Origin: a virus
Lineage: Duplodnaviria > Heunggongvirae > Uroviricota > Caudoviricetes
Direction: 5' to 3' (one strand)
IMG/VR virus record: IMGVR_UViG_3300017987_000047
Length of the DNA stretch: 64,000 bases
Shown here: in pieces, positions 1 through 64,000 of the stretch
How positions within the stretch are numbered: position 1 is the first letter of the stretch
Layout of the letters: each line of letters starts with the position of its first letter
Notes under the pieces: model-generated
Told to the model about the DNA's origin: nothing
The model's database searches: none
What the model saw: only the letters and a program-made list of their open reading frames with translations
Position numbers and translations under genes: made by a program

Positions 1-330
1 AAGAACCCTAGACTCCGAGAAAAATAATTCTTGATGTCTTTTAACCCTTCTTAACATCCTTTCCTTATTTTCGATTACATTTTCATGCCTAAAAATTAAT
101 CCAGGGTATTGGGAATTTTTAAGAACTAGTCCCCTACGGTATTTATTTGTCTTATCTACTACGGGGTCTAAAAAATTCTCAAAATTAGTTTCAAATAATT
201 TTATTACGGAATCAAACTTTGCAGTAATTAACCAATCAAGCGGAAAGGCCTGTTTCCTTATTTGTTTCCTTTGTAATTGAAAAGCTGGAGTGCATCGCCA
301 CCCCAAACTAATAATTGCTTCAAATTCCAT
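1..330 (-). CDS. DUF1796-like putative papain-like peptidase (partial, runs off window)
   Basis: Manual translation MEFEAIISLGWRCTPAFQLQ...AFPLDW...RMLRRVKR; the ISLGxxC..PxDW signature is typical of this family; not in ORF track. Confidence 0.7.
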   Translation of the reverse strand, partial: MEFEAIISLGWRCTPAFQLQRKQIRKQAFPLDWLITAKFDSVIKLFETNFENFLDPVVDKTNKYRRGLVLKNSQYPGLIFRHENVIENKERMLRRVKRHQELFFSESRVL

Positions 331-1444
331 TTAAAAACCCTATGAGGTGATCGCAAATTTGAATAACTACTTCGTTAGACAACGTAGGATATATAGGGAG
401 ACATAAAACGGAATTACAAACTTTATCGGTATTCGGTAGGTTGTAAGACCTTTTAGAATATGGCTTCATCTTATGGCATCCCGGATAAAAGTATCTACGT
501 ACCATTATATTGTTTTCCCTTAAATAATCATAAAGTTGGTTTCTTACCTGGGGATCAACTAAAATTGGCAAATAATGATGGTTCGATTTTAGGGTATTAA
601 TTTTTTCTAAAAATTTAACTCGCGGCGAGTCTTTTAATTTTTTAAAGTAAAGGTTGGAAATATTCTGATTTTTTAAAATTCGTTCTTCATGCCCCTCCAA
701 GGAAACTAATCCAAACGCTGCAGAAACTTCGTTTAATTTTGCGTTTATCCCGATACCATCGACTTCATCTACCCCAGAAAAACCAAAATTTCGACTTTTT
801 CTCAAGCGTGCTGCTAAACTACTATTCCTTGTTGTTACTAGACCCCCTTCAAAGGTAGAAAAAGATTTAGTTGCGTGGAAGCTAAAAATTTCAGCATCTC
901 CAAAAGAGCCGTAAGGTTTTCCATAAACATCGCACCCAAAACAATGTGCGGAGTCATAAAGAACTGGGACTCCCAGCTTTTCTAAAGCCTTAAAGTTGCA
1001 AGGCCTCCCATAAACATTAACCCCTATAACACATAAAGTTTTATTATCTACTAGTTTTTCAACTTCAGAATTTAAGGTCAGCGTTTTCGGGTTAATGTCG
1101 CAAAACTTCGTTTTTAACCCGAGGGCGGAAATAGCATGGGCAGTGGCAATAAATGTAAAGGCAGGAAGAATCACTTCGGTCTTTGTTTTATCCTTTATTT
1201 TTAATTCCTGTAGGGCCAGCATTAGCCCAGTTGTCCCGTTGTTAACCAGTATTGCGTGGGGAACTTTTAACTTTTTTTCTAGTTCTTCTTCTAACTGTTG
1301 AGCCAAAGGCCCTTGATTCGTTAAAATAGCAGTACTATAGATTTCCTTTATTTTTTCAATAAAAGAATCCAACGGTGGAAGATAAGGTTTCGTATTATAA
1401 ATTTTTTTTTCTAGCATCCTAGGCTTTTCTATTTTTATAGGCAT
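320..1444 (-). CDS. DegT/DnrJ/EryC1/StrS PLP sugar aminotransferase (VioA-like); alternative start 1417
   Basis: NGTxxL, YDSAHCFG, FSFHATK (PLP Lys), EGG, GINAKLNE, LCLPIYP. Confidence 0.92.
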   Translation of the reverse strand: MPIKIEKPRMLEKKIYNTKPYLPPLDSFIEKIKEIYSTAILTNQGPLAQQLEEELEKKLKVPHAILVNNGTTGLMLALQELKIKDKTKTEVILPAFTFIATAHAISALGLKTKFCDINPKTLTLNSEVEKLVDNKTLCVIGVNVYGRPCNFKALEKLGVPVLYDSAHCFGCDVYGKPYGSFGDAEIFSFHATKSFSTFEGGLVTTRNSSLAARLRKSRNFGFSGVDEVDGIGINAKLNEVSAAFGLVSLEGHEERILKNQNISNLYFKKLKDSPRVKFLEKINTLKSNHHYLPILVDPQVRNQLYDYLRENNIMVRRYFYPGCHKMKPYSKRSYNLPNTDKVCNSVLCLPIYPTLSNEVVIQICDHLIGFLNGI

Positions 1445-2117
1445 CCCGAAACCTTGGGTCTCGTAACCTCTCTTGAGCTTTTATTGTTTTCTTAAAAACT
1501 AAGGGTTCCGGATGAAAATAACCTTTAATATTTTTTTCCTTTAATCTGTTTAGAAAATTCCGGTCTGCGGAAGATTTTTCATAACAGTTCATATTATACC
1601 GCATTTGACCAAGCTTATTAGAACGATAAAAATAGGTTGAATGTGGAAGCCTTAACTGCCAAATAGATTTTCCAGGCCCTCCTTTTGGAAAAATTTCTCC
1701 AGAGGCTAGCTTGGACTGGGCAGCTAAGAAATCAGCTTCCTTTTGTTGAATCATTTTTAAACTAATTTCTATCCTATCCTCCTTTGAAATTTCGTCGTCA
1801 TCTTGGTGGGCAATATAGTCGCCTTTAGCTAGGTCTAGCCCTCTATTTACTGGGGGAGTCCCCGCAATTCTTTTAAATTGATGTTCCGTTAACTCCTTTG
1901 GATAGCTCCGAGTTTGTAGATTTTCAAAATAAACTCTAGGGTCCTGGGCGCAAACTTCTTTCATTTCTTCTTCTGTTGAATCAAAGCAACAATCGCCAAT
2001 CACAATAATTTGTAAATTTTTATAAGTTTGATTTTGAATGCTTCTTAGGCATTCCTTGACTAAAAAATTAACATTGTTATATGTTGCTACTATTATAGAG
2101 ATTAGGGGCTGTTCCAT
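1419..2117 (-). CDS. GT2 glycosyltransferase
   Basis: ISIIVATYN, IIVIGD, NRGLDLAKGDYIAHQDDD. Confidence 0.88.
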   Translation of the reverse strand: MEQPLISIIVATYNNVNFLVKECLRSIQNQTYKNLQIIVIGDCCFDSTEEEMKEVCAQDPRVYFENLQTRSYPKELTEHQFKRIAGTPPVNRGLDLAKGDYIAHQDDDEISKEDRIEISLKMIQQKEADFLAAQSKLASGEIFPKGGPGKSIWQLRLPHSTYFYRSNKLGQMRYNMNCYEKSSADRNFLNRLKEKNIKGYFHPEPLVFKKTIKAQERLRDPRFRDAYKNRKA

Positions 2118-2157
2118 TTTTATAGTTTCTGTTTGATCCTTTAATATACCTAAAAGA

Positions 2158-3621
2158 TTAATAGTTATTTAGAAATTGCCCAGCGAAATTATACCATTTT
2201 TGCTTAAAATGAGACTTTTTTCTATTTCCCCCCCGACCAAAATGATACCAAAAAGGATCTTTATTAAAAAAGTACTCAGCGCATTTAATTCCCTTAAAGA
2301 TTTGAGTTGGTTCCCTAAATTCGATATGCAAAATAGGATCTCTTCGTAGCTTAACAGAGAGTTTCCCGGCGGTATCGATATTATCCTTAAAACTTGGGCG
2401 GTAATCAATGTTGTTTTGTAAATCCTCAGTTTTCCCAAAAATAAAATTGGCATGAAGCATTTTAGTATTAAATTCTTTATCTGTCCTAAATGCCCTAGCC
2501 CCAATTAAACGGTATTTTGCCATTAATCCTTTGAGTTCAACATCCCAATATTTTTTACAAATAAAGCAATCTGCATCAATAATCAACGTGTATTCCGATT
2601 CTACTAATGAAACGATTTTATTTAAAACTGATCCGTGGTGGGCAGACCCTGAGGTTGCGTTGATATTAGTGTTTATTATTTTGGCATTCTCTAATTGAAT
2701 TTTTTCCGAAACTCTACTTGCTACGATAAACTGAAAAGGATCTTTTGCTGTTTTAATTAATGACTTTTCCAACAATTGCATAAACCGGGCAGTATTAAAA
2801 TTTGAGGATACTACGGTTATTTGGTTATCATTTTTTCTATTTGGGTTTGGTGTCGCTGCGTTTTTAGTTGCCTCGAAAACGGTTTGCGGAGATTCTTTAT
2901 TAGGACGTGGTTGAGGCTTTGGGCGGGCCCGCCGAGGCCGGGTCCTCTGCTTTGGCTGGAGCCTTTTCTTCTCTTGCCGCTTTCCCTTTGAGAATTCTAT
3001 TAAATATTTAGTATTAAGACCTTCTCCTAAGTATTGGAAGGTATTCCCTGCCAAATGTGCTATTTTTCCACAGGTTGCTATTAGGCTATGATTACCAATT
3101 CGAACATTACCGGATGCCCAGTTAATTTCAAATTCACCTTTAATAGCTTCTAATACCCTCCGGGGAACCCCAAAAAAGGAACCCCGCACTGTTAAATGTG
3201 AAAAGTCCTTCGGGGGCTTCCAACTAGAGTGGCTATAGCATTGTGGGTGGGTTTTTGTCCAATCTTGTTTTCCCCCTGCGTTCCTTGAGTTTCCAATAAC
3301 ATTTGCACCCGTTTTTCTCAGGGTTTGTTTGCTTTGCTTGATGATATCAAAATCTTTTATTTGAATATCGTCGTGCATAAAAAAACAAAAGTTTTGGCTT
3401 TTCCAAAACTCATAATCTAGCCATTGCTGATATGCTCCCCAGTCCCAACCTTTATTTTCCTTTTCAAAGACCTTAAACCCTAATTTTTCTACTTCGAGCT
3501 TAAAAGATAGATCTTTTTTATGCATAATAACATAAAAAGAATCGACTCCTGTTAATTTTTTAATTTGCTTGTAGGTCTCTAGGTTTAAGTACCATCCTAC
3601 AATACAGAGGCTTGTTGCCAT
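2158..3621 (-). CDS. Two-domain GT-A-like glycosyltransferase with Pro/Arg-rich linker
   Basis: N-domain ENKGWDWGAY and FMHDD; C-domain LIIDADCF; PRRARPKPQP linker. Confidence 0.65.
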   Translation of the reverse strand: MATSLCIVGWYLNLETYKQIKKLTGVDSFYVIMHKKDLSFKLEVEKLGFKVFEKENKGWDWGAYQQWLDYEFWKSQNFCFFMHDDIQIKDFDIIKQSKQTLRKTGANVIGNSRNAGGKQDWTKTHPQCYSHSSWKPPKDFSHLTVRGSFFGVPRRVLEAIKGEFEINWASGNVRIGNHSLIATCGKIAHLAGNTFQYLGEGLNTKYLIEFSKGKRQEKKRLQPKQRTRPRRARPKPQPRPNKESPQTVFEATKNAATPNPNRKNDNQITVVSSNFNTARFMQLLEKSLIKTAKDPFQFIVASRVSEKIQLENAKIINTNINATSGSAHHGSVLNKIVSLVESEYTLIIDADCFICKKYWDVELKGLMAKYRLIGARAFRTDKEFNTKMLHANFIFGKTEDLQNNIDYRPSFKDNIDTAGKLSVKLRRDPILHIEFREPTQIFKGIKCAEYFFNKDPFWYHFGRGGNRKKSHFKQKWYNFAGQFLNNY

Positions 3622-4655
3622 TAAATTAAGCTCTGGTAGATATTATCGTATTGTTGTGAACACATTTCTATATTAAATTTTGTTTCAATAGTCTCTCTTC
3701 CGCTCTGTCCTAATTTAATCCTAACGTCCTTATTAAAATATAGATATTTTATTGCGGCTACCAAAGCGTTTAAGTCATCATTAGCAATTAAAATTCCATT
3801 TTTACTATTAACCAATTCGGAAACCTGGTCTATGTCAGTGGCAATAACTGGTTTAGAGCAGACCATGCTTTCCATTAATGAATTGGGAATCCCTTCGTTA
3901 TTAGGGCGAGAAACACAAGTCCCAATATCAAATCTTTTAGTATAGGGGATAATGTTTTGTTTATACCCTAAAAATTGGATATACTTTTCATACCCCTTCG
4001 CGGCTGTTTGTAGCTTTGGTAAGTTTTTAGGGGCAGATGGTAAGACAGAATCCCCACCAATTAAGCAAAGTCTAATATCCTCGAATTCCTTCACAAGAAT
4101 TTTGATGGCTTCGATTAGTAGAATTAAATTTTTTCCCCAACCAAACCGAGAAGACCTCCCTATAACAAACTCATTCCCAGTGTAGACTTCATCTGTTTTT
4201 TGCTCTTTATCTATCTCTTCGAGGTTAATCCCATTATAAATAAGGTGGATAGGCAAGTTGGGGGGTGCTGCTTTTTTAATAATCGGAATAGTCCCTTGCG
4301 CAGACGCAATAACTAATTTCAATTTATCCTTTTTAAGCCTTCCACAAGACCGCGTTCCGTCTGTTCTTTCTATAATGTTTTTAACCCCCGCTTTAACAGC
4401 AGCATCTATTTGAGCTTGTTCGTTATGTACCTGAAAGATATCAGGTTTTATTTTTTTTAATAAGGGCTCTAATTTGTCTTGGGGGCAATAAAGTGCCGTG
4501 CCAATTTCCTTAAAATGTGGTTGGATTTCTGGGCTTGCTGTGGCTATAAAGTAGAATTCATATTTACCTTTCAAGCGGTTTGCAATATTTTTTAGGAAGG
4601 TTTCTATCCCCCCAATGTGAAAATCAAACAGACCAAGAGCAATTTTAGGTTTCAT
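3621..4655 (-). CDS. GT4 glycosyltransferase
   Basis: GGIE, IYNGI, EGIPNSLMES (Ex7E), KPVIATD. Confidence 0.9.
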   Translation of the reverse strand: MKPKIALGLFDFHIGGIETFLKNIANRLKGKYEFYFIATASPEIQPHFKEIGTALYCPQDKLEPLLKKIKPDIFQVHNEQAQIDAAVKAGVKNIIERTDGTRSCGRLKKDKLKLVIASAQGTIPIIKKAAPPNLPIHLIYNGINLEEIDKEQKTDEVYTGNEFVIGRSSRFGWGKNLILLIEAIKILVKEFEDIRLCLIGGDSVLPSAPKNLPKLQTAAKGYEKYIQFLGYKQNIIPYTKRFDIGTCVSRPNNEGIPNSLMESMVCSKPVIATDIDQVSELVNSKNGILIANDDLNALVAAIKYLYFNKDVRIKLGQSGRETIETKFNIEMCSQQYDNIYQSLI

Positions 4656-4656
4656 T

Positions 4657-5187
4657 TTATTTCTCTGCTATAACTTTATAACATAAAGGGGCTTTTTTAT
4701 CCCCAAGAGGTTGAATATCAATTTTACTAAAGTCCTCTAGGAGTAATCGTAAACCATGTTCCGTGAATCTCCAATAGTCATAAAACCCTTTTTCTCCATT
4801 AGCATGAATCCAAAAATTAAAAGGGACAGTTAAAGCTAAGAACCCGCCTGGTTTTAGGATAGAAAAGAGACTCTGCGTTGCCTTAAATGGGTTTTTTACG
4901 TGCTCAAGAACATCAAAACAAGTTAAGACATCAAATTCTTCCGAATATAATTCTTTTAGATTTTCAACCCCTGAAACAATATCAATTAGAGGGTCTTGGA
5001 AAACGTCAGAAGTAATGTATTTGCAAACTGGCTTAAATTGTTTTCGAGGGTATTCCCAGGTCCCAGCCCCAACATCTAAAACTTTTTTGCCAGAAACTTT
5101 TTGGATCAATGAATCAATAAATTCCATTATAGCTTTTCTGTTTAAGGTGACTCTGTATCCCTTAAAAGTGACTCTATTTGGCTCCAT
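4657..5187 (-). CDS. Class I SAM methyltransferase
   Basis: VLDVGAG, DVLEHV, LKPGG, DYWRFT. Confidence 0.88.
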   Translation of the reverse strand: MEPNRVTFKGYRVTLNRKAIMEFIDSLIQKVSGKKVLDVGAGTWEYPRKQFKPVCKYITSDVFQDPLIDIVSGVENLKELYSEEFDVLTCFDVLEHVKNPFKATQSLFSILKPGGFLALTVPFNFWIHANGEKGFYDYWRFTEHGLRLLLEDFSKIDIQPLGDKKAPLCYKVIAEK

Positions 5188-6109
5188 TAAATAATATCCT
5201 TAAATATGTTTTTTCGTACTGGTCTATCATATAGTTTAAGTTAAATTTTTTATTCGGCTTTGGTTCTATTTTTTTATTTCTAACCTTCGCTATTTTTTTA
5301 ACGAAATCCTCTATATCGTTATATTTTGCTAAATACCCATTTCCTTTTTCTATGATTTCGGGCAAGCCGCCACAATTATTAGCAACAACGGGAATCCCAC
5401 AAAGGATAGCTTCAAGGGCCATTAAGCCAAAACCTTCATATTTGCTAGGGACAATCAAACAGGAGCATTTATGTAAATAGTATGGGACTTCTTCCCTTTT
5501 TACAAATCCTGTTATTTCTCCTTTTCCAGAAATTCTTTGTTTAACTTCTTCTTCAAGTTTTGGGTCGACTGCATTCCCACCAATCATTAACAATTGATGT
5601 TGAAATGGGAGGGCTTCACTTATATCTAAAAAAAGTAATGGGTTTTTTGCGGGATGAAGGCGGCCTAAGAATCCCAGTGTGAATATTTTAGGGGCTACCG
5701 CTTGTTTTGGAAACGCTGAAAAATCAACCCCATTGTAAATTAAGCGAGAAGGGCGATTAATTAATTGTTGTAGGTATTTTGAAATACAAACAGTTGTTGT
5801 GATATTGCTGTGATTTTTTGCTATAGACCAACCATAGGGGGAATGAATTGTTTCTACAATAGGTTTCGAGTATTCGTATTGTGTTTGGTACCCATCAACT
5901 TGAACAATATCACAATGCAGATTTAAGCCCTCTGGGGTTTGGCGGGGGATCCCTTTTAATTGCTTTAATAGGATTTCGTGGTCTAGCTTTGAGTTTCTAA
6001 CAGTATAATAGACCTTATACCCTTTAGAGGCGAGCCCTAAAAGAAGGTCTGCCTGCTGGGTTTGAGCTCCACCAACTGCCAAATCTGTAAAATCAAAACC
6101 TATTTTCAT
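5174..6109 (-). CDS. GT4 glycosyltransferase
   Basis: GGAQ, IYNGVD, GRLHPAK, EGFGLMALEA. Confidence 0.9.
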   Translation of the reverse strand: MKIGFDFTDLAVGGAQTQQADLLLGLASKGYKVYYTVRNSKLDHEILLKQLKGIPRQTPEGLNLHCDIVQVDGYQTQYEYSKPIVETIHSPYGWSIAKNHSNITTTVCISKYLQQLINRPSRLIYNGVDFSAFPKQAVAPKIFTLGFLGRLHPAKNPLLFLDISEALPFQHQLLMIGGNAVDPKLEEEVKQRISGKGEITGFVKREEVPYYLHKCSCLIVPSKYEGFGLMALEAILCGIPVVANNCGGLPEIIEKGNGYLAKYNDIEDFVKKIAKVRNKKIEPKPNKKFNLNYMIDQYEKTYLRILFNGAK

Positions 6110-7092
6110 TTTTTCTTCGGAAATAACGCCCGCATATAAAATCTAATCATTCTCTCAACGCTAAGATTCTCTTCTGCCGTTTTTCTAGCTTTCTTTTTAT
6201 AGCGATCTAGATCTTCTATAATTTCCAGCACAGCTGACACGCTTCGCGATATAAATTCCTCGGAATATTCCCAATTATTTTGCTCTGAACATGCTTTTCC
6301 ACCGATATTAGTTAATTCCCGGGTGCCTCCCCAGGATGATACAACACAGGGCAAACCACAAGCCAAAGCTTCTGCCACAGCGTTAGGGCATACATCTCCG
6401 GACCTGGCATGAATGAGAATGTCGTGGGATTGATAAATTTTAGGAAGATCTTTATTTTTTATATGCCCTCTACATTTTATAAACTTCCCTTTTTCTTTTT
6501 GTAAATATTTTGAACAAGTCGGATCCGCATTTCCAACAAAGGTAATTGTTACATTATCATACTTCTCACGAACAAGTTTCGCAATCTTTGTTGGAATATC
6601 TACTGAATGCAAGTACCTTAAATTTCCAACAACCAAAAGTCTAAGTCCTTCCCAATCTTTTTTTCTAGGCTTAAAACGAGTTAAATCAACCCCATTATGG
6701 ATAATAGAATAGTCATTATCTCTTTTTACCAAATACTGGTCGTACATTTGCTTCGCCCAATGGCTTTGGTAAATAAAATGGTCGTATTGTGGGATTTCGC
6801 GGGTAAGCTCTTCGTTATGTGCTAATTTATCTGGGGTCATGACACGGCCCTTTGTGCCATTCCAATAATCAGGGATATAGAATCCGCTAGTTCTTCCAAC
6901 CACTCGAATTCCTTGCTCTTTTAATTTTGGAATTAGGCCTTGGGAGGAGATTAAAAGAAGGGCCGAATCGCATCCTTTGTAATTATCGAATTGAATTTCA
7001 ACGCCTTCTTTTTTTATGGCCGTTATAAATTTTTCAACGAAAACGCCAGGCCCACCGCTGTTATCTGGTTTTCTATTCACAAAAAGTTTCAT
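6106..7092 (-). CDS. GT4 glycosyltransferase
   Basis: IHNGVD, DVCPNAVAEALACGLP. Confidence 0.9.
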   Translation of the reverse strand: MKLFVNRKPDNSGGPGVFVEKFITAIKKEGVEIQFDNYKGCDSALLLISSQGLIPKLKEQGIRVVGRTSGFYIPDYWNGTKGRVMTPDKLAHNEELTREIPQYDHFIYQSHWAKQMYDQYLVKRDNDYSIIHNGVDLTRFKPRKKDWEGLRLLVVGNLRYLHSVDIPTKIAKLVREKYDNVTITFVGNADPTCSKYLQKEKGKFIKCRGHIKNKDLPKIYQSHDILIHARSGDVCPNAVAEALACGLPCVVSSWGGTRELTNIGGKACSEQNNWEYSEEFISRSVSAVLEIIEDLDRYKKKARKTAEENLSVERMIRFYMRALFPKKK

Positions 7093-7183
7093 TTTTTCTC
7101 CAAAAACTTTTAATAATTATTATATATGGTACCAACTTTCCGTTATAAATATATAATACTAATTCGACTGAAAGGGCTCGGTC

Positions 7184-7906
7184 ATGAAGATTTTTCTAAA
7201 AGTTCTATTAATAGTTTTTTGCTCTCTCCTATACTTCTCCTGTTCTAGTATAGAAGAGAACGAAGCATATGCTCTCGGTTTTGCAGCAGGAGAGGGGGCA
7301 GGAGAAGAAACAGGATATGATAGAGGGGTTACAGAAGGATATGAAGATGGGGAGATCCGGGGATACCTAGAAGGGTACGAAGATGGGGAGATCCGCGGTT
7401 CAGAGAATGGCTTTAACCTAGGACAAGTTTCTGGAAGGGAAGAAGGGTTAGTAGAGGGCTACCGTTTTGGGCTTTTGGAAGGAAGACGCAGTAGTGCCGA
7501 CGACCTATTAGGCAATCCCTTTTTAGAAGAATTATTTCATGAAAGATACTTTCGAAAAGTAGAATTTTATGATATTAGAATTGAGTTACCTTACAGAGGG
7601 GAACTTCTTTTGATGCCAGGAGCAGAATTTAGGCTTTTCTTTACTAACACAATAGAGGATAATTTTATTCGTTTCGAGGTAACTTCCCTTACAGAAAGCT
7701 TAGAAATCGACCCAGTAGTGGTCCTTAACCAGGTGGTTTCTAGGAATTCTATGTGGCAGATGCATTACTGTGACGACGAAGATAGTGGAACAAAGGACCC
7801 TGCCTTTAGCCTGGCCCTAGACCCAGGGGCATATATCGCTATTATTCTTGGTTATGAGCATAGGTACGTAGGACGAATCGGCGTTCAAATTTACCCAATA
7901 TATTAA
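7184..7906 (+). CDS. Putative lipoprotein with GxxxG (FliH/Yae1-like) helical repeat and C-terminal beta domain
   Basis: Basic-hydrophobic N-terminus ending in YFSC; repeated EGYEDG. Confidence 0.55.
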   Translation: MKIFLKVLLIVFCSLLYFSCSSIEENEAYALGFAAGEGAGEETGYDRGVTEGYEDGEIRGYLEGYEDGEIRGSENGFNLGQVSGREEGLVEGYRFGLLEGRRSSADDLLGNPFLEELFHERYFRKVEFYDIRIELPYRGELLLMPGAEFRLFFTNTIEDNFIRFEVTSLTESLEIDPVVVLNQVVSRNSMWQMHYCDDEDSGTKDPAFSLALDPGAYIAIILGYEHRYVGRIGVQIYPIY

Positions 7907-7916
7907 GAATAAATCC

Positions 7917-10232
7917 TTAAATTATCCACCAATTAGTTCCATCAGACTGAACCCGGACAGGGTCGGGGTAGTTGATTGCTTTCGTGTTTGCGTTATCAAT
8001 CATTGCTGAGTCCAAAGTCGCAAGCGTGGTGGAACTTCCCCCTTGTCCGATATGTTTGACTGTAAAGACCTTGCCGATCGGATATGTTTCAATATTATTT
8101 AGGGTTACTTGGACTGCCCCGCTGCAAGTTATAGTATCGTCCGTTGGGAGCAACATATAGTCCGTTGTTTTGTGAGCAATATTGAGGGTAATTCCAAAGA
8201 TAACAGCACTCCCACTGCTAACAATAACTTTATGGTCTTCTTCGCTGTCATCTGTCCAATATAGAGCATTATCTTTATTCGAATTTGCCCAAACCGTAAG
8301 ATCTGTTGCGGATGCTTGTGCTTCAAGCTGAAGTCCTGTTCCCAAGATGCCGCCTAATGCTTGAAGACCTCCGGAAACAAGAAGTTTGCTATTAAAAATA
8401 AATCTACTGTTGTCTGTTTCATACCAAAGAGCTTGGGCATCTGAAATTCCACCATCGGTAAGGGAGACAGGTGTTAAAATCAAAGCCGTTGGGTCGATCA
8501 CCCCATCAACAGTTAATTTCCCAGGAACGTAAACTTCCCCAGCATCTATTAATGATAAGATTAGGGTTGATCCCGCTACGAAGTTGGTAGCAGTATCTGT
8601 GCTATATATACCTCTTGTAGGGTCTGCAATTCGAAGTGCCGGTACGTCAAGCGTTCCTTGCCCGTTGATAAGAATCCCATTGCTATCTACTTGCAGTTTT
8701 TTAACGGCATTAATGGAAGTATTTACTTGGGCGCTAGTTAAAGAAAGACCGGTTGTTGACCCATAAAGATAAATAGATGGGTTCGCTGTACTCCCCCCAA
8801 TTATATCTAACCCAGTGCTTGTGACTCCTGCTACTCTGCTACCTGCTGCAGCGAAAGCGGTTCCCGAAGCACCTGGGAAATAAATTCCATAATTCTTAAC
8901 TTCTCCTGGGGTAATTGCACAATCTGCAGCAGACCCGGTAATCCCGAAGATAATATTTCCATTAGCAAAAATTCCTTCTCCGGTTAGGTTGGATAGTAGC
9001 TTAACAACCTCTACCCCATTCGACCCAACGCTGATTCCGCCATCAACTCCAGCGTAAATCCCAGAATTACTGAAATTACCAAACCCATAGGTTGGCTCTG
9101 CTGCTGACCCATTTTGCGCAGCCAAAATTTTATTAACATTTACTTTATTATCTGTATCAACCCAAATTGCGGTGGGGTCGCCAGAAGTAGGATCGCTGGC
9201 TTGTGGGGTTAAAATTAAAGCTGTCGGGTCGATCGCTCCATCAACAGTAAGCTTACCAGGAATATAAACTCCCCCTCCACTAATATAGAAAGTTGGGGAT
9301 CCGGGGGCATTAGGGGTAAATGTGAAAAATGGAGAGGGGGTTATAAAACTCCCAGTGCCTGAAGTAGATATGGTTAATTTTCGTAGCACTGGATCTGTCG
9401 TGATAGTCATTCCCGCGCCAGCTTCAACCTCAAGGGAGGTTTCTCCACTAGCAACAATATCTGCTTGCCCAGCAACAACTACAGCATTAAACGCGTCCGG
9501 AGTATAGTTTAAGGAGATTTCTGCTTTCTTTACCGATGGGTTTGCAACGCTAAAATTAGAACCAAATTCTAATATATTTATATCATTATAGGTGCCACTT
9601 CCAATTACAGTAAAGCTTGGCTGAACAACCAATCCGGTGATAGAATTAGCACTGAAATTAATTATATCTGCGCTAAAATTAAGGGACGCAGAAGTTGTTA
9701 ATGTTGTTGTCCCGTCTGGGGCAAACAATAAGTATTGTGAATCATACTTCTTTAAGGTCGTGTAGTTCCCCAGAATAAGTTCATCTTCTCCTAATTTATT
9801 TGATAACGTTGTTTGGTTGTTTGTTGAGTTGAGATCCAGAATAGGACCAGAGCCATTATAAAGACGAAGGCTAGCTCGCCCAGTTTCAAAAATTAATTGA
9901 GAAGTATTATCGTGGGATAAAATAGTATAATCGTTAATTAAGAATAAGCCATTTAAGGTAAATCTATTTTTATAAAATGCCACGTAATCGTCTGCTAGAT
10001 TCCAACCCACTGTGGAGGAATGCCTGGCATAAATTGAATTTACCCCGGCAAATATTTTAGGGGAATCCGATTCTAATAAAGTGATATCATCGGCCCCGAA
10101 AGAAATACCCACATCCCCAAACCCCAATACCAGGCCGGTTTGGTCGACGTTTACCGCAGAATTTGAAGTTTCGAGTGTTTCAGCACTATGAACAATTATT
10201 CCATTAGTTGTTGTTGTGATACTACCAGACAT
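7917..10232 (-). CDS. Gly/Ser/Thr-rich virion fibre-like structural protein
   Basis: 771 aa, beta-rich; duplicated motif VY[IV]PGKLTVDG[AV]IDPTALILTP; C-terminal ...QSDGTNWWII typical of fibre modules. Confidence 0.65.
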   Translation of the reverse strand: MSGSITTTTNGIIVHSAETLETSNSAVNVDQTGLVLGFGDVGISFGADDITLLESDSPKIFAGVNSIYARHSSTVGWNLADDYVAFYKNRFTLNGLFLINDYTILSHDNTSQLIFETGRASLRLYNGSGPILDLNSTNNQTTLSNKLGEDELILGNYTTLKKYDSQYLLFAPDGTTTLTTSASLNFSADIINFSANSITGLVVQPSFTVIGSGTYNDINILEFGSNFSVANPSVKKAEISLNYTPDAFNAVVVAGQADIVASGETSLEVEAGAGMTITTDPVLRKLTISTSGTGSFITPSPFFTFTPNAPGSPTFYISGGGVYIPGKLTVDGAIDPTALILTPQASDPTSGDPTAIWVDTDNKVNVNKILAAQNGSAAEPTYGFGNFSNSGIYAGVDGGISVGSNGVEVVKLLSNLTGEGIFANGNIIFGITGSAADCAITPGEVKNYGIYFPGASGTAFAAAGSRVAGVTSTGLDIIGGSTANPSIYLYGSTTGLSLTSAQVNTSINAVKKLQVDSNGILINGQGTLDVPALRIADPTRGIYSTDTATNFVAGSTLILSLIDAGEVYVPGKLTVDGVIDPTALILTPVSLTDGGISDAQALWYETDNSRFIFNSKLLVSGGLQALGGILGTGLQLEAQASATDLTVWANSNKDNALYWTDDSEEDHKVIVSSGSAVIFGITLNIAHKTTDYMLLPTDDTITCSGAVQVTLNNIETYPIGKVFTVKHIGQGGSSTTLATLDSAMIDNANTKAINYPDPVRVQSDGTNWWII

Positions 10233-10300
10233 TTTTTGGTCCTTAAAACAGATTTTATGTTTTAATTAGAAACGTTTGAATAATTGATTATTAGGATCTG

Positions 10301-10314
10301 TATAAGGATTAAAC
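10301..10314 (+). promoter_or_regulatory. Recurrent upstream motif TATAAGGATTAAAC
   Basis: Identical 14-mer at 12586-12599; each copy lies upstream of a separate SD. Confidence 0.45.
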
Positions 10315-10332
10315 TAAACAAGGAGAACCACT

Positions 10333-10629
10333 ATGTACGACGACAGACGTGACCGCTACGAAACAAGACAAGATGGGAGAGAAGGTAGAGACGGGTCAGC
10401 TACTGCCCAAGCTAAGAAATTTAAGCCTCGCCGCGCAGTCCAAAATAAGAGTACTCCTAATTTTTGGGATTACTTTGAGAAAAAAGGGCGGCATTGGTGT
10501 TGGGTGGCTAGTGTGAAAAAGGAAGACCTAGATAGGGAAAGAGGTATTGAATTTATTCCTTTGCAGGGTTCTCAACCTCCTGCTCCCCCAGCTCCCCGAA
10601 GGCAGCAGGGGAGAAGGCCTAGAAGATAA
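10333..10629 (+). CDS. Hypothetical basic protein
   Basis: ORF with strong SD AAGGAGA. Confidence 0.65.
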   Translation: MYDDRRDRYETRQDGREGRDGSATAQAKKFKPRRAVQNKSTPNFWDYFEKKGRHWCWVASVKKEDLDRERGIEFIPLQGSQPPAPPAPRRQQGRRPRR

Positions 10630-10631
10630 TT

Positions 10632-12425
10632 TTAAGCCTCAAAAGGCTCCGTGATATCACGGAGCCTTTTTCTTAGCTCTTTTTCTTTTGGTTCATTAGC
10701 AAGTGCGCCTAAGCAATAATCTAGCTTTGAGTGAAGCTCTAAAACATTCTCTTCCGCGGAGTCTAGTCTACCTATTAACTCCCCCCACTCTTTCAGCCAA
10801 AGTTTTTCATTGAAAAACAGTTTTGAAAAGACCTTGGAGAATGGATTTTTAGTATCTTCCCAAGGTTTCTTTAGCCGGTCTAGCGCCTTGAAAAGTCTTT
10901 TATATTTCTTTTCGGCCTCTGCAAGCTCGGTTGTTAATTCTAAGAATTTTTGGAATTCAATATATACGCTGTCTTTTGATGGGTAGTTTTGAGTTTGTCC
11001 GATCTCGTTACATATTTCTTTATACCGGACATCAAATTCATCAAAATTATTTTGGTACTCTGTTAGGTCAAAAACGGGACCTTTTTCAAATTGAATTTCA
11101 AACCCTAAGTTATTAAAAATTTGATATACATCTTTCGCGGTTGTTTCGTAATGGAAATCTAAGGATGCTTTTTCGTCTTTTTTCTGAAATTCCTCCGGGT
11201 AATTTTCTACCTGGAAATACCTTTTATGCATTTCCGTTCCCTCCCCACGTATAATTTTTTCAAATAAATTAATTAAGAACTCTGACTTCTTTTTATCCCC
11301 CTTATAAACCAACTCTAAAGTTATTAAGGGAGTAATGATTAGGTCTCTTTCTAGTCCATTTTCTTGAAATTCCAAGAAATAGGTATAAAGGTCCATTAAG
11401 CTTGGTGTTTCCCCATAAGAGAAAACATCCTCCGTTAGTGGGTGGGTATGTGCAGTAAACTCATTATCCTTATGGGGTAAGATCTCTGCAGACGAGGGAC
11501 TTCCTTCCTGTTTTTTAATAAATTTTCGATTTCCTTTTTCGTCTATGGTATAAACTAGGGATTTCTCTCGAACTGCGTCCCACACATTAGAGCTTTTACT
11601 TTCGTTAATTTTAACAGTTTTTCCAAATTGCTCTTTTTCTAATTTTGGCAATTCTTCTTCAACCCAATCAAGTATTTTATTTAAGTCATGAGAAACAAGT
11701 TTTTTAATTTCTCTTTCTTTGCTCTTTTCTAAGAAATAAAGGTCTGTTTTTCGTAAATCGACAATTTTTCCAACGAACATAAACTCATTAAAAGTATAAC
11801 CATAGGTGATTCCCAGAATAATCCCAAGGGTTTTCCCAATTACCTTCGCTTTATTCCTTTTTCCATAAAATAAAAGAAAGTTTTCCTTTTCATCACTGAA
11901 ATTAGGTTGTACCTGATCTACTTTTAGGTCTTTGTTAAAATTAAGATAGGATACTTTTTTGAAATACTTTTTTAAGCGATGTTTAACTTTAACTATTTGA
12001 GCATTAAGTTGCTTTTCTTTTGCTTCGAATAGGAAATGAGTTGCTTTTGCTAGGTTTTCAACTTCTGTTTTTTCATCAAGGCTATATTTTAAAAAACATT
12101 CCTCGTCCTTTTCTGTTTCTTCCTGTAAAATCCGGCTAAAGTCAATAGGTTCAATAAAATATATTAAATCTTCTTCAAAAAACTCATATCCTGTTATATT
12201 GTTATTATCAAGGAATAGCGGGATTTTAGTTTGTTGGTTGATCGCAACAAGAAGGTCCGAATCTGTAAATCTTGATTTTTTTGTTTTGAAAACGATAAGA
12301 GTATCACTAATATTATAATAACAGTAATTGAGAAATAATGCGACGTTTTCCTCGGATTCGATTGCCCGACTGACTGGGACGAGGTAGTCCCCCTTAGCTA
12401 CTATAATATAATAATTATTGTCCAT
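10632..12425 (-). CDS. Hypothetical protein with JAB/MPN (JAMM)-like metallo-domain and C-terminal coiled coil
   Basis: E...AHTHP-x10-PSLMD pattern. Confidence 0.55.
   Translation of the reverse strand: MDNNYYIIVAKGDYLVPVSRAIESEENVALFLNYCYYNISDTLIVFKTKKSRFTDSDLLVAINQQTKIPLFLDNNNITGYEFFEEDLIYFIEPIDFSRILQEETEKDEECFLKYSLDEKTEVENLAKATHFLFEAKEKQLNAQIVKVKHRLKKYFKKVSYLNFNKDLKVDQVQPNFSDEKENFLLFYGKRNKAKVIGKTLGIILGITYGYTFNEFMFVGKIVDLRKTDLYFLEKSKEREIKKLVSHDLNKILDWVEEELPKLEKEQFGKTVKINESKSSNVWDAVREKSLVYTIDEKGNRKFIKKQEGSPSSAEILPHKDNEFTAHTHPLTEDVFSYGETPSLMDLYTYFLEFQENGLERDLIITPLITLELVYKGDKKKSEFLINLFEKIIRGEGTEMHKRYFQVENYPEEFQKKDEKASLDFHYETTAKDVYQIFNNLGFEIQFEKGPVFDLTEYQNNFDEFDVRYKEICNEIGQTQNYPSKDSVYIEFQKFLELTTELAEAEKKYKRLFKALDRLKKPWEDTKNPFSKVFSKLFFNEKLWLKEWGELIGRLDSAEENVLELHSKLDYCLGALANEPKEKELRKRLRDITEPFEA
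10641..10670. terminator. Perfect 30-bp palindrome, probable bidirectional intrinsic terminator
   Basis: AAAAGGCTCCGTGATATCACGGAGCCTTTT with A/T runs on both sides, at convergent gene ends. Confidence 0.7.
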
Positions 12426-12585
12426 TATTCCGACTCTTTTACTGAATATAACGGATATATTAGAAGAATCGAGTAATGAATTATGACAATACGGTTTTTA
12501 AGACGGCATAAGAAAACCCGGGATTTCAGATAGGAAAAGAAAACCCGGGTTGCTGTTTGACAACGGTAATAATGAATTAATACGC

Positions 12586-12599
12586 TATAAGGATTAAAC
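12586..12599 (+). promoter_or_regulatory. Recurrent upstream motif TATAAGGATTAAAC
   Basis: Second exact copy, in a divergent intergenic region that also has two AAGAAAACCCGGG direct repeats. Confidence 0.45.
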
Positions 12600-12621
12600 G
12601 GAAATTACTGGAGTTAAAAAG

Positions 12622-13514
12622 ATGAAAAGAAAGTTTTCAAATCTATTATATAGGCTCGCTAACCAATTAGAGTCCTTCCTTAAAACGGCAACTAACTTTG
12701 ACGTTGCCAACTTAACGGATGTTCGAGAATTACAGGATGTTTTATGCGCTAAATTGGAAGAAGCCTATAAAGAAAAAATAGATTTACGTAAGGAAGATAC
12801 AACTTTTTATAGAATTAAATCTTACCCAGCAGAAGTTTATATTGATTCTAAGGGATTATCTGGAGTCGCCCATCTTCATAAATTCGTAGCTCTTAATCTA
12901 GCCGGGAATGATAAAGCTATTTTAAAAGAAGAAGGGGGAAAATGGCTGCAGAAGATTCTCATGCGTATTCTTAGTGGAAGGGATTTCAGTAAAGTTCGAA
13001 ACCCTAAAGCTCTTATAAAGGATATCAAAAATCTCCCAGACTATGTTTCGTTTTTTTCCGCTAGGTCAAAGGCCCCTCTTACAACTTGCTACGATTATGC
13101 CAAAGAAATAAAAGGAGACCCCCAAAAGTTAGGGTTTTGGGGACGACGGAGAAAGGCTATAGGGTTATCGAGGAAGATCCCAGAATCCCTAAATATCTAG
13201 GAAGAGGGGGAGAACAAAAATTTGATCGCCCAATAGTTGCAAAACTCCGTTTTGCTTTTCCTCAACTTTTTGTTAATCTTACTAACCCTAAAACAAAACA
13301 TTGGGCAGATGTTTTCTTTGGCGAAAGCAGAAGAGTAATTGAAAAGCTAAACGATGAATTAAAGAAATATTATGAGGTATTGTTAAGAGCTAATCAGGTC
13401 CCAGTCTTGGATGCTCAAATTACAAGTATTAAAGATATTGAAATCCCTGCGAGTGACGAAGTTAATAAACTCGTGAATCAAAAGCTTTATGAAAAAGCTG
13501 CCAGATGCTACTAA
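12622..13514 (+). CDS. Hypothetical protein split over two overlapping frames (12622-13200 and the -1 frame to 13514)
   Basis: Second frame lacks a good start and looks protein-like after GAC CCC CAA AAG. Confidence 0.5.
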
Positions 13515-13643
13515 TCCTTATATAACCAAATCCATTACAAAAACGTAAAAACTTCAAATCTTTTTGCGTAATCTTGTCTTGATCTAAACGAATACCTAAG
13601 TATAATTAGAATATATACTAGATTTTTACATAAGGGTATTCTC

Positions 13644-16600
13644 ATGGCAACTCTAGGATTAGCTCTAATCGCTAAAAATAATGAAGATACTTTACCCCAG
13701 CTTTTAGAGAGCATTAAAGGCATGGTTGACCAAATTGTTTTGGTTGATACTGGGTCTACTGATAAAACAATTGAAATTGCTAAAAGTTATGGAGCTGAGA
13801 TTCACCATTTCAAATGGATTAATGATTTTTCTGCTGCCAGAAATGAAAGCTTCGGACACATTACAACAGATTATATACTATGGTTAGATACAGACGATAT
13901 AGTCTATCCGGAAGATGCTGAGAGAATCAAGAAATTGATGGAAAATCCGCAGCATGATCAATATCTTTTTATTTATGATTATGCCCACGATGAATATAAA
14001 AACCCTATTATGTCTTTCTTTAGAGAAAGAATTTCCAAAAGAAGCCTTGGTTTAAAGTGGAATGACCCTATTCATGAATATCTTCCGATGGCTTCAAATT
14101 ATAAGGAATGCCCAGATATTCATATACATCATTTCAAAACTGCAGAAAATGCTGCGGGGACATTTGAAAGAAATACTAAAATTTTAGAGGACGAGGTTAA
14201 GAAAAATCCTGCTAACGCTCGGGTCCAATTCTACCTTGCTAAGGAATATGGCGATGCAGGACATGCAGATAAGGCAGAGAAAGAATACCTAAAGTATCTT
14301 GAAATGCCCACGGGCTGGATTGAAAATAGATTTTCGGCATATCAAAAACTTGCTGAAATTGAAAGAGATCGAAAAAATTACGATAAAGCATTAGCCTACC
14401 TTAACGATTGCACCAAAATTAATCCAGACCGTGCGGAGGTGCTATGTCTCTATGGGGAGATATATAACGCGAAAGGTGAAACTAAAACAGCAATTCATTA
14501 TTATGAAAAAGCCACTTTCGAAGCCTCTAAAAACAACTTAGGCTTTAACTCTGTTCCCTATTCAACTTGGATTCCCAACCTTCAACTTTGCGTTTTATAT
14601 AATCAGCTAGGCGATATTTGGAAAGCTTACGAGCACAACGAAATCGCGTTATCCTATAAACCAAACGAACAGACAATGTTAAATAATAAAAAGATTCTAG
14701 AAACCGCAATTAAGGATAAACCAAAACCCGAAAAGAAAGACTTACTCTCTTTTATTGTTCCTTACGGAGATAGCGAAGGGTATGATCCTTTATATGCCTT
14801 GGTAGAAACTCTCAAAAAACAAGGAATTAATTCTCAGATTCTTTTTTATTTATGGGGGCCTTATCTTGCGGATAGGCCAACAGAACCACCTAAACCAACA
14901 AAAGTCCCTTTCCGGCTCATAGATAAAATATCAAAAGCAGATTTAAGGGATTCAACCCACGTTGTTTCTTGTGAGTGGTGGTTAAACATTTTTATTAATG
15001 ATTACACTGCCACCGAAATTATTAAATCCTATTATATGATGGGGGACCCTTACGCCATTTGGCCAAACCAGGCAGAAGATATTACGGCTGCTTTAAGGCT
15101 CCCACTAAACAAGCTCGCATCAAACTTAGAGAATAAAAAGGTTTTTGAAACTAAAACTAATTCACTTATTGGAATTCTAAACGAAAAAACAGCAGGAGAA
15201 GTTTTCTCAAATATGGAAAAAATAGAAAAATTAAAAAATACGCAGTTAAAAATTGGGTGGCTCTGTCCGGTCAATAAGGATTTTGGGCCTATTAGGCTTA
15301 GAGCTCATAACATTGACAAGTGGTTACGAAGCGTGGGGATTGACTCCCTTTTCTTAATTCCACTAGACCCTGATACAGTTGAATGTGATGTCTATATTGC
15401 TAGCCACCACTATAACCTTGAACATTTTAAAAAGGTTAAACAAAAAGGCAAACCTCTTATTTTAGATATAGCTGAAGATCTATTTGAGCTTGTCCCGGGG
15501 TATAAGGAAGCTGTTGCGGCCGCAGATTTTGTTACTTGCTGTAGTACGGAGTTAACAAAAAGGGCCAGCCAATATAATTCTAATGTAATTACAATTAAAG
15601 ACAGTATTGAAGTTCCCTTGGGTCTTAGCCCCCAACATTCCTCTAAAACAGGAGGTCTAAAAATTGGGTGGATGGGTTATCAAAATAATTTCCAATGGGT
15701 TAAAGAGCTTCAACCACTAATTAAAAATCTGGGACATGAGTTAATTGCTGTGCATGAAGGGAATGAAAAACTAGCAGACCAGGATATAAAATGGAGCCCA
15801 ACATTTTATGAAACCCTACAACAGTGTGATATTTTGATCGCGCCTGTAAACGTAGAACTGCAAGGGGCAAAATCGGATAACAAATTAGCTACCTACCTTG
15901 CTTTAGGAAAGCCGGTTATTTGTGGCCCCATGCCTTCCTATATTGAGCTTCAGAAGGACTCTTCGGACTTTATTGTAGCCCGTTCGGTAGAGGAATGGGA
16001 AAGGGCATTTGAGGCTTTAAGGGACCCAAGCCTAAGGAAGACCTTGGGGCTAAAGGGCCTTAATTATAACGAGAACAGCATTAACAAGATTGGAATTTCT
16101 TGGGTTGAGTTTTTATCACAATTTAGCAAAACAACTGAAAGCCAACCAACTGAAAAGATAGTTGTAGGGGATACGCAAGAGGATATTAAGTTAAATATTG
16201 GGTGCGGGCCTTTTAAGTTTCCTGGGTTTATAAATATTGATATTGATCCTGAATATATGCCAGATATAATTGGCGATGCAACAAATCTCAAGGAATTTAA
16301 TGACGATTCTATTAGTTTTATTTTCTCCGGTCATACCTTAGAACACCTAAAAAATCCTGAGGATGCTTTACAGGAATTTTATAGGATTCTAAAGCCAGGA
16401 GGAAGAATAGAGTTAATTCTTCCAGATTCGGATAAGGTAGCAAGAGCTTATTCTGCTGGAGAGTGTGATTTCGATACCTTGGCACAATGGACTATTGCCA
16501 GTGATGGGGACCACAAAGTTTTATTTTCTCAAGAAAAGCTTTTGCAGATGGTCCAAAAAGCTGGGTATGAAAAAGTAGAAAGTTTTAATTTGAATGGGTA

Positions 16601-18554
16601 TCCTTGGGTTGTTGTTCCTGATATTAATAATCCTGTCCCAGAACCCTATCATTGCACAGCGAGAGGATATAAGCCAGGGTCCTCCCTAAAACTGACTAAG
16701 CCTCTTAATTTAGATTCTAAGAAGGTAGATATTATAATCCCGACAACAGAAGGGAATGAAGAATACTTATATGAATGCATTAAAAGTGTTCGGGAAAATA
16801 CGGAGCATCCCTACGCAATAACCGTTATTAAGTCTAATGTTAAAAATCCCGAGAAATTCGATTCCGAATTAGAAGAACTAAAATTAGATGATTTAATTTA
16901 CGATGACGACCTTTTAACTTTCTCCCAAGCCTGTAATGAAGCCATTAAAGAGTCAGATTATCCTCTTGTTCTAATTCTAAATGACGATACTATAGTCTCT
17001 AAAGGCTGGTTGCGGGGAATGGTGGACTGCTTAGATGATAAAACAAGAATTGTTGGGCCTTTTAGTAATTGTGACTTTGGATGGCAACATCAACACGTTA
17101 TTCAAACACAAAACTTAACGCTTGTTCCTAATATGCAGCTTGATCAGGTAGAAAAGCATCTTTCAGAGATTTATAGCTATAAACCTTCGTTTAATGAACG
17201 AAAAGCAGAAAGGGATTGGGTTGCTTTTTATGCCACTTTATTTGACCGTGCCTTATTTGAAGAACTAGAATATCTTGACGAAGGTTTTGAGAATGGCGGG
17301 GAAGACGTAGATTTTTGTAACAAAGCAAGAAAAGCAGGATATAAAGTAGCCTATTGTTATGACAGTTTTGTATTTCATTTCGGACAAATTAGTCGAGGAA
17401 AAAATTTAGAGGAATTTGATAAGAAGAATCTTAATAGGCTGGAAAATAAGCAAAAATCAGTAGTATTTTACACTGGGCCTGCCTGGGAAAAATGGGCTCC
17501 TCCAATGATTGAAACTACAGGCCTTGGGGGATCCGAGACAATGGCAGCAAAAATTGCTGAAGAGCTGCATAAACTTGGATTCAATGTTAAGGTTTTTAAT
17601 GACTGTAGGGATTTAGCAGGCGATTACAATGGGGTTGAATATATCCACCACGAAAAGTTTGGCGAATATGTTGCTAATAATGAGATGGATGTATTCGTTT
17701 CTTCTAGAGTCCCTTGGATCTTTGGATTAGATATTAAATCAAAAGCAAATCTCTGCTGGGTACATGATATTTGGCTTGCGCAAGATCCAAATACTTATAT
17801 TGGGCAGGATAAGGTAGATAAATATCTTGTTTTAAGCCCTTGGCATCAAAAATTCTTTAGCGACCACCATAAGATTTCCACGGATCAAACGCATCTTATG
17901 CGGAATGGAATCAGCCTAGAAAGATTTAAGGAGTCGCCTAAGAGGAATAAAAATCGAATTATTTATTCAAGTTCCCCAGATCGGGGGTTAGATGTGCTAT
18001 TACAGCTATTCCCTCAGATGAGGGCTAAATACCCAGACTTAGAGCTCCACGTTTTCTATGGGTTCGATAATTGGAATAAGAGTATTGAAAAAAGTGGAGA
18101 CGCAAATCAAAAACGCTGGAGAGACCAAATTATGGAGATGTTGAAGCAGCCTGGGGTAATTAGTCGAGGAAGAATTGGGCAAAAAGACCTAGCAAAAGAG
18201 TTTGGGAAGTCGTGGGCTTGGACCTATCCAAGTATGTTTACGGAAACTTTTTGTATCACTGCTCTTGAGTCGATGGCTGCCGGAACTCCTTGCCTCTGTT
18301 CGGATTATGCTGGCTTACAGTCAACTGCAGGAGAAGCAGCCTGTCTTGTTTTTAAGAAAAGGTTTCAACATGGGGATAATTACACTCCAGAATACCAAAA
18401 AGAATTTCTTGAGAAATTTGACCGCCTAATGACTGATGAGCAGTATTGGGAAAAGTACCATAAGCTTGGTCTTGAAAAGGTAAAACACTTTACTTATGAA
18501 AAGGTGGCCCAGTCCTGGTATGAATTAATCAATAACCTTTTGGAGAATAAATAA
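13644..18554 (+). CDS. 1636-aa multidomain glycosyltransferase: GT2-TPR, GT4-like, SAM methyltransferase, GT2, GT4
   Basis: LVDTGSTD..WINDFSAARN..WLDTDD; TPR helices; KSDNKL; LNIGCG..HTLEH..LKPGG; LNDD..GGEDVDFC; YSSSPDRGL..ETFCITALE. Confidence 0.88.
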   Translation: MATLGLALIAKNNEDTLPQLLESIKGMVDQIVLVDTGSTDKTIEIAKSYGAEIHHFKWINDFSAARNESFGHITTDYILWLDTDDIVYPEDAERIKKLMENPQHDQYLFIYDYAHDEYKNPIMSFFRERISKRSLGLKWNDPIHEYLPMASNYKECPDIHIHHFKTAENAAGTFERNTKILEDEVKKNPANARVQFYLAKEYGDAGHADKAEKEYLKYLEMPTGWIENRFSAYQKLAEIERDRKNYDKALAYLNDCTKINPDRAEVLCLYGEIYNAKGETKTAIHYYEKATFEASKNNLGFNSVPYSTWIPNLQLCVLYNQLGDIWKAYEHNEIALSYKPNEQTMLNNKKILETAIKDKPKPEKKDLLSFIVPYGDSEGYDPLYALVETLKKQGINSQILFYLWGPYLADRPTEPPKPTKVPFRLIDKISKADLRDSTHVVSCEWWLNIFINDYTATEIIKSYYMMGDPYAIWPNQAEDITAALRLPLNKLASNLENKKVFETKTNSLIGILNEKTAGEVFSNMEKIEKLKNTQLKIGWLCPVNKDFGPIRLRAHNIDKWLRSVGIDSLFLIPLDPDTVECDVYIASHHYNLEHFKKVKQKGKPLILDIAEDLFELVPGYKEAVAAADFVTCCSTELTKRASQYNSNVITIKDSIEVPLGLSPQHSSKTGGLKIGWMGYQNNFQWVKELQPLIKNLGHELIAVHEGNEKLADQDIKWSPTFYETLQQCDILIAPVNVELQGAKSDNKLATYLALGKPVICGPMPSYIELQKDSSDFIVARSVEEWERAFEALRDPSLRKTLGLKGLNYNENSINKIGISWVEFLSQFSKTTESQPTEKIVVGDTQEDIKLNIGCGPFKFPGFINIDIDPEYMPDIIGDATNLKEFNDDSISFIFSGHTLEHLKNPEDALQEFYRILKPGGRIELILPDSDKVARAYSAGECDFDTLAQWTIASDGDHKVLFSQEKLLQMVQKAGYEKVESFNLNGYPWVVVPDINNPVPEPYHCTARGYKPGSSLKLTKPLNLDSKKVDIIIPTTEGNEEYLYECIKSVRENTEHPYAITVIKSNVKNPEKFDSELEELKLDDLIYDDDLLTFSQACNEAIKESDYPLVLILNDDTIVSKGWLRGMVDCLDDKTRIVGPFSNCDFGWQHQHVIQTQNLTLVPNMQLDQVEKHLSEIYSYKPSFNERKAERDWVAFYATLFDRALFEELEYLDEGFENGGEDVDFCNKARKAGYKVAYCYDSFVFHFGQISRGKNLEEFDKKNLNRLENKQKSVVFYTGPAWEKWAPPMIETTGLGGSETMAAKIAEELHKLGFNVKVFNDCRDLAGDYNGVEYIHHEKFGEYVANNEMDVFVSSRVPWIFGLDIKSKANLCWVHDIWLAQDPNTYIGQDKVDKYLVLSPWHQKFFSDHHKISTDQTHLMRNGISLERFKESPKRNKNRIIYSSSPDRGLDVLLQLFPQMRAKYPDLELHVFYGFDNWNKSIEKSGDANQKRWRDQIMEMLKQPGVISRGRIGQKDLAKEFGKSWAWTYPSMFTETFCITALESMAAGTPCLCSDYAGLQSTAGEAACLVFKKRFQHGDNYTPEYQKEFLEKFDRLMTDEQYWEKYHKLGLEKVKHFTYEKVAQSWYELINNLLENK

Positions 18555-19348
18555 TGCCTCGCCACTTTATTATCGGGTGTCAGCGTTCTGGCACTACAAT
18601 GCTTGAAGGTGTTTTGAGAGCTCACCCAGATTATAATTATTTTTGGGGCGAGCATAAAGACGAAACGAAGTTTAACAAGTTTCTTGGGCGAGGGGAAAGC
18701 TCCTACGACCAAACAAAATATTTCTTTTGCTACACTGAAAAGCTTATTGGCTACAGAATTCCTGAATTAACCTGTAGTCAAGATATTTTGGACCTTGCAA
18801 CTATCCCAGGAAATAAAGTTGTTGGGATTATCCGGCATCCTCTAGATGCCTTAATCTCAATGCTAAAAATGGAATGGGTTGCTCATTATGCTGTACAGCA
18901 GCTTGATTATTCGCTTAATGGGTGCTATGGAAGGAGAGGCTGTTATCAATCCCCTGAATATCATGATTTTTTAGTTAAAAACCAAGAAAAAATTAAAAAA
19001 TGTATTAATGCTGGCCTCCCGCTGGAATCTGCCTGTTATGTCTGGTTACTAACGTCTTACAGGGTAGAACATCCCACAGTTATAAAAATAAAATATGAAG
19101 ATTTCGTGTCTGATGTTAAAAATCAATTAATTAGCCTATTTAACAAATTGAATTTATCTCCAATTGACTTAAATAAATATTTTGAAAAGAAACAAAAGCA
19201 GGATGGTGGTTACGCTAATTCTGATTTTTCAAAAATACCAAATGCTGGGTCCATTGGAAAAAATAGGCATCTTCTATCAAAAGACTTCTACAAGATAATT
19301 AAAGACATCGTAGGAGAGCGAGCTGAGGAACTCGGGTATGAGCTTTAA
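18554..19348 (+). CDS. Sulfotransferase
   Basis: 5'-PSB GCQRSGTT, RHPLDALIS, YEDFV. Confidence 0.8.
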   Translation: MPRHFIIGCQRSGTTMLEGVLRAHPDYNYFWGEHKDETKFNKFLGRGESSYDQTKYFFCYTEKLIGYRIPELTCSQDILDLATIPGNKVVGIIRHPLDALISMLKMEWVAHYAVQQLDYSLNGCYGRRGCYQSPEYHDFLVKNQEKIKKCINAGLPLESACYVWLLTSYRVEHPTVIKIKYEDFVSDVKNQLISLFNKLNLSPIDLNKYFEKKQKQDGGYANSDFSKIPNAGSIGKNRHLLSKDFYKIIKDIVGERAEELGYEL

Positions 19349-20747
19349 TCCAACGTTATCTTTTTATTTTAGTATAGACCTAAGCCACGAAATCTTATTA
19401 TTTCTATCGGCTTTTAAGGAATTAGGTTATACGGTACGTGTTTTCTGTAAAGCACCCCTTCGCTTCGCGAAAAATTGGAAACAACTTCAATTTATTCGAA
19501 ATTCAGAATTTGAAAGGATTAATAGTATTGGGGATTCTCCCATATTAGTAACAGAAGATCCTCTTATTTTTGAAGCGCCCTCCCCGCAACAAAAGTTTTT
19601 TTGGAATTTACATGGTATCCAAAATATTTCTTCAGCGCATGGAACAATTATGCCAAGAGAGCCTGTGATTGACATTAATTCCATTCCTCAAAAAGAGAGA
19701 AAGAGCCTCCAACCCCAGGATTATCGGCTGATAGCACAAAAATGGGTTTCAGAGTTTAAAATTTTTCCTAATTCTTTATTACAAATTAAACCAGATAATT
19801 ATGATTTTGTCCCTAAAGCATACCCTTATAACATTTGTTGGGTAGTTAATTATCCAGAGATTTTTTCAAATAAAAGCGAGAATCCATCCTATCGGATTTT
19901 ATGTGAAAACCAAAACGAGCTTTTTAATGATGCTGGAATAGTATCTGATATTACAGATAGGCTAGACTCTACTTTATATAATTACGATGTTTTAATCTTT
20001 GTTCGGTTTGGGCCCGAAGAATTAAAATGGATACAATCCTTACAGGGCCTTGGAAAAAAGGTTATTTTCTTACACGACGAAAACCTCTATAATCTCCCAT
20101 ACCTGGAGGACACTTGGAGAGTAGTTGATGCCGTGGCATGTACTTCTACAAAATTAATGGAAAAGGTTAAAGAACAAGCGGGAAGAGGTGACCATCTTTT
20201 TCTTAATAATTGTAACCACGATATTATTGAAAAAACATATTATCACCCATACACTACAGAAGATCCTCTTGTGGGTTGGTGCGGGTTTAGTAATGAAGAT
20301 CTTGCGACTCAAATTTTAAAACCCCTTCTTGGCCGAAACAATATAAGATTACAATTTTTAACGGATATTAGTAAAGGGGATATCGTTGATCGTATTTGGG
20401 ATTTAGACTATCATATTGACCATATTAATCAATTTGATATTTTTGTGGCTCCTATGCGGCATGATTATTTTTATGCTAAAAGCCATGTGAAATTGTCTAT
20501 CCCTGCCCTTTTAGGAATTCCTATTGTTGCTTCTCCCCTAGAATCGTATCAATATATAATCGAGCACGGGAAATCGGGGTTTTTCTGCGAATCCTTCGAG
20601 GATTGGGAATATTTTATTACCATTTTGAAAAATCCTGAATTGCGGAAGGAAATTGGTCAGGCAGGGAGAGCTAATTTCTTAAAATACCATGGGAACAAGA
20701 AGGCAACAGAAAATTGGATTAGGTTATTTGATAAATTAATGGGGTAA
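19338..20747 (+). CDS. GT4-like glycosyltransferase
   Basis: AKSHVKL, GIPIVASP, LRKEIGQAGR. Confidence 0.75.
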   Translation: MSFNPTLSFYFSIDLSHEILLFLSAFKELGYTVRVFCKAPLRFAKNWKQLQFIRNSEFERINSIGDSPILVTEDPLIFEAPSPQQKFFWNLHGIQNISSAHGTIMPREPVIDINSIPQKERKSLQPQDYRLIAQKWVSEFKIFPNSLLQIKPDNYDFVPKAYPYNICWVVNYPEIFSNKSENPSYRILCENQNELFNDAGIVSDITDRLDSTLYNYDVLIFVRFGPEELKWIQSLQGLGKKVIFLHDENLYNLPYLEDTWRVVDAVACTSTKLMEKVKEQAGRGDHLFLNNCNHDIIEKTYYHPYTTEDPLVGWCGFSNEDLATQILKPLLGRNNIRLQFLTDISKGDIVDRIWDLDYHIDHINQFDIFVAPMRHDYFYAKSHVKLSIPALLGIPIVASPLESYQYIIEHGKSGFFCESFEDWEYFITILKNPELRKEIGQAGRANFLKYHGNKKATENWIRLFDKLMG

Positions 20748-20750
20748 ATA

Positions 20751-21479
20751 ATGATCGATATTTATATGACAAGTTTTTACCGGAAACAATTTACAGAAAA
20801 AACAGTCCAGCTGATTCACGAAAGGACAATTCCCGGAACTTTTCAAATTCATATTTTCGATAATGGTAGTGACAAAGAAACAAGGGACTTCCTATATGGA
20901 TTACTAGATACTGGTAAAATTGCCTCTCTTCATCTGGATTCCAGAAATACTGGATGCCTTTATAATAAAGGCGTTTTTCATATAATGACAGAGGTTACTA
21001 GTAAATATTATATTGTCACTGATAATGATATTTACCCCCCTAAATTAGATCCAGATTGGTTAACACAAATTTTAGGCATTATGGAGGAACACCCCGAATT
21101 AGCTTTTCTTACTCCACAACTTCCTCCGGTACAATTACAAATGCCATACCAAAAACTGGATGACATTATTTACTGTAAAGCCGTTGGTAATACATTTAAG
21201 GTTGTGAGAAGGGAAGCATTCCCCTTAGAGGAATTTAAACCTCAATTGATGAAATTTGGTGATGACGGTTGGGTAAGTGACGCTGTTCATAAAAAAGGAT
21301 GGAAAGTCGCTTTCTGTAAAGACCTTTTCTGCTGGCACGCTGGCCAGTGTGAAAACTGGGGATATACAAAACAAGAGGAATTAGATAAAGACCCAAGGAA
21401 AGCAGGGTATGGAGCACCTTTCATATACCAGCCGAACAATGAACTAACTTACGAACCGCCGGAACATTTAAGGTTTTAA
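20751..21479 (+). CDS. GT2 glycosyltransferase
   Basis: IFDNGSD, VTDNDI. Confidence 0.8.
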   Translation: MIDIYMTSFYRKQFTEKTVQLIHERTIPGTFQIHIFDNGSDKETRDFLYGLLDTGKIASLHLDSRNTGCLYNKGVFHIMTEVTSKYYIVTDNDIYPPKLDPDWLTQILGIMEEHPELAFLTPQLPPVQLQMPYQKLDDIIYCKAVGNTFKVVRREAFPLEEFKPQLMKFGDDGWVSDAVHKKGWKVAFCKDLFCWHAGQCENWGYTKQEELDKDPRKAGYGAPFIYQPNNELTYEPPEHLRF

Positions 21480-21481
21480 CA

Positions 21482-22564
21482 ATGGTAGACCGACTAGAAA
21501 TTGATTACTTAAAAAGTTTTCTTTACGTAGAACAGTTCGTAACCTCAAGCCCAGGTAAAGAATTTTTTCTTGAATCCTATGAAGAGGCCTTGAGACTACA
21601 CTATATAACTGGAAATAAGTTTTTTAGCGAAAAGGGAGTAGTTGATAATCCTCCTATTAAACAAATTCAGGGATATAAGATTCGACATCCTTTGGAGGTA
21701 AAAACAAAAAAAGTTTTGCTGTTAGATAGAACAACAGAACCGCTTCGAAGTGTTGGGTGGCATATCCACGAAGGATTAAAGGACCTCGCTGAAAACTTGG
21801 ACTACAAGGCATATAACGAAGAAATAGATTATAAAGACTACGATATTATAATTTCGGTAGATGCCTGGGACCGGCCTAAGGATTTTAATGGGATTTATGT
21901 TCTATACGATACAGAAGCTCTTCATCGTCAAACAAAAAAATTAATAGCAGCAGTTCAAAAATTCGATTATGCCTTTTTATCGACCTTACAAGACGTCGAA
22001 ATTTTAAATTATCTTGGGTACAGTCACGTTTTTTGGGAGCCTCCCGCTGCTAATCCACAACTCCATAAACCTGTCGAAACCCCTCCAAAATTCACAATGC
22101 ATGCCGCTTTTATTGCTACAAACGTCGAAGACCTAAAACGTAACGGGATGAACCGATACGACTTTGTTTCTCAAACAGCATCGGATATTGGTATTTTATT
22201 TGGTGCTGCGGGAGTTGGAAAAAAATATGTTGAAGAATTATGGAAAGCTCCAATCGCCCTAGATAGAACAAATGGCTATAATATTGGGACACGCCCATTC
22301 GAAACTCTCGCTTCCGGTAGATTTTCAATCACAAATATTTTGCAAGAGAAAAACAAGCGAACTGGGCTTAATCTATTATTAACCCCTAATATTCATTACG
22401 GGCTTTATGAAGATAACCCAAAATCCTGTAATGAAGAGATCAAATTTTGGATAAACCGTTCCGACAGGGATGAATTGGCAAGGGAAGCAAGTAATTTTGT
22501 CCATAAATACCATACTTGGAAGCTCCGGCTCGCTTCAATTTTAAGAAAAGTTTTGAATTTCTAA
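21482..22564 (+). CDS. CgeB-like glycosyltransferase
   Basis: AANPQLH, RPFETLASG, HTWKLR. Confidence 0.7.
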   Translation: MVDRLEIDYLKSFLYVEQFVTSSPGKEFFLESYEEALRLHYITGNKFFSEKGVVDNPPIKQIQGYKIRHPLEVKTKKVLLLDRTTEPLRSVGWHIHEGLKDLAENLDYKAYNEEIDYKDYDIIISVDAWDRPKDFNGIYVLYDTEALHRQTKKLIAAVQKFDYAFLSTLQDVEILNYLGYSHVFWEPPAANPQLHKPVETPPKFTMHAAFIATNVEDLKRNGMNRYDFVSQTASDIGILFGAAGVGKKYVEELWKAPIALDRTNGYNIGTRPFETLASGRFSITNILQEKNKRTGLNLLLTPNIHYGLYEDNPKSCNEEIKFWINRSDRDELAREASNFVHKYHTWKLRLASILRKVLNF

Positions 22565-22568
22565 TACC

Positions 22569-23324
22569 ATGCCTAAAATATCATTATTAATTACAACATA
22601 TAAGCGCCCACATTTATTAAAATGGGGCCTATCTTCTATGTTAGAGAAAAAACTTCCCCGATTCTTGGAAATTATAATTTTAAACGATGGCATAAAAGAC
22701 GAAACGGAAAACCTTTGTAAACAGTTTATTCCAAAACTACCTATACGATATATTTTTACGGGGCAGCGAAACTTGCTCAAGGAAGAGCTTCGCCCACCAG
22801 GGTTTGCTTTTAATATTGGTTTTAAACAATCTACCGGGGAGATCATTATTCTTTCCTGTGCCGAGATGTTTCATCTCAACAACGCAATTGTTGAAGTTAT
22901 TAAGCCCGTCTTACAAAACCCAAAACAGATTGGAATTCCAAATGGGAGGGACGATTGGCATAAAAAAGTTTTAACGGCCTTAGAAAACGAAGAGTCCCCT
23001 AATCTAGATGGCTTATTTGACACTGCGACGGAAAAATTAAATAATCATCTACCATTCTTTATGGCGTTACATCGTACTCAGTATGAAGAACTGGGAGGAT
23101 ATGATGAAGATTTTACCGGGATTGGCTTTGAAGATAACGATTTTGTTCATCGCCTCCTAGATTACGGTTGCCCCCAAATACGAACAAAAGCTAAAGTTAT
23201 TCATCTTTGGCATCAAAGGTATTTCGGAAAAATGCAAGGGCGAGAGCATATAAATAGAAAACTATTTGAAGCCCGAAGAGGAAAATTAAAAAGAAACCAA
23301 GGAAAAGAATGGGGGGTTTTATAA
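22569..23324 (+). CDS. GT2 glycosyltransferase with galactosyltransferase-like C-terminus
   Basis: ITTYKR, LNDG, GGYDEDFTGIGFEDNDF, HLWH. Confidence 0.85.
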   Translation: MPKISLLITTYKRPHLLKWGLSSMLEKKLPRFLEIIILNDGIKDETENLCKQFIPKLPIRYIFTGQRNLLKEELRPPGFAFNIGFKQSTGEIIILSCAEMFHLNNAIVEVIKPVLQNPKQIGIPNGRDDWHKKVLTALENEESPNLDGLFDTATEKLNNHLPFFMALHRTQYEELGGYDEDFTGIGFEDNDFVHRLLDYGCPQIRTKAKVIHLWHQRYFGKMQGREHINRKLFEARRGKLKRNQGKEWGVL

Positions 23325-23993
23325 ATGGGATTTTACCCAACCAAAAAACATTATATTGTTTCTCATCCTCAAAAGATTATTTATTGTGTAATCCCTAAAG
23401 TAGCTTGCACGACATTAAAACAAGCGTTAGCGTCTGCCTTAGAGATAAAGAATACGGCCCCCACTTCAATTAAAGAAAATTACTCGCCTCACCACGCACA
23501 ATTTACTTATTTATTAAGGGAGGAAGCGGCTTCTTCAAAATATTTTGATTATTTCAAATTTGCTTTTGTCCGAAACCCTTGGGATAGGCTAGTATCTTTT
23601 TTTGAGGATAAAATTAAGGCAACCCCAGAAGAATATACAAAAAACGGGATATATAGGGAATTAACTCCCTTTAACTTTAATAAAGGTATGTCTTTTTCAG
23701 ATTTTATTTATAAGCTTGAAAAAATCCCTGTTAGGAATGATAATAACCATTTCGCCAGGCAAACGGATTTTGTCAAACACCAAGGGGAATTAATTCCAAC
23801 TTTTATTGGGTATTTTGAAAACCTAAAACAAGACTGGGATAAGGTTTGTAAAAGGTTGGGGATCTCACAAAATCTTAAGCATCTAATGAAAACAAATAGA
23901 AAGACCTATAAAGATTATTATGTAGACGAAACGAAAGAAATTGTTTCTAAGCGTTATGAAGAAGAAATAGACCTTTTTGGGTATAAATTTTAA
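23325..23993 (+). CDS. Sulfotransferase (Sulfotransfer_2 type)
   Basis: IPKVACT, FAFVRNPWDRLVS, HFARQ, FENL, FGYKF. Confidence 0.88.
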   Translation: MGFYPTKKHYIVSHPQKIIYCVIPKVACTTLKQALASALEIKNTAPTSIKENYSPHHAQFTYLLREEAASSKYFDYFKFAFVRNPWDRLVSFFEDKIKATPEEYTKNGIYRELTPFNFNKGMSFSDFIYKLEKIPVRNDNNHFARQTDFVKHQGELIPTFIGYFENLKQDWDKVCKRLGISQNLKHLMKTNRKTYKDYYVDETKEIVSKRYEEEIDLFGYKF

Positions 23994-24712
23994 TGATTAC
24001 TGTTTTTACATCTTGTTATAACCAGGCAAACCACCTTAAAAAAGCAATAGAAAGCGTTTTATCCCAAACGTATACAGATTTTGAATACTTGCTTTATGAC
24101 GATGGCTCAACGGATGAAACTTGGGAAATTATTCAATCCTACGCAAAAAAAGATAAAAGAATCCGTGCTTTTAAACTTGAGAAAATGCCTAATGTTGGGG
24201 TTGTAATTAATAAAAGTATTAAGGATGCTAAAGGAGATGTTTGGACTTGGTGCCCTAGTGACGATCTTTTTCTCCCTAATTTATTAGAGGTTAAATCCCG
24301 TTATCAAGAAAAATATCCCGATTCCATCCTTTACCACAATTGGCATATTATTAATGAAAATGATCAGCCGAGAGGAAGTTATAAAGTTCGGGAGCTTTCT
24401 CCCGAAAAGTTTAATAAGGTAGTTTGGAATGAAAGCCCCATCGGCTTTACAGGAATTTGGATTCCGATGAAGGTCTTTGGGGTCGTTGGGGAATTCCCGG
24501 AACACCTACAGTATAGCGAAGATTTTTATTGGATGATTAAAGCAACAATCCACCAAGTTCCTTTTGTGGGGATTCCTGAATACCTTCATAAAAAGAGAAA
24601 ACACTTTAATACCTTAACTTCAAAAAATATCGATAAAATTATAAAACAAATTCCGAAGATTAGGAAAGACCTAAAAGATTATCGGGAAAGATTAACAAAT
24701 GACAAAAGCTAA
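23993..24712 (+). CDS. GT2 glycosyltransferase
   Basis: YDDGSTD, SDD, EDFY. Confidence 0.88.
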   Translation: MITVFTSCYNQANHLKKAIESVLSQTYTDFEYLLYDDGSTDETWEIIQSYAKKDKRIRAFKLEKMPNVGVVINKSIKDAKGDVWTWCPSDDLFLPNLLEVKSRYQEKYPDSILYHNWHIINENDQPRGSYKVRELSPEKFNKVVWNESPIGFTGIWIPMKVFGVVGEFPEHLQYSEDFYWMIKATIHQVPFVGIPEYLHKKRKHFNTLTSKNIDKIIKQIPKIRKDLKDYRERLTNDKS

Positions 24713-25574
24713 GAACATACCAAAGAAAATTTATTTTTACTGGGGCAATGAAAAAATGTCATGGCTTCGATACATGACTTTATACTCTTTCCGTAAATTA
24801 AACCCTAAATGGAAGATGTATCTATATTTTTGTCCGCCAAATGGAATAAAGACAAAAATTTGGTCTAGCCCGGAAGTTCAAGATTTCTTTATGTATAAGG
24901 GCGAAGACTATTTTTCAAAAATAAAAGAGCTGGACATTGAAATCCTTGAGTGGGATTTATTCCACCCCAGCGACCCAAAAAGCGAAAAATGGAAAAAGGA
25001 AGTTGGGCCCACACATAAAAGCAACTTCTTTAAGTGGAGTAAACTTGCAAAGGATGGCGGGATTTATTCCGACTTGGACGTACTTTATCTTAAACCAATA
25101 AACAAATTTTACAAACAGATAAAAAGCTATGATACTGCTATCTGTTATTATCAAAATTATTTTTCTATCGGTCTATTGGGGTCAAAGCCCAAGAATCCCT
25201 TTTATAATGATCTTTTCTTAAATGGTTTTAAAACAGTTCAGTCCTCAAGTTATCAAAGTGCTGGCGTCCAAAATCTTTATAATCTATTAAGTGGCGAAAA
25301 ACCTAGCGAGAATAAATGGAAAACTTTAATCAATAAGTACCCAGACAACGAGTTTATTAATTTTGGGATGAAGGTTGTTTACCCGTATCAATGGAACCAG
25401 ATGGGCCAAGTTTTCAAAGCGGAAAAGAAAAGTCTCCCGGAAAAATGTATTGGTATCCATTGGTATGCCGGGACTGAAATTGCTCAAAAGTTCAACAATC
25501 TTTTAAGTAAAGAAACTTATAAAGACTATAATAACACTATTTCTTATTTCCTACAAGAAATCTTAGAAAAATGA
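24699..25574 (+). CDS. GT32-like DxD glycosyltransferase
   Basis: IPKKIYFYWG, GGIYSDLDV, IHWY. Confidence 0.8.
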   Translation: MTKAKNIPKKIYFYWGNEKMSWLRYMTLYSFRKLNPKWKMYLYFCPPNGIKTKIWSSPEVQDFFMYKGEDYFSKIKELDIEILEWDLFHPSDPKSEKWKKEVGPTHKSNFFKWSKLAKDGGIYSDLDVLYLKPINKFYKQIKSYDTAICYYQNYFSIGLLGSKPKNPFYNDLFLNGFKTVQSSSYQSAGVQNLYNLLSGEKPSENKWKTLINKYPDNEFINFGMKVVYPYQWNQMGQVFKAEKKSLPEKCIGIHWYAGTEIAQKFNNLLSKETYKDYNNTISYFLQEILEK

Positions 25575-26350
25575 AAGCAATCATAACGGGAATTGGAAAA
25601 ACCGGAACCACTGTAATAGGCCAAAAAACAAGTAATGCTTTAGGCCTTAATTATATCCACGAACCAAAAGATCATGGGAAAATTAAATCCTTTGAAAAGC
25701 TAAAGTCCGGCGTTATTAAGATTAATATCTATTATATTAACGATATCGTTTTTTCACAATTCGATAAAAAAGTTTTAGTGGTTAGAGACCCCAGAGATAC
25801 TTTTATTAGTATGCTGCTTTTTAACCTTTATCGCCCCTGGGAAGGGCAAACGGAAAGGATTAAAAAGATTATTGATTTATTGAAGGGAAAAGAATTAAAT
25901 CCTCAGGGGATGTCGACAATAGGCTTATTTAACAAAATTAACTCCCCCAAGATTAGCGAGTTTAATTTACAACACTTTGCAAGAATGCATAACGACATGG
26001 TTTCTTTCGCAGAAAACCACCCCGACTATTATTTATTACGCTATGAGGATTTTATTCAAGGGAATCTTGTTGAATATGAAAAATATATAGGTTGCAAGAA
26101 ATCGATTAAGTTTAATGAAAATGTTCTGGGGGGTTTTAATTATGTTACTCGAACAAAAGCAAAGGATAACTGGAAAAATTGGCTCTTAGAAGAAGATCGA
26201 AAAGTATTAGAGCCCCTTTTGTTGGGGTACATGAAAACATTTAATTATATGGACAACTGGGAACCTAACACCTCTCCTAAAATTATGCCCGAAAATTGTT
26301 CTGAGTATGTTCGTAAGATTGTAAACTCGAGACGGAAGGATAAGATTTAG
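25571..26350 (+). CDS. Sulfotransferase-like protein
   Basis: GIGKTGTT, HEP, VRDPRDTFIS, YEDF. Confidence 0.75.
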   Translation: MKAIITGIGKTGTTVIGQKTSNALGLNYIHEPKDHGKIKSFEKLKSGVIKINIYYINDIVFSQFDKKVLVVRDPRDTFISMLLFNLYRPWEGQTERIKKIIDLLKGKELNPQGMSTIGLFNKINSPKISEFNLQHFARMHNDMVSFAENHPDYYLLRYEDFIQGNLVEYEKYIGCKKSIKFNENVLGGFNYVTRTKAKDNWKNWLLEEDRKVLEPLLLGYMKTFNYMDNWEPNTSPKIMPENCSEYVRKIVNSRRKDKI

Positions 26351-27030
26351 TGAAAACCTTAGTCCTCGGCTCCTGTAGAGTTTTAGAACCCATACTTAGT
26401 TCCCCAAACTTCGTCCCTTATCCTGGAGGGCATGTTCATTCAACTAGCGAAATTCTTCAAGCTTTTAAAATCATGCGAGGAGAATTAAAACCTCCGGCTG
26501 CCCTAGAAAACTACCTTTATAGAGGATTCGGTTATAAAAAAAATAAGCTAGTAAATTTAAGTAAGATAAAAAATGTTGTGATAGAAGTTAGTTCTATTAA
26601 AAACTATTTTTTTAATGACCTAATTTTACACATTGGGTATGAGGATAATATAAAAAGGGGAGAAATTTCACCCTTGAAAGGGGTTAAACTAGAAAAAGAA
26701 ACCTCTGAAGAAATAGTGAAGAATTTAAAAGAAATTAAATCCGGGTTAGGGGATAAAAAGCTTATCTTCTTTTGCCAAAATAACTTGGCAGGGCTTCCAA
26801 TTCGCTATTTGCTTGCTAATATTTTATCTCAATGGTGTGAAGAAAATAATATACCTTTTATAGACCCAACAAAAATTATTTGTTTATATGGTGTAGAAAA
26901 ATGTTTAAAGACCTTTGATGAAAATCCTTGGATATTAAATTTTGTTACCTTAAACGACGTAAAATACGATACGGAACATTATAAAAAGTTTATGCAGAAT
27001 AAAATAAAAGATATTCTATGCAAAATCTAA
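26350..27030 (+). CDS. SGNH-like glycan-modifying protein
   Basis: N-terminal LGSCR and C-terminal DxxHY. Confidence 0.5.
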   Translation: MKTLVLGSCRVLEPILSSPNFVPYPGGHVHSTSEILQAFKIMRGELKPPAALENYLYRGFGYKKNKLVNLSKIKNVVIEVSSIKNYFFNDLILHIGYEDNIKRGEISPLKGVKLEKETSEEIVKNLKEIKSGLGDKKLIFFCQNNLAGLPIRYLLANILSQWCEENNIPFIDPTKIICLYGVEKCLKTFDENPWILNFVTLNDVKYDTEHYKKFMQNKIKDILCKI

Positions 27031-28091
27031 AAATAATGACAATCTTGGGCACACGCCCCGAAATAATTAGGCTATGTGTACTAATCAAAAAGCTGGATTT
27101 GTCCTGTGATCATATTTTATTGCACACCGGACAAAATTACGATAACGCTTTGCATGATATCTTTTTTCAAGATCTAGATTTAAGGTTGCCTGATATTCAA
27201 CTGACATCAAAAGCAAAAAGTTTTGGGAAACAACTCTCTTTAATTTTATCGAAGGTCGAAAAAGAAATTTTAGAACAAAAACCTGATAAGGTTTTAATTT
27301 TGGGGGATACGAATAGTGGTCTAGCTGCAATTCTTGCAGAAAGGCTAGGAATTCCGGTTTATCATATGGAAGCAGGGAATCGTTGTTACGACTTAAAAGT
27401 CCCCGAAGAAAAGAATAGAAAAGTTATTGATGCCATCGCCTCTTACAACCTCCCATATACGCCGAATAGCCGTGAGAATTTAATTAAAGAAGGTTTTCCC
27501 AAGGAACGGATTTTTACCTGTGGAAATCCTATTTATGAAGTTTTAACTCAATATAAAGAACAAATAGATGAAAGCAATATTTTAGACCGATTTGGGTTGG
27601 TTCCCGGGAAGTTTATTACTGTAACAGCACACCGCGCAGAAAATGTGGATAATGAAAAAAGATTAAGAAATGTTGTCTCGGCGCTTGAAACAATAGCAAA
27701 AAGTTACCCTGTTATTGTTAGCGTGCATCCTAGAACACAAAACAAGATAAAAACTTTTGGGATTAAAACAAAGAATCTGATTATGGAAAAACCTTTTGGG
27801 TTTTTTGATTTCGTAAAACTTGAATCTTCAAGTAAATGTGTTATTACAGACAGTGGTACGGTGCAAGAGGAATGTTGCCTTTTCGATGTCCCAACTATAA
27901 CAATTAGGGATACAACAGAACGCCCCGAAACGGTCGAGTGTGGGAGTAATATTGTTTCAGGGCTTGAAACGGAAGATATTCTTAGATGCTTCAATGTAAT
28001 GCAGGCCGCCAACCTGAAATGGGATTACCCGATTGGGTATAAGGATTTAAGAGTCTCGGATAAGGTAGTTCAATTTTTATTAGGGAAATAG
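27018..28091 (+). CDS. wecB: UDP-N-acetylhexosamine 2-epimerase (WecB/FnlC type)
   Basis: GTRPEIIR, HTGQNYD, GDTNS, HMEAGNR, DSGTVQEE, TERPE. Confidence 0.92.
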   Translation: MQNLKIMTILGTRPEIIRLCVLIKKLDLSCDHILLHTGQNYDNALHDIFFQDLDLRLPDIQLTSKAKSFGKQLSLILSKVEKEILEQKPDKVLILGDTNSGLAAILAERLGIPVYHMEAGNRCYDLKVPEEKNRKVIDAIASYNLPYTPNSRENLIKEGFPKERIFTCGNPIYEVLTQYKEQIDESNILDRFGLVPGKFITVTAHRAENVDNEKRLRNVVSALETIAKSYPVIVSVHPRTQNKIKTFGIKTKNLIMEKPFGFFDFVKLESSSKCVITDSGTVQEECCLFDVPTITIRDTTERPETVECGSNIVSGLETEDILRCFNVMQAANLKWDYPIGYKDLRVSDKVVQFLLGK

Positions 28092-28092
28092 A

Positions 28093-29079
28093 ATGTTTGA
28101 AAACTCTAGGATACTTATAACAGGCGGGACTGGCTCTTGGGGAACGGAGTTAACCACTCAACTTTTAGAAAGATCCCCCCGCGAAATTATTATTTTCTCT
28201 AGGGGAGAGTTAGCCCAGGTGACCATGGAGAGAAAATTTAACGATCCCCGATTAAAATTTATTATTGGAGATATCAGAGACTATAGTGCGGTTTTACGGG
28301 CGACAAAAGAAATTCATTATATTTTTCATTTAGCTGCTCTTAAACATGTTCCTGTTTGCGAATACCAGCCCCAGGAAGCAATTAAAACAAATATAGTTGG
28401 AACTACTAATTTAATTAATGCTGCCATAGAAAATAAGGTTATAAAAGTAATAGACGTCTCAACAGATAAAGCAGTTGACCCCTTAAACTTATATGGAATG
28501 ACAAAAGCTGTGGGGGAAAGACTAACCATCCAAGCAAACCTATTATCTGATTGTACAAGCTTTGTCTGTATCCGCGGTGGAAATGTTTTAGGGTCCAACG
28601 GAAGTGTAATTCCTTATTTTATTGACCAAATTAAAAAAGAAAATAAAGTTAAAATTACAGATAAAAAAATGACCCGGTACTTTATGACATTGCCAGAAGC
28701 AATTCAACTGCTATTCAAGGTAGCAGAACATAGTATTGGCGGCGAAACCTTTGTAATGAATATGCCTTCTTTCAAAATTTTAGATGCGGCTAAAGTTTTA
28801 ATTGATATATATGGAAACGACAAAACAGAGATTGAAGAGATTGGAATTCGGCCTGGAGAAAAATTAGACGAAGTTTTAGTTTCAAAACATGAGGCTGTTA
28901 ACACCTACGAATTTAACAAAGAATACTATTTAATTCTACCCACAATAATACCAAAATTATATGAATCATATAAGCAAAAGAAATTAAATAAAGTTGCTTT
29001 TAGTGAATTTACATCAAAAACTAAACTCTCAAGTATCCCTCGCCTGAAAAAATTATTAAAACAAGGAGGGTTTATTTAA
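28093..29079 (+). CDS. UDP-GlcNAc 4,6-dehydratase (CapD/FnlA/PseB family)
   Basis: TGGTGSWG, HLAALKHVP, STDKAV, YGMTK, GNVLGSNGSV, RPGEK. Confidence 0.9.
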   Translation: MFENSRILITGGTGSWGTELTTQLLERSPREIIIFSRGELAQVTMERKFNDPRLKFIIGDIRDYSAVLRATKEIHYIFHLAALKHVPVCEYQPQEAIKTNIVGTTNLINAAIENKVIKVIDVSTDKAVDPLNLYGMTKAVGERLTIQANLLSDCTSFVCIRGGNVLGSNGSVIPYFIDQIKKENKVKITDKKMTRYFMTLPEAIQLLFKVAEHSIGGETFVMNMPSFKILDAAKVLIDIYGNDKTEIEEIGIRPGEKLDEVLVSKHEAVNTYEFNKEYYLILPTIIPKLYESYKQKKLNKVAFSEFTSKTKLSSIPRLKKLLKQGGFI

Positions 29080-29933
29080 TGAAAATTTTAGTTCTTGGGG
29101 CTGGCGGGATGGCGGGACATGTTATCGCAACTTATCTCTCTGACCAAACAAGCCACGAAATTGAAAAGGTATATCATAAGGGCGTTAACGGGACCTTATT
29201 AGATGTTTTTAATAGAGAAGAATTAGATTCCGTTTTAAATAAATTTAGTTGTGTAGATGTTATTATAAATTGTATTGGTTATGTTGCAGTTAAAAATGCG
29301 GATTTAGAATCGGCTAAGGCAATTTATCTAAATAGCTGGTTGCCGCACTATCTTGAAAATAGTTGCAAAGAAAATAAGATTAAACTGATCCACTTAAGTA
29401 CCGACTGTGTTTTTTCTGGAAGAAAGGGGAATTACGAGGAAGCTGCTGTTACTGATGGCGAGGGAATTTATGCCAGAAGTAAAGCTTTAGGGGATATTAT
29501 CAATAAAAAAGATTTAACTCTCCGGACTTCAATCATTGGCCCAGAGTTAAAAGAAAATGGTACGGGCCTCTTCCACTGGTTTATGACCGAACAGTCTAGC
29601 AAAGTTTTTGGGTACCTAAACGTTTTTTGGAATGGAATTACGACATTAGAACTGGCAAAGGCCATTGCGGTAGCCCTAGACCAAGAGTTAACAGGCCTCT
29701 ACCATTTAGTCCCTCCTGAAACGGTTTCAAAATACGAGCTACTAAAATTATTTAACTCTACTTGGAATAAAGGTAAAACTATTTCTGAGTTTTCCCTTAG
29801 CCAAGAAAACAGAAAAACATTAGTAGATGCTCGGAAGGAACTTAATTATGTTTTTCCAAAGTATAATAAAATGTTGACAGACCAAAAAACTTGGATGAAT
29901 TCTTACCCCCATTTATATCAACAGTATTTATAA
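29079..29933 (+). CDS. RmlD-like NDP-4-keto-6-deoxysugar reductase
   Basis: GAGGMAG, STDCVFSG, YARSK, RTSIIG. Confidence 0.88.
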   Translation: MKILVLGAGGMAGHVIATYLSDQTSHEIEKVYHKGVNGTLLDVFNREELDSVLNKFSCVDVIINCIGYVAVKNADLESAKAIYLNSWLPHYLENSCKENKIKLIHLSTDCVFSGRKGNYEEAAVTDGEGIYARSKALGDIINKKDLTLRTSIIGPELKENGTGLFHWFMTEQSSKVFGYLNVFWNGITTLELAKAIAVALDQELTGLYHLVPPETVSKYELLKLFNSTWNKGKTISEFSLSQENRKTLVDARKELNYVFPKYNKMLTDQKTWMNSYPHLYQQYL

Positions 29934-29934
29934 A

Positions 29935-32625
29935 ATGAAAAAAATCGGAATTATTGGTTTAGGCTACGTTGGGCTCCCTTTAGTGCGCGAGTTCATGAAA
30001 AAAGGGTTAGAAGTTTATGGTTTTGATGTAGATGACCAAAAACTAGATCTATTAAGTAAAGGAAAAAGCTATATTAAGCATATCCCCGATACAATTATTG
30101 GGGAATGGGTCAATTCGGGAAGGTTCTTCCTTTCCAAACCCGAACAAAAGTTAGCAGTTCCCGATGTTTTAATAATCTGTGTCCCTACCCCATTGACAGA
30201 AAATAGGGAACCCAAAATGGAGTATGTGGAGCAAACTACAAATCAAATTGCTAAACATCTTCGGGTTAACCAATTGGTTATTTTAGAGTCTACTACTTGG
30301 CCAGGAACAACAAAAGAGCTAATAAAGCCTATCCTAGATGAAAGGGAAATTCCCTATTATTTAGCTTTTTCCCCTGAGCGGGAAGATCCCGGAAATCCGA
30401 ATTATACAACTGCTACCATTCCAAAAATTGTTGGGGGAGTTGATTCCAAGAGTCTAGAAAAAGCAGTTGAAATATATAAATTAATTATTGATAAAGTTGT
30501 TCCCGTCTCTTCTCTAGAGGTAGCCGAAGCAACAAAGTTAACAGAAAATATTTTTAGATCTGTGAATATTGCCTTAGTTAATGAACTTAAACTATGCTTT
30601 GATAAAATGGGAATTGATATCTGGGAAGTGGTTGAGGCGGCTAAAACAAAACCTTTCGGATATATGCCGTTTTATCCGGGTCCCGGCCTTGGGGGCCATT
30701 GTGTTGCTGGAAAAGAAATCATTACAATTAAAAACAAGAAAAACGAATTAAAAACTACAACGATTGAAAATTTTTATGATTCTGTTGGGTCGAAACAAAT
30801 TATCGAAGAAAACATTTTTTATAAAAACGTGAATGATATTCAAATTTTATCTATTGATGAGAATGGGAATTCCCAATTTTCTCCTATTTCCCAAGTCTCA
30901 AAAAGGGGTGCTACAAAGGCGCTGAAAATTCTTCTTAAGGGTAATAGAACTTTAACTGTTACCCCAGAGCATCTTATGCTTGTTCAAAACGAAAATAAGA
31001 TAGAAGAAAAATTAGCGAAAGATTTACAAATTGGGGATGCCCTTGTCTTATCAAAACCTAGTTTATCCCAAAAAAGATATAAGAATAAGATTGATTTAAT
31101 CGATTTATGTTCAAAACACAAACTTAAAAATATAAAAATTGTCCCAAAAATAGGAAAGTGGGAAAATATATTAGAAATAAGAAAACTTGCGTCTAAACAT
31201 AAAATTAAGCTTTGGGATAATAGACAAAAACCCATTCCCCTATCAGCCTATCTCCTCGCAGAAAAAAATAAGATTCCTCTTCCCAAAAGGGATGATTTAT
31301 TAATTGCTACCGGGAAGGGAAGATCATATTCTGAAATCCCGACAAGTATTGAAGTAAATAAGGATTTTGCTAGGTTTATTGGGTATTACCTTGCAGAGGG
31401 ATGTACCGGAACAGAAAAAAATACTTATAGAACAACAATATCCTTTGGTCGGCATGAAAAAGAATTAATTTCGGAGACAAAGAAAATTATTAAAAATCTT
31501 GGCTTTAAGTGCCCCATACACGAATGTAAAGATTGTCTAACAACCCAAATTAGAGTTAATTCCTTAGTTTTAGGGACTCTTTTAGATAAGGAGTTGCAAT
31601 GCGGAAGGAACTCCTACGACGCAAGAATTCCCTCGCTATTAATGAAAATTCCTCATTTTCTTAAATTTGAATTATTAGGAGCGCTATTCCAAGGGGATGG
31701 TTATGTTGGGCTTTTTTCTGGGATGCGCGATTACAAAATGAAGGGTAAACAATTTTGCCATTTCCATAATTCTGCAACTCTTGAATACTATACTTACAGT
31801 ACAGAATTATACCAACAAGTTATTTTATTAATGCACGAACTTGGTTTCGTTCCAAACTTTGAAAAGAAAAGAAATAACCTAAGATTAAGTGGCCCTCAAG
31901 CAATCGCATTTATTCCATATTTGCGAGAAAATAAAGCCGCAAGATTAGAAAAATATAAGGAAAATAAACGAAAAAATACCCCTCACCGTACTTTTAAAAG
32001 TCATCCTACTCATTATTCTTCGCCGGTAAAAAAAATTGAAGAGGATAAACCTCAAGATGTTTTCAATTTCAATATTGAAGATACCCATACTTTCGTGACA
32101 AGCTTTGGAATTGCTGTTCATAATTGCCTCCCAATCGACCCCTTTTACTTGACCTGGAAGGCTCGACAATTCGATTTCTCCACTAAGTTTATTGAATTAG
32201 CCGGGGAAATAAATACCGCGATGCCTTCACATATTGTGCAAAAAACTATTTTAGCCTTAAATGAAAAAGGAAAAGCCTTAAAAGGTTCCGAGGTCCTCAT
32301 CTTAGGGGTTGCCTATAAACCAAATGTTGATGATATTAGGGAATCTCCTGCCCTTCAAATCATTAAACAACTATCAGACCTCGGCGCAAAAATTTCTTAT
32401 CATGATCCACACATACCACAGATTGGCAAAGGAAGAAAATACGAATTAAATATTAAATCGAAAATTCTTAATAAAAATCTTATAAACAAATCTGACTGTG
32501 TCCTAATTCTCACCGACCATGCTGACGTTGACTACAAATTAGTTCTAACTAATTCTAGTTTGATTGTTGATACTAGGAATGTCTGTGAAAAGTTTGGGAA
32601 GTTTCAAAATGTTGTAAAGGCCTAA
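29935..32625 (+). CDS. Nucleotide-sugar (UDP-GlcNAc/UDP-Glc) 6-dehydrogenase, WbpA/WecC family, intein-containing
   Basis: GLGYVG, CVPTP, ESTTWPG, SPEREDPG, GPGLGGH|C, YKPNVDDIRESP. Confidence 0.93.
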   Translation: MKKIGIIGLGYVGLPLVREFMKKGLEVYGFDVDDQKLDLLSKGKSYIKHIPDTIIGEWVNSGRFFLSKPEQKLAVPDVLIICVPTPLTENREPKMEYVEQTTNQIAKHLRVNQLVILESTTWPGTTKELIKPILDEREIPYYLAFSPEREDPGNPNYTTATIPKIVGGVDSKSLEKAVEIYKLIIDKVVPVSSLEVAEATKLTENIFRSVNIALVNELKLCFDKMGIDIWEVVEAAKTKPFGYMPFYPGPGLGGHCVAGKEIITIKNKKNELKTTTIENFYDSVGSKQIIEENIFYKNVNDIQILSIDENGNSQFSPISQVSKRGATKALKILLKGNRTLTVTPEHLMLVQNENKIEEKLAKDLQIGDALVLSKPSLSQKRYKNKIDLIDLCSKHKLKNIKIVPKIGKWENILEIRKLASKHKIKLWDNRQKPIPLSAYLLAEKNKIPLPKRDDLLIATGKGRSYSEIPTSIEVNKDFARFIGYYLAEGCTGTEKNTYRTTISFGRHEKELISETKKIIKNLGFKCPIHECKDCLTTQIRVNSLVLGTLLDKELQCGRNSYDARIPSLLMKIPHFLKFELLGALFQGDGYVGLFSGMRDYKMKGKQFCHFHNSATLEYYTYSTELYQQVILLMHELGFVPNFEKKRNNLRLSGPQAIAFIPYLRENKAARLEKYKENKRKNTPHRTFKSHPTHYSSPVKKIEEDKPQDVFNFNIEDTHTFVTSFGIAVHNCLPIDPFYLTWKARQFDFSTKFIELAGEINTAMPSHIVQKTILALNEKGKALKGSEVLILGVAYKPNVDDIRESPALQIIKQLSDLGAKISYHDPHIPQIGKGRKYELNIKSKILNKNLINKSDCVLILTDHADVDYKLVLTNSSLIVDTRNVCEKFGKFQNVVKA
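30700..32124 (+). mobile_element. 475-aa intein with LAGLIDADG homing endonuclease
   Basis: Starts with C after GGH and ends VHN before C; block B VTPEH; FIGYYLAEG and LLGALFQGDG. Confidence 0.93.
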
Positions 32626-32757
32626 TTTCCAAAAAATAATTAGAAAAAGTCAGGTTTTTTCCTAAATACTCCGTTCTATATAATAGAAGCTCGGTCCCTC
32701 AGAGGTTACAAAATATGTATAATCCGCTACTATCCTTTTTAAAAGGTAACGCCGAGT

Positions 32758-33882
32758 GTGGATGTGAATATTATGCGAAAAGAAAACAAAATCTTAATTA
32801 TATCCGAAGATGATAATGTCTTTAGTTTTCTTAAGGCACAACTGGATTCTTCTACCTACGATATTCTCTTCCAAAAATTTCACCCTGAAAAGATTCAAGA
32901 AATTCTCAACCGCAATTTTATCTCTCTTCTCCTTTATGAATCAAACGGGGAAGATTTAACCGAGATACAGCTCTTACATAAACTTTTAAGCAAAAAATCT
33001 ATTCCAATTTGGGTTTGTCCTACGCTAACAAAAATTAGCGACCAGTTTCTCGAGAATTTGTATGAATTAGGCATTTCGGATCTTTATATTAAGTTTTCAA
33101 CCTTAGAGGTCCTTAAAAGAAAAATTGAAAAACATTTCAAAAACTCAACCCGGCTTCAAGGTTTAAATCTTGCGAATAAACATATTCTTTCTTTACTCTC
33201 AAGGCCTCCAGACGTCCCAAGTTTGGATATTGGGATTAAGTACCAACCAAAAGATGTAATCGGCGGCGACTTTTATGATTTCTTTGTTACCGATAAACAG
33301 TCCCTAATAATTGTTCTTGGGGATGTGACCGGTCACGGCATTCAAGCTGCTGTTATCCAAACAATGGCCCGGAAAGTGATCCAGATGGCCTTAAAATCAG
33401 CCCCAACGGTTATGGAGGGATTAAAACAGGCGCATAAAGAACTATATCAAGATTTGCCGTCAGGTAATTTTGTAGCCCTCCTGGTAGCAGAATGGATTCC
33501 CAGCACCGGGTCCTTACAATTTTACCGTCTGGGAACCCCTCACCCAATTCTCAAATCAAAGAATGAAGTATTTACACTTCTTTCGAACGGGAGTGTTTTA
33601 GGCCTTTTACCTGAGGACCAATTTAATAAAACTGATCTCCTTCCCCTTGTAATAGAATTAGATGTTGGGGATATGCTTCTTTTGCATACTGATGGCCTTA
33701 TTGAGTCCGTAGCCAAAGACGGGAGTCTTTTCGGAATGGAAGGGCTAACCGAAGTTATGCAGAAAACGGATATAAAAGAATTAGCCAAAGATATCGTTGA
33801 AGAAATTTATAACCTGACAGAGTCCTCTGTGGGTAAAATTTCGGATGACCTTACCTGTATTGTTCTAAAAAGAGTCTTATAG
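32758..33882 (+). CDS. SpoIIE/RsbU-family PP2C phosphatase with degenerate receiver-like N-terminus
   Basis: GGDFYD, GDVTGHG, HTDGLIE, DDLT. Confidence 0.88.
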   Translation: MDVNIMRKENKILIISEDDNVFSFLKAQLDSSTYDILFQKFHPEKIQEILNRNFISLLLYESNGEDLTEIQLLHKLLSKKSIPIWVCPTLTKISDQFLENLYELGISDLYIKFSTLEVLKRKIEKHFKNSTRLQGLNLANKHILSLLSRPPDVPSLDIGIKYQPKDVIGGDFYDFFVTDKQSLIIVLGDVTGHGIQAAVIQTMARKVIQMALKSAPTVMEGLKQAHKELYQDLPSGNFVALLVAEWIPSTGSLQFYRLGTPHPILKSKNEVFTLLSNGSVLGLLPEDQFNKTDLLPLVIELDVGDMLLLHTDGLIESVAKDGSLFGMEGLTEVMQKTDIKELAKDIVEEIYNLTESSVGKISDDLTCIVLKRVL

Positions 33883-34115
33883 TGTTACAAAAAATCCCAT
33901 TGCTCCGCATTCCAAGACTGGGAACACCATTAAAAATTGCAGTATTCTACCGTAATTTTAAGGGGGAGCTAATCATTTCAATTGGGTATATTAGAAATGC
34001 GTCGCTAGTAGATAAAGTCCTGTATAATGGGAAAAAATGCGGTTATAAAATTTTTAAGATAGTTGTTCTTAAAGACCCACGGAACCCAGAAAATAAGGGA
34101 AAAGACCTTATTTAG
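33882..34115 (+). CDS. Hypothetical protein
   Basis: Start overlaps upstream stop. Confidence 0.45.
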   Translation: MLQKIPLLRIPRLGTPLKIAVFYRNFKGELIISIGYIRNASLVDKVLYNGKKCGYKIFKIVVLKDPRNPENKGKDLI

Positions 34116-34372
34116 ACCAGGCGACTTAGTCTTCTAATTTCTTCCCCAACCTTAAAAACCGCTCGTTTTTCAAAGTTTCCTTTTACGGTGATATCGTCCC
34201 AAGCTTCGGGGATTTTTAAACTGCGGGGGTTTCCTCTTGCCTTTTCCCGGTTGGAAATCGAGATCACCATTTCTTTTGCATCGATAGTATAGGCATGGTT
34301 TTCTCTTCGTTCTTGGGTGGTTTTGGGGCGGCGATACCACCGAAAACTTTTTCTCCGAATTGTACGTGCCAT
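34112..34372 (-). CDS. Hypothetical basic phage protein
   Basis: ORF with SD; RRPKTTQERR..IPEAWDD. Confidence 0.6.
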   Translation of the reverse strand: MARTIRRKSFRWYRRPKTTQERRENHAYTIDAKEMVISISNREKARGNPRSLKIPEAWDDITVKGNFEKRAVFKVGEEIRRLSRLV

Positions 34373-34442
34373 AACTTAAGTCTCCTTTTTGTTAAAGTAC
34401 CTAAGTCATAATTTCCTCCTTTTAAAATTGATTAATTTAGTT

Positions 34443-35570
34443 TTATACGATATCTTTTCGTTTTAATTCTTTTAGCACCTTTTCACAAGTATTAAATGAA
34501 TCAAAATACATATTAATTACTGGAATATTATACTCCTGCGCAATTCGTAATGCTTGCCCGGTCCCTCCCGAATCCTTACCATCTTTAGTCCAACAAATAA
34601 TTGCTTTGGAGGGGTTATCTAATTTTTTACCTAAAACTTGAGTTGCATTTCTCCGCATAAAGCTCCATCCCGCGGTTCCAAGATTCTGTGGTGCCGGGTG
34701 ATATTTTTCAACGTAAGAATCAAGTTCTGGAGACTGTTTAATAATAACTGGATGCCCAACTATTGGCCTTTTCTTGTTAAATCCGGGCCAAGGCAAATAC
34801 ACAACACAATGTTTTTTTGCCCCTTTTTCAAAAGCATAATCGGCGCCGTCTGCGTGCCCAGACCGGATAAAGCCACCCCGGTTTGCGATTTCGAAACCAA
34901 TTTTTTGCATTTCAGATAGGATCTGACAAGGAGTTTCTCGAGATCCGATCCCTGTTAAAATTAATTCCTTATTAATTTTTTGTTCCATATTATATCCAAA
35001 TAAGCTAGCATCCTTTTGGAATGCAATCCCAATCTTTTTAGCCAGTTTCTTTGTATAAAACTGAGTATATCCCTTTTCTTTTCCCCGATATCCAAATTTT
35101 TCTTTTGCTAACCTTACTTCCCCCAGACCGACATGCTCACAAATATAATTAAAGTCGTGCTGGAGATGTTCGTAACTCCCAACAAAATCAACCCTTATTC
35201 TGTCATTAATGGTGGCATATCTAAATTGAAGATCATTAAGGTAGCCTCCATCTTTTAGATACTTTTTTACCCATTTTTTAAATCCTTTAATCGAACAATC
35301 TACTCCACGTTGATCCCAATAATACCGAGAAATAACAAGATCCCAAGGATTGCGGGTGAAAGCAAACTTAAAATAAGAGCTCCAGATATTCTTTCCAACA
35401 TATTTTCTTACTTCTTCAATCTTAGAGTGTTCATTAATCTCTGTAATTTTCCCGCCTGTTAAAATAAGATCATCTGGTCCACAGTGTTCTTCTAATGCTG
35501 TTTGAATGCTGGTACCAGCAGTTTTGCGGGATTTTAAAAATATATAACGGTGCCTATGGGATATAATCAT
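34443..35570 (-). CDS. Sulfotransferase fused to SLOG/DprA-like nucleotide-binding domain
   Basis: N-part KTAGTS, RNPWD; C-part TGIGSRETP, SGHADGAD, RRN, SGGTGQA. Confidence 0.82.
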   Translation of the reverse strand: MIISHRHRYIFLKSRKTAGTSIQTALEEHCGPDDLILTGGKITEINEHSKIEEVRKYVGKNIWSSYFKFAFTRNPWDLVISRYYWDQRGVDCSIKGFKKWVKKYLKDGGYLNDLQFRYATINDRIRVDFVGSYEHLQHDFNYICEHVGLGEVRLAKEKFGYRGKEKGYTQFYTKKLAKKIGIAFQKDASLFGYNMEQKINKELILTGIGSRETPCQILSEMQKIGFEIANRGGFIRSGHADGADYAFEKGAKKHCVVYLPWPGFNKKRPIVGHPVIIKQSPELDSYVEKYHPAPQNLGTAGWSFMRRNATQVLGKKLDNPSKAIICWTKDGKDSGGTGQALRIAQEYNIPVINMYFDSFNTCEKVLKELKRKDIV

Positions 35571-35586
35571 TGTATAATTTTATACT

Positions 35587-36778
35587 ATGGGTAGAAAGAA
35601 AAAACCTGAATCAACAAGCACTAAATTATACAAATTTAGAATCTATCCAACAAAAAATCAAATCAAGAAATTTAATCAGTTTTTTGGTACTCATAGATTC
35701 ATCTATAATTATTTTTTAGCTCTCAAAAAAGATCATTATAAAGCAGGATTAAAATTCAGCTCCTATAAAGAAGATCAAGCGGACTTAACTCAATTAAGAA
35801 AATCTTTAGATTGGATGAAAGAGATTCATTCTCAAGCTTGTCAAGCAGCCCTAAAAGACTTACACGATGCTTACAAAAACTTCTTTAATCCAAAATTAAA
35901 AGCAGGACCCTCGATTCAAAAAGAAAAATATTTCTGAGAAGTCTTTTAGAATCCCACAAGGGATTACAGTAACTAAGAATATCTTAAAAATGCCTGCTTT
36001 CATAGAAGGAATCCGAATCAAAAGACATAGAAAAGTTAATGGAAAGATTGCTTATTGTACTATTAAATTAAAACCCTCAGGAAAATATTTTGCTTCGATT
36101 TGTTTCCATGATGAATCAAAACCAAAAATCAAAAAGACTAAAAATGAAGTAGGATTAGATTTTGGAATCAAAAATGCTTTGATTGAGGATAACGGAACAA
36201 AACATGATAAACATGAGAATTTAGATAAATATCACAAGAAACTTAGAAAAAACCAAAAGAAATTGTCAAAGAAAAAGAAAGGATCGAATAATTATCAAAA
36301 ACAAAAACTAAAAGTCGCTAGATGTCATGAAAAGATAACTAATGCTAGAAAAGATAAATTAGACAAAATCTCAAAAAAGATAATTGACGAAAACCAAGCA
36401 ATTTATCTTGAAGATTTAACCGCCCAATTTATGATTAAGAATAAAAACCTAGCATTCTCTGCATCTAATACTGCAATTAATATGTTAAAGTCAATGCTAG
36501 TTTATAAATCGAAATGGCATGGACGAGAACTCGTTCTCGTCCCCCCAAGAAACACATCAAAAACATGTCATATTTGTGATTGGGTTTATAAAGATCTTGA
36601 GCTTTCTGAAAGAGACTGGACTTGTTCAGTTTGTGGAACTTTTCATGATAGGGATATCAACGCAGCTTTAGTTATTAAGAAAAAAGGAAAATTACGTAGG
36701 GCAGGGACTGTCCAAAATCATGCTTTTCTATTACCAGAGGACCCACCTAAAGTGGTAAATCCAACGGTTATTAATTAG
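35587..36778 (+). pseudogene. tnpB: IS200/IS605-family TnpB, frameshifted at ~35910
   Basis: YKFRIYPT N-terminus; RuvC GLDFG / LEDL / DRDINAA; CxxC..CxxC; the +1 frame after KAG resumes PRFKKK. Confidence 0.9.
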
Positions 36779-36785
36779 GAAAGAA

Positions 36786-36814
36786 ACTCCTACTTTTACG
36801 TGGGGGTAGTTCAC
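36786..36814 (+). mobile_element. IS605-type right end / omegaRNA 3' hairpin ending TTCAC; guide 36815-~36830
   Basis: CTCCTAC-TTTTAC-GTGGGGG hairpin followed by TAGTTCAC directly after tnpB. Confidence 0.75.
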
Positions 36815-36844
36815 AAATATAAATTTATGCTGGGATATTATCAT
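36815..36844 (-). pseudogene. 10-codon sulfotransferase N-terminal stub MIISQHKFIF
   Basis: ATG directly follows the upstream TAG; resembles MIISHRHRYIF of 35570; ends exactly at the element end. Confidence 0.7.
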
Positions 36845-37618
36845 CTAAAGATGCAAAAACTCTTGCCATGATTTAAGTGGTCTGTTAAGTAACTTCTTAA
36901 GTTTTGCAACATCGTCTTCATAGATCTCAAGCAACTCAAATTTATCTTGTTTTGTTATTAAAGAATCAAATTCCGTTGTTCTTTTCCCATGGATAATATG
37001 GCCTGCTCGGTTAAACTTATGTTTCGAAACTTCTAGATAAGATGTTAGTTTATTTAATCCTTGGTCTGGGTTTGTTTTAATGTCGTCCTCGTAAACTAAA
37101 ACTAACATATTTGGAAAATATTCTAACCAAGCTTCCAAATGTTCGGAATAAAAACCCATATGGATTATCCCCATTTTCTTTTTCAAGATTTCTCTTGAAT
37201 AAATTTTAGGGAAAGGGTCTGTAAGTCTTCCTTTAACACAATGATGTATATATGCAGAGATAGCCCGGTGAACCGGATTACGTAATGAAACTATAATTTT
37301 TGTCTCAGGCCCGAGAACATCATAAACCATTTTAGGGATATCGCGTCTAAAAATCGATTTGTAGCGTAACCAGTTGTTGGGTTGTTGTGAAGCCCAAAAA
37401 TAAGTTGACGTTGCTTCCCCGTATCTTTTATATTTCCTATCTATATCAAAATAGGATTCATACTTGTTAAGATTATGAACCCCATTTGAATTTTTAGTGA
37501 AGAAATCTAATTCTTTAATTTTCTCGGGCATAAAAATCTCAGGGTGTTCTTTGAGGTTATAATATAACCAGGTTGTCCCCGATTTTTGTGCGCCGATTAC
37601 TAGAAAGTTTGGTAACAT
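36845..37618 (-). CDS. Sulfotransferase (Sulfotransfer_1, heparan-3-O-ST-like)
   Basis: PNFLVIGAQKSGTT, KELDFF, GEATSTY, LRNPVHRAISAY. Confidence 0.9.
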   Translation of the reverse strand: MLPNFLVIGAQKSGTTWLYYNLKEHPEIFMPEKIKELDFFTKNSNGVHNLNKYESYFDIDRKYKRYGEATSTYFWASQQPNNWLRYKSIFRRDIPKMVYDVLGPETKIIVSLRNPVHRAISAYIHHCVKGRLTDPFPKIYSREILKKKMGIIHMGFYSEHLEAWLEYFPNMLVLVYEDDIKTNPDQGLNKLTSYLEVSKHKFNRAGHIIHGKRTTEFDSLITKQDKFELLEIYEDDVAKLKKLLNRPLKSWQEFLHL

Positions 37619-38916
37619 TAGTACGATAAATATTTTTCATGTTCCCAAGGATAAACATGAACATTATATTTATCCCATTCGTTGGTTTTGGAGGCAATAA
37701 GTTTTTGCGAGATATGTTCCCCGATTGCTTCCTGTATAACCTCATCTTGCTTAAAAGCCTTGATTGCTTCCCCTAAATTAGCAGGGAGTACTGGAATTTT
37801 ATCTTTTTCTTCCCCTACCATTTCAAAGAGATTTACTTTAATAGGATCTCCCGGCTCAATTTCGTTTTTGATACCATCAAGCCCTGCTGCAAGCATCGCT
37901 GCAAATGCTAGGTAAGGGTTACATGCTGGGTCTGGGGAGCGTAGTTCCATTCTTGTCCCAATCTCACGCCGAGCTGGAATCCTAATCATTGGACTTCGGT
38001 TTGTATGAGACCAGCAAATATTTACAGGTGCTTCGTACCCTGGAACAAGTCTCTTATAACTATTAACGGTTGGGTTTGTAATAAAAGTCAAAGCCTTTGC
38101 GTGCTTTATGGTCCCGCCTATGTACCAGCGCGCAATATTGCTTAACCCATCTTCCGAGGAAGAATCATAAAAAACATTTTTGCCTTTATCGTTGAATAGC
38201 GATTGGTGGCAATGCATCCCGCTACCATTTTGCTTATAAAGAGGTTTGGGCATAAACGTGGCAAGGTAGCCTTCTGCCCGAGCAAGTTTTTTAATTACGA
38301 ACTTAAAGGTTGTAACATTATCAGCTACCTTAACGGGGTCTCCATACTTAAAATCAATTTCTTGTTGCCCCGGTGCAACCTCGTGATGCATTGCTTCTAT
38401 TTCAAATCCCATTTCTTCTAATTGGTCTACAATTCCCCGACGAAGGAGCTCTGCACTATCAAAAGGAACTGCATCAAAATACCCGCCTTGGTCCATTGGG
38501 AATATTTCACCATCTTTTTTAGAAAGAAGGAAAAACTCTGCTTCGGGACCAACTTGCATCTTAAACCCGAGATTTGCTGCTATTTCGTTCTGTTTCTTTA
38601 GAATATTCCGGGGGCAACCTAAGAAAGGCCGTTGGTCTTCTTTTCCAGGTGAAAAAACATCGCAAATAAGACGTGCTACCCTGTGTTCTGTTTTCGCAAA
38701 AGTCTCGATATCGGGCTTAAGAAACATATCGGATTCTTCTATTCGGACAAAACCTTCAATAGAAGAACCATCAAACATAATTTCCCCATTGACTGCTTTT
38801 TGGAATTGTGATCTTGGGACCTCTACGTTTTTTATACGGCCCAGGATATCAACAAATTGCAGTCTCAAAAAATCAAAGTCTTCTAATTTACTTAATACAG
38901 CTTCCTTCGTAAACAT
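37618..38916 (-). CDS. glnA: Glutamine synthetase type I
   Basis: FDGSSIEGF, HHEVAPGQQEI, FMPKP, NGSGMH, YKRLVPGYEAP, ELRSPDP. Confidence 0.96.
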   Translation of the reverse strand: MFTKEAVLSKLEDFDFLRLQFVDILGRIKNVEVPRSQFQKAVNGEIMFDGSSIEGFVRIEESDMFLKPDIETFAKTEHRVARLICDVFSPGKEDQRPFLGCPRNILKKQNEIAANLGFKMQVGPEAEFFLLSKKDGEIFPMDQGGYFDAVPFDSAELLRRGIVDQLEEMGFEIEAMHHEVAPGQQEIDFKYGDPVKVADNVTTFKFVIKKLARAEGYLATFMPKPLYKQNGSGMHCHQSLFNDKGKNVFYDSSSEDGLSNIARWYIGGTIKHAKALTFITNPTVNSYKRLVPGYEAPVNICWSHTNRSPMIRIPARREIGTRMELRSPDPACNPYLAFAAMLAAGLDGIKNEIEPGDPIKVNLFEMVGEEKDKIPVLPANLGEAIKAFKQDEVIQEAIGEHISQKLIASKTNEWDKYNVHVYPWEHEKYLSY

Positions 38917-38963
38917 TACGGTTACCTTCTTTTCAAAGTTTCCAGGACTTTATAGAAAAATTT

Positions 38964-39155
38964 TTATTTTTCCGGTTTAAATTTATCTGCGATCTCCGGT
39001 GGGAAGTTTTCTTTAATCTCTTCGTACGTAATTTTGCGGGATTTCGGCTCTTCCTCCCATTCAAAATCATCCATATCATCTAAAGGATGTTGATCTTTTC
39101 TACTTTTTGCCATGGTCTTATTTCTTTCTTTGTGGGTTTGAAGTTTCCCAATCAT
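38964..39155 (-). CDS. Small acidic hypothetical protein (likely start MAKSRK)
   Basis: Packed in operon. Confidence 0.5.
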   Translation of the reverse strand: MIGKLQTHKERNKTMAKSRKDQHPLDDMDDFEWEEEPKSRKITYEEIKENFPPEIADKFKPEK

Positions 39156-39315
39156 ACCACTTATTCACATCTTCTTTCCACGTATTTTTACAATCTTTGC
39201 AAAAGATGATAGCGTTCGTTTTTCCTTTTCCAATGGTACCATCAATACCCTTGTTTTCAATAGCATGTCTCGGCTTACAAAAAAGCTGCCCTTTTAACCA
39301 TCTAAAAAGATTCAT
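39118..39315 (-). CDS. Small Cys-containing hypothetical protein
   Basis: Packed in operon; CxxC. Confidence 0.5.
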   Translation of the reverse strand: MNLFRWLKGQLFCKPRHAIENKGIDGTIGKGKTNAIIFCKDCKNTWKEDVNKWYDWETSNPQRKK

Positions 39316-40305
39316 TTAACTTCTCCAATTTTTAACGTCTTCTGCTATTTCAGGATGTTCTCGGTACCAAGCAACGAACTTTGGAACGCCTTCAGAAATA
39401 TTTATTTTATTTTGGAAGCCTAAGTCTTGTTTTGCCCTAGACACATCAACATGATTTTCAACAACATCCCCAAGTTGCATTGGTAAAAGGTTTTTCACAG
39501 CTACCTTTTTTGTTGCTTTTTCAATTGTTGCAACAAGGTCTAGTAAACCTTCACTTTTATCATTCCCTAGGTTATAAATCTCATATTTTGGCAATGCTGG
39601 AGTTTCGCAGGCAGCAGTAATCCCTTCCACGATGTCATCAATATAAGAGAAATCCCTTTTCATTTTTCCGTACCCAAAAATAGGCAGTGGTTCATTATTT
39701 AGAATCTTTTCAGTAAAGATCCATAATGCCATATCTGGTCTTCCCCAAGTGCCGTAGACTGTGAAGAATCTTAATCCAATTGTTTGAATACCGAAAAGTT
39801 CGGAATAGCAGTGTGCCATTAATTCATTAGATGCCTTTGTAGCAGCATATAAACTAATTGGGGTATCGATCCTCTGAGTCTCTACCAAGGGTTGAATTTC
39901 TTGTTTCCCGTAAACGGAAGAACTTGAGGCGTAAACAAGCCTTGCCGGATTTTTGCTTTCTTTAATGGCTTCTAAAAGATTTAGAAACCCATTGATATTA
40001 CACTTAATAAAACGATGGGGGTGTTCTATAGAATCCCGAACACCCGCAACGGCAGCTAAGTTACAAACGACGTCAGGTTGGAAATCTTTTACTACCCCTT
40101 GTAATTTTGGGTCGTTGAGATCCATGGTGATATGTTTAAAAGCAGAGAAATCTTTTTCTAGCTTCTCTTTTCTTTTATATTTGATTAGGGTTGGATATGC
40201 CGGGACAAAATTATCGATCCCTACAACTTCTATACCTCTTTGGAGGTATGACCTCGTAAGGTGGTACCCAATAAACCCAGCGGAGCCTGTTATAAGAATT
40301 TTCAT
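39316..40305 (-). CDS. NAD-dependent epimerase (UDP-glucuronate/GlcNAcA 4-epimerase type)
   Basis: TGSAGFIG, LAAVAGVR, ASSSSVYG, YAATK, FFTVYGTWGRPDMA. Confidence 0.92.
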   Translation of the reverse strand: MKILITGSAGFIGYHLTRSYLQRGIEVVGIDNFVPAYPTLIKYKRKEKLEKDFSAFKHITMDLNDPKLQGVVKDFQPDVVCNLAAVAGVRDSIEHPHRFIKCNINGFLNLLEAIKESKNPARLVYASSSSVYGKQEIQPLVETQRIDTPISLYAATKASNELMAHCYSELFGIQTIGLRFFTVYGTWGRPDMALWIFTEKILNNEPLPIFGYGKMKRDFSYIDDIVEGITAACETPALPKYEIYNLGNDKSEGLLDLVATIEKATKKVAVKNLLPMQLGDVVENHVDVSRAKQDLGFQNKINISEGVPKFVAWYREHPEIAEDVKNWRS

Positions 40306-41576
40306 CGTTTTATAGTTTGGCTTCGTTTTGGTCCAACTGAAACGGTAGTAATTGGGATGTTCACAATCTTTTCAACTTCCTCAACGAAAAACTTTGCTTG
40401 TTCTGGAAGTTCCCCATAAGTTTTACACTCTGTAATATCCTCATCCCAACCAGCAAATTCAACATAGGTAGGGCTACAATCAAGTAACTCATGTGTCATC
40501 GGATATGCTTCATTTGTGTTTAGTCCTTGGTACCCGATACCTACCTTAATCTTTTTCAGCCCCGAGAGAACATCTAATTTCATCAAAGCAAATTCGGTAA
40601 TCCCGGAAACTCTGATCGAATATAAAATCTGGGTGAGATCTAACCATCCACATCTCCTGGGCCTTCCCGTCGTTGCCCCGTACTCCTTCCCCTTTTCCCT
40701 TACATAATTGTCAAAATCGTCGTCGAACTCGGTGGGAAAAGGTCCTGTTCCAATCCTAGTGCAATAAGATTTCATAATCCCAATAATTCGAATTTTTTCT
40801 CCTTCGTTGGGGTAGAAACCACTCCCGGTAAACATATTAGGTGCTACAACATTGCTTGATGTCACATACGGGTATGTTCCATGGTCAAGATCAAGCATTG
40901 TGCCTTGAGCCCCTTCCATTAAAATATGTTTGCCTTCTTTATAGGCTTGTTGTAACATTATTCCAACATCCTTTATATAAGGAGCTAGTTGTTTTCCAAA
41001 GTCATAGTAGTCCTCAAAAACTTCCCAACCATCAAAAGGATTGTCTACCCCGAGAGCTTTAATTTGAGCTTCAAAGTCATTTAAAAGAAGCTTGAACCTT
41101 TTCCTAAAGTAATTCCAATCCTGGAGTTCTCCAACACAAATGCCAACCCGGGATGCCTTCGCTTTATATCCAGGCCCCATCCCGCGCTTTGTAGATCCGA
41201 TCTTTTCCTTTGAATTATCTTCTTCCAAAAGACCATCTAGATATTTATAGAAAGGAAATACAACATGGGCGCGTGGAGAAATAAAAAGGCGATTCTCAAA
41301 ATTAATGCCTTCATTCCCCAGGGCCTCAAGCTCTTTTAGAAATGCTCCGGGGTCAATTAAAACCCCATTGCCTAAGGCACATTTAACCCCAGGACGAATA
41401 ATTCCCGAGGGAACTAAATGGAATACGTATTTCTTATCCCCCACCTCGACAGTATGCCCAGCATTCGCCCCACCTTGAAAACGCACAACATAATCTGCAT
41501 TTTCTGTTTCATAATCGACGATTTTCGCTTTTCCTTCGTCTCCCCACTGTAAACCTAAAATTGCTGTGATCGGCAT
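40302..41576 (-). CDS. purA: Adenylosuccinate synthetase
   Basis: GLQWGDEGK, GGANAGHT, EGAQG, GATTGRPRRCGWLD; start set at MPITAIL. Confidence 0.95.
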   Translation of the reverse strand: MPITAILGLQWGDEGKAKIVDYETENADYVVRFQGGANAGHTVEVGDKKYVFHLVPSGIIRPGVKCALGNGVLIDPGAFLKELEALGNEGINFENRLFISPRAHVVFPFYKYLDGLLEEDNSKEKIGSTKRGMGPGYKAKASRVGICVGELQDWNYFRKRFKLLLNDFEAQIKALGVDNPFDGWEVFEDYYDFGKQLAPYIKDVGIMLQQAYKEGKHILMEGAQGTMLDLDHGTYPYVTSSNVVAPNMFTGSGFYPNEGEKIRIIGIMKSYCTRIGTGPFPTEFDDDFDNYVREKGKEYGATTGRPRRCGWLDLTQILYSIRVSGITEFALMKLDVLSGLKKIKVGIGYQGLNTNEAYPMTHELLDCSPTYVEFAGWDEDITECKTYGELPEQAKFFVEEVEKIVNIPITTVSVGPKRSQTIKR

Positions 41577-41589
41577 GCTGCCTCTCCTT

Positions 41590-42306
41590 TTAAAATAATT
41601 CCTTTTTCGATAAAATAACCATACCCGAATTCTGTTCTTTCTCTTTTCCCCTAAATAGATGGCCCCGGAAAGAAACAAGATAAGAATAATATTTTTCCGT
41701 ATTTAAGATTTGATCAACTACCCCTTTGACTGCGAATTTTACTGGGTCATAGTCATCAAATACAAAAATGGTATTTTCATTTGAATGTTTTTTGCCTATC
41801 TCAAAATCTTCCAGAATTATATTTTTATTACTATGGTCCCCATCAATAAAAACCAAATCAAAATCAAAGCTTTTTAGTTTTGCTGTTTCAGACCGATGTA
41901 ACATCTCAATCTTAGATTTTGTATCTATCGGGATCTTATTATAAATGTCTAGATTTGAAGCCCAAACCGCTCTATAACCGATAGCAGTTTTTCTTTGTTC
42001 GTCCTTCCTTAAAATATCGACCGTTTGAATTTCTCCAATCGAGGGAGAAAGAGAGACCATATAGCATGCTGTTCCTCTTCCTGTTCCAACCTCAAACATT
42101 CTTTTGCATTTACAGTGGTCAGCTAATGCTTTGAGAATAAGGGGTTGCTCCATGCCCCAAGAAAGTTCAAAACAGTCTAAGGCATTTGGTTTGTTTTGGT
42201 TTGTTCTTGTCTTTGTATAATAACAAATTTTCTTTAAGGACTCTTTATCTTTTAACCAGTCGTAGTTAAGCAGCGAAAAAAGGTCCAGGAGATTGATATT
42301 TCTCAT
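41590..42306 (-). CDS. Class I SAM methyltransferase
   Basis: FEVGTGRG, FIDGDH, FDDY. Confidence 0.8.
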   Translation of the reverse strand: MRNINLLDLFSLLNYDWLKDKESLKKICYYTKTRTNQNKPNALDCFELSWGMEQPLILKALADHCKCKRMFEVGTGRGTACYMVSLSPSIGEIQTVDILRKDEQRKTAIGYRAVWASNLDIYNKIPIDTKSKIEMLHRSETAKLKSFDFDLVFIDGDHSNKNIILEDFEIGKKHSNENTIFVFDDYDPVKFAVKGVVDQILNTEKYYSYLVSFRGHLFRGKEKEQNSGMVILSKKELF

Positions 42307-42342
42307 CTTTATATAAGCAAAATTTTTTGATAAACGAAAGAA

Positions 42343-42708
42343 CTAGAGGTTTTTTGCAAGCTCTTCTGCTAGTGCCCAACCTCTAATAGTGGGTTCTAGC
42401 CTGGCAACGGGAGAATATATATCTTCGCTAAAATGGGGATCTAGCTCCCCGGTTTTCATAAGCTTCTCAAATTCTTGGTAGTTGTCATAGACTAATATCT
42501 TAACACCACCATAGTTCACGCAGTCGTGGTAACGAACCTCGACAACAATTGCATCGTTAACTCTCTTTTTTCGTACTATACTCCAACGATATTTGTTTGG
42601 GTTTGGGATTACGATAATTTCTTTTTCTTTTTGGATAATTACTTCCCTCGTTGGGGAATTTGGGGTATCCTTATCACAAAAGCTAGAGCTAAATAACCTA
42701 AGTCCCAT
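42343..42708 (-). CDS. Hypothetical phage protein
   Basis: PNP..Y.DC.NY.G.KILVY..LDPHF..PVAR. Confidence 0.6.
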   Translation of the reverse strand: MGLRLFSSSFCDKDTPNSPTREVIIQKEKEIIVIPNPNKYRWSIVRKKRVNDAIVVEVRYHDCVNYGGVKILVYDNYQEFEKLMKTGELDPHFSEDIYSPVARLEPTIRGWALAEELAKNL

Positions 42709-42709
42709 C

Positions 42710-43393
42710 TTAGTCCTCCCTTCGAAGATTTATCATATGCCACATTTTTTCAACCGCCCGAGTATTATTATATTCTGTTATACTATAATTTTCCCACTTA
42801 ATAAAATCATCTAACGGGTTATTACGTAAAAGTTCAAGTTTTTCTTCTGCTTCTTCCTTCGTTGTATAGATTGCGATCACTCCGAATTCGTCATAATCAG
42901 AGTATGTAATTGCGTAAACGGTTAGAGGTTCTTTTACCGGATTTAATAAGAATGGGTGAGGTTTTTGGGCATTCTGTACCCTTTCAATTAAATCTTCTAG
43001 AGATACTTTACAGGCTCCAACTTTAAGCATTTCTTTTCTTTTTTCAACCGTAGCCCTAACACACCAGAGAGGGGACAGTTCATGTGTTTCCCACTTTAAT
43101 TCGACTTCGAATCCAAACCGTGCTGAAACTGCATATTTGGGGGGTAATCCTATTTCGTCAAATTTTTGAAGGACTTTTTCGGCATAACTTAGGAAAGCGT
43201 CGAGGGTTGTCCCATCTTCTTCGTCTTCCCGAAAAGCTTCAGGGGAGTTATACCTTTCCCTGCCTTCTTCCCCAAGACTCTCAATCTTAGCAAGGAATTC
43301 TTTTTCGAGAAGTTCTTTATAGCTTTTCATAGCTTTATGCCTTTTTAAATTCATATCCGTAATACTGGATATCTTTTTCGTAAATTCTGGCAA
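42710..43393 (-). CDS. Hypothetical protein (true start probably internal)
   Basis: ORF track; packed in operon. Confidence 0.55.
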   Translation of the reverse strand: MPEFTKKISSITDMNLKRHKAMKSYKELLEKEFLAKIESLGEEGRERYNSPEAFREDEEDGTTLDAFLSYAEKVLQKFDEIGLPPKYAVSARFGFEVELKWETHELSPLWCVRATVEKRKEMLKVGACKVSLEDLIERVQNAQKPHPFLLNPVKEPLTVYAITYSDYDEFGVIAIYTTKEEAEEKLELLRNNPLDDFIKWENYSITEYNNTRAVEKMWHMINLRRED

Positions 43394-43946
43394 CTATTTC
43401 TTTTCGGGTTTTGTTGTAGTACCTCGAATAGTGGGTACGTGAAGATTTATTTCGGTGGGGAATTTTTGTATTCGGGAGGCCAATGCGTTTGAATACTTTG
43501 TTTAAGTCTTCCTGCAAATTTTCAAAACTACACAGCTGGTCCGTAATTTGCTGCCCGTCGCTGTGGGTGTAGTGGTGTATGGCAAAAGAATGGGCTCTAA
43601 CCTTCTTTCTTTTTTTACAAATTTCCTCTATCTCTTCGATAAACTTTTCGGGCTGAATCTTAAAATAACTGGCAATTGAAACTACTCTATCCCAAGGATT
43701 TCGAGTGACCGCGAAAATGAAATAGTTTTCTAATTCTTTTTCTGTTATCTTTTTCAGCCATTCTGTAAATTGTTTTGGGTTATCCTTTTGGTGGATAATA
43801 CCTTTTATCCTTTTCAACAAAATGCTGCGAAGTATGCTTGTTCCCGCAGTTTTTGCTGGCTTCATATAAATAAATCTTTTAGCTGGGGAGACAATAATTC
43901 CACGGGGATGGATATGATTTATCAAAAACTGTTTGCGTATTTCCAC
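43335..43946 (-). CDS. Sulfotransferase (Sulfotransfer_2 type)
   Basis: KPAKTAGTS, RNPWDRVVS, FENL, YSRYY, YGYEF. Confidence 0.85.
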   Translation of the reverse strand: MEIRKQFLINHIHPRGIIVSPAKRFIYMKPAKTAGTSILRSILLKRIKGIIHQKDNPKQFTEWLKKITEKELENYFIFAVTRNPWDRVVSIASYFKIQPEKFIEEIEEICKKRKKVRAHSFAIHHYTHSDGQQITDQLCSFENLQEDLNKVFKRIGLPNTKIPHRNKSSRTHYSRYYNKTRKEIVARIYEKDIQYYGYEFKKA

Positions 43947-43985
43947 TTTCCCAAACCTTTCCCAAGCCTTTTTCTATCTTTAGAA

Positions 43986-44058
43986 CGCACCCGGTGGGAT
44001 TTGAACCCACGATCAGAGGGTTAGAGCCTCCTGCATTAGGCCACTATGCTACGGATGC
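43986..44058 (-). tRNA. Amber suppressor tRNA (anticodon CUA)
   Basis: GCATCCG/CGGGTGC acceptor; GGAGG-CTCTAAC-CCTCT anticodon arm; GTGGG-TTCAAAT-CCCAC T arm. Confidence 0.85.
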
Positions 44059-44069
44059 ACTTGTTATAA

Positions 44070-44143
44070 TAGGCACGGTGAGACTTGAACTCACAACCCC
44101 TACCCTGTCAAGATAGTGCTCTAGCCAGTTGAGCTACGCGCCT
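44070..44143 (-). tRNA. tRNA-Val(GAC)
   Basis: Full cloverleaf; loop TT GAC AG; A73. Confidence 0.92.
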
Positions 44144-44156
44144 AATTTATAATACC

Positions 44157-44924
44157 TTAATCCCAGTCAAAAAAGCCAGAAATGTTGTCAATTTCAGGCT
44201 CTCTTTCATCCTCGCCCTCGAAATCATAAAAAGCATGCAACCATCGCATTGGATAGTTATCTGTTAAATCGGCTGCTAGTTTATTCACCTCCTTAATATG
44301 TGGGGATAACTTTTTCCGATACCTCTTAATAATTTCTAATAATTCCTTTTCCATTTCTGCGTAAACAACATCAGAATAGTCGTGCAATTTGCTAGAAGCA
44401 TTTTCGTATTTACGCATTCGTTCTCGAATTATTATTTGATCCTTTTCCGTTAAATCCCATTGAAAATTACATGTGGGGCATTTATAGAAATATATTTGAT
44501 CTCCCCTATAGTCCCCCGCAACTAATGGCCTATCCAGGAGGTTCCTACAATATGCCCCACATTCGGTACATCTGCACGTTGGGCCTGACCGAAAAAATGT
44601 TTTTAAGGTAGTGTAGATTAACCTTATTTCTTCTTTTAGACCAAATTTTCGTGATGTAAATTTTCTTTTGACCTTGTCTTTACCAAGAAACAAGTCACTT
44701 GACCCATCTTCGTAAATTAGGAGTTGGGCAGTTAAGGTTTCCCAGCCGAGATGAATCCCAAGACTTGGTAGGGTAATGGGCTCGATTTGAGTAACCCTTT
44801 GATGTATAAAACCTCCTTGTTCCTTTTCCCCAATCTTAAAGAAAGTCTTAAGCACTTTCTTTTGCCTTCTCGTTGGTTTTTTCGACAATCTATCCAAAAA
44901 ACTTTCTAAATTTTTCATTTTCAA
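44157..44924 (-). CDS. Hypothetical protein with Zn-ribbon
   Basis: CTEC...CPTC. Confidence 0.6.
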   Translation of the reverse strand: MKMKNLESFLDRLSKKPTRRQKKVLKTFFKIGEKEQGGFIHQRVTQIEPITLPSLGIHLGWETLTAQLLIYEDGSSDLFLGKDKVKRKFTSRKFGLKEEIRLIYTTLKTFFRSGPTCRCTECGAYCRNLLDRPLVAGDYRGDQIYFYKCPTCNFQWDLTEKDQIIIRERMRKYENASSKLHDYSDVVYAEMEKELLEIIKRYRKKLSPHIKEVNKLAADLTDNYPMRWLHAFYDFEGEDEREPEIDNISGFFDWD

Positions 44925-44956
44925 CCTCTTTCATCTAGACGAGTATTTCAATATAA

Positions 44957-45045
44957 AGGGCCGGGTGGGATTCGAACCCACGGAGGAACCTAAACTCCCC
45001 ATCCGGTTTCGAACCGGACGCCTTAAACCACTCAGCCACCGACCC
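44957..45045 (-). tRNA. tRNA-Ser(CGA)
   Basis: TCCGG-TTCGAAA-CCGGA; long variable arm; U73. Confidence 0.9.
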
Positions 45046-45047
45046 AA

Positions 45048-45581
45048 TTAATCACTATCCTTATAATTCTCTTCTGGCTCTATCCCGTAGCTCCAATTTC
45101 CAGCATGGATTCTAAATTTGGGTTCTCCTTTCAAATTTTTCTTGCTTGGATCTAAACCGGCATGCCAGTCATAAAACTTTTTATGTTCTTTCGCTTCTTC
45201 GTTTACTTTCCCTATCGCCCTTTTCCCATCGCTATCATACTCTGTATGACATCCAACATATTTTGTAAACTTTGCGTGAACCTCATCTTCTATTTCCCAG
45301 TCTTCCTCCGAAAGATCTTCTAAGACATAAATTATTTCAGATACAGATTCGTACGAGTCCATAAAGGAATCGATCATTCTTTCCGAGACTTCAATTGCAA
45401 TCCTAAAAAAGTATCTTTTACCCCCAAAAGAACAAACCCCAGAGAGAGGAAAATCCCAATAGTTTTTGTGATAGAGCATGTAAGCTTCCATTGGCTCAAC
45501 CCTTGGGAGGCTTAAAACATAACGATATGAATACCCGTTTAACTCGTTGATGTTTCTATGTTCGTCCTCAATCCTATCCAT
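45048..45581 (-). CDS. Hypothetical protein; likely paralog of 51780-52448 without the terminal motif
   Basis: YWDFPLSG...YFFRI vs WYDGPLSI...WFFRI. Confidence 0.6.
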   Translation of the reverse strand: MDRIEDEHRNINELNGYSYRYVLSLPRVEPMEAYMLYHKNYWDFPLSGVCSFGGKRYFFRIAIEVSERMIDSFMDSYESVSEIIYVLEDLSEEDWEIEDEVHAKFTKYVGCHTEYDSDGKRAIGKVNEEAKEHKKFYDWHAGLDPSKKNLKGEPKFRIHAGNWSYGIEPEENYKDSD

Positions 45582-46365
45582 TTAACGTTTCCTTTAACTT
45601 TGAATAAAGCTTATGCGGAGTATTGTTTGATAGGCCACTCATTTGCCCATCGTTGATTTCAATTAAAACCCAACCCCCGTCTTGTTTTTCAGCAACATCA
45701 AGAACGAAGAAGTCTACATGCTTAGATGCAATTTTCGCAACATCCCTTGCTAGTTGTATCCCCTCCTCGTCTATTTTTCCCAATTCGGGGTTTTCCATTA
45801 TTGACCAATAAAATCCATAAGTCAATATCGTTTCTTTATAAAAGAAAAAGCGGAATTCATTTGTGAAGGGGAGCCCGTTTAATCCGATTTCAAAAGTTTT
45901 AAGGGGGATATACTTTCTGTAAATAATTCCCTGCTGGCTAATCATGGGATCTTGCATTAATTCTGCTCCCATTAGGACAGCATCTCTTTTTGTCTCGGCA
46001 AACATGTGGGTATTCCACCGAAACTTACGACTGTTCGTTAATCCTTTGAGCACGAAAGGCCCCTCATCGCTACAGGAAGCGAATTCATTTTCTGTCCAGC
46101 TCCTAGGGGTGTACTCTTTAAGGTCCTGGTAATATTCGAAGTTTGCGATCCATAAATGAGATCTGTGAGAGTTAATAAGTGTTGACCCTAAATTATTAAC
46201 ATCAACTTCTAGCTCTTTATAATAAGGAAGCGCAGAATATCGGGGGATTACAAGCGAGCCTGTAGGAATTTCAGAGCGGTACTCAACCACTTGAAAATAC
46301 TCTTTTGCAATATTAAACTCTTCTTCGCTGTCGTAGTCTTTTCTAAAGAGGATAACCGGTTTCAT
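45574..46365 (-). CDS. ATP-grasp protein (R2K/DUF4343-like)
   Basis: FVLKG..SRK, EFRFF, FFVLDVA..W.LIEINDGQMSGL. Confidence 0.8.
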   Translation of the reverse strand: MKPVILFRKDYDSEEEFNIAKEYFQVVEYRSEIPTGSLVIPRYSALPYYKELEVDVNNLGSTLINSHRSHLWIANFEYYQDLKEYTPRSWTENEFASCSDEGPFVLKGLTNSRKFRWNTHMFAETKRDAVLMGAELMQDPMISQQGIIYRKYIPLKTFEIGLNGLPFTNEFRFFFYKETILTYGFYWSIMENPELGKIDEEGIQLARDVAKIASKHVDFFVLDVAEKQDGGWVLIEINDGQMSGLSNNTPHKLYSKLKETLNG

Positions 46366-46366
46366 G

Positions 46367-46870
46367 TTAATCTGCTTTCTTTTTTGCTCTTTCTCTTCGT
46401 TTAATTGCTACTAATTCTTTTACGACCGGGAAGCTTTCCGAATCACCCTTATACCCATTACATTCAACACAAAGCGGTTGTAAGTTAAAAATCCGTGAAA
46501 TCCCCCCTTTGGATGCTGGTACAATATGATCCCTTGTTAAATCAATTTTATATCCGTACTCGTCCAAAACAAAAGGAAAGAGACGAATTCTTTTGCGAGG
46601 GTCTTTTACATTATTATTTTTCCGAATATCAAAACCAGCACAATCGAGGCCACAACAAACACATCCTGCTTTTTTAAGTTTTAAAAGTTGTAGGAGTTGA
46701 GTGTTTGTTCGGACAACATACCCCCGAATTTCGGAGTGGATAAAGTTTGTGAACTCTTTTCCCCCTTTGTCGTACATCTCTTTATAATTCGGGTCGAAGA
46801 TCGTCTTTAGATGTGGAAGTATTTCCTCTAAAGGGATATTCCTAACCAGTGTTGTCCATTCTTTAGCCAT
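46367..46870 (-). CDS. HNH endonuclease
   Basis: CVCC, TRDHIVPASKGG..NLQPLCVECN..K. Confidence 0.85.
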   Translation of the reverse strand: MAKEWTTLVRNIPLEEILPHLKTIFDPNYKEMYDKGGKEFTNFIHSEIRGYVVRTNTQLLQLLKLKKAGCVCCGLDCAGFDIRKNNNVKDPRKRIRLFPFVLDEYGYKIDLTRDHIVPASKGGISRIFNLQPLCVECNGYKGDSESFPVVKELVAIKRRERAKKKAD

Positions 46871-46901
46871 ATTGTATCTTTAGTTCGAGAAATTCCTCCT
46901 A

Positions 46902-47255
46902 TTATATATACGGAAAAGTTTTAAAAGAAGTTGTCGTTAAGTCGTCGTAAATGCCATTTTTAAGAGCTTTCTTGGCTAAATCCCTTACAATTTTATGCGC
47001 GGAGGTTAAAAAAGCCCGGATTGGCACTTCTTCATGGTAGTTATTGTTATCCTTAAAATTCCAAGGGAAATCCCAGTCCCATGTGTAATAGGGGGTAGCT
47101 GAATTAATGTACAGTAACCCTTTTTCTAAAGCCGCTTCCCCCTTACGTTGATATGATATCCCCATAATAGGAAACGCAGAAATGGAGGAAGGAACATTCA
47201 TTGGGGAATACTTTATTTTTGGACGGAAAAAAGTTATGGGTGGTTTTTCAGCCAT
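46902..47255 (-). CDS. Hypothetical protein with LLT..R..AK motif
   Basis: FLTSAHKIVRDLAKK near C-terminus. Confidence 0.65.
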   Translation of the reverse strand: MAEKPPITFFRPKIKYSPMNVPSSISAFPIMGISYQRKGEAALEKGLLYINSATPYYTWDWDFPWNFKDNNNYHEEVPIRAFLTSAHKIVRDLAKKALKNGIYDDLTTTSFKTFPYI

Positions 47256-47779
47256 TGTTTTGCATATTTTCTAAGTTCGGGGGCATCGCTGGTTAAAAGC
47301 TTTTCCATTTTGTTGTGCGCCTGGATTAAATAAAACCACCAACAATCCTTTGCAAATTTAAATTCGGGAACCTGAAAAGCTAAACAGTTCGTTGCTTGGT
47401 TTAGCAAAAAAGGAATTTCTGAAATGGGGTCTGGCCAAGGAAAAGCGACATTATCAAAAATTAAACAGGTTGGAGGTTCCATCCCCCGATGGCGGGTTAG
47501 GTCCACAACCCCAGGGAATACATAAAGCGTAGAATTTGATCCCGGTAAAGTAAACCTAGGATTATTATGCCTACCCGATTTATTTATCTCCGGAACCAAT
47601 CCAGTCAAATTTATATCATCATAGCCTGAAAAACAATAGATATTTTCATTTTGTTTTTTAAGATATTTGAGTGCGTATAAGGCGCATGTCGTAGTTGCCC
47701 CTTTTCTCCTTTCCCAAACATAAGCTTGAATAGAGTTTTCTTTTGCTAAAATGTCTTTTTGTTCTTGTCTAAGTATCAT
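47234..47779 (-). CDS. Degenerate terminase/helicase-like P-loop protein with C-terminal motif
   Basis: WERRKGATT, RG..LIFDN; LLTSDAPELRKYAK. Confidence 0.55.
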   Translation of the reverse strand: MILRQEQKDILAKENSIQAYVWERRKGATTTCALYALKYLKKQNENIYCFSGYDDINLTGLVPEINKSGRHNNPRFTLPGSNSTLYVFPGVVDLTRHRGMEPPTCLIFDNVAFPWPDPISEIPFLLNQATNCLAFQVPEFKFAKDCWWFYLIQAHNKMEKLLTSDAPELRKYAKQWLKNHP

Positions 47780-48747
47780 ATTTTATGAGTTTGAGCTGCT
47801 TTATTACAGTAATCAATACAAACATCTAGACACATCTTTTTACAAATTGGGTCTTTTTGGGAGTTATGCCTTTTCAACCACTCGTACCTCTCTTCTCTCA
47901 TGTTTGGGCCAACCTTACCAATTGGGTCTCCCCCTTCCCTCAGGTAGATAATACATGGGAAGTGGTAGTCTCCAGCGATTGCCATATCATCTAAAACTAA
48001 CCAACATTTATCACAATCAGTTTCTCTTAATCCCCGAACATGTCGGACAGCATTAATATTTTTAATCCGATACTTAAGAATTGGGAGCCGGTCAAGAACT
48101 TCTCCCGGCAATTCTGCTAACTTGGATAAAGCCTGGTCGTACTGAGCCGCTGGTATAACCCGCACATCTGAAACCCCCAATGAATCTGCGAATAAGACTG
48201 ATTCTTTACAGTCGTCAATGTTGCTTTCGGTGAAAACCATCCCAACAGTGACATAGGTAATTTTGCTAAGCTCCCGAATTGTACCAACGACCTTATCCCA
48301 AGCACCTGGAATGCCCCCAGCCATTTTATCGCCAATTGAGCAACACCCACCATCCAATGATATGGAAAAGTCATTTGCTCCTGCTTCTACCAACTGGCGG
48401 TAAAGTTCCATAGAAGCAGAGCCGTTTGTGGAAATTGCTATACGCTCAACCCCACCATCTTTACATTGCTTAACTAGCTCAGGTAATCCTTTATAAAGAG
48501 TTGGTTCCCCTCCTGAAAACCTAACATTCTTGAGCTTTTCCTTTGTCCAGTATGAGAGAATCTGGGAAGCTTTTTCAAAAGGAATTGTTCCTTTGATATC
48601 GTCTCTTAGCCCTCGGCAATAAGGACACCGAAAATTACACTTATCAGTAAGAATAAGTTCACACCTCCATAAAGGCGTTTTCGTTGAACAATTGAATGCT
48701 CTTTGGTCGCTTAAGGTATAGAAACCGATATCTTCTAACTTACTCAT
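47776..48747 (-). CDS. Radical SAM protein
   Basis: CNFRCPYC, FSGGEPTL, STNG; C-terminal Cys cluster. Confidence 0.9.
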   Translation of the reverse strand: MSKLEDIGFYTLSDQRAFNCSTKTPLWRCELILTDKCNFRCPYCRGLRDDIKGTIPFEKASQILSYWTKEKLKNVRFSGGEPTLYKGLPELVKQCKDGGVERIAISTNGSASMELYRQLVEAGANDFSISLDGGCCSIGDKMAGGIPGAWDKVVGTIRELSKITYVTVGMVFTESNIDDCKESVLFADSLGVSDVRVIPAAQYDQALSKLAELPGEVLDRLPILKYRIKNINAVRHVRGLRETDCDKCWLVLDDMAIAGDYHFPCIIYLREGGDPIGKVGPNMREERYEWLKRHNSQKDPICKKMCLDVCIDYCNKAAQTHKI

Positions 48748-48748
48748 T

Positions 48749-49300
48749 TTACTTTCCTAGCGCCTTCTTGGCTATTTTCCGTATAGCCTTGTCATCCGAT
48801 GTTAAAAGTTCCCGTGCGGGCCCTAGCTCTTTTGCATTTCTCCTTTCCCAAACGTCCTCGTTTATACGGAGGGTTGTAAAGGCCTTAAAAAAGAACGGGC
48901 TAAGGACATATGCTGTATAGATTTTTGGGTTACCTGTTTTCATATAACAAATCCTAAATAACCCATTATAGAAAAAGCTAATTCCGAAGTCATTAAATGT
49001 GGGGGATGGGTAAGCATAAATTGTGCGATCTTTCCATATTTCCCGAGCCTGAGAAACGGTAACAACAAAATGAATGAAACTAACGCCTAGAATAGGAAAG
49101 GTAGCATTAGATAAAATTTCAAAAATAAGCCCTCCTTCGAAGTTTAACTTTACACAGAGTATACTTAAAATTAAACAAATGAAAAATTCCAACGTGAGTA
49201 TTAAACTTGATACAAGAGGATGAACTCGACTGTATCCTATCTTTCTCAGAAATCTTCGGGAATTAACCCAGGTACTTTTTAGATAGCCGAACAGCTTCAT
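48749..49300 (-). CDS. Membrane protein with C-terminal motif
   Basis: Two hydrophobic segments; LLTSDDKAIRKIAKK. Confidence 0.6.
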   Translation of the reverse strand: MKLFGYLKSTWVNSRRFLRKIGYSRVHPLVSSLILTLEFFICLILSILCVKLNFEGGLIFEILSNATFPILGVSFIHFVVTVSQAREIWKDRTIYAYPSPTFNDFGISFFYNGLFRICYMKTGNPKIYTAYVLSPFFFKAFTTLRINEDVWERRNAKELGPARELLTSDDKAIRKIAKKALGK

Positions 49301-49601
49301 GGCGTGAGGACCCAATCAACTTGTAAAGGTCGTCGGGATGAAATCCCTTAACAAAATCTTTTCCTTTTGAAGAATGGAAAACCTCTGCTTTAACGTGGCA
49401 GTGTTCGCATAAGCTTATTCCATTTTGGGGGATATACCCCCCACTCGGCATTTCATTCCTGTCTACAATATGGTGTGCGTCAAGCTCTTCCTCTGCCTTT
49501 TCGGGAGTGGTTTTAAAACCACAACCGCGACAAGTATATTTGTCTCGTTGAAAAACAGCGGTTCGAAAAGCTCTTCGCAACTCTTTTTTCTTATTGCCCA
49601 T
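49263..49601 (-). CDS. HNH endonuclease
   Basis: RDKYTCRGC, LDAHHI, NGISLCEHCH. Confidence 0.85.
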   Translation of the reverse strand: MGNKKKELRRAFRTAVFQRDKYTCRGCGFKTTPEKAEEELDAHHIVDRNEMPSGGYIPQNGISLCEHCHVKAEVFHSSKGKDFVKGFHPDDLYKLIGSSRHEAVRLSKKYLG

Positions 49602-49824
49602 CCTTTAATCCCTCATCTGCCTTTTTCTCTTGGATCGTCTTTTCTTTATACCATTTTCGAGGGTTCCCGCACATTGAACATGAGCACCTCTTTCCATGGT
49701 TTAATTCCCGGCTAACTTCCCGCTCAAGCATGTCCGGCCGCGCCCCAAACACCCATTGGAGTCTTTTCGAAAGTTTTTGGCGCATCCGTTCTCTTTGGTG
49801 CATTCTGAATGGGGTATCTCTCAT
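49591..49824 (-). CDS. Hypothetical phage protein
   Basis: CSCSMCGNPRK motif. Confidence 0.6.
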   Translation of the reverse strand: MRDTPFRMHQRERMRQKLSKRLQWVFGARPDMLEREVSRELNHGKRCSCSMCGNPRKWYKEKTIQEKKADEGLKDGQ

Positions 49825-49838
49825 TTTTATCTCCTGCT

Positions 49839-50000
49839 TTAATCTAGTTTTAGATCCTTATCGCGCGTAGTCATCCGTTTTGCTGCGCGTATTCGTGTCT
49901 CTACTTCTGGTCGGGGAGGCTTAGTATACGCTTCTTTTATGGCTTTGCTAACTTTTTCTCTAAAATCTCTTAAGCTTTTCATTTTGTCTGCGTCCCGCAT
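49839..50000 (-). CDS. Small hypothetical protein (53 aa)
   Basis: Manual translation MRDADKMKSLRDF...KLD; fills the gap and has an SD. Confidence 0.45.
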   Translation of the reverse strand: MRDADKMKSLRDFREKVSKAIKEAYTKPPRPEVETRIRAAKRMTTRDKDLKLD

Positions 50001-50503
50001 CCTTTCCCCTTTCTCATTTTTAATTTTGCGAATCGTCTTTGCTTAGGTTCCTTCGAGGTTAGTAGGGCTTTTATATTTTCACCTTCAAAGGCTTTATTGA
50101 ACGTAAACCAAATCCAAGGCCGCTCTAAGGAATGGAACCAATTATAAATATTTTTAATTTTTATCTTTTTCCCTTCCACCCATATTTTCGCGGTTGGAAT
50201 ATATAGTATCTCGTTCTTTTCTTGAGGTATCTTTTGAAGATACCCTTTTTCTACTGCTGCCGTAATCAAAGTAGCTAGGTAGGAACAAAGAATGATATCG
50301 TCAACGCTTAAGGCATGGCGACACCCGAGATAAAAACAATAAAAGACGCCCGGAGTCTCGCTTACCATCTCCATGCACCCTTGGAATACCTCAACCGGCG
50401 GCTCGTTAGTCATCCCTCCAGCGAAATTACTACGCAGAATTTGGAGTATTGAATGGGTAGGGGCGCTTCTTAAAAAGCTAATAAACTCTTCAAACCCTTC
50501 CAT
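49979..50503 (-). CDS. Hypothetical protein with C-terminal motif
   Basis: LLTSKEPKQRRFAK. Confidence 0.6.
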   Translation of the reverse strand: MEGFEEFISFLRSAPTHSILQILRSNFAGGMTNEPPVEVFQGCMEMVSETPGVFYCFYLGCRHALSVDDIILCSYLATLITAAVEKGYLQKIPQEKNEILYIPTAKIWVEGKKIKIKNIYNWFHSLERPWIWFTFNKAFEGENIKALLTSKEPKQRRFAKLKMRKGKGCGTQTK

Positions 50504-50538
50504 GGCACTTCCTATTCATGAGACAATCTTCTGGTTAA

Positions 50539-50612
50539 TGGGCGTGGAGGGACTCGAACCCCCGATATCCTGCGCGTAAAGCAGGCGCTCTAGCCAGCTG
50601 AGCCACACGCCC
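50539..50612 (-). tRNA. tRNA-Val(UAC)
   Basis: CCTGC-TTTACGC-GCAGG; A73. Confidence 0.92.
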
Positions 50613-50969
50613 TTATGCATGATTCCAAAACCCCCAGGATACTTTTCCTCCGTTGTGTAAATCATCCGTAATAAATTTTACTTTATCGTAAAGCTCTTCA
50701 AACGTATAGAAATCGCCTGGCCCAGTCCATCTCCCATCTGGGAAAATATATTTATAATACCAGCCACGGCCGTCAACAGAAAAATTTTTCCCGATATGAA
50801 GAATTTCTTTATTTGGGAGCGTTATCTTAAAAAGAACCCTTTCCCAAAAATTAATTGCAAACTTTATGGCCTGGCACGTTGTTGGGAACCCAAGTCCCAA
50901 TATCATTTTCGCACGCTTACGAACTTCTGGATACTTATCCGTAAGAAGTTTTTCAGCCGGAAACTCCAT
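50613..50969 (-). CDS. Hypothetical protein with N-terminal motif
   Basis: LLTDKYPEVRKRAK. Confidence 0.6.
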   Translation of the reverse strand: MEFPAEKLLTDKYPEVRKRAKMILGLGFPTTCQAIKFAINFWERVLFKITLPNKEILHIGKNFSVDGRGWYYKYIFPDGRWTGPGDFYTFEELYDKVKFITDDLHNGGKVSWGFWNHA

Positions 50970-51415
50970 TTCTGCCTCCTGCGGTATTTTTTTGCCATTT
51001 TTCGAAGAAAAGGATCTTCGCTAGTTAAAAGTAAAAGTGTTGGTAGCTTCCTAAAAAGCTTCCCGAATTTTTCGGTGACCAAATCTAGGGTGTCTAGCTC
51101 TTTAGCTCCAAAGATATATTCACTATGGACACCACTTTTATAAGACTCCTCTCTCCGAACTTCTTCCACACGCCCTATAAAATCAACCTTAACAATATAA
51201 GATCTTCGAAACCGAGGGGCCCAGAAAATTTCAAACCATTTATATTTTTCATTGACGACCAAAGTTCCGGAGAAGAAATTCCAATATTTTCCCAGAGTCC
51301 CGAGGCCGAACCTTTTATTTACACGATTCCCTAGAGAATCTGCCTTCACGATTTTCCCATTTTTAGAGTTCTCAAAAACTACTTTAGCCAGGTATCCTAG
51401 CTCGTGGTTTTTCAT
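50903..51415 (-). CDS. Hypothetical protein with motif near C-terminus
   Basis: LLTSEDPFLRKMAKK; start moved to MKNH to avoid tRNA overlap. Confidence 0.6.
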   Translation of the reverse strand: MKNHELGYLAKVVFENSKNGKIVKADSLGNRVNKRFGLGTLGKYWNFFSGTLVVNEKYKWFEIFWAPRFRRSYIVKVDFIGRVEEVRREESYKSGVHSEYIFGAKELDTLDLVTEKFGKLFRKLPTLLLLTSEDPFLRKMAKKYRRRQKWSFRLKNFLRISIQKFVSVRK

Positions 51416-51429
51416 AAGATATTCCTTAG

Positions 51430-51518
51430 AGGAACGGGTGGGACTCGAACCCACAAATCGCATAAACGACTACTGGTTTTCAAAACCAGGCCCCGCACCT
51501 ACTGGGGTCAACCGTTCC
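51430..51518 (-). tRNA. Atypical tRNA-Ser(UGA)
   Basis: CTGGT-TTTGAAA-ACCAG, long variable arm, normal T arm, non-canonical D arm. Confidence 0.75.
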
Positions 51519-51525
51519 TAATTAC

Positions 51526-51777
51526 TTACATCTCTCTTGAAGATCCAAAGTGCTTAATCTCTTCTAAAAGAGTAAATAAATAGAAAGGCAACTTTTCTTT
51601 TTCTTCCTCGCTAAGCTTATCAATTCTCTCTTTTACTGTTTCGGCTTGCATCGCCATCCACCCTGCATGGTCGCCCCTAATGAAGTAACCAGTCCAATCA
51701 TCATTGATTTTGAGAGGGCCTGTTTCAATTCTTTGAGTTCTATCAATTGAATCTGTTTTAATTTCTTGCCGTTCCAT
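51526..51777 (-). CDS. Hypothetical phage protein
   Basis: RIETGP..DDWTGYFIRGD. Confidence 0.6.
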   Translation of the reverse strand: MERQEIKTDSIDRTQRIETGPLKINDDWTGYFIRGDHAGWMAMQAETVKERIDKLSEEEKEKLPFYLFTLLEEIKHFGSSREM

Positions 51778-51779
51778 TT

Positions 51780-52448
51780 TTACCTCAGTTCTAAAAGTGT
51801 CTTTCCAACATTCCGGATTTTCGGGCTCTTGTCTGTTAAAAGTGCTTCTACCTTTGCTTTCACAAGTTTTGAGTTCAATATAAAGTCATAAACAAATTGG
51901 GTAGTTTCATCTTTCACCGTAAGAGTATAAAACGTGCTACCTCCTTTATAAAAGCCACAAATCTTTTTACTATTTTGATTTACAAATAAATAGGCGTTTT
52001 GCTTATCTATAAAAAAATCTGTATACTCGGCTAACTCAGCAATCTTAGGAGGCTTCTCTCGTGTATTAATAGACCAATAAACTAGCTCTATATAAGTAAG
52101 AGTACCATAGTGATCATCCCCTTGAGGAAGATAATCTTCTACCATTCCTGTTTTGTATAGTTTTTGCCGATCCCCCAATAGGGCTAAGACGTAATGTTCG
52201 GAAAATTCTTTACAAAAGGTACGAAAATCTGTTTTCCCACTTAAATAATTCGTTAGTTTTTCTTTCGTTGTCTTTTCACAAGCCCAAGCTTGAAAATAAT
52301 TTTTGTGTCGGAACTCTTCTCGAAGAATCCTAAAAAACCAAACTTCCCCATCTTGAAAAGAAAAGATAGAGAGTGGGCCATCATACCAATCAAGGACGAA
52401 TCCCGTTTCTTCCCCCATTACAACATTCTTTAAGAATTTAACATCCAT
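51780..52448 (-). CDS. Hypothetical protein with C-terminal motif
   Basis: LLTDKSPKIRNVGK. Confidence 0.6.
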   Translation of the reverse strand: MDVKFLKNVVMGEETGFVLDWYDGPLSIFSFQDGEVWFFRILREEFRHKNYFQAWACEKTTKEKLTNYLSGKTDFRTFCKEFSEHYVLALLGDRQKLYKTGMVEDYLPQGDDHYGTLTYIELVYWSINTREKPPKIAELAEYTDFFIDKQNAYLFVNQNSKKICGFYKGGSTFYTLTVKDETTQFVYDFILNSKLVKAKVEALLTDKSPKIRNVGKTLLELR

Positions 52449-52824
52449 TTTTCTTTGCTAAAGCTCGAATTACTTGATTTTCATGGGTTAGTAGATTTTC
52501 AAAAGCGTCCTTGTCTTCTGTTAGGCGTAGGATCTCGGCACGAATTCTCCAAATATTTGTATTGTTCTGCCTACTTAAAAATCCGGCAGCAATCTTTAAT
52601 TCAAGATAAAAGGTATCAACCGTAATATCTAAAAGATTGTCTAGTTTCTGTTTCCAGAATTCGTATTCAAGGGATGCTTTAGTAACAACAACATCACTGG
52701 CGAAGACTAGAAACAGTTTAATAATGTCTTCCCCCGAGGGGAAGTTATCGAAAGTTTTTGTAATTAAGATATCATTTACGAAATCATGTTTTTGGTCCAA
52801 TCGTAAAGTTGTTTTATATTTCAT
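52438..52824 (-). CDS. Hypothetical protein with C-terminal motif
   Basis: LLTHENQVIRALAKK. Confidence 0.6.
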   Translation of the reverse strand: MKYKTTLRLDQKHDFVNDILITKTFDNFPSGEDIIKLFLVFASDVVVTKASLEYEFWKQKLDNLLDITVDTFYLELKIAAGFLSRQNNTNIWRIRAEILRLTEDKDAFENLLTHENQVIRALAKKNGC

Positions 52825-52826
52825 GC

Positions 52827-53138
52827 CTAATTTTTCTTTGGGTTAATTGCAATCACTATCCCATATATATTTTTTGTCCATCCGTTTACGTGACCATGAT
52901 TATTTGAGATCCGAAAACGACCTTTTTCATCAATCGCAGTCACCAGATGTAGCATATAATTTCCGCGGACTTTACAATATACAATCGCTCCAACCTTAAC
53001 AGATTCCAAATCCTTAACGGGAGCAATTACCACAAGATCCTTTGATTCAATCCTACCGGACATGGATTGGCCGGAAGGTCTATATTGCACTTCATTGCCC
53101 TGGAGTAATTGTTCTAATATAAAATTTTTACGTGCCAT
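52827..53138 (-). CDS. S24/S26 peptidase-like protein
   Basis: GQSM, IVYCKVRG..LH. Confidence 0.6.
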   Translation of the reverse strand: MARKNFILEQLLQGNEVQYRPSGQSMSGRIESKDLVVIAPVKDLESVKVGAIVYCKVRGNYMLHLVTAIDEKGRFRISNNHGHVNGWTKNIYGIVIAINPKKN

Positions 53139-53148
53139 CTCAAAAACT

Positions 53149-53433
53149 TTAATCAATCTCTGGGTTGTGTGGAGGGGGTACCGGTTCTGAATACTCTTCA
53201 ACCTCCGCATAGGTACAATTACGTAAAAGACTTTTTTGCCTAAACGGTTTGACGCTAGAGAATGTCCTCGTTTTTGGAGTCTTTAACTTAGACTTTTTAA
53301 TGTACTTTTTAGCCGCTTCTATCGTATCGAAAGTAGCAATCTCTTCCTGTGTTTCGTTGGGAACAAAATCTCCGCCAATTTCATCTTGGAAGTAATCAAT
53401 AGTAGTGCCAATAATGACGTATTTTTTCTTCAT
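53149..53433 (-). CDS. Hypothetical protein
   Basis: Packed in operon. Confidence 0.55.
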   Translation of the reverse strand: MKKKYVIIGTTIDYFQDEIGGDFVPNETQEEIATFDTIEAAKKYIKKSKLKTPKTRTFSSVKPFRQKSLLRNCTYAEVEEYSEPVPPPHNPEID

Positions 53434-53451
53434 GGTGTTTTTAATCCTATT

Positions 53452-53790
53452 CTAACACGTTAAATGTATTGCTAACCAAACCTTTTTCTTCTCAGCTCTT
53501 AAGTTTTTATACTCTTCTAACGCGTCGAAGGATTTAAGTACCTTAACCGCGTAGCCCCGGGATTCGAGATCAGAAATAGTTTCCGGGGGAACTAGCATCT
53601 TTCCTTCCACCCCGGTTCCAATAACTAAAATCGATTTTCCCAAGTCTAATGGGAGATCGTCTGGGATTAAATTATGTCCCGATTCCCTTCTCCAATTTTC
53701 TTGGACTTCTGCATCTGGAAGTATTATGAGATCTTTTTCGTATACCTCATTACCAATCCGCATCACTCCCCATCTAAAAACAATATCCAT
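53452..53790 (-). CDS. Mth938-like (DUF498) protein
   Basis: YEKDLII, SGHNL, LVIGTG, IHLTC. Confidence 0.82.
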   Translation of the reverse strand: MDIVFRWGVMRIGNEVYEKDLIILPDAEVQENWRRESGHNLIPDDLPLDLGKSILVIGTGVEGKMLVPPETISDLESRGYAVKVLKSFDALEEYKNLRAEKKKVWLAIHLTC

Positions 53791-53799
53791 TTTAAGCTC

Positions 53800-54177
53800 C
53801 TAGAGATACAAAACCATTATTCTTGCGCTTCCAGGTAATAATTCAAAACCATAGCTTGCGTAAAAGTTGTATAGGTCCATCTGCCTTTTTGCTTCGTCCG
53901 CACAAGCTTCTACAATTATTGTTTGAACCTCGTGTAAGCATGCTTGATCTATAAACTTTTCTACCAACTCTGTCCCATACCCTAAGCCTTGATAATTTGA
54001 TTCAACATTTATATTTTTCAAAATCGCAACTGGCAATATCTCTACGTCGCTTAGGCTATTAAGACTACCATAGTTTCCGGCGTGAATCTTAATTAACCAG
54101 TTTTGTAAATTTTGTCTTTTGTGATGGACATAACCGCAAATTTGTCCATGTTCATTTTCAATTGTTATATCAGACAT
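53800..54177 (-). CDS. GNAT acetyltransferase
   Basis: V...YQGLGYGTEL, FYASYGF. Confidence 0.8.
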   Translation of the reverse strand: MSDITIENEHGQICGYVHHKRQNLQNWLIKIHAGNYGSLNSLSDVEILPVAILKNINVESNYQGLGYGTELVEKFIDQACLHEVQTIIVEACADEAKRQMDLYNFYASYGFELLPGSARIMVLYL

Positions 54178-54526
54178 TAGAGTTTTCTTTAAAGATTTTT
54201 TTAGCGGCCCTTCTTAAACTAGGGTCTTCATTAGTGAAATACTCTTTTAATCCTGGGAGGTCTTCCTCTATACAGAAGTAATCCCATTGCATTAGAAACT
54301 CTTCTGTACAATCACGATTTCCTCGTAAGGTCGAAAGAACTATTTTTATATACGAACCATACGCCTTCCAACTAATTTCTTGAATCCTAAGACCTTTTTC
54401 TATTTTTAATATTTTCTTACATGCCCAAAATACTAGGTCATTTGAGTCTGGGAGGCTTTGAAAGTAATTGTCATTGTCTTTCCAATGGTGTAAACAAGAT
54501 TGCAATTGTATTTTATAGATCCCCAT
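54170..54526 (-). CDS. Hypothetical protein with C-terminal motif
   Basis: YFTNEDPSLRRAAKK. Confidence 0.6.
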   Translation of the reverse strand: MGIYKIQLQSCLHHWKDNDNYFQSLPDSNDLVFWACKKILKIEKGLRIQEISWKAYGSYIKIVLSTLRGNRDCTEEFLMQWDYFCIEEDLPGLKEYFTNEDPSLRRAAKKIFKENSNV

Positions 54527-55293
54527 TATTCTTTTGCCTTGTATCCAAGATGCTCCCAACTTTCAATAACTTCCAAAGGCAAGCCAACTTCTCTTTGGTC
54601 AAGACGATTTTGTGCGAGATCTAGTGCAAATGCTTCAATACTTTCTTGGGTTGCCTGGATTTTCCACTGAACTTCAGCCAGCTCCTTGTACCCCATGCCT
54701 TCCCAGAAAGATGGTTTCTGTGCCTCGTCTGGCCCAACAAGTTCAATTTTCCCCTCACGGATTTTCAACGCCACTAACGGCTTGGGCATTTCCTCACAAT
54801 GTTCCCGATCCATAAGAACACAGTTGATTGTGAGGAAAGGAAAAGCTTCCAATAAGATTTTCCAGTCCTCAAGGACGGCTTGCACGCTCGGCCACTTCCC
54901 AATATTTTCCCCAAAAAGTATTGTGCCGTCAGGGTGACACCATCCGCAGGGGCCTCCGATATAAGCATTAGAAATCCAGGAATTGTAAATATATTCCGTA
55001 GCAATATGTCCCCAACGTTTGCGCCAGGCAGCTATTGCATCCCAGTATGCATGGAAAGCTTTGAGGCGAGTTTCTTGAGAGTCCCCCGTTTCCCCTCGAA
55101 CTATTGCAGGTTCCTGAGGAATTTGGAGGATTCGTTCGACTGTCGCATTCCATTCCCTATTATTTCCGCCACCCCAAGAAAAGAAGTTATCCGTACGCCG
55201 AATAATTTCCAAAGCCTGTTTCGGCTCTAGTTTCTTCCCCACAATGATGCATTGGGGCCATTTAGGGAGGTTGGTGTTTAGCAAATCGTTCAT
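54526..55293 (-). CDS. Conserved-looking hypothetical phage protein
   Basis: LPKWPQ, EIIRRTD, GWCHPDG, NIGKWPS; start moved off tRNA. Confidence 0.6.
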   Translation of the reverse strand: MNDLLNTNLPKWPQCIIVGKKLEPKQALEIIRRTDNFFSWGGGNNREWNATVERILQIPQEPAIVRGETGDSQETRLKAFHAYWDAIAAWRKRWGHIATEYIYNSWISNAYIGGPCGWCHPDGTILFGENIGKWPSVQAVLEDWKILLEAFPFLTINCVLMDREHCEEMPKPLVALKIREGKIELVGPDEAQKPSFWEGMGYKELAEVQWKIQATQESIEAFALDLAQNRLDQREVGLPLEVIESWEHLGYKAKE

Positions 55294-55358
55294 GTTCTTT
55301 TCTTTCTGTGGGTCCTTTGCGTAAACTGCCATAAACGGAACACTATGGATATATTTTA

Positions 55359-55433
55359 TGGCCCGAGGCGGATTTGAACCGCCGACCCCCATCTTATCAG
55401 GATGATGCTCTGAACCAACTGAGCTATCGGGCC
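55359..55433 (-). tRNA. tRNA-Ile(GAU)
   Basis: TCATC-CTGATAA-GATGG; A73. Confidence 0.92.
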
Positions 55434-55453
55434 TTTATAATTGTGACTATTTA

Positions 55454-55542
55454 AGGAGATGGTGGGATTCGAACCCACGGGGCGGCTTTCACCGCCCACC
55501 AGAATAGCAACCTAGCGCCATAGTCCACTCGGCCACATCTCC
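55454..55542 (-). tRNA. tRNA-Ser(GCU)
   Basis: CTAGG-TTGCTAT-TCTGG; long variable arm; U73. Confidence 0.9.
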
Positions 55543-55583
55543 AAATTTTTTCTTTATCGGCTGGCCACATCTCCTTAAAATAT

Positions 55584-55946
55584 TTATGCTACTCTTATCT
55601 CTCTTGCCTTTTTTGCTACTTTCCTAACTTCTGGGTCTGAGTGGGTTAAGAACTCTTCGTAGTTGTGAAACGAGTATACGTGAATTTCAAAAACCAGGGA
55701 TGAAATATCCAAATCCCTATCGTCGGTATAAGCTAAAACTCTAAGATCTTCTTTTTCTACTCGCTTGAGTTTTACATCAAAGGAAAGGTGATAAATCCCT
55801 TTTTCCCAAGTTGAAATCCCATTTCTTACCGAAATTTCTTCCCAAGCATTCCTTTTGAGATAATCCTTAAAACTCTTAGTTGTGGGATATACCATTGAAA
55901 CATGCCCATTAATGTCCTTTAGGAAAAACTCTGGATACTTATTCAT
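55584..55946 (-). CDS. Hypothetical protein with C-terminal motif; paralog of next gene
   Basis: YLKRNAWEEI..WEKG; FLTHSDPEVRKVAKK. Confidence 0.6.
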   Translation of the reverse strand: MNKYPEFFLKDINGHVSMVYPTTKSFKDYLKRNAWEEISVRNGISTWEKGIYHLSFDVKLKRVEKEDLRVLAYTDDRDLDISSLVFEIHVYSFHNYEEFLTHSDPEVRKVAKKAREIRVA

Positions 55947-55949
55947 CTT

Positions 55950-56333
55950 CTAATCCCGAAGTTTTTTCGCGGCCTTAGCAATTAAACGCAGTTCTGGAAT
56001 CTCGCTTGTAAGATATTGCTCATAATCATCTAATACCACTGCGAAAATATCTTTCCTTAGGTCTTCCCAGGTTTTCTCCTCTATAAACTGTAAAAGCTCT
56101 AGGGTTTCATCCTCTATATAAGTCTCTATAGCAGAGAAATCAAGATAAATTTCCTCTTCCCCTTTTTTCCAAAAAGACCTAAAATCCTTAACTTTAATTT
56201 CTTTCCACCCGATTGTTTTAAGATACCGCTTAAGCTCCAAAGGTTTTGGAAGGCGAACACTGCAAAAAACTTCATCCCCCTCGTAATAATACGTCGTGAT
56301 GAATCCTGGTGTTTCTAGATTAGTTTTTTCCAT
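55950..56333 (-). CDS. Hypothetical protein with C-terminal motif
   Basis: YLKTIGWKEI..WKKG; YLTSEIPELRLIAK. Confidence 0.6.
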   Translation of the reverse strand: MEKTNLETPGFITTYYYEGDEVFCSVRLPKPLELKRYLKTIGWKEIKVKDFRSFWKKGEEEIYLDFSAIETYIEDETLELLQFIEEKTWEDLRKDIFAVVLDDYEQYLTSEIPELRLIAKAAKKLRD

Positions 56334-56343
56334 TTTTTCAACT

Positions 56344-56961
56344 TTATTTTAAGTCGTCAAGAAACTTCTTGATTTTCTTAGCGAAATTCCATATACCTTC
56401 TCTTAACCCCATTACGTACTCACGATCGATCGTCGGTATTTGGAAACATTGTTCATGACAAGCTTTAACTAATTTTCTAGTTTCGTCCCCGTATTTGTTT
56501 TTGAGAAATTCAGGATCTTGTATTGCAAAGTCTTGAATGTTATCCCAACGATCCACCAACTTAATTAGTTTTGCTTCTAGTGGGGCGTTTCTCATTCGCT
56601 CACACATCGCGAACTTACGCCATTTCCTTTTTCCTTTCAAACCTTTATCATTTGTCAACCAAAGTACCTGAGAGAGAATTGTATGAGCATCTTTCCCAAA
56701 AACTTCGAATTCTTCTAGCCGCATTTCGGTATCTTCGATAACATCATGCAGTAGAGCTGCTGCCACCATTTGGTAGTACCGTTTTGTTTCTTTAATCCCA
56801 TTTTCTTTACGATACCTATTTAATTCTTCCCAAACAGAAAGAGCTACTTTCTTGGGATGAGTAAAGTAAGGTTCTCCAGAAAACTTTCTTTTTTGTCCTT
56901 CATGCCAATACTCCCCTAATTGGAGAGCAGTTTCAATCATTTGATGTTCCGGTAATTCCAT
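56344..56961 (-). CDS. HD-domain (p)ppGpp hydrolase-like protein (Mesh1/SAH type)
   Basis: HEGQKRK.SGEPYFTHP, AALLHDVIEDT, IKLVDRWDN. Confidence 0.85.
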   Translation of the reverse strand: MELPEHQMIETALQLGEYWHEGQKRKFSGEPYFTHPKKVALSVWEELNRYRKENGIKETKRYYQMVAAALLHDVIEDTEMRLEEFEVFGKDAHTILSQVLWLTNDKGLKGKRKWRKFAMCERMRNAPLEAKLIKLVDRWDNIQDFAIQDPEFLKNKYGDETRKLVKACHEQCFQIPTIDREYVMGLREGIWNFAKKIKKFLDDLK

Positions 56962-56963
56962 TC

Positions 56964-57158
56964 TTATTTTTCCTCTTCAATAGTGTCACCACAATAGGCA
57001 CAGAAGCATGCTTCAATAGATGCTTTGTCAACCCCCATTATGATTCCATCAACATTATAAGGCGGGTAAATCAAGCCACAAGCTCGATCACGTTGATAAC
57101 TTTCTTTACAGTCATCGCTGCAAAGGTTAACTTTAATTCCGGCCACGGTCGTAATCAT
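56964..57158 (-). CDS. Small Cys-rich hypothetical protein
   Basis: CSDDC..CAYC. Confidence 0.5.
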   Translation of the reverse strand: MITTVAGIKVNLCSDDCKESYQRDRACGLIYPPYNVDGIIMGVDKASIEACFCAYCGDTIEEEK

Positions 57159-57200
57159 TCCTAATCCTTTGTGTTTCTGACCTTAATCGTACCAAACTTA

Positions 57201-57276
57201 TGGGCTGGGAGGGCCTCGAACCCCCAACGCGCAGAACTTCACTCTGCCGCTCTACCAAAAATTGAGCTACCAACCC
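57201..57276 (-). tRNA. tRNA-Phe(GAA)
   Basis: GCAGA-GTGAAGT-TCTGC; A73. Confidence 0.88.
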
Positions 57277-57298
57277 GTACACCTCAAACACTCACATC

Positions 57299-57577
57299 TC
57301 AAATACTCTCTTTCGTCGCTTTTCCAAAAATAGCTTCAAATTCAATTCGTCGCATATGAAACCAAAAAAATTGCTCATCTTCAAGCATTAAAATTGCATA
57401 GGTATTTGGTTTCGGCCTACAAATTAACTTTTCGCCTTCTAGATAACCAACTGTATGGTCTAAAAAATAATTCTTATGTGCTATTAGGTCATCCGTTCTG
57501 CATGAGAAACTCCGAAAGTCGCAAGCCCGCCACCGAGAAAAATCAAAAGAGTCAGCATAGAGTTTAGGAAGATCCAT
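57299..57577 (-). CDS. Hypothetical protein
   Basis: Packed in operon. Confidence 0.55.
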   Translation of the reverse strand: MDLPKLYADSFDFSRWRACDFRSFSCRTDDLIAHKNYFLDHTVGYLEGEKLICRPKPNTYAILMLEDEQFFWFHMRRIEFEAIFGKATKESI

Positions 57578-57578
57578 T

Positions 57579-58208
57579 TTAATCTTTTAGAAATTCCATC
57601 TCCAGGTGAGGGTAGTGTTCTTCAGCATGACAATTTGCACAAAGTAAAACACATTTGTCAGCCTCTTTTAATATTGAATCCCATTTCCGGGTTAAATTTC
57701 GTGCTGATAATGGAAAATTTTTATGTTTCATATGATGGAGAGTAAGACATCTTAAATCCTTTTCTTCACAGATAGAGCACTCTCCCCCTTTCATCCTAAT
57801 TATTTTTTCTCTTCGATTTTTCATTTTTCTCTTCATTAAGAAATTTCTTTGACAAGTTTTCGAACAATACTTTTTCATTGGAACAAAAACAGGGTTTCCA
57901 CAAAATAAACATGTCCCCTCTTTTGGAAAGCGAGAATGTATTTCAAAAGATATATGTTTTTTTGAGTGGCAATTTACACATAATAAAACACATTTTTTAG
58001 CTTCCTTTATAATAATCTCCCATTTTCTAGATGCTATAACATCTACTGAGAGCTTTAATCTTTTTTGAGCTGGGTCTTTATGGTGAAAAACTAGAGCAGC
58101 TAGGTTTTTTTGGTATCCACATGCGGAACATTTATGGCCTTTAAGTTTGACCAGCTTTAATTTCCTATCTATTTTTTTCTGCTTCCTTTGTTCCTCGTAC
58201 TTCGTCAT
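57579..58208 (-). CDS. Tandem-HNH homing endonuclease
   Basis: Two CxxC..L.[FL]HH..KCVLLC.NCH modules. Confidence 0.85.
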   Translation of the reverse strand: MTKYEEQRKQKKIDRKLKLVKLKGHKCSACGYQKNLAALVFHHKDPAQKRLKLSVDVIASRKWEIIIKEAKKCVLLCVNCHSKKHISFEIHSRFPKEGTCLFCGNPVFVPMKKYCSKTCQRNFLMKRKMKNRREKIIRMKGGECSICEEKDLRCLTLHHMKHKNFPLSARNLTRKWDSILKEADKCVLLCANCHAEEHYPHLEMEFLKD

Positions 58209-58257
58209 CTATTTCTTTTTCGCCAAAGCTGCTATAAAAACTGAGCTCTCTACTACA

Positions 58258-58504
58258 CTCGCCCGGTGGGATTCGAACCCACGACCCTCGGATTCGTCAC
58301 ACTATAGCTTTCGCTACCACTTACGTGTTTGTGCGCTGGACTTTCTCTTCGCCTTATCCTTTTTGGACTTAGGCGGCCCCCGTCAAGTCTCTACACCTTC
58401 CTCATTTCTAAGGCTTGGCTCGGGATTGCCATCAGCATTACCTGTTAAGGGTTCCCCGAATTTGAGGGCATTGCACGGTACTCTGGCCACTGAGCTACGG
58501 GCGA
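58258..58504 (-). pseudogene. tRNA (probably Asn) interrupted by a group I intron; anticodon and 5' splice region missing
   Basis: TCGCCCG/CGGGCGA acceptor with G73; D arm at 58479-58497; 3' exon AATCCGA..T arm at 58258-58294. Confidence 0.75.
58295..58478 (-). ncRNA. Group I intron core (IC3-like), lacking P1 and half of P2
   Basis: P AAATTCGGGGAA, Q AATCCCGAGCCAAG, R GTAGAGACT, S AAGAGAAAGTCC, terminal G. Confidence 0.85.
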
Positions 58505-58552
58505 TTACTTTTATACGCTAAATTCTCCTTTCATTCTTAAAACTTGTTTTAA

Positions 58553-58632
58553 TGGGCCGGGCAGGATTTGAACCTGCGTAGGCTAACGCCAACGGGGTTA
58601 GCCGAACGCTCTGCCAATTGAGCTACGGATGA
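58553..58632 (-). pseudogene. Chimeric tRNA: Asn-like 5' half fused to long-variable-arm (Leu-like) 3' half
   Basis: Good D and T arms, but acceptor halves (TCATCCG vs CCGGCCC) and anticodon stem halves do not pair. Confidence 0.7.
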
Positions 58633-58655
58633 TTATTTCTCTTTTCTCGAACTCA

Positions 58656-58747
58656 TGGGAGACGGAGGAATCGAACCCCTACACCTATTCCACTGTTCTA
58701 CTTGGGTTAGGTACCAGATCTACAGTCTGGCGAACAGATCGTCTCCC
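58656..58747 (-). tRNA. D-armless 8/4 tRNA-Tyr(GUA)-like RNA
   Basis: GGGAGACG/CGTCTCCC; CCAGA-CTGTAGA-TCTGG; GGGG-TTCGATT-CCTC; A73. Confidence 0.7.
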
Positions 58748-58765
58748 AAAACCTTTCTAAACGAA

Positions 58766-58836
58766 CTCACCCGCTGAGAATTGAACTCAGATCAACGGTT
58801 TAACAGACCGCCACATTACCATTATGCTACGGGTGA
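58766..58836 (-). tRNA. tRNA-Asn(GUU)
   Basis: TCACCCG/CGGGTGA; GCGGT-CTGTTAA-ACCGT; G73. Confidence 0.92.
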
Positions 58837-58844
58837 CTAATAAC

Positions 58845-59714
58845 TTACTTCTTCCAAACCACTTCCTGAATATCCCTGTTAAAATCGATTCCTTGAAAAT
58901 CGGTAACAATGTTTGCTTGTTCTAATAAGTCTCTCACTTCATCTCGTACTTTCCTAATCTCTTTTGCTACCCGGGGAGATATTTTCTTTATCCTCATAAT
59001 CTGTTCGTCCGTGATTTTCTCAAAAGTCCCGGTTTCTCCTCTCCGCCAGAACTCATCGACCTGTGTCGATTTAATAATCTCTAAAATCTCGCTTATTTCA
59101 TCGAATTGGTCATAAACCATAATATCTTGGGAGGACCACTTTCGAACTTTAATTGTTATGGTAACCCTTTCTCCCTTAATCCTATCCGTTATTACCTTCG
59201 TTTTTGTTAAATGCTTTGCTTCTTTATATAATTTTTTCCGGTATTCCGTAAAAAACTGGACAGGGTTAAACTTTTTATTTCCGTTCAACCATCTTTTCAG
59301 ATAACTTTGAAACTTCTCATGCTCGTAGAGGGTTTCAAATTCGTCCAGCTTCTTAAATTTTTCTTGAACTCTTCCTTTAATAAAGGCTCTAATTTTTTTA
59401 TTTTCGTTTGTGAGAAGCATATTTAACGATGCTTCTTTTAATTCCAGCTCTCCCTTTTTGATTGCTGTTTCGTAATACTGCTTTATATGATGCTCAAACG
59501 TGTAATCAATTGGTCCAGAAAAACGGTGATATACATAACGGTGATAACTATCATTATTTCTGGCACCAGAAGAGGAGATTAAAACAAGAACCCCTGGGGT
59601 GGCATAACAAAAATCAGGGCGACATCCTGCTTCTTTATACCCAAACCGTACCGAGAATGGGTGCTCTTCTTTTTTGCGCCACAACAGTTGAAATAGTTTA
59701 TACTTCTGTACCAT
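58845..59714 (-). CDS. Hypothetical protein with internal motif copy
   Basis: LLTNENKKIRAFIK at apparent domain junction; start moved off tRNA. Confidence 0.6.
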   Translation of the reverse strand: MVQKYKLFQLLWRKKEEHPFSVRFGYKEAGCRPDFCYATPGVLVLISSSGARNNDSYHRYVYHRFSGPIDYTFEHHIKQYYETAIKKGELELKEASLNMLLTNENKKIRAFIKGRVQEKFKKLDEFETLYEHEKFQSYLKRWLNGNKKFNPVQFFTEYRKKLYKEAKHLTKTKVITDRIKGERVTITIKVRKWSSQDIMVYDQFDEISEILEIIKSTQVDEFWRRGETGTFEKITDEQIMRIKKISPRVAKEIRKVRDEVRDLLEQANIVTDFQGIDFNRDIQEVVWKK

Positions 59715-59728
59715 TGTTCCATCTCCTA

Positions 59729-59802
59729 AGTCCCTGGTGGGATTTGAACCCACGGTTTTCTGATCTGCAATCAGACGCCTTTGGCCTCTTGGCTACAGGG
59801 AC
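59729..59802 (-). tRNA. tRNA-Cys(GCA)
   Basis: TCTGA-TTGCAGA-TCAGA; U73. Confidence 0.92.
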
Positions 59803-59804
59803 AG

Positions 59805-60191
59805 TCATAAAAGTTTTAGATGGCCGGTAATAAGATCTACTTTATTACCTCCCGCTGGCCCAACTGCAACAGCTGTTTTAGTAGCTTTCCCTCCAAATTC
59901 GGTTTTGCCTGCATCTTCGATAAGCGAAACTGGAAGTCCTTCATCTTTTGCTTTCTGGTATATTTCAAGGAGTTCTTCTTCGCTCTCTACTCCAACAGCT
60001 ATTTTAGTAAAGGAGTTGGAAACCCAAGAAAGCATTTCTTCATTAAGGTATCCAATTGTAATAGTATCTTTCTCTACCTCTTTAATGCGGTTGAAGAAAA
60101 TGGCTAAGGATGCGTGGGCTCCCTGAGCCACCATTTTTCCTTTGCGCATTTTTAAATCTTTTCGTAATACTATTACTTGTTTACTTTCCAT
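59805..60191 (-). CDS. pth2: Peptidyl-tRNA hydrolase Pth2
   Basis: KQVIVLRKDLKMRKGKMVAQGAHAS, DAGKTEF, VGP, ITGHLKLL. Confidence 0.93.
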   Translation of the reverse strand: MESKQVIVLRKDLKMRKGKMVAQGAHASLAIFFNRIKEVEKDTITIGYLNEEMLSWVSNSFTKIAVGVESEEELLEIYQKAKDEGLPVSLIEDAGKTEFGGKATKTAVAVGPAGGNKVDLITGHLKLL

Positions 60192-60204
60192 TTTTTCTTC
60201 TCAG

Positions 60205-60294
60205 CAGATCGGGTGGGATTCGAACCCACGAAGGTCATTAAAACGCCTTACTGGTCCTCCAAACCAGCGCCATAGTCCACTCGGCCACCGATCT
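60205..60294 (-). tRNA. tRNA-Ser(GGA)
   Basis: CTGGT-TTGGAGG-ACCAG; long variable arm; G73. Confidence 0.9.
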
Positions 60295-60319
60295 GTTATA
60301 GTTAAATTTAGTTAAAGGG

Positions 60320-60515
60320 AACTTTTGTGTGTTCGTTAGCTACTAATTCGGAAACTATTAAAGTAGTAAAAGTAACGACACACGACATTCGAGGTGCTAG
60401 AGTAATAAACCCCGCGTGAGTTGGGTGTGTATGAGCGATTTGAGATATCTGCTCGTGCCGTTACCATTACAAGCTCCAAATTTAGTTAGGATGCCAAACT
60501 TACATTTATTACTGA
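60320..60515 (-). ncRNA. Candidate structured non-coding RNA
   Basis: Gap in the minus-strand gene run containing several complementary stems. Confidence 0.4.
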
Positions 60516-60537
60516 ATAGATTAACGGATTATTACAA

Positions 60538-61014
60538 TTATTTTTCTTTTTCTTTTGTTTGCTCTAAAATGCTGTTGAAACTGCAGTCCCTAAATACGAT
60601 ACTCCCATTCTTAAAAAGGGTATTAAATTGGCATTCTATACCCTCGGAGGCAAAGATAGGGCGTCTCTGGGAAGGGCCTCCTAGGTTAAGGTAACAACTA
60701 CTGATTTCGGCAATGTTAAAATAAAGGAAGCGTGCTTCTCCAAAAAGACTTAGGTCTTCAATCCAGGTAGTGCCAAGGAAAAAAAGAGGCTTATCAATAT
60801 AAATAGGAGTTTTCTCCTTTTTTCCTCTGAAATGGGCATCGTCTAAAAAGACCGTTGTCTTTTCAAACCGCTTCCTATGTGGGGATAGCAAAAAAGGCTC
60901 TGCCACGACTTCAACTTTTTTTGAACTTCCCAAAGCTCCTTTTGCAACCTTTCGGATATAGGGATCGTCGTGGGTGGTTAGGGTTACTAATTTTCTAAAA
61001 AGCGGTTTTTTCAT
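60538..61014 (-). CDS. Hypothetical protein with N-terminal motif
   Basis: LTTHDDPYIRKVAK. Confidence 0.6.
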   Translation of the reverse strand: MKKPLFRKLVTLTTHDDPYIRKVAKGALGSSKKVEVVAEPFLLSPHRKRFEKTTVFLDDAHFRGKKEKTPIYIDKPLFFLGTTWIEDLSLFGEARFLYFNIAEISSCYLNLGGPSQRRPIFASEGIECQFNTLFKNGSIVFRDCSFNSILEQTKEKEK

Positions 61015-61645
61015 TATGGTGAAATTTTTTATAGTAGGCTTCCACTTGTCCGTTCATTTTAGAATGTGCGAAGATTTTACCATGAACGAATAAGTCGTTG
61101 GGAAGACTTTCAATCTCCGTATAAACTATATACAACGCACCCCTAACTCTAAGGGTTTTTGGCAGCTGCTTTATTCTTGTACGGGAAATACAAAGGCTTC
61201 CAGCTATTTCCAAATCATCTGCAAGCTCTTCTAGCCTGGAACCTTCAAGGTTTAGGCTCCCTCCTAGCTTCCTAAGTTTCGGAAACTTTTTTATTGGGGT
61301 ATATTCTAAATTAAGATTGCCCCCAATATAAATTGAATCGTGAATTTTTGATATGTTCGAAAAGCGCGCAAGAAGATGGAACCCTACCGACAGGTACGGG
61401 GGCAACTCCGTAATCTCTAAAACATCAAGTCTTAGCGATTGCTTTACCACTAAAGTTTCGGGTAACTTTTTTATTGGGTTGTTGCGAAGATCAAGACTTC
61501 CTTCAACACATAAACCGTTAGGCAGTTTAGAAACGCCAGTCCCAGAAAGATTCAAAGAATCCTTAATATAAAGTCCCTCTCCAGCAAGCCATCGCTTTGC
61601 TAGGTTTCGAATCTTTGGGTCTTTATGAGTTGCTAAAGTATGCAT
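60995..61645 (-). CDS. Leucine-rich-repeat protein with N-terminal motif
   Basis: LATHKDPKIRNLAK, then LxLxxxxIxxLPxxLxVxG repeats. Confidence 0.75.
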   Translation of the reverse strand: MHTLATHKDPKIRNLAKRWLAGEGLYIKDSLNLSGTGVSKLPNGLCVEGSLDLRNNPIKKLPETLVVKQSLRLDVLEITELPPYLSVGFHLLARFSNISKIHDSIYIGGNLNLEYTPIKKFPKLRKLGGSLNLEGSRLEELADDLEIAGSLCISRTRIKQLPKTLRVRGALYIVYTEIESLPNDLFVHGKIFAHSKMNGQVEAYYKKFHHNEKTAF

Positions 61646-61706
61646 TTCCCTTTTAATACGTTTTTTTAATGCTTCCTTCTCTATTAAATATATTATGAGG
61701 TCCTGT

Positions 61707-61729
61707 AGAAAAACGTAAGATTTTTTAGG
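61707..61729 (+). repeat. Left copy of 23-bp inverted repeat
   Basis: AGAAAAACGTAAGATTTTTTAGG; 21/23 identical to reverse complement of 63517-63539. Confidence 0.7.
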
Positions 61730-61789
61730 AAAACTTGGGGTATAATTTCATATATATAAACTAGTTTTTCCAAGAGAAAGGGTTTAATA

Positions 61790-62896
61790 ATGGGCGTTCC
61801 TTTTATCGATCTTAAGAGACAACATAAAATTATAGAGGCGGAACTCTCCGAAAAATTTAAGGAGATCCTGGATAATACTGCTTTTATTCGGGGTTTTGGG
61901 GTGAAAAGGTTTGAAGAGGCTTTCGCGAAGTACCTTGGCGTTAACCACTGTGTTGGTTGTGGAAATGGGACAGACGCATTATACTTGGCACTCCGCGCAT
62001 TTGATATTGGGGAGGGGGACGAGGTTATAACACAAGCAAATACTTTCTTCGCCACTCCCGAAGCTATTAGCTTGACAGGCGCTACCCCGGTATTTGTTGA
62101 CTGTGATCAATACGGCTTAATGGATGTTTCTCAACTGGAATCCCGGATAACAGAAAAGACAAAGGTCATTCTTCCCGTACACCTTTTTGGGCAGATATGT
62201 GATATGCCTCAAGTTATGGAGCTTGCGGAGAAACATAACCTTATTGTTATTGAGGATGCTGCGCAGGCACATGGAGCAACTCAAAATGGTAAAAGGGCTG
62301 GATCTTTCGGGCATGCTGCGTGCTTCTCTTTCTACCCAAGTAAAAATTTAGGAGCTTGTGGGGATGCTGGCGCAGTTGTGACAAACGACCCCAAGATTGC
62401 GGAAGCGGTTATGAGTATTGGGGATCATGGTTCTTTTAAGAAATTTTCTCATCTCAAGGTTGGGGTAAATTCCCGTATGGATGGCTTCCAGGGTGCGGCT
62501 TTAGAGATCAAATTAAAGTATCTCGATACTTGGAATGCTTCCCGAGCAAAAGCAGCGGAGAGATATAATGAAAAGCTAGCAGAGGTAGAACAAGTAACTA
62601 TTCCGGAAATTGTTGATTCAAATACGTCTGTTTGGCATCTTTATATAATCCAGGTAGAGAATCCAAATGACCTCCATAATTACTTAAAACAAAAAGAGAT
62701 TTTCACAGGTTTCCATTATCCTACCCCTTGCCATTTACAGCCCGCCTTAAAGGATTTGGAGTATAGAGAAGGGGATTTTCCAGAGGCAGAAAAGAGAGCA
62801 CAAAAACAGTTATCCCTCCCAATGTTTGACCATATGAATGATTCAGAAGTAGATGAAGTAGTAGCGGCTATCAAGTCCTACTTTAGGGAGGTTTAG
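61790..62896 (+). CDS. DegT-family sugar aminotransferase (WbpE/FdtB-like)
   Basis: NGTDAL, EDAAQAHG, SFYPSKNLG, NSRMD. Confidence 0.93.
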   Translation: MGVPFIDLKRQHKIIEAELSEKFKEILDNTAFIRGFGVKRFEEAFAKYLGVNHCVGCGNGTDALYLALRAFDIGEGDEVITQANTFFATPEAISLTGATPVFVDCDQYGLMDVSQLESRITEKTKVILPVHLFGQICDMPQVMELAEKHNLIVIEDAAQAHGATQNGKRAGSFGHAACFSFYPSKNLGACGDAGAVVTNDPKIAEAVMSIGDHGSFKKFSHLKVGVNSRMDGFQGAALEIKLKYLDTWNASRAKAAERYNEKLAEVEQVTIPEIVDSNTSVWHLYIIQVENPNDLHNYLKQKEIFTGFHYPTPCHLQPALKDLEYREGDFPEAEKRAQKQLSLPMFDHMNDSEVDEVVAAIKSYFREV

Positions 62897-62900
62897 CCCC

Positions 62901-63506
62901 ATGAATTCAGATGTTTTTATTCACCCCACTGCCTTAGTTTCTGAATTGGCGAAAATTGGTAAAGGGACTAGGATATGGGCTTTCGCAAATATTCAGGACG
63001 GCGTTGAGATTGGCGAAAATTGTAATATTTGTGACGGGGTCTTTATTGAGAAAGGTGTCTCCATTGGAAATGGTTGCACTATAAAGAATGGGGTTTATCT
63101 TTGGGCGGATATGAAACTTGGGGATAACGTCTTTGTAGGCCCAAACGTAACTTTCACAAACGATGAAATGCCTCGATCGCACCCGGATTACATAACTCTC
63201 CCTAATGATTGGCAACCTAATATTATAGGGGATGGGGCTACCATCGGCGCAGGAGCTGTTCTTTTGCCTGGGGTAAGTGTTGCGGAGTGGGCTTTTGTTG
63301 CTGCTGGGGCTGTTGTTACAAGTAATGTCCCTCCTTATACGTTAGTTAAGGGAGTTCCTGCGAAGGAAGATAGGTTAATCTGCCGGTGTGGCTCATATCT
63401 TATAAAAAAGGAACCTTATAATATAACTCTTCAATATGAATGTTGCAGTTGTGACTTAAAAATCGACCTCACTCGGGTTCCTCCGGAAGTCGAACAAGCC
63501 TACTAG
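62901..63506 (+). CDS. Hexapeptide-repeat sugar N-acyltransferase (WbpD/FdtC-like)
   Basis: IHPTA, hexapeptide repeats, GPNVTFTND..PRS, GVPA. Confidence 0.9.
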   Translation: MNSDVFIHPTALVSELAKIGKGTRIWAFANIQDGVEIGENCNICDGVFIEKGVSIGNGCTIKNGVYLWADMKLGDNVFVGPNVTFTNDEMPRSHPDYITLPNDWQPNIIGDGATIGAGAVLLPGVSVAEWAFVAAGAVVTSNVPPYTLVKGVPAKEDRLICRCGSYLIKKEPYNITLQYECCSCDLKIDLTRVPPEVEQAY

Positions 63507-63516
63507 TTTTTAGATA

Positions 63517-63539
63517 CCTTAAAATTCTTACGTTTTTCT
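63517..63539 (-). repeat. Right copy of 23-bp inverted repeat
   Basis: Reverse complement AGAAAAACGTAAGAATTTTAAGG. Confidence 0.7.
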
Positions 63540-63608
63540 TTGGGGTCTCCCAATATATAACGGGTATTGGTACTTTTTCTACTTATTCCCAGGAAAAAGA
63601 GTGCCCAA

Positions 63609-64000
63609 ATGGATATCAGCAGTGGTTCAGGTTATCCTAGCTCTTCCTTAAGTAATTTCGCACCCCATCCTTTTGTTTTAGATGGGGTGGAGTGTAAATC
63701 AATGGAGGGCTTCTTACAATCACTTAAATTTGATAAACCACATATTCAGGTCGAAGTTTGTAAGCTTGTTGGCAAAGCTGCTAAATTCCGGGGCGGGAAA
63801 CGAAATAAAGCTTGGAAAAGTTCACAAACCCTTTGGTGGCAAGGGGTCGAATACCCTCGGAATTCGGATGAATATCAAGAGCTGCTGGACCGTGCGTACA
63901 ACGCTTTAGCTGAGAATCCTAGTTTCCAACGAGCGTTATTAGCATCAAAAAATGCAGTGTTCACTCACAGCATCGGCAAGTCTAAGAAAAGTGAAACAGT
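63609..64000 (+). CDS. T4 gp30.3-like (NADAR-related) protein, partial
   Basis: Manual translation LSNFAPHPFVLDGVECKSMEGFLQSLK...TLWWQG...FTHSIG. Confidence 0.75.
   Translation, partial: MDISSGSGYPSSSLSNFAPHPFVLDGVECKSMEGFLQSLKFDKPHIQVEVCKLVGKAAKFRGGKRNKAWKSSQTLWWQGVEYPRNSDEYQELLDRAYNALAENPSFQRALLASKNAVFTHSIGKSKKSET

Follow-up and report, generated by a model that had tools for sequence, protein, structure and literature searches.

The DNA analysed here, a 64,000-nt stretch that we refer to as the window, lies within a contig of 335-384 kb that was recovered in the ENA, JGI and Logan assemblies. It carries 11 tRNA genes, an HNH gene and dense runs of small unknown genes, and no capsid, terminase or other virion hallmark gene was found in the roughly 100 kb examined; judged by its gene content, the source is probably a large phage. 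Other features of the window are a long tRNA at 51432-51517, whose best score is for tRNA-Sec, just above the gathering score, and a UDP-sugar dehydrogenase gene with an intein and a faint LAGLIDADG match at 29935-32625, a homing-type element located 3 kb from the locus described below.

The locus consists of an intact sulfotransferase gene (the resident gene), a tnpB gene and an upstream gene of the Sulfotransfer_1 family (Table 1). The layout agrees with an earlier interpretation made from the sequence alone (the sequence-only reading): the ATGs of the resident gene and tnpB diverge across only 16 nt (35571-35586), and the right end of the tnpB element finishes at 36814, where it meets an antisense sulfotransferase start of 10 codons, the stub (36815-36844), which is coupled to the directly preceding TAG of the upstream gene.

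Table 1. Features of the tnpB locus in window coordinates.
Feature	Position	Strand	Remarks
Resident intact 375-aa gene, target gene of the tnpB guide	34443..35570	-	Sulfotransfer_2 (aa 2-194) fused to a DprA-like domain
TAM TTTAA, original insertion point	35533..35537	+	Leu12-Lys13 codons on the coding strand; kept in the resident allele
Replacement copy of codons 1-11	35538..35570	-	27/33 identical to L017
Predicted immune protospacer in the resident allele	35538-35553	-	Guide mismatched at positions 8 and 10-13
Inner remnant of the IS left end	35571..35586	+	35571-35585 agrees with the inner tip of the L034 left end at 15/15 positions
tnpB pseudogene, 116-aa and 262-aa ORFs	35587..36778	+	RuvC D/E/D and Zn-finger cysteines kept
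2-nt deletion, sole lesion in tnpB	35908..35914 (approximate)	+	2 nt shorter than the paralog; also in L012-L015
Predicted omega-RNA scaffold and IS right end	36695..36814	+	5' limit approximate; end ..TTCAC; 113/120 identical to the paralog
Predicted 16-nt guide template	36815..36830	+	Adjoins the right end on its 3' side; matches the TTTAA-flanked L017 allele at 15/16 positions
Displaced original start of the resident gene, 10 codons	36815..36844	-	29/30 identical to L017, with a 3-nt gap between 36830 and 36831
Upstream Sulfotransfer_1 gene, right homology arm	36845..37618	-	In L017, the empty allele, coupled to the ATG of the target gene

The DprA-like domain of the resident gene gave phage-family matches (phrog_768). 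A homolog search returned a single full-length ortholog, P0008 on the contig L017, which is 83% identical. L017 has the same sulfotransferase/DprA-like fusion, and the fusion is therefore older than the tnpB insertion. Among the top 120 homologs no further full-length fusion of this kind was present, and viral_contigs contained no relatives of either sulfotransferase. On L017 the end of the same upstream gene is coupled directly to the intact gene, without tnpB, and a search with the upstream gene gave no second empty allele of this type. Because this empty site matches the stub so closely, the stub represents the resident gene's original start and not, as the sequence-only reading had proposed, the start of a second, competing sulfotransferase gene; a body for such a gene was looked for elsewhere in the window and none was found. 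The duplication of the gene start is real rather than a chance resemblance, since just 13 of 127,934 33-nt segments match the stub as well as do the 33 nt abutting the left-end remnant. The possibility that the resident gene acquired a new start from left-end sequence was rejected given the similarity of that start to L017. In the restored gene, translational coupling to the upstream gene is lost, and a promoter scan detected neither a clear promoter or ribosome site for it nor a full sigma70 site in 35571..35586.

The tnpB product contains HTH, OrfB and Zn-finger domains and the RuvC D-E-D residues. Its nearest relative among 5.8 billion clusters is encoded by the same genome: P0127, an intact 397-aa TnpB that is 81% identical, after which TnpBs are at most 49% identical to the window protein. 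The paralog forms an intact, intergenic, tnpB-only element (L034:4896-6230) with a full left end of 105 nt (L034:4896-5000), which starts after TTTAA and has the hairpin anatomy found at many other loci. Its right end is the same as that of the window element, and similarity between the two stops exactly at 36814. Since 35571-35585 matches the innermost 15 nt of the left end in the paralog, the window element once had a left end too, contrary to the sequence-only reading, in which it had never been present; the outer ~90 nt have given way to a diverged copy, 33 bp long, of the gene start. The remnant includes, 8 nt before the tnpB ATG, a TATAAT hexamer that is a putative promoter element for tnpB. 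No tnpA was found in the window, L283 or L284, in a search whose control was recovered.

An assembly error was rejected as the source of the frameshift in tnpB, the identical 2-nt deletion being present in the ENA, JGI and Logan assemblies. Contig breaks within the gene (36185 and near 36380) were also considered as polymorphism and are not evidence of it because the runs there are shared with the paralog. Within the right end a terminal hairpin is predicted at about 36786-36807. The predicted scaffold folds with -32.3 kcal/mol in the window versus -43.8 kcal/mol in the paralog; against shuffled sequences the fold is not significant (z -1.2). The seven changes in 120 nt together with the weaker predicted fold suggest decay of the scaffold, and because of the deletion and this more weakly folding scaffold the window's tnpB copy is probably dead. 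P0127 could in principle take over its role by binding the window omega-RNA in trans and continuing to cut tnpB-free sulfotransferase alleles, and the paralog is indeed intact, shares the predicted TAM and has a scaffold close to that of the window; however, the changes in the scaffold make its predicted fold about 11 kcal/mol less stable, and we regard such guide donation as very unlikely.

Read on the tnpB strand, the empty site of L017 shows TTTAA and then the target, and on this basis the TAM is TTTAA, giving Leu-Lys in place of the TTGAT or TTTAT (Ile-Lys) suggested earlier. The same 5-mer stands at two independent junctions, before the guide match in L017 and before the left end of the paralog (L034:4891-4895), and is the TAM of H. 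pylori IS605, ISAam1 and SisTnpB7 (PMC13565253, PMC13639567). The guide of TnpB is ~16 nt long (10.1101/2023.11.30.569447). The only indel of the stub, the 3 nt absent after 36830, falls just past guide position 16, and the guide part is conserved. On these points the sequence-only reading is supported: the stub lacks one codon immediately beyond the guide, the resident gene differs across the guide codons, and the predicted guide points at the start of an orthologous sulfotransferase gene. That reading also proposed to search relatives for an allele without tnpB that has the TAM and a guide match, and L017 carries one, in which the guide meets a single mismatch (position 8).

Against the resident allele the guide has five mismatches (8, 10, 11, 12 and 13), of which four lie within the 12-nt seed. 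ISDra2 TnpB no longer cleaves when two mismatches fall in positions 1-12 (PMC13639567), so immunity is predicted for the resident allele, whose seed mismatches are at 8, 10, 11 and 12, in support of the earlier proposal. L017, the sole empty allele, carries the TAM and a near-perfect target and may be sensitive, with one seed mismatch at position 8. Positions 10-13 form an unbroken stretch of four changes, of which the 1125 nt hold only one other; within it a Lys-to-Arg codon is altered at all three bases, one of two Lys-to-Arg changes between the resident and L017 starts. The guide targets a conserved motif of the family: of 95 homologs, 46 have HKF, 58 have FLK and 2 have HRY. An exact match to TTTAA plus guide was absent from viral_contigs, scans with the guide alone produced chance matches only, and in the window the guide of the paralog itself meets no good target next to TTTAA. 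A third sulfotransferase gene (family 2) is located at window 43335-43946, and its motif region matches the guide poorly.

The sequence-only reading saw in this arrangement a TnpB domesticated to spread the phage's own glycan-modification allele, that is, a nuclease kept for removing a functionally different, competing allele. The large glycosylation region that adjoins the target gene, the aim of the guide at a conserved motif and the predicted immunity of the resident allele all fit such a role. However, both starts belong to one gene, whose two alleles evolve under purifying selection (dS 0.83, dN/dS 0.11) and differ at their starts in nothing that suggests a functional difference; in addition, the nuclease is broken by the frameshift, and the left-end remnant and the paralog reveal an ordinary IS origin. 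We therefore consider a role as an allele weapon highly improbable.

The reading that we favour, and hold to be somewhat more probable than its negation, is that the locus is a relic of a gene-restoring, homing-only TnpB cassette. An IS605/IS1341-type tnpB element entered TTTAA between codons 11 and 12, antisense to the sulfotransferase gene, as the empty site and the paralog show. The insertion displaced the gene start, which thereby became the guide template. Later recombination would then have swapped the outer ~90 nt of the left end for a diverged copy of codons 1-11, most likely taken from the allele of a related phage; the layout can be read directly, and the route is our reconstruction. 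This exchange restored the gene, gave it a target that has a TAM but is mismatched in the seed, and took away the end needed by TnpA for excision. From what is known of TnpB biology, the cassette could afterwards have spread by homing alone: the omega-RNA would be produced, TnpB would cut, at 15-21 nt from the TAM, those alleles of a co-infecting relative that lack tnpB, and repair off the gene body and upstream gene arms would copy the cassette into the break. The window copy would since have been inactivated by the 2-nt deletion. TnpB drives the spread of IS elements between plasmids (10.1101/2025.02.20.638934), and TnpB-driven spread is reportedly independent of TnpA (PMC13565253).

Sequence divergence bears on how the junction arose. 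The resident start differs from L017 at 6 of 33 positions, which is the average for the gene, and selection for escape in place is not needed because the start has diverged no further than that. The simplest route would be a crossover between the IS-disrupted allele and an already diverged one, with the gene restored and the left end lost in one step. Between the window tnpB and its paralog dS is 0.67 and dN/dS 0.18; by this comparison tnpB was under purifying selection for most of its divergence, and that selection may predate the loss of the left end. Compared with L017, the right arm (upstream tail plus stub) differs at 8 of 108 nt and the left arm at 14-20% (Fisher p 0.02).

An alternative is a one-off rescue, in which the IS inactivated a useful gene, one illegitimate crossover with an already diverged, TnpB-resistant allele made that gene whole again at the cost of most of the left end, and tnpB decayed without ever homing in this form. 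The difference between the arms fits a mosaic of two parents, and the unremarkable divergence of the resident start, the frameshifted tnpB with its weakened scaffold and the restriction of the cassette, as far as it is known, to one near-clonal lineage agree with such a history as well. The mosaic signal is not clean, though, gene ends being constrained, and the asymmetry could also stem from that constraint. The conserved guide part of the stub, with its sole indel outside the 16-nt guide, argues against a one-off event. The seven scaffold changes and the dS to the paralog date the junction neither way. A further point against a one-off rescue, which we judge possible but rather doubtful, is that the same anchored duplication occurs at two other viral loci, unrelated to the window locus, where the tnpB frame is open.

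These loci emerged when the 30 nt 3' of the right end were sought upstream of tnpB at 112 viral and 65 cellular loci. The duplication layout was present at three viral loci, the window, L058 and L035, and at none of the cellular ones; with the window set aside the counts are 2/111 and 0/65, a viral enrichment that is not significant (Fisher p 0.53). In both L035 and L058 the duplicate restores the 3' end of a gene. In L035 an intact 388-codon tnpB is flanked by diverged 3' ends of a 52-aa Zn-finger-like gene (L035:1341-1400 and 2692-2742), and the resident copy has seed mismatches at 5, 6 and 9; this copy has no T-rich TAM, and a search found no empty-site relative of the locus. In L058 tnpB stands at the overlap of a gene end and the start of the next gene, both of which the duplicate preserves (L058:1406-1443 and 2718-2755); its open tnpB frame lacks an ATG, there is only one seed mismatch, and L282 is a distant empty-site relative. 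A separate architecture was observed in L002 and L003 around a tnpB at 3623-4795, which has no usual right end and a 12-nt direct repeat, one copy ~85 nt ahead of the start and the other immediately past the stop. With regard to the sequence-only reading, the window element goes back to the insertion of an ordinary IS that later lost its left end, which counts against it, and open-frame tnpB genes of the same architecture do exist, which counts for it. We are evenly divided on the broader proposal that large phages repeatedly hold TnpB cassettes in which an immune duplicate of the end of the interrupted gene has taken the place of the left end. Such cassettes would be RNA-guided counterparts of intronless homing endonucleases with the displaced gene end as guide, the window locus being a decayed member and L035 and L058 possibly live ones.

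The window element is derived from the IS200/IS605 family (IS1341-type, tnpB-only), with which it shares the TnpB domains, the right end, a guide in the 3' flank, TTTAA 5' of the insertion and, in the window, L283 and L284, the lack of a nearby tnpA, and for which TnpB-driven homing to empty sites is known. It departs from the family in three membership features: the left end is cut to 15-16 nt, whereas that of the family has a hairpin; a 33-bp imperfect target duplicate flanks the element, whereas the family makes none; and the uninterrupted tnpB frame, present in P0127, is absent. Moreover, TAM and target persist in cis, with mismatches as the predicted protection, and the target gene is intact. 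The free-standing endonucleases SegF and SegB of phage T4, whose intronless homing is reviewed in PMC13565253, are likewise encoded beside a conserved gene, and there the donor allele is immune by substitutions, as the window donor is predicted to be; spread would similarly need co-infection and co-conversion. In contrast to these proteins, the window system is RNA-guided and would take its specificity from a fragment of the target gene itself that has been displaced. The TnpB homing covered by the same review, of September 2026, is restorative, IStron and plasmid homing, not the type considered here.

A parallel in gene structure is provided by the fungal mitochondrial genes Allomyces atp6, Ophiostoma rps3 and Phlebia atp6/cox2 (PMC4019555), where a homing-endonuclease ORF lies in a gene that a diverged duplicate gene end keeps whole; those systems, however, are protein-guided, duplicate the C-terminal end and reside in a eukaryotic organelle. 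IStrons, which combine a group I intron with an IS605/IS607 TnpB, also place a TnpB element in a coding gene that is left functional, but in the window the rescue takes place at the DNA level. An IStron was rejected here, as the Rfam scan of the window gave only tRNAs and there are just 16 nt upstream of tnpB. In the prophage fliC_P-TldR system (10.1101/2023.11.30.569447) a phage TnpB-family guide is directed at a homolog of the neighbouring gene and the phage's own copy escapes by TAM or seed changes. TldR is RuvC-dead and represses a host promoter, whereas the window tnpB retains its catalytic residues and its predicted guide is aimed at an orthologous coding sequence; a TldR was accordingly rejected, RuvC D, E and D being present. 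A literature search of incomplete coverage found no description of this layout.

The layout is that of a homing element which cuts the rival copy and keeps its own, disabled here by a frameshift. Because the window copy is broken, the locus is evidence for the pattern more than for a working system. It nonetheless supplies an intact paralog in the same genome, a natural guide and two natural alleles, one presumably sensitive to that guide and one predicted to escape it. Should cassettes of this kind home, they would constitute a natural RNA-guided cleave-and-rescue gene drive, and a transposon nuclease could then sit in conserved phage genes without splicing.

Follow-up and report, generated by a model that had tools for sequence, protein, structure and literature searches.

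The DNA analysed here (the window, 64 kb in all) comes from an uncultured 335-kb phage recorded from sediment and seawater; its assemblies barely differ from one another, with one mismatch in 12.8 kb. Between 46.9 and 61.6 kb lie fourteen open reading frames (ORFs), all on the minus strand, that each carry one copy of a short peptide tag—C-terminal in ten, N-terminal in three, and internal in one. A preliminary description of the locus had reported fourteen copies so placed, and a regular expression built from that list recovers exactly these and none elsewhere in the window; the coordinates quoted there mark the lower boundary of each carrier ORF rather than the position of the motif, and both are given below.

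46902..47255, minus strand: c01, orphan of 117 aa; tag core 46962-47012, motif 46971-47012, 19 residues from the C-terminus
47234..47779, minus strand: c02, 181 aa; C-terminal tag core 47249-47299, motif 47258-47299
48749..49315, minus strand: c03, 188 aa; C-terminal tag core 48758-48808, motif 48767-48808
49979..50503, minus strand: c04, orphan of 174 aa; C-terminal tag core 50015-50065, motif 50024-50065
50613..50969, minus strand: c05, orphan of 118 aa; N-terminal tag core 50898-50948, motif 50907-50948
50903..51418, minus strand: c06, about 171 aa; C-terminal tag core 50981-51031, motif 50990-51031
51780..52448, minus strand: c07, 222 aa; C-terminal tag core 51792-51842, motif 51801-51842
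52438..52824, minus strand: c08, orphan of 128 aa; tag core 52444-52494, motif 52453-52494, one residue before the stop
54170..54559, minus strand: c09, orphan of 129 aa; C-terminal tag core 54191-54241, motif 54200-54241
55584..55946, minus strand: c10, 120 aa, paralogue of c11; C-terminal tag core 55602-55652, motif 55611-55652
55950..56333, minus strand: c11, 127 aa, paralogue of c10; C-terminal tag core 55965-56015, motif 55974-56015
58845..59714, minus strand: c12, about 289 aa; internal tag core 59367-59417 (residues 100-116), motif 59376-59417
60538..61014, minus strand: c13, orphan of 158 aa; N-terminal tag core 60931-60981, motif 60940-60981
60995..61645, minus strand: c14, 216 aa; N-terminal tag core 61586-61636, motif 61595-61636, followed by a leucine-rich repeat (LRR) solenoid

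The bodies to which the tag is joined are as diverse as first described. Residues 1-161 of c02 match a terminase-large-subunit ATPase-like fold, in which Walker A is degenerate, and the match stops at residue 161, where the tag starts; the tag is thus directly appended. The body of c14 is an LRR solenoid of the 20-residue type, its nearest solved folds being IpaH/SspH1-type LRRs, and c03 is basic at both termini and has a pair of hydrophobic segments at about residues 31-85, its C-terminal tag being predicted to lie on the cytoplasmic side. Other carriers are orphans: no Pfam or PHROG family was found for those searched, and c07 matches nothing but itself among 5.8 billion protein clusters. 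The c05 gene has its own AGGAGG ribosome-binding site 5 nt upstream of the ATG, and its start is overlapped by the sequence encoding the 25-residue basic tail of c06. Longer ORFs for c06 and c12 extend into tRNA-Ser and tRNA-Cys, respectively.

With the tag masked, the sole related pair in the window is c10 and c11 (E 5e-6), and an all-against-all comparison by BLAST and phmmer of 62 masked tagged proteins yields 7 paralogue pairs. The carriers are largely unrelated, and the tag is a portable module, not one family's core helix; full-length homology among carriers, raised in the preliminary description as a possible refutation, was not found, and the portability that it proposed is borne out by the differing folds and the use of either end. 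That all carriers form one ancient, very divergent paralogue family, with the tag as its best-kept core helix, would suit the several small paralogue pairs and the similar size of many carriers but is scarcely credible: the folds differ (LRR, two-TM membrane protein, terminase-ATPase-like), and some carriers have the tag at one end, others at the other.

The tag is a helical hairpin of roughly 20-21 residues, in which a short Pro-started helix ending in L-L-T is followed by a turn, often H/S-x-D-P, and then by an amphipathic basic helix, I-R-x-x-A-K-x-x-L. Conservation begins 4-5 residues upstream of L-L-T, with Pro at -4 and Glu at -2, and a low-confidence AF2 model of c10 folds the tag as a short helix of 4 residues, a turn, and a second helix of 15 residues. 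As originally noted, T, R(+7), and K(+11) are fixed in 14/14 copies and the spacing is without gaps. Codon positions 1, 2, and 3 of the copies carry 0.87, 1.27, and 0.49 bits of information, and Arg and Leu are encoded by several codon families; conservation is therefore at the protein level, again in agreement with the earlier claim.

Chance does not account for the motif, since residue-shuffled ORFs give an expectation of 0.2 regular-expression matches against the 14 real copies. Under a regularised scoring matrix of 17 columns, the 14 copies score 19.0-36.0 bits when each is left out in turn, shuffled ORFs give 0.18 matches of at least 13 bits per shuffle, and two related huge phages, over 785 kb, reach no more than 12.6 bits. 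Elsewhere on the same contig, 54 further copies were counted in 68 kb. In a region not used for training, T is present in 30/30, R in 30/30, and K in 28/30 copies, a constancy partly imposed by the scoring threshold. The 132 kb of this genome that were read thus hold 68 copies, of which 54 are C-terminal (79%), 11 N-terminal, and 3 internal, with 0-30 residues of variable sequence (median 5) after the tag. The terminal bias on which the preliminary description had dwelt is upheld, and the tag also recurs beyond this genome, in two other phage contigs. Both represent independent lineages: 3 copies, scoring 25.7-26.8 bits, lie on L091/L114 and 5 on L162, which also encodes a ClpP-family protease.

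Recognisable enzymes were said to lack the tag, and so they do. No copy is present in the radical SAM, HNH, GNAT, DUF498, HD, or PTH2-like genes of the stretch (the last presumably so, being named from a reading of its sequence without a family match), and in the 68 kb elsewhere on the contig, it occurs in 0/12 Pfam-annotated versus 48/107 unannotated genes (Fisher p = 0.0015).

The identity of the tag emerges from profile searches. Filter-free HMMER with a tag profile against 1.84 billion proteins returned 23 matches: 12 training proteins, 4 other small proteins with a lone tag, and 7 with several copies. Six of these last were Pfam-scanned and all are HEAT_2 or HEAT proteins (P0013 at 2e-124), and the seventh, P0023, is a different repeat. 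Aligned by hhalign, 44 tags match 18 array units with a probability of 95.9% (E 6.3e-9), and the tag runs column for column with HEAT_2 units: the HEAT Asp column is the D of the D-P of the tag, and the Thr of the tag is the end of the preceding helix. In tandem HEAT_2 arrays, Thr is frequent in that variable column, and the column of the invariant Lys is Ala or Thr. On these alignments, the tag is a single HEAT_2/PBS-type unit (a HEAT/ARM-type helical repeat), homologous to HEAT units, even though a Pfam scan at E up to 0.1 found no HEAT/ARM family in any of the 14 carriers. What is special to it is that it is solitary and terminal, with an apparently shortened first helix and an invariant Lys. 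The resemblance to HEAT and the lone terminal copies reported earlier thus stand, whereas the claimed distinctness from HEAT does not; the contrast drawn between Thr in the tag and Asp in HEAT was a misalignment, because Thr is also common in tandem HEAT_2 arrays.

PBS-type HEAT units have two stacking faces, and conserved Arg and Asp bridge neighbouring units in arrays, so tags might bind each other head to tail in a mixed helical solenoid that clusters their carriers. A few proteins do possess two copies; in the two-tag protein P0015, however, these are 98 residues apart, which is not repeat spacing, and self-stacking of this kind is very improbable. One copy per carrier is the rule in all 14 proteins of the window.

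A lone hairpin cannot form a solenoid, and a matching surface in 14 folds is unlikely; a common protein-protein docking handle for one shared partner is therefore the most likely role of the tag, although we would put this reading at a little less than an even chance. According to this proposal, the phage would have attached a HEAT unit to the ends of very many fast-evolving, otherwise unrelated accessory proteins. A single cytoplasmic partner, of phage or host, would be contacted by the hydrophobic face of the tag and by its invariant Thr, Arg, and Lys, while the variable body of the carrier (e.g., an LRR) would supply the individual activity or target. One possible mode is 'repeat complementation', in which the tag would complete or extend a helical-repeat surface.

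The tag may instead pack intramolecularly on its carrier, the models of which are of low or moderate confidence. A rival reading is a self-contained stabilising cap with no shared partner, which would aid the folding, solubility, or host-protease escape of small new proteins and would be conserved as the one part unable to drift. Orphans alone carry the tag, most tagged carriers are 100-130 aa long and end in the tag or begin with it, an amphipathic hairpin could pack on any small domain, and no receptor was found in the part of the genome read. Such a cap is nevertheless unlikely: the same hairpin is N-terminal, C-terminal, or internal and is joined to bodies as different as an ATPase fold, an LRR solenoid, and a membrane protein, and its surface-type T, R, and K are invariant though dispensable in HEAT arrays. 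In the model of c14, moreover, the tag helix (pLDDT 50-62, against 76-90 for the LRR body) is the least confident and a loosely attached part.

Docking could also serve delivery, and the docking model includes, as a special case, the role preferred in the preliminary description: a sorting signal that would send cargo into the capsid for injection or into a compartment made by the phage. Terminal placement and portability across unrelated cargo are as expected of such a signal, but 68 carriers in 132 kb make an exceptionally large set of cargo, one of them is an integral membrane protein, and capsid signals of the T4 type are N-terminal and are cleaved off, whereas most tags are C-terminal; sorting is accordingly rather improbable.

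A transglutaminase-core / papain-like gene sits within the tag-rich region. Slightly more doubtful still than sorting is a degron or adaptor handle, through which a protease adaptor would destroy tagged proteins, or the targets of their variable domains, on schedule. The papain-like gene, the terminal position at either end, the LRR-plus-tag architecture reminiscent of substrate adaptors, and the ClpP-family protease of L162 could all be read in its favour. Phage ClpP-like genes are often head-maturation proteases, however; the tag, moreover, is helical and followed by further residues, unlike known ClpX/ClpA tags, which are short, unstructured, and at the extreme terminus.

For the docking handle, the partner was sought in the same genome. 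Over about 89 kb (48.7-69.7 and 266-334 kb of the record), the Pfam tables list no HEAT/ARM array or other obvious hub; in 1-37.8 kb of the window, the search was confined to five large ORFs, and 215-266 and 1-11 kb of the record lay outside its scope. The 132 kb read yielded no candidate receptor, and as no partner was found, the function of the tag is one that we infer, as regards binding itself, the idea of one partner, and where the tag acts. The single receptor and the Thr modification site put forward in the preliminary description are likewise conjectural.

The boldest form of the docking proposal, speculative and with the chances clearly against it, is proteome-wide addressing, in which a solitary HEAT unit on well over 60, and perhaps 150+, unrelated accessory proteins would use repeat complementation to plug into a single hub. 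Candidates for such a hub are a helical-repeat protein that is incomplete, a protease/transglutaminase-type enzyme with the invariant Lys or Thr as its substrate, and some machine of the host, and new genes would join common machinery merely by gaining a 21-residue end-piece. We know of no report of such an addressing system in a bacterial virus.

In huge phages, orphan genes with no functional handle abound, and here one recognisable module occurs in 45% of one region's unannotated genes, in addition to 14 genes in 15 kb of the window, such that dozens of unknown proteins reduce to the one question of what binds the tag. A hub, if one exists, would give phage accessory proteomes a new organising principle, to be set beside the F-box/PRANC expansions in eukaryotes and their viruses, and the tag would be a natural lone, portable interaction peptide derived from a repeat unit, of relevance to protein engineering. 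Without a hub, the tag still marks how a phage stabilises or generates new small proteins.

Among known systems, the tag shares its helix-turn-helix unit with HEAT_2, PBS-lyase HEAT-like, and HEAT_EZ repeats (PF13646, PF03130, PF13513) and with ARM (PF00514), and the column pattern in common with HEAT_2 is L-L, a turn with D-P, V/I-R, A, and then A-L-G. HEAT proteins, however, are tandem arrays of three or more units, each of about 30-34 residues with a first helix of 10-12, whereas the tag is one unit per protein with an apparently shorter first helix (about 4-6 conserved residues), its Thr and Lys are invariant, and no carrier attains the Pfam threshold. In designed armadillo-repeat fragment complementation and in pilus donor-strand complementation, an incomplete fold is completed by another chain; the analogy is only a proposal here, no incomplete-array receptor having been found in this phage. 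Degrons of the ssrA/ClpX type are short, unstructured, and at the extreme terminus, whereas the tag is modelled as helical, with 0-30 residues after it. The capsid targeting sequence of T4 and other terminal sorting peptides are, like the tag, short, portable, and shared by unrelated cargo; the T4 signal is N-terminal, some 10 residues long, and cut off by the prohead protease, whereas the tag is mostly C-terminal, folded, of about 21 residues, and borne by far more proteins, among them one of the membrane. F-box/LRR (FBXL) and poxvirus ankyrin-PRANC proteins differ in that their sequences are unrelated to the tag, most tagged carriers are not repeat-domain binders, and hub binding is hypothetical here; to our knowledge, bacteria also lack a Skp1/SCF partner. 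Like the tagged proteins, they nonetheless combine a short, constant helical box at one end with a variable binding domain, and they occur as many paralogues within one genome; their parallel in the window is c14, with its N-terminal tag and LRR.

A regular expression built from the copies listed in the preliminary description, which had counted 14 occurrences of the tag (LLT..DP.IR..AK), recovers exactly 14, every one of them on the minus strand within 46.9–61.6 kb, whereas within-ORF residue shuffles give 0.2 matches. Because that expression was post hoc, a regularised 17-column matrix was built, with which the copies score 19.0–36.0 bits under leave-one-out. The proposed scan of shuffled and related sequence sets the copies apart: shuffled ORFs produce 0.18 matches of at least 13 bits per shuffle, and no copy of the tag lies in one related phage (485 kb) or in the part covered of a second (the first 300 of 735 kb; six-frame matrix scan, 785 kb in all; maximum 12.6 bits). 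The described preference for termini also holds in the window, with ten copies within 28 residues of the C terminus, three within 12 residues of the N terminus, and one internal. Information by codon position is 0.87, 1.27, and 0.49 bits, and the invariant arginine is written as AGG, AGA, CGG, CGA, or CGT. With the third position least informative and the arginine codons varied, selection acts on the peptide and not on a DNA site, as had been claimed; a DNA-level element is thereby ruled out. Strain variation is too slight for dN/dS: members of the protein clusters vary in start site alone, and between the assemblies a single base differs.

A 335,479-bp ENA metagenome contig encodes the radical SAM protein at 47776–48747 without a single difference (window position = contig position − 10,968; 'record' coordinates below refer to this contig), and a second contig, of 384,251 bp, carries the same proteins. 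At least three studies contributed the sediment and seawater runs in which near-identical DNA is found; no RNA runs with this phage are found among the listed public runs. Among deposited genomes, the closest are the two related phages scanned above, both huge and uncultured (735 kb and 485 kb), with 53%–58% identity for the radical SAM protein only. In the tagged stretch, small genes follow one another on the minus strand, with HNH endonuclease genes and eight of the 11 tRNA genes in the window scattered among them. The first 46.9 kb of the window, by comparison, carry glycosyltransferase, sugar-nucleotide, and tail-fibre-like genes and no copy of the tag.

Several features of the window lie outside the tagged set. 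A long sugar-modification block (13.6–33.9 kb) includes a 1636-aa protein (13644–18554) composed of two family-2 glycosyltransferase domains, TPR repeats, a methyltransferase, and a family-1 glycosyltransferase. At 29935–32625, an intein with a LAGLIDADG endonuclease domain interrupts a UDP-glucose/GDP-mannose dehydrogenase gene (Pfam Intein_splicing 6e-14, LAGLIDADG_3 1e-8). ARAGORN places a tRNA with anticodon CTA (a TAG suppressor, labelled Pyl) at 43985–44059, adjoining tRNA-Val; recoding of TAG is not evident, window ORFs being open under table 11. The 771-aa protein at 7917–10232 has no Pfam family, and its language-model and structure neighbours are T4 gp9/gp10-like and tail-spike proteins. 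Within the tagged run itself, an untagged 127-aa protein (52827–53210) without PHROG matches has a G-Q-S-M-S-G segment that resembles, by eye, the catalytic-serine motif of LexA/signal-peptidase-like (S24/S26) proteases.

The tagged set extends well beyond the window. One small lone-tag match led to 68 kb assembled elsewhere on the same contig (record 266–334 kb), in which 54 copies are found, all on the coding strand (44 C-terminal, eight N-terminal, and two internal), and the whole genome probably carries well over 100. Among the 122 genes called in this region, the tag is present in none of the 12 with a firm Pfam family as against 48 of the 107 without one (Fisher p = 0.0015), and in two of the three with faint Pfam (LRR) matches. 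When 62 proteins were compared with the tag masked, only seven paralogue pairs emerged, one of which includes a member with a decayed tag.

The carriers discussed individually are as follows.

47234–47779, minus strand: c02, a stand-alone 181-aa protein with a degenerate Walker A motif, no nuclease domain, and the tag at its end
48749–49315, minus strand: c03, with two hydrophobic spans and basic termini
50613–50969, minus strand: c05, N-terminal tag
50903–51418, minus strand: c06, C-terminal tag
51780–52448, minus strand: c07, 222 aa
55584–55946, minus strand: c10
55950–56333, minus strand: c11
60995–61645, minus strand: c14, N-terminal tag

No Pfam or PHROG family accounts for any of the 14 carriers, the 785 kb from the two related phages contain no relative of them, and c07 stands alone among 5.8 billion protein clusters. 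With the tag masked, c10 and c11 are the only paralogues among the 14; the AF2 model of c10, from an alignment of c10 and one paralogue, has a mean pLDDT of 51, below what a fold search needs. Residues 1–161 of c02 match the ATPase domain of the terminase large subunit (ESM Atlas, TM 0.69), with the tag beginning exactly where this match ends, and c02 may act on packaging as a decoy or regulator. In c14, a solenoid modelled at pLDDT 76–90, whose nearest solved structures are LRR domains of the IpaH/SspH1 type, is preceded by an N-terminal tag helix at pLDDT 50–62. Application of the positive-inside rule to c03 suggests a cytoplasmic location for its C-terminal tag. The preliminary description would have been undone by carriers that are full-length homologues of one family with the motif as an ordinary core helix; this alternative fails because masking leaves one paralogue pair and the folds differ (terminase-ATPase-like, LRR solenoid, and two-span membrane protein), and a single divergent family is the least probable account of all.

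At 50903–51040, C-tagged c06 and N-tagged c05 overlap by 67 nt. The N-terminal copy in c05 is real: AGGAGG lies ahead of its ATG, and two independent assemblies agree exactly over the junction. An A7 run falls inside the c06 tag (GCA AAA AAA TAC), where a −1 slip would fuse c06 and c05 with two tags 28 residues apart; given the junction's identity in both assemblies and c05's own AGGAGG site, such a fusion would be optional at most, and that Shine-Dalgarno sequence rules out programmed frameshifting as a requirement. Similar junctions, in which a C-tagged gene is followed by an N-tagged one, occur at L163:2319–2445 and L163:10283–10418, L163 being a locus elsewhere on the phage contig.

A HMMER profile built from the 14 tag regions was run, with no word filter, against 1.84 billion representative proteins (E ≤ 0.001). 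Of the 23 matches, 12 are training proteins (of the 14 used), four are further small proteins in which the tag occurs once or twice, and seven are multi-copy proteins, of which the six scanned against Pfam are all HEAT_2 or HEAT (P0013: HEAT_2 at 2e-124, HEAT_PBS at 3e-65). P0013, P0014, P0018, and P0020 have regular tandem units of 31–34 residues, and the seventh, P0023, has a different repeat of 64 residues. The 44 tags that were aligned need no gaps; T and R never change among them, L and K are conserved at 90% or more, and hhalign matches this alignment to 18 array units with a probability of 95.9% (E 6e-9): D-P corresponds to the Asp-Pro opening the second helix, I/V-R to V-R, and A...A-L-G to the helix end. 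Conservation starts only 4–5 residues ahead of L-L-T (Pro at −4, Glu at −2), and thus the first helix of the tag appears truncated. A PDB profile search was too weak for naming a family, its top match being a designed repeat protein, with weak alphaRep matches; those to the U1-C zinc finger are due to chance. The resemblance to HEAT noted in the preliminary description is therefore borne out, as is the occurrence of lone copies as opposed to tandem ones, but the contrast it drew between Asp in arrays and Thr here arose from a one-column misalignment: the tag Thr lies at the end of the first helix, and 13 of the 18 array units have Thr at the same column. What does separate the tag from HEAT arrays is that it is solitary, that its Thr and Arg are unvarying, and that it has an invariant Lys at a position filled in arrays by Ala or Thr.

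Outside this genome, the tag is rare. Degenerate DNA patterns return 2 and 13 single matches from IMG/VR, a chance level, and on such patterns the tag is essentially absent from that collection. The same approach in JGI metagenomes gives 102 single matches, mostly in unrelated families, and only one truly multi-tag contig, L091/L114, with three copies at 25.7–26.8 bits; its 663-aa tail-fibre-like protein (L091:2851–4839) is 29% identical over 187 residues to the window's 771-aa protein. L162, a 12.4-kb Logan contig, carries five copies on small proteins (N-terminal, internal, and C-terminal) and no other gene in common with the window. The several copies on both contigs indicate that the tag is not confined to one genome. 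Chance matches to the regular expression arise from peptide deformylase N termini (I-L-T-x-P-D-P-x-L-R-x-x-A-K; L051, L059–L061, L072, and others) and from an internal segment of a widespread family of 380–450 aa (L054–L058 and others), and hence metagenome scans of this kind need a multi-copy criterion.

Function can be argued only tentatively, with a shared docking handle, close to the portable address for one receptor proposed in the preliminary description, as the leading candidate at somewhat short of even confidence. A lone repeat hairpin needs a packing surface, and many unrelated folds would hardly each supply one. Also in favour of docking are the residues that the tag keeps invariant and arrays do without, and its loose attachment in the one usable model (c14). 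A cap that stabilises its carrier without any partner is unlikely. Tagged LRR proteins fit the logic of an adaptor, a variable binder joined to a constant handle. No partner was found: no HEAT/ARM helical-repeat array that could act as the hub appears in the family tables for about 89 kb of loci (record 48.7–69.7 and 266–334 kb), with window 1–37.8 kb sampled by five large ORFs and record 215–266 kb and 1–11 kb lying outside the search. Stacking of tags upon one another is very improbable, and complex prediction with four tag-region copies (score 0.01) carries no weight either way. A signal for sorting to the capsid or a compartment, which had also been suggested, is improbable, and a degron or protease-adaptor handle slightly more so. 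L162 has a ClpP-family gene, and a transglutaminase-core/CEP76-peptidase-like (papain-like) gene lies amid the densest tagged run (L163:11565–12131; contig approximately 306.9 kb); either could encode an enzyme that acts on the tag, but both are leads and no more, the latter's product being a possible candidate for action on the invariant Lys or Thr.

The fold unit of the tag is itself ordinary. For a solitary terminal HEAT unit carried by a sizeable share of the orphan proteins in a phage, no described equivalent was found in the literature; that the tag constitutes a truly new addressing system is doubtful, and it is rated as a variant within the known kind of docking or targeting boxes shared by diverse proteins.

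Follow-up and report, generated by a model that had tools for sequence, protein, structure and literature searches.

A probable tyrosine tRNA gene with a pseudoknot in place of the D hairpin, from phages and mobile tRNA arrays

The window analyzed here is a 64,000-nt stretch of the IMG/VR virus record IMGVR_UViG_3300017987_000047. At 58656–58747 on the minus strand lies a 92-base element that an earlier note, made from the sequence, had described as a tRNA-Tyr-like RNA without a D arm; its reading of the strand is correct to the base. The element sits in a co-oriented run of 11 tRNA genes called by ARAGORN, interspersed with small open reading frames (ORFs), among whose products are a peptidyl-tRNA hydrolase (PTH2) and an HD-domain protein. 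The setting looks like that of a large uncultured phage, of which the 64,000 nt surveyed for tRNAs are a part. DNA matches between the window and cultured or metagenomic phages were confined to a group I intron. A 302-aa protein encoded next to the element has one other cluster in a large protein collection, and no relatives of it were found in IMG/VR. Promoter and terminator scans around the element returned nothing above shuffled expectation and nothing convincing as the element's own.

Several other tRNA genes of the window were noted. A group I intron (51.9 bits in Rfam) splits the tRNA-Asn(GUU) gene at 58258–58549 (−). A deletion of ~37 nt has removed P1 and the 5′ splice site, where the intron begins, together with the anticodon arm's 5′ half, so this copy is a dead remnant. 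An intact counterpart with ~95% identity is found on a metagenome contig described below (L006:2770–3105), and an intact intron-less tRNA-Asn lies in the window at 58766–58836. A 209-aa ORF (57579–58208) comes after the intron-bearing gene. At 58560–58632 (−) is a tRNA-like piece with good D and T arms, plus a hairpin in which seven perfect pairs close a 9-nt loop. Its acceptor strands are unpaired, it scores 26.1 bits on the Rfam tRNA model (below 29), and it is missing from the syntenic L006. With introns allowed, ARAGORN fuses the 5′ half of this piece to the 3′ exon of the intron-bearing tRNA-Asn. At 43985–44059 (−) is a tRNA with a CUA (amber-reading) anticodon, labeled Pyl by ARAGORN. 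Finally, a tRNA-Ser(UGA) at 51429–51518 (−) scores above the Rfam tRNA-Sec threshold (49.5 versus 47 bits) and is by its pairing an ordinary 7/5 tRNA.

In the minimum free energy (MFE) fold of the 92-base element (−32.5 kcal/mol, z = −1.8), the acceptor stem is 8 bp long, the anticodon stem 6 bp, and the T stem 4 bp, and the variable region forms a 5+3-bp hairpin. The 8 nt 3′ of the acceptor stem are unpaired in this fold. In the acceptor stem, RNA positions 1–8 (58740–58747) pair with 58657–58664 at all eight positions. The anticodon arm (58713–58731) has five Watson–Crick pairs and a closing G-U, with a 7-nt loop that carries GUA (GTA at 58721–58723), U33, and a purine at position 37 (G37), as expected of a functional tRNA. 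The T arm (58665–58679) combines a 4-bp stem, one pair of which is G-T, with a canonical 7-nt T loop of the TTCRANY type, and the acceptor/T branch amounts to 8 + 4 = 12 bp. The last base is a discriminator A73 (58656). CCA is encoded neither by this gene nor by the eight examined of the window's 11 tRNA genes (0/8). The 8-bp acceptor, 4-bp T stem, GUA anticodon arm, and A73 are thus present as the earlier note had them, both in the sequence and in the fold. A genome-wide 8/4 habit was rejected, as the Ser, Asn, and Cys tRNA genes of the window are 7/5.

What the element lacks is the local D stem-loop of the cloverleaf. Only 8 nt join the acceptor and anticodon stems, a two-base linker (58738–58739, AT here) and a six-base connector strand (58732–58737, RNA positions 11–16). 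The connector is perfectly complementary (6/6 Watson–Crick) to 58693–58698 (RNA positions 50–55), a strand 33 nt downstream in the loop of the variable arm. It was this exact match from which the earlier note had proposed a pseudoknot replacing the D stem. A nested fold that includes the 6-bp connector pairing reaches −29.3 kcal/mol versus −32.5 for the MFE, a cost of only 3 kcal/mol. The variable arm is closed by a 5-bp outer stem (58708–58712 with 58683–58687, 5/5 pairs). Inside this stem lie a spacer (58699–58707), the helix strand, and then TGG (58690–58692) directly 3′ of the helix. An intron or a permuted gene was rejected as an explanation of this layout, since no removal of a single segment restores a D hairpin 5′ of the anticodon arm.

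Taken alone, the six-base match is suggestive only. When the variable region of the element is shuffled, 5% of the shuffles still give a Watson–Crick run of six or more with the 8-nt connector. The element could on this evidence be a decaying tRNA-Tyr pseudogene with its D arm deleted and a six-base match by chance, and tRNA wreckage does lie nearby, namely the intron-bearing tRNA-Asn with its 37-nt deletion and the tRNA-like piece with unpaired acceptor strands. A decision between chance and selection required relatives.

Direct sequence searches did not find them. The exact T-arm plus acceptor string had no match in IMG/VR, the anticodon-arm string matched only ordinary tRNA-Tyr genes there, and blastn of a consensus-like family member against cultured phages gave no match. 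One relative was recovered through the neighboring protein. Alignment of the 302-aa protein and its one distant relative led to L006, a JGI metagenome contig that encodes a homolog with 65% identity. Downstream of the homolog, L006:2563–2653 shares the layout and the GUA anticodon of the window gene. The two genes have different stem sequences, with compensatory changes that extend to the long-range helix. No RNA pattern was involved in recovering this copy, only synteny, so its anticodon and fold stand as independent observations.

Two larger sets were gathered with patterns. The viral pattern specified a tyrosine anticodon loop, a T five bases on, a gap of 30–40 nt, and a T loop, and picked out 99 IMG/VR stretches. 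With the window and L006 included, an 8-bp acceptor stem separated by only 8 nt from a 6-bp anticodon stem is present at 63 loci, which amount to 54 distinct sequences. In 46 of the 54, the connector pairs 6/6 with a strand of the variable region, and TGG directly follows the helix strand in 51. The bacterial set was drawn independently of the viral one, from one genome per prokaryotic species. It contains 67 loci (66 distinct) with the layout; the helix is 6/6 in 59 and 5/6 in 8, and A73 is present in 67/67. In total, 120 distinct sequences share the layout and pair at the same place with different letters. Of 130 family loci, 129 have A73 and 48 encode CCA. The GUA loop, the T loop and, in the bacterial set, TGG were imposed by the search patterns, and conservation of the anticodon is shown independently by only the L006 copy and one in phage crAss001 (see below).

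We then asked whether the helices covary. The 54 viral-set sequences were aligned with plain MAFFT (alignment A3). The criterion for their inclusion had been pairing in the acceptor and anticodon stems; the long-range helix played no part in it. In A3 the long-range helix is 96.9% paired, close to the acceptor (99.1%) and anticodon (98.1%) stems, and six of its six pairs have changed on both sides. The covariation score of the whole structure is 0.747 versus 0.191 for shuffled alignments (0/500), and ≤0.18 with the partners slid. In a MAFFT alignment of the 67 bacterial sequences (A5), the long-range helix is 98.0% paired with five of six pairs covarying, and the variable-arm stem that it crosses is 95.5% paired. 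Across the family, covariation is seen in the acceptor stem (8 bp, in all eight pairs), the 6-bp anticodon stem (five of six pairs), the 6-bp long-range helix, and the variable-arm stem (3–5 bp). The T stem (3–4 bp) covaries in its two outer pairs only; the inner two are invariant, and the outermost is often mismatched in viral relatives. The eighth acceptor pair is GC in 45 sequences of A3, UG in 5, AU in 3, and UA in 1. As this pair covaries, the 8/4 branch proposed by the earlier note holds.

The relatives therefore decide what the element alone could not. The six-base match is more than chance because they keep the pairing with different letters. The long-range helix and the variable-arm stem cross, so this is a true pseudoknot, as first suggested from the single sequence. 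A search for homologs and a covariation check of the 6-bp pairing had been proposed with that suggestion; homologs exist, and the helix covaries in both alignments. Decay of a tRNA-Tyr becomes extremely improbable, with all stems intact, compensatory changes in all helices across 120 distinct relatives, and a score of 74 bits on the family model. We rejected it on the covariation, and the earlier argument for selection over decay is upheld by the same intact stems and compensatory changes.

That family covariance model, R1, was built from A3. Its members score 67–95 bits and canonical tRNAs ≤34 bits. The window gene scores 74.0 bits (E = 1.6e-18), partly by construction, as it is among the 54 training sequences. 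It carries the features of the family, a 6-bp helix followed by NGG and enclosed by a short variable-arm stem, and has diverged in sequence from the family consensus. Its peculiarities are G37, where nearly all relatives have A37, and the linker AT rather than TT. Across the 120 sequences the linker is TT in 79 and AT in 11, and its second T is ≥90% conserved in the viral alignment.

The variable arm required a partial revision. The enlarged arm holding the partner strand is as the earlier note drew it, but the 5+3 hairpin is corrected to a short outer stem of 3–5 bp. An outer stem of 3–6 bp occurs at the same place in 115 of the 120 relatives. The proposed inner CCA/TGG stem does not hold, being paired in 30.6% of alignment cells, which is the shuffled level, with zero compensatory changes. 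TGG is instead a nearly invariant unpaired motif across the family. It follows the helix in 109 of 120 sequences, and NGG does so in 113. The bacterial pattern demanded TGG somewhere in the variable region (66 sequences), whereas the viral pattern left it free, and there TGG is still ≥90% conserved. The spacer is A-rich family-wide (52% A, 25% T), and its CCA is unpaired with TGG in the relatives. The GG of this motif is probably the equivalent of G18-G19.

Standard tools do not see these genes. ARAGORN in default mode missed the window gene and found 0 of the 54 viral-set sequences. In mitochondrial mode it did not recover the 92-nt gene and reported a different, 65-nt fold. A search of 601 bases with the general tRNA model of Rfam (RF00005, gathering threshold 29 bits) gave no match to 58656–58747, even with E relaxed to 10. 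Among Rfam models, tRNA-Sec (RF01852) matches best, at 24.7 bits versus a gathering threshold of 47 and with the D-arm columns deleted in the alignment; family relatives score 24–32 bits on the same model. The element equals tRNA-Sec and allo-tRNA in the lengths of its branch (8/4), anticodon stem (6 bp), and D-type helix (6 bp), which would explain this weak match. Membership in tRNA-Sec does not follow, as the score is below 47, the anticodon is GUA and not UCA, and a local 6-bp D stem with a tetraloop is lacking. The Rfam Tymo_tRNA-like model gave 13.8 versus 40 bits. With standard finders missing the gene, tyrosine appears absent from many phage and array tRNA sets.

The surroundings of the relatives bear on what the gene is for. 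ARAGORN tRNAs are present at 58 of 62 viral loci, with at least 15 tRNAs at 15 of the 62, and 13 of the 62 also carry a canonical tRNA-Tyr. In Bacteroides phage crAss001 (MH675552), the covariance model found an unannotated 7/5 pseudoknotted tRNA-Tyr at 4141–4235 (+). This copy lies in the gap between tRNA-Lys and tRNA-Phe of an annotated array that lists no tRNA-Tyr. Bacterial matches come mostly from Planctomycetota chromosomes, plus Alphaproteobacteria MAG contigs, and the planctomycete isolates with the gene are Schlesneria sp. T3-172, Lacipirellula limnantheis I41, and Bythopirellula polymerisocia Pla144. At five scanned array-bearing planctomycete loci, the gene is within arrays of 27–39 tRNA genes. 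These arrays (L130, L160, L184, L141, L120) each fit within about 5 kb and cover almost all amino acids. Among 30 bacterial arrays with at least 15 genes, 29 have no ARAGORN tRNA-Tyr and the pseudoknotted gene is present instead; Tyr is by far the isotype most often missing from these arrays. A published tRNA-array survey lists Tyr among the rarest isotypes in arrays, and such surveys make no mention of a gene of this kind. Schlesneria has one re-wired copy, plus a canonical tRNA-Tyr elsewhere on the chromosome in a Thr-Tyr-Gly-Thr operon. In this genome the Rfam tRNA model gives array tRNAs lower scores than it gives the tRNAs scattered over the chromosome. Phages and mobile arrays, rather than the core genome, have the pseudoknotted gene as their tyrosine tRNA. 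Given the canonical tRNA-Tyr genes in Schlesneria and at 13 of the 62 viral loci, it is not always the sole tRNA-Tyr.

The fold is also not restricted to tyrosine. Among 111 stretches listed, at least 15 carry the same fold with a UCU (Arg-like) anticodon and at least 3 with UAU (Ile-like), counts that are lower bounds from a scan whose pattern excluded G34. Examples from IMG/VR are L219, L200, L202, L235, and L248 for UCU and L199, L258, and L302 for UAU. In these versions (A)TGG follows a long-range helix of 5–6 bp, and the discriminator varies (T, A, G). The covariance model found one further non-Tyr case, an Arg-like gene of 85 nt (L070:7970–8054). Patterns for other G34 anticodons found no instance of the fold. 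The idea of a tyrosine-only fold was rejected on the UCU and UAU versions.

Three related genes were seen along the way. Ten bases downstream of a family member, L030:727–826 (−) has the same acceptor, connector helix, NGG, and T arm, with a 19-nt insert replacing the 7-nt anticodon loop, and scores 51 bits on the family model. The same phage array, which holds a pseudoknotted Tyr gene, includes an allo-tRNA-type tRNA-Ser(GCU) at L030:434–523 (−), in which the acceptor stem is long, the T stem short, and the 5-bp D stem capped by a tetraloop. At L053:1382–1462 (−), ARAGORN missed a Ser(CGA)-like gene. In its MFE fold, five post-acceptor bases pair with five bases of the variable region, around the anticodon arm, and the gene may be another long-range-helix variant.

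We conclude that the element is probably a functional tyrosine tRNA (GUA) with a non-cloverleaf core, widespread in phages and mobile tRNA arrays, a conclusion drawn from sequence comparison. The parts read by the translation machinery are kept, namely the 12-bp 8+4 branch, the canonical T loop, the 7-nt anticodon loop with U33, and A73. The six bases after the two-base linker pair with six bases of the variable arm, crossing the short variable-arm stem, to form a D-like helix. This 6-bp helix is predicted to stack on the 6-bp anticodon stem at the site of the D stem, with the strands swapped. The connector enters the 5′ strand of the anticodon stem directly, and stacking is therefore expected only with the connector in the place of D-stem positions 22–25. 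The variable-loop strand would then take the place of positions 10–13, running toward the elbow, and the trailing invariant GG would dock on the T loop as G18-G19 do. The CCA-adding enzyme presumably completes the 3′ end, the host TyrRS would charge the tRNA through A73, G34-U35, and the variable arm, and EF-Tu would bind through the 12-bp branch. The tRNA would decode UAY codons for the phage.

A tRNA-shaped RNA need not decode. The element could instead be a decoy, which the earlier note had raised beside a nuclease-resistant tRNA, or a regulator, serving as bait for tRNA-targeting defense nucleases or as a sponge for a synthetase or modification enzyme, with the altered core barring ribosome entry or preventing cleavage. 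Some phage arrays do hold a canonical tRNA-Tyr alongside, the copy at L030:727–826 with its 19-nt insert indicates that the scaffold can exist without a normal anticodon, and only three anticodons (GUA, UCU, UAU) were seen within reach of the search patterns. We consider this idea unlikely. The gene fills the tyrosine slot of otherwise complete arrays, and this favors ordinary decoding over a pure decoy. The features for charging and EF-Tu binding are kept, including the 12-bp branch, A73, and the CCA encoded at 48 of 130 loci, and neither a perfect 8-bp acceptor stem nor a conserved discriminator would be required of a decoy. Another role would be that of a processing or punctuation element without adaptor function, in which RNase P and RNase Z cut the array transcript at the acceptor/T minihelix. 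Such a role would suit a co-oriented run of tRNAs and small ORFs where the element has no convincing promoter or terminator of its own. A minihelix would suffice for it, leaving the conserved anticodon arm, the covarying core helix, and the invariant GG unexplained, and we consider it very unlikely.

If the gene is a decoding tRNA, the wiring itself calls for a reason. Compaction was rejected as its purpose, as the Arg-like L070 gene is 85 nt long versus 72–74 nt for ordinary array tRNA-Arg genes found by ARAGORN. Our leading guess is that the wiring is kept for escape from host factors that read the ordinary D arm. The idea is attractive because canonical tRNA-Tyr co-occurs in some phages and few anticodons are used. 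More broadly, and tentatively, phages and arrays might maintain a second tRNA architecture, for Tyr(GUA), Arg(UCU), and Ile(UAU) at least. It would persist through invisibility or resistance to factors that read the D arm or elbow, such as defense nucleases, yet remain usable by synthetase, EF-Tu, and ribosome. We hold this broader proposal to be possible and well short of likely.

The pseudoknotted gene without a D hairpin is, judged by sequence and covariation, a new structural variant of tRNA, of which the window holds one intact member. If this is right, it would be a natural and widespread exception to the cloverleaf rule in bacteria and their viruses, and the L-shape could be built with a different strand topology. 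The apparent tyrosine gap would bias studies of phage codon use and of arrays as backup or anti-defense systems. For tRNA engineering, the fold could serve as an orthogonal scaffold that is already at hand. Folding, charging, and resistance to tRNA-cleaving defenses are directly testable, as cultured systems carry copies, namely crAss001 on Bacteroides intestinalis and the three planctomycete isolates. A literature search found no description of such a tRNA, which is absence of evidence only, with most subscription journals outside the search. A 2024 paper (PMC11551756) treats all known bacterial tRNAs as cloverleaves.

The nearest comparison is with canonical class II tRNA-Tyr(GUA) (RF00005; for example, Schlesneria L187:322–403). 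Both have a loop of the CU-GUA-AA type, A73, mostly G1-C72, a long variable region, a canonical T loop, and a place in tRNA operons or arrays. Only the canonical tRNA has a D hairpin (a 3–4-bp stem with GG in the loop), a 7/5 branch, and a free-standing variable hairpin. The window gene is 8/4, and its variable-arm loop supplies a strand of the core helix and the GG.

The (8/4) allo-tRNAs and bacterial tRNA-Sec resemble the element in the 12-bp branch with its longer acceptor and shorter T stem, the 6-bp anticodon stem, the 6-bp D-type helix, the long variable arm, and occurrence in phages. They differ in having a local D stem-loop with a tetraloop. The window gene shares the 8-bp acceptor and 4-bp T stem of the (8/4) allo-tRNAs without this tRNA-Sec-like D stem-loop, and has GUA rather than the UCA of tRNA-Sec. 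The 8/4 and 9/3 tRNAs of Mukai et al. 2017 (PMC5389517), which include phage Ser and His tRNAs, all have a local D stem-loop, and the 8/4 form is reported there for Ser and His, not Tyr.

Mitochondrial D-armless tRNAs, such as metazoan mt-tRNA-Ser(AGY), are alike in the absent D hairpin and the short connector between acceptor and anticodon stems. Those tRNAs have an unpaired replacement loop, a shrunken and flexible body, and adapted partner proteins. A 2020 review of non-canonical tRNAs gives D-armless forms for mitochondria only. In the pseudoknotted family the connector is paired, as covariation indicates, the RNA is full-sized (about 85–94 nt) with a canonical T loop, and the genes are in phages and bacteria. 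The element thus falls outside the mitochondrial class.

The tymovirus 3′ tRNA-like structure and the tRNA-like domain of tmRNA are similar in achieving tRNA mimicry by non-cloverleaf connectivity. The pseudoknot of TYMV builds the acceptor arm, and tmRNA is without an anticodon arm. In the window gene the acceptor, T, and anticodon arms are ordinary, and the D region alone is knotted.
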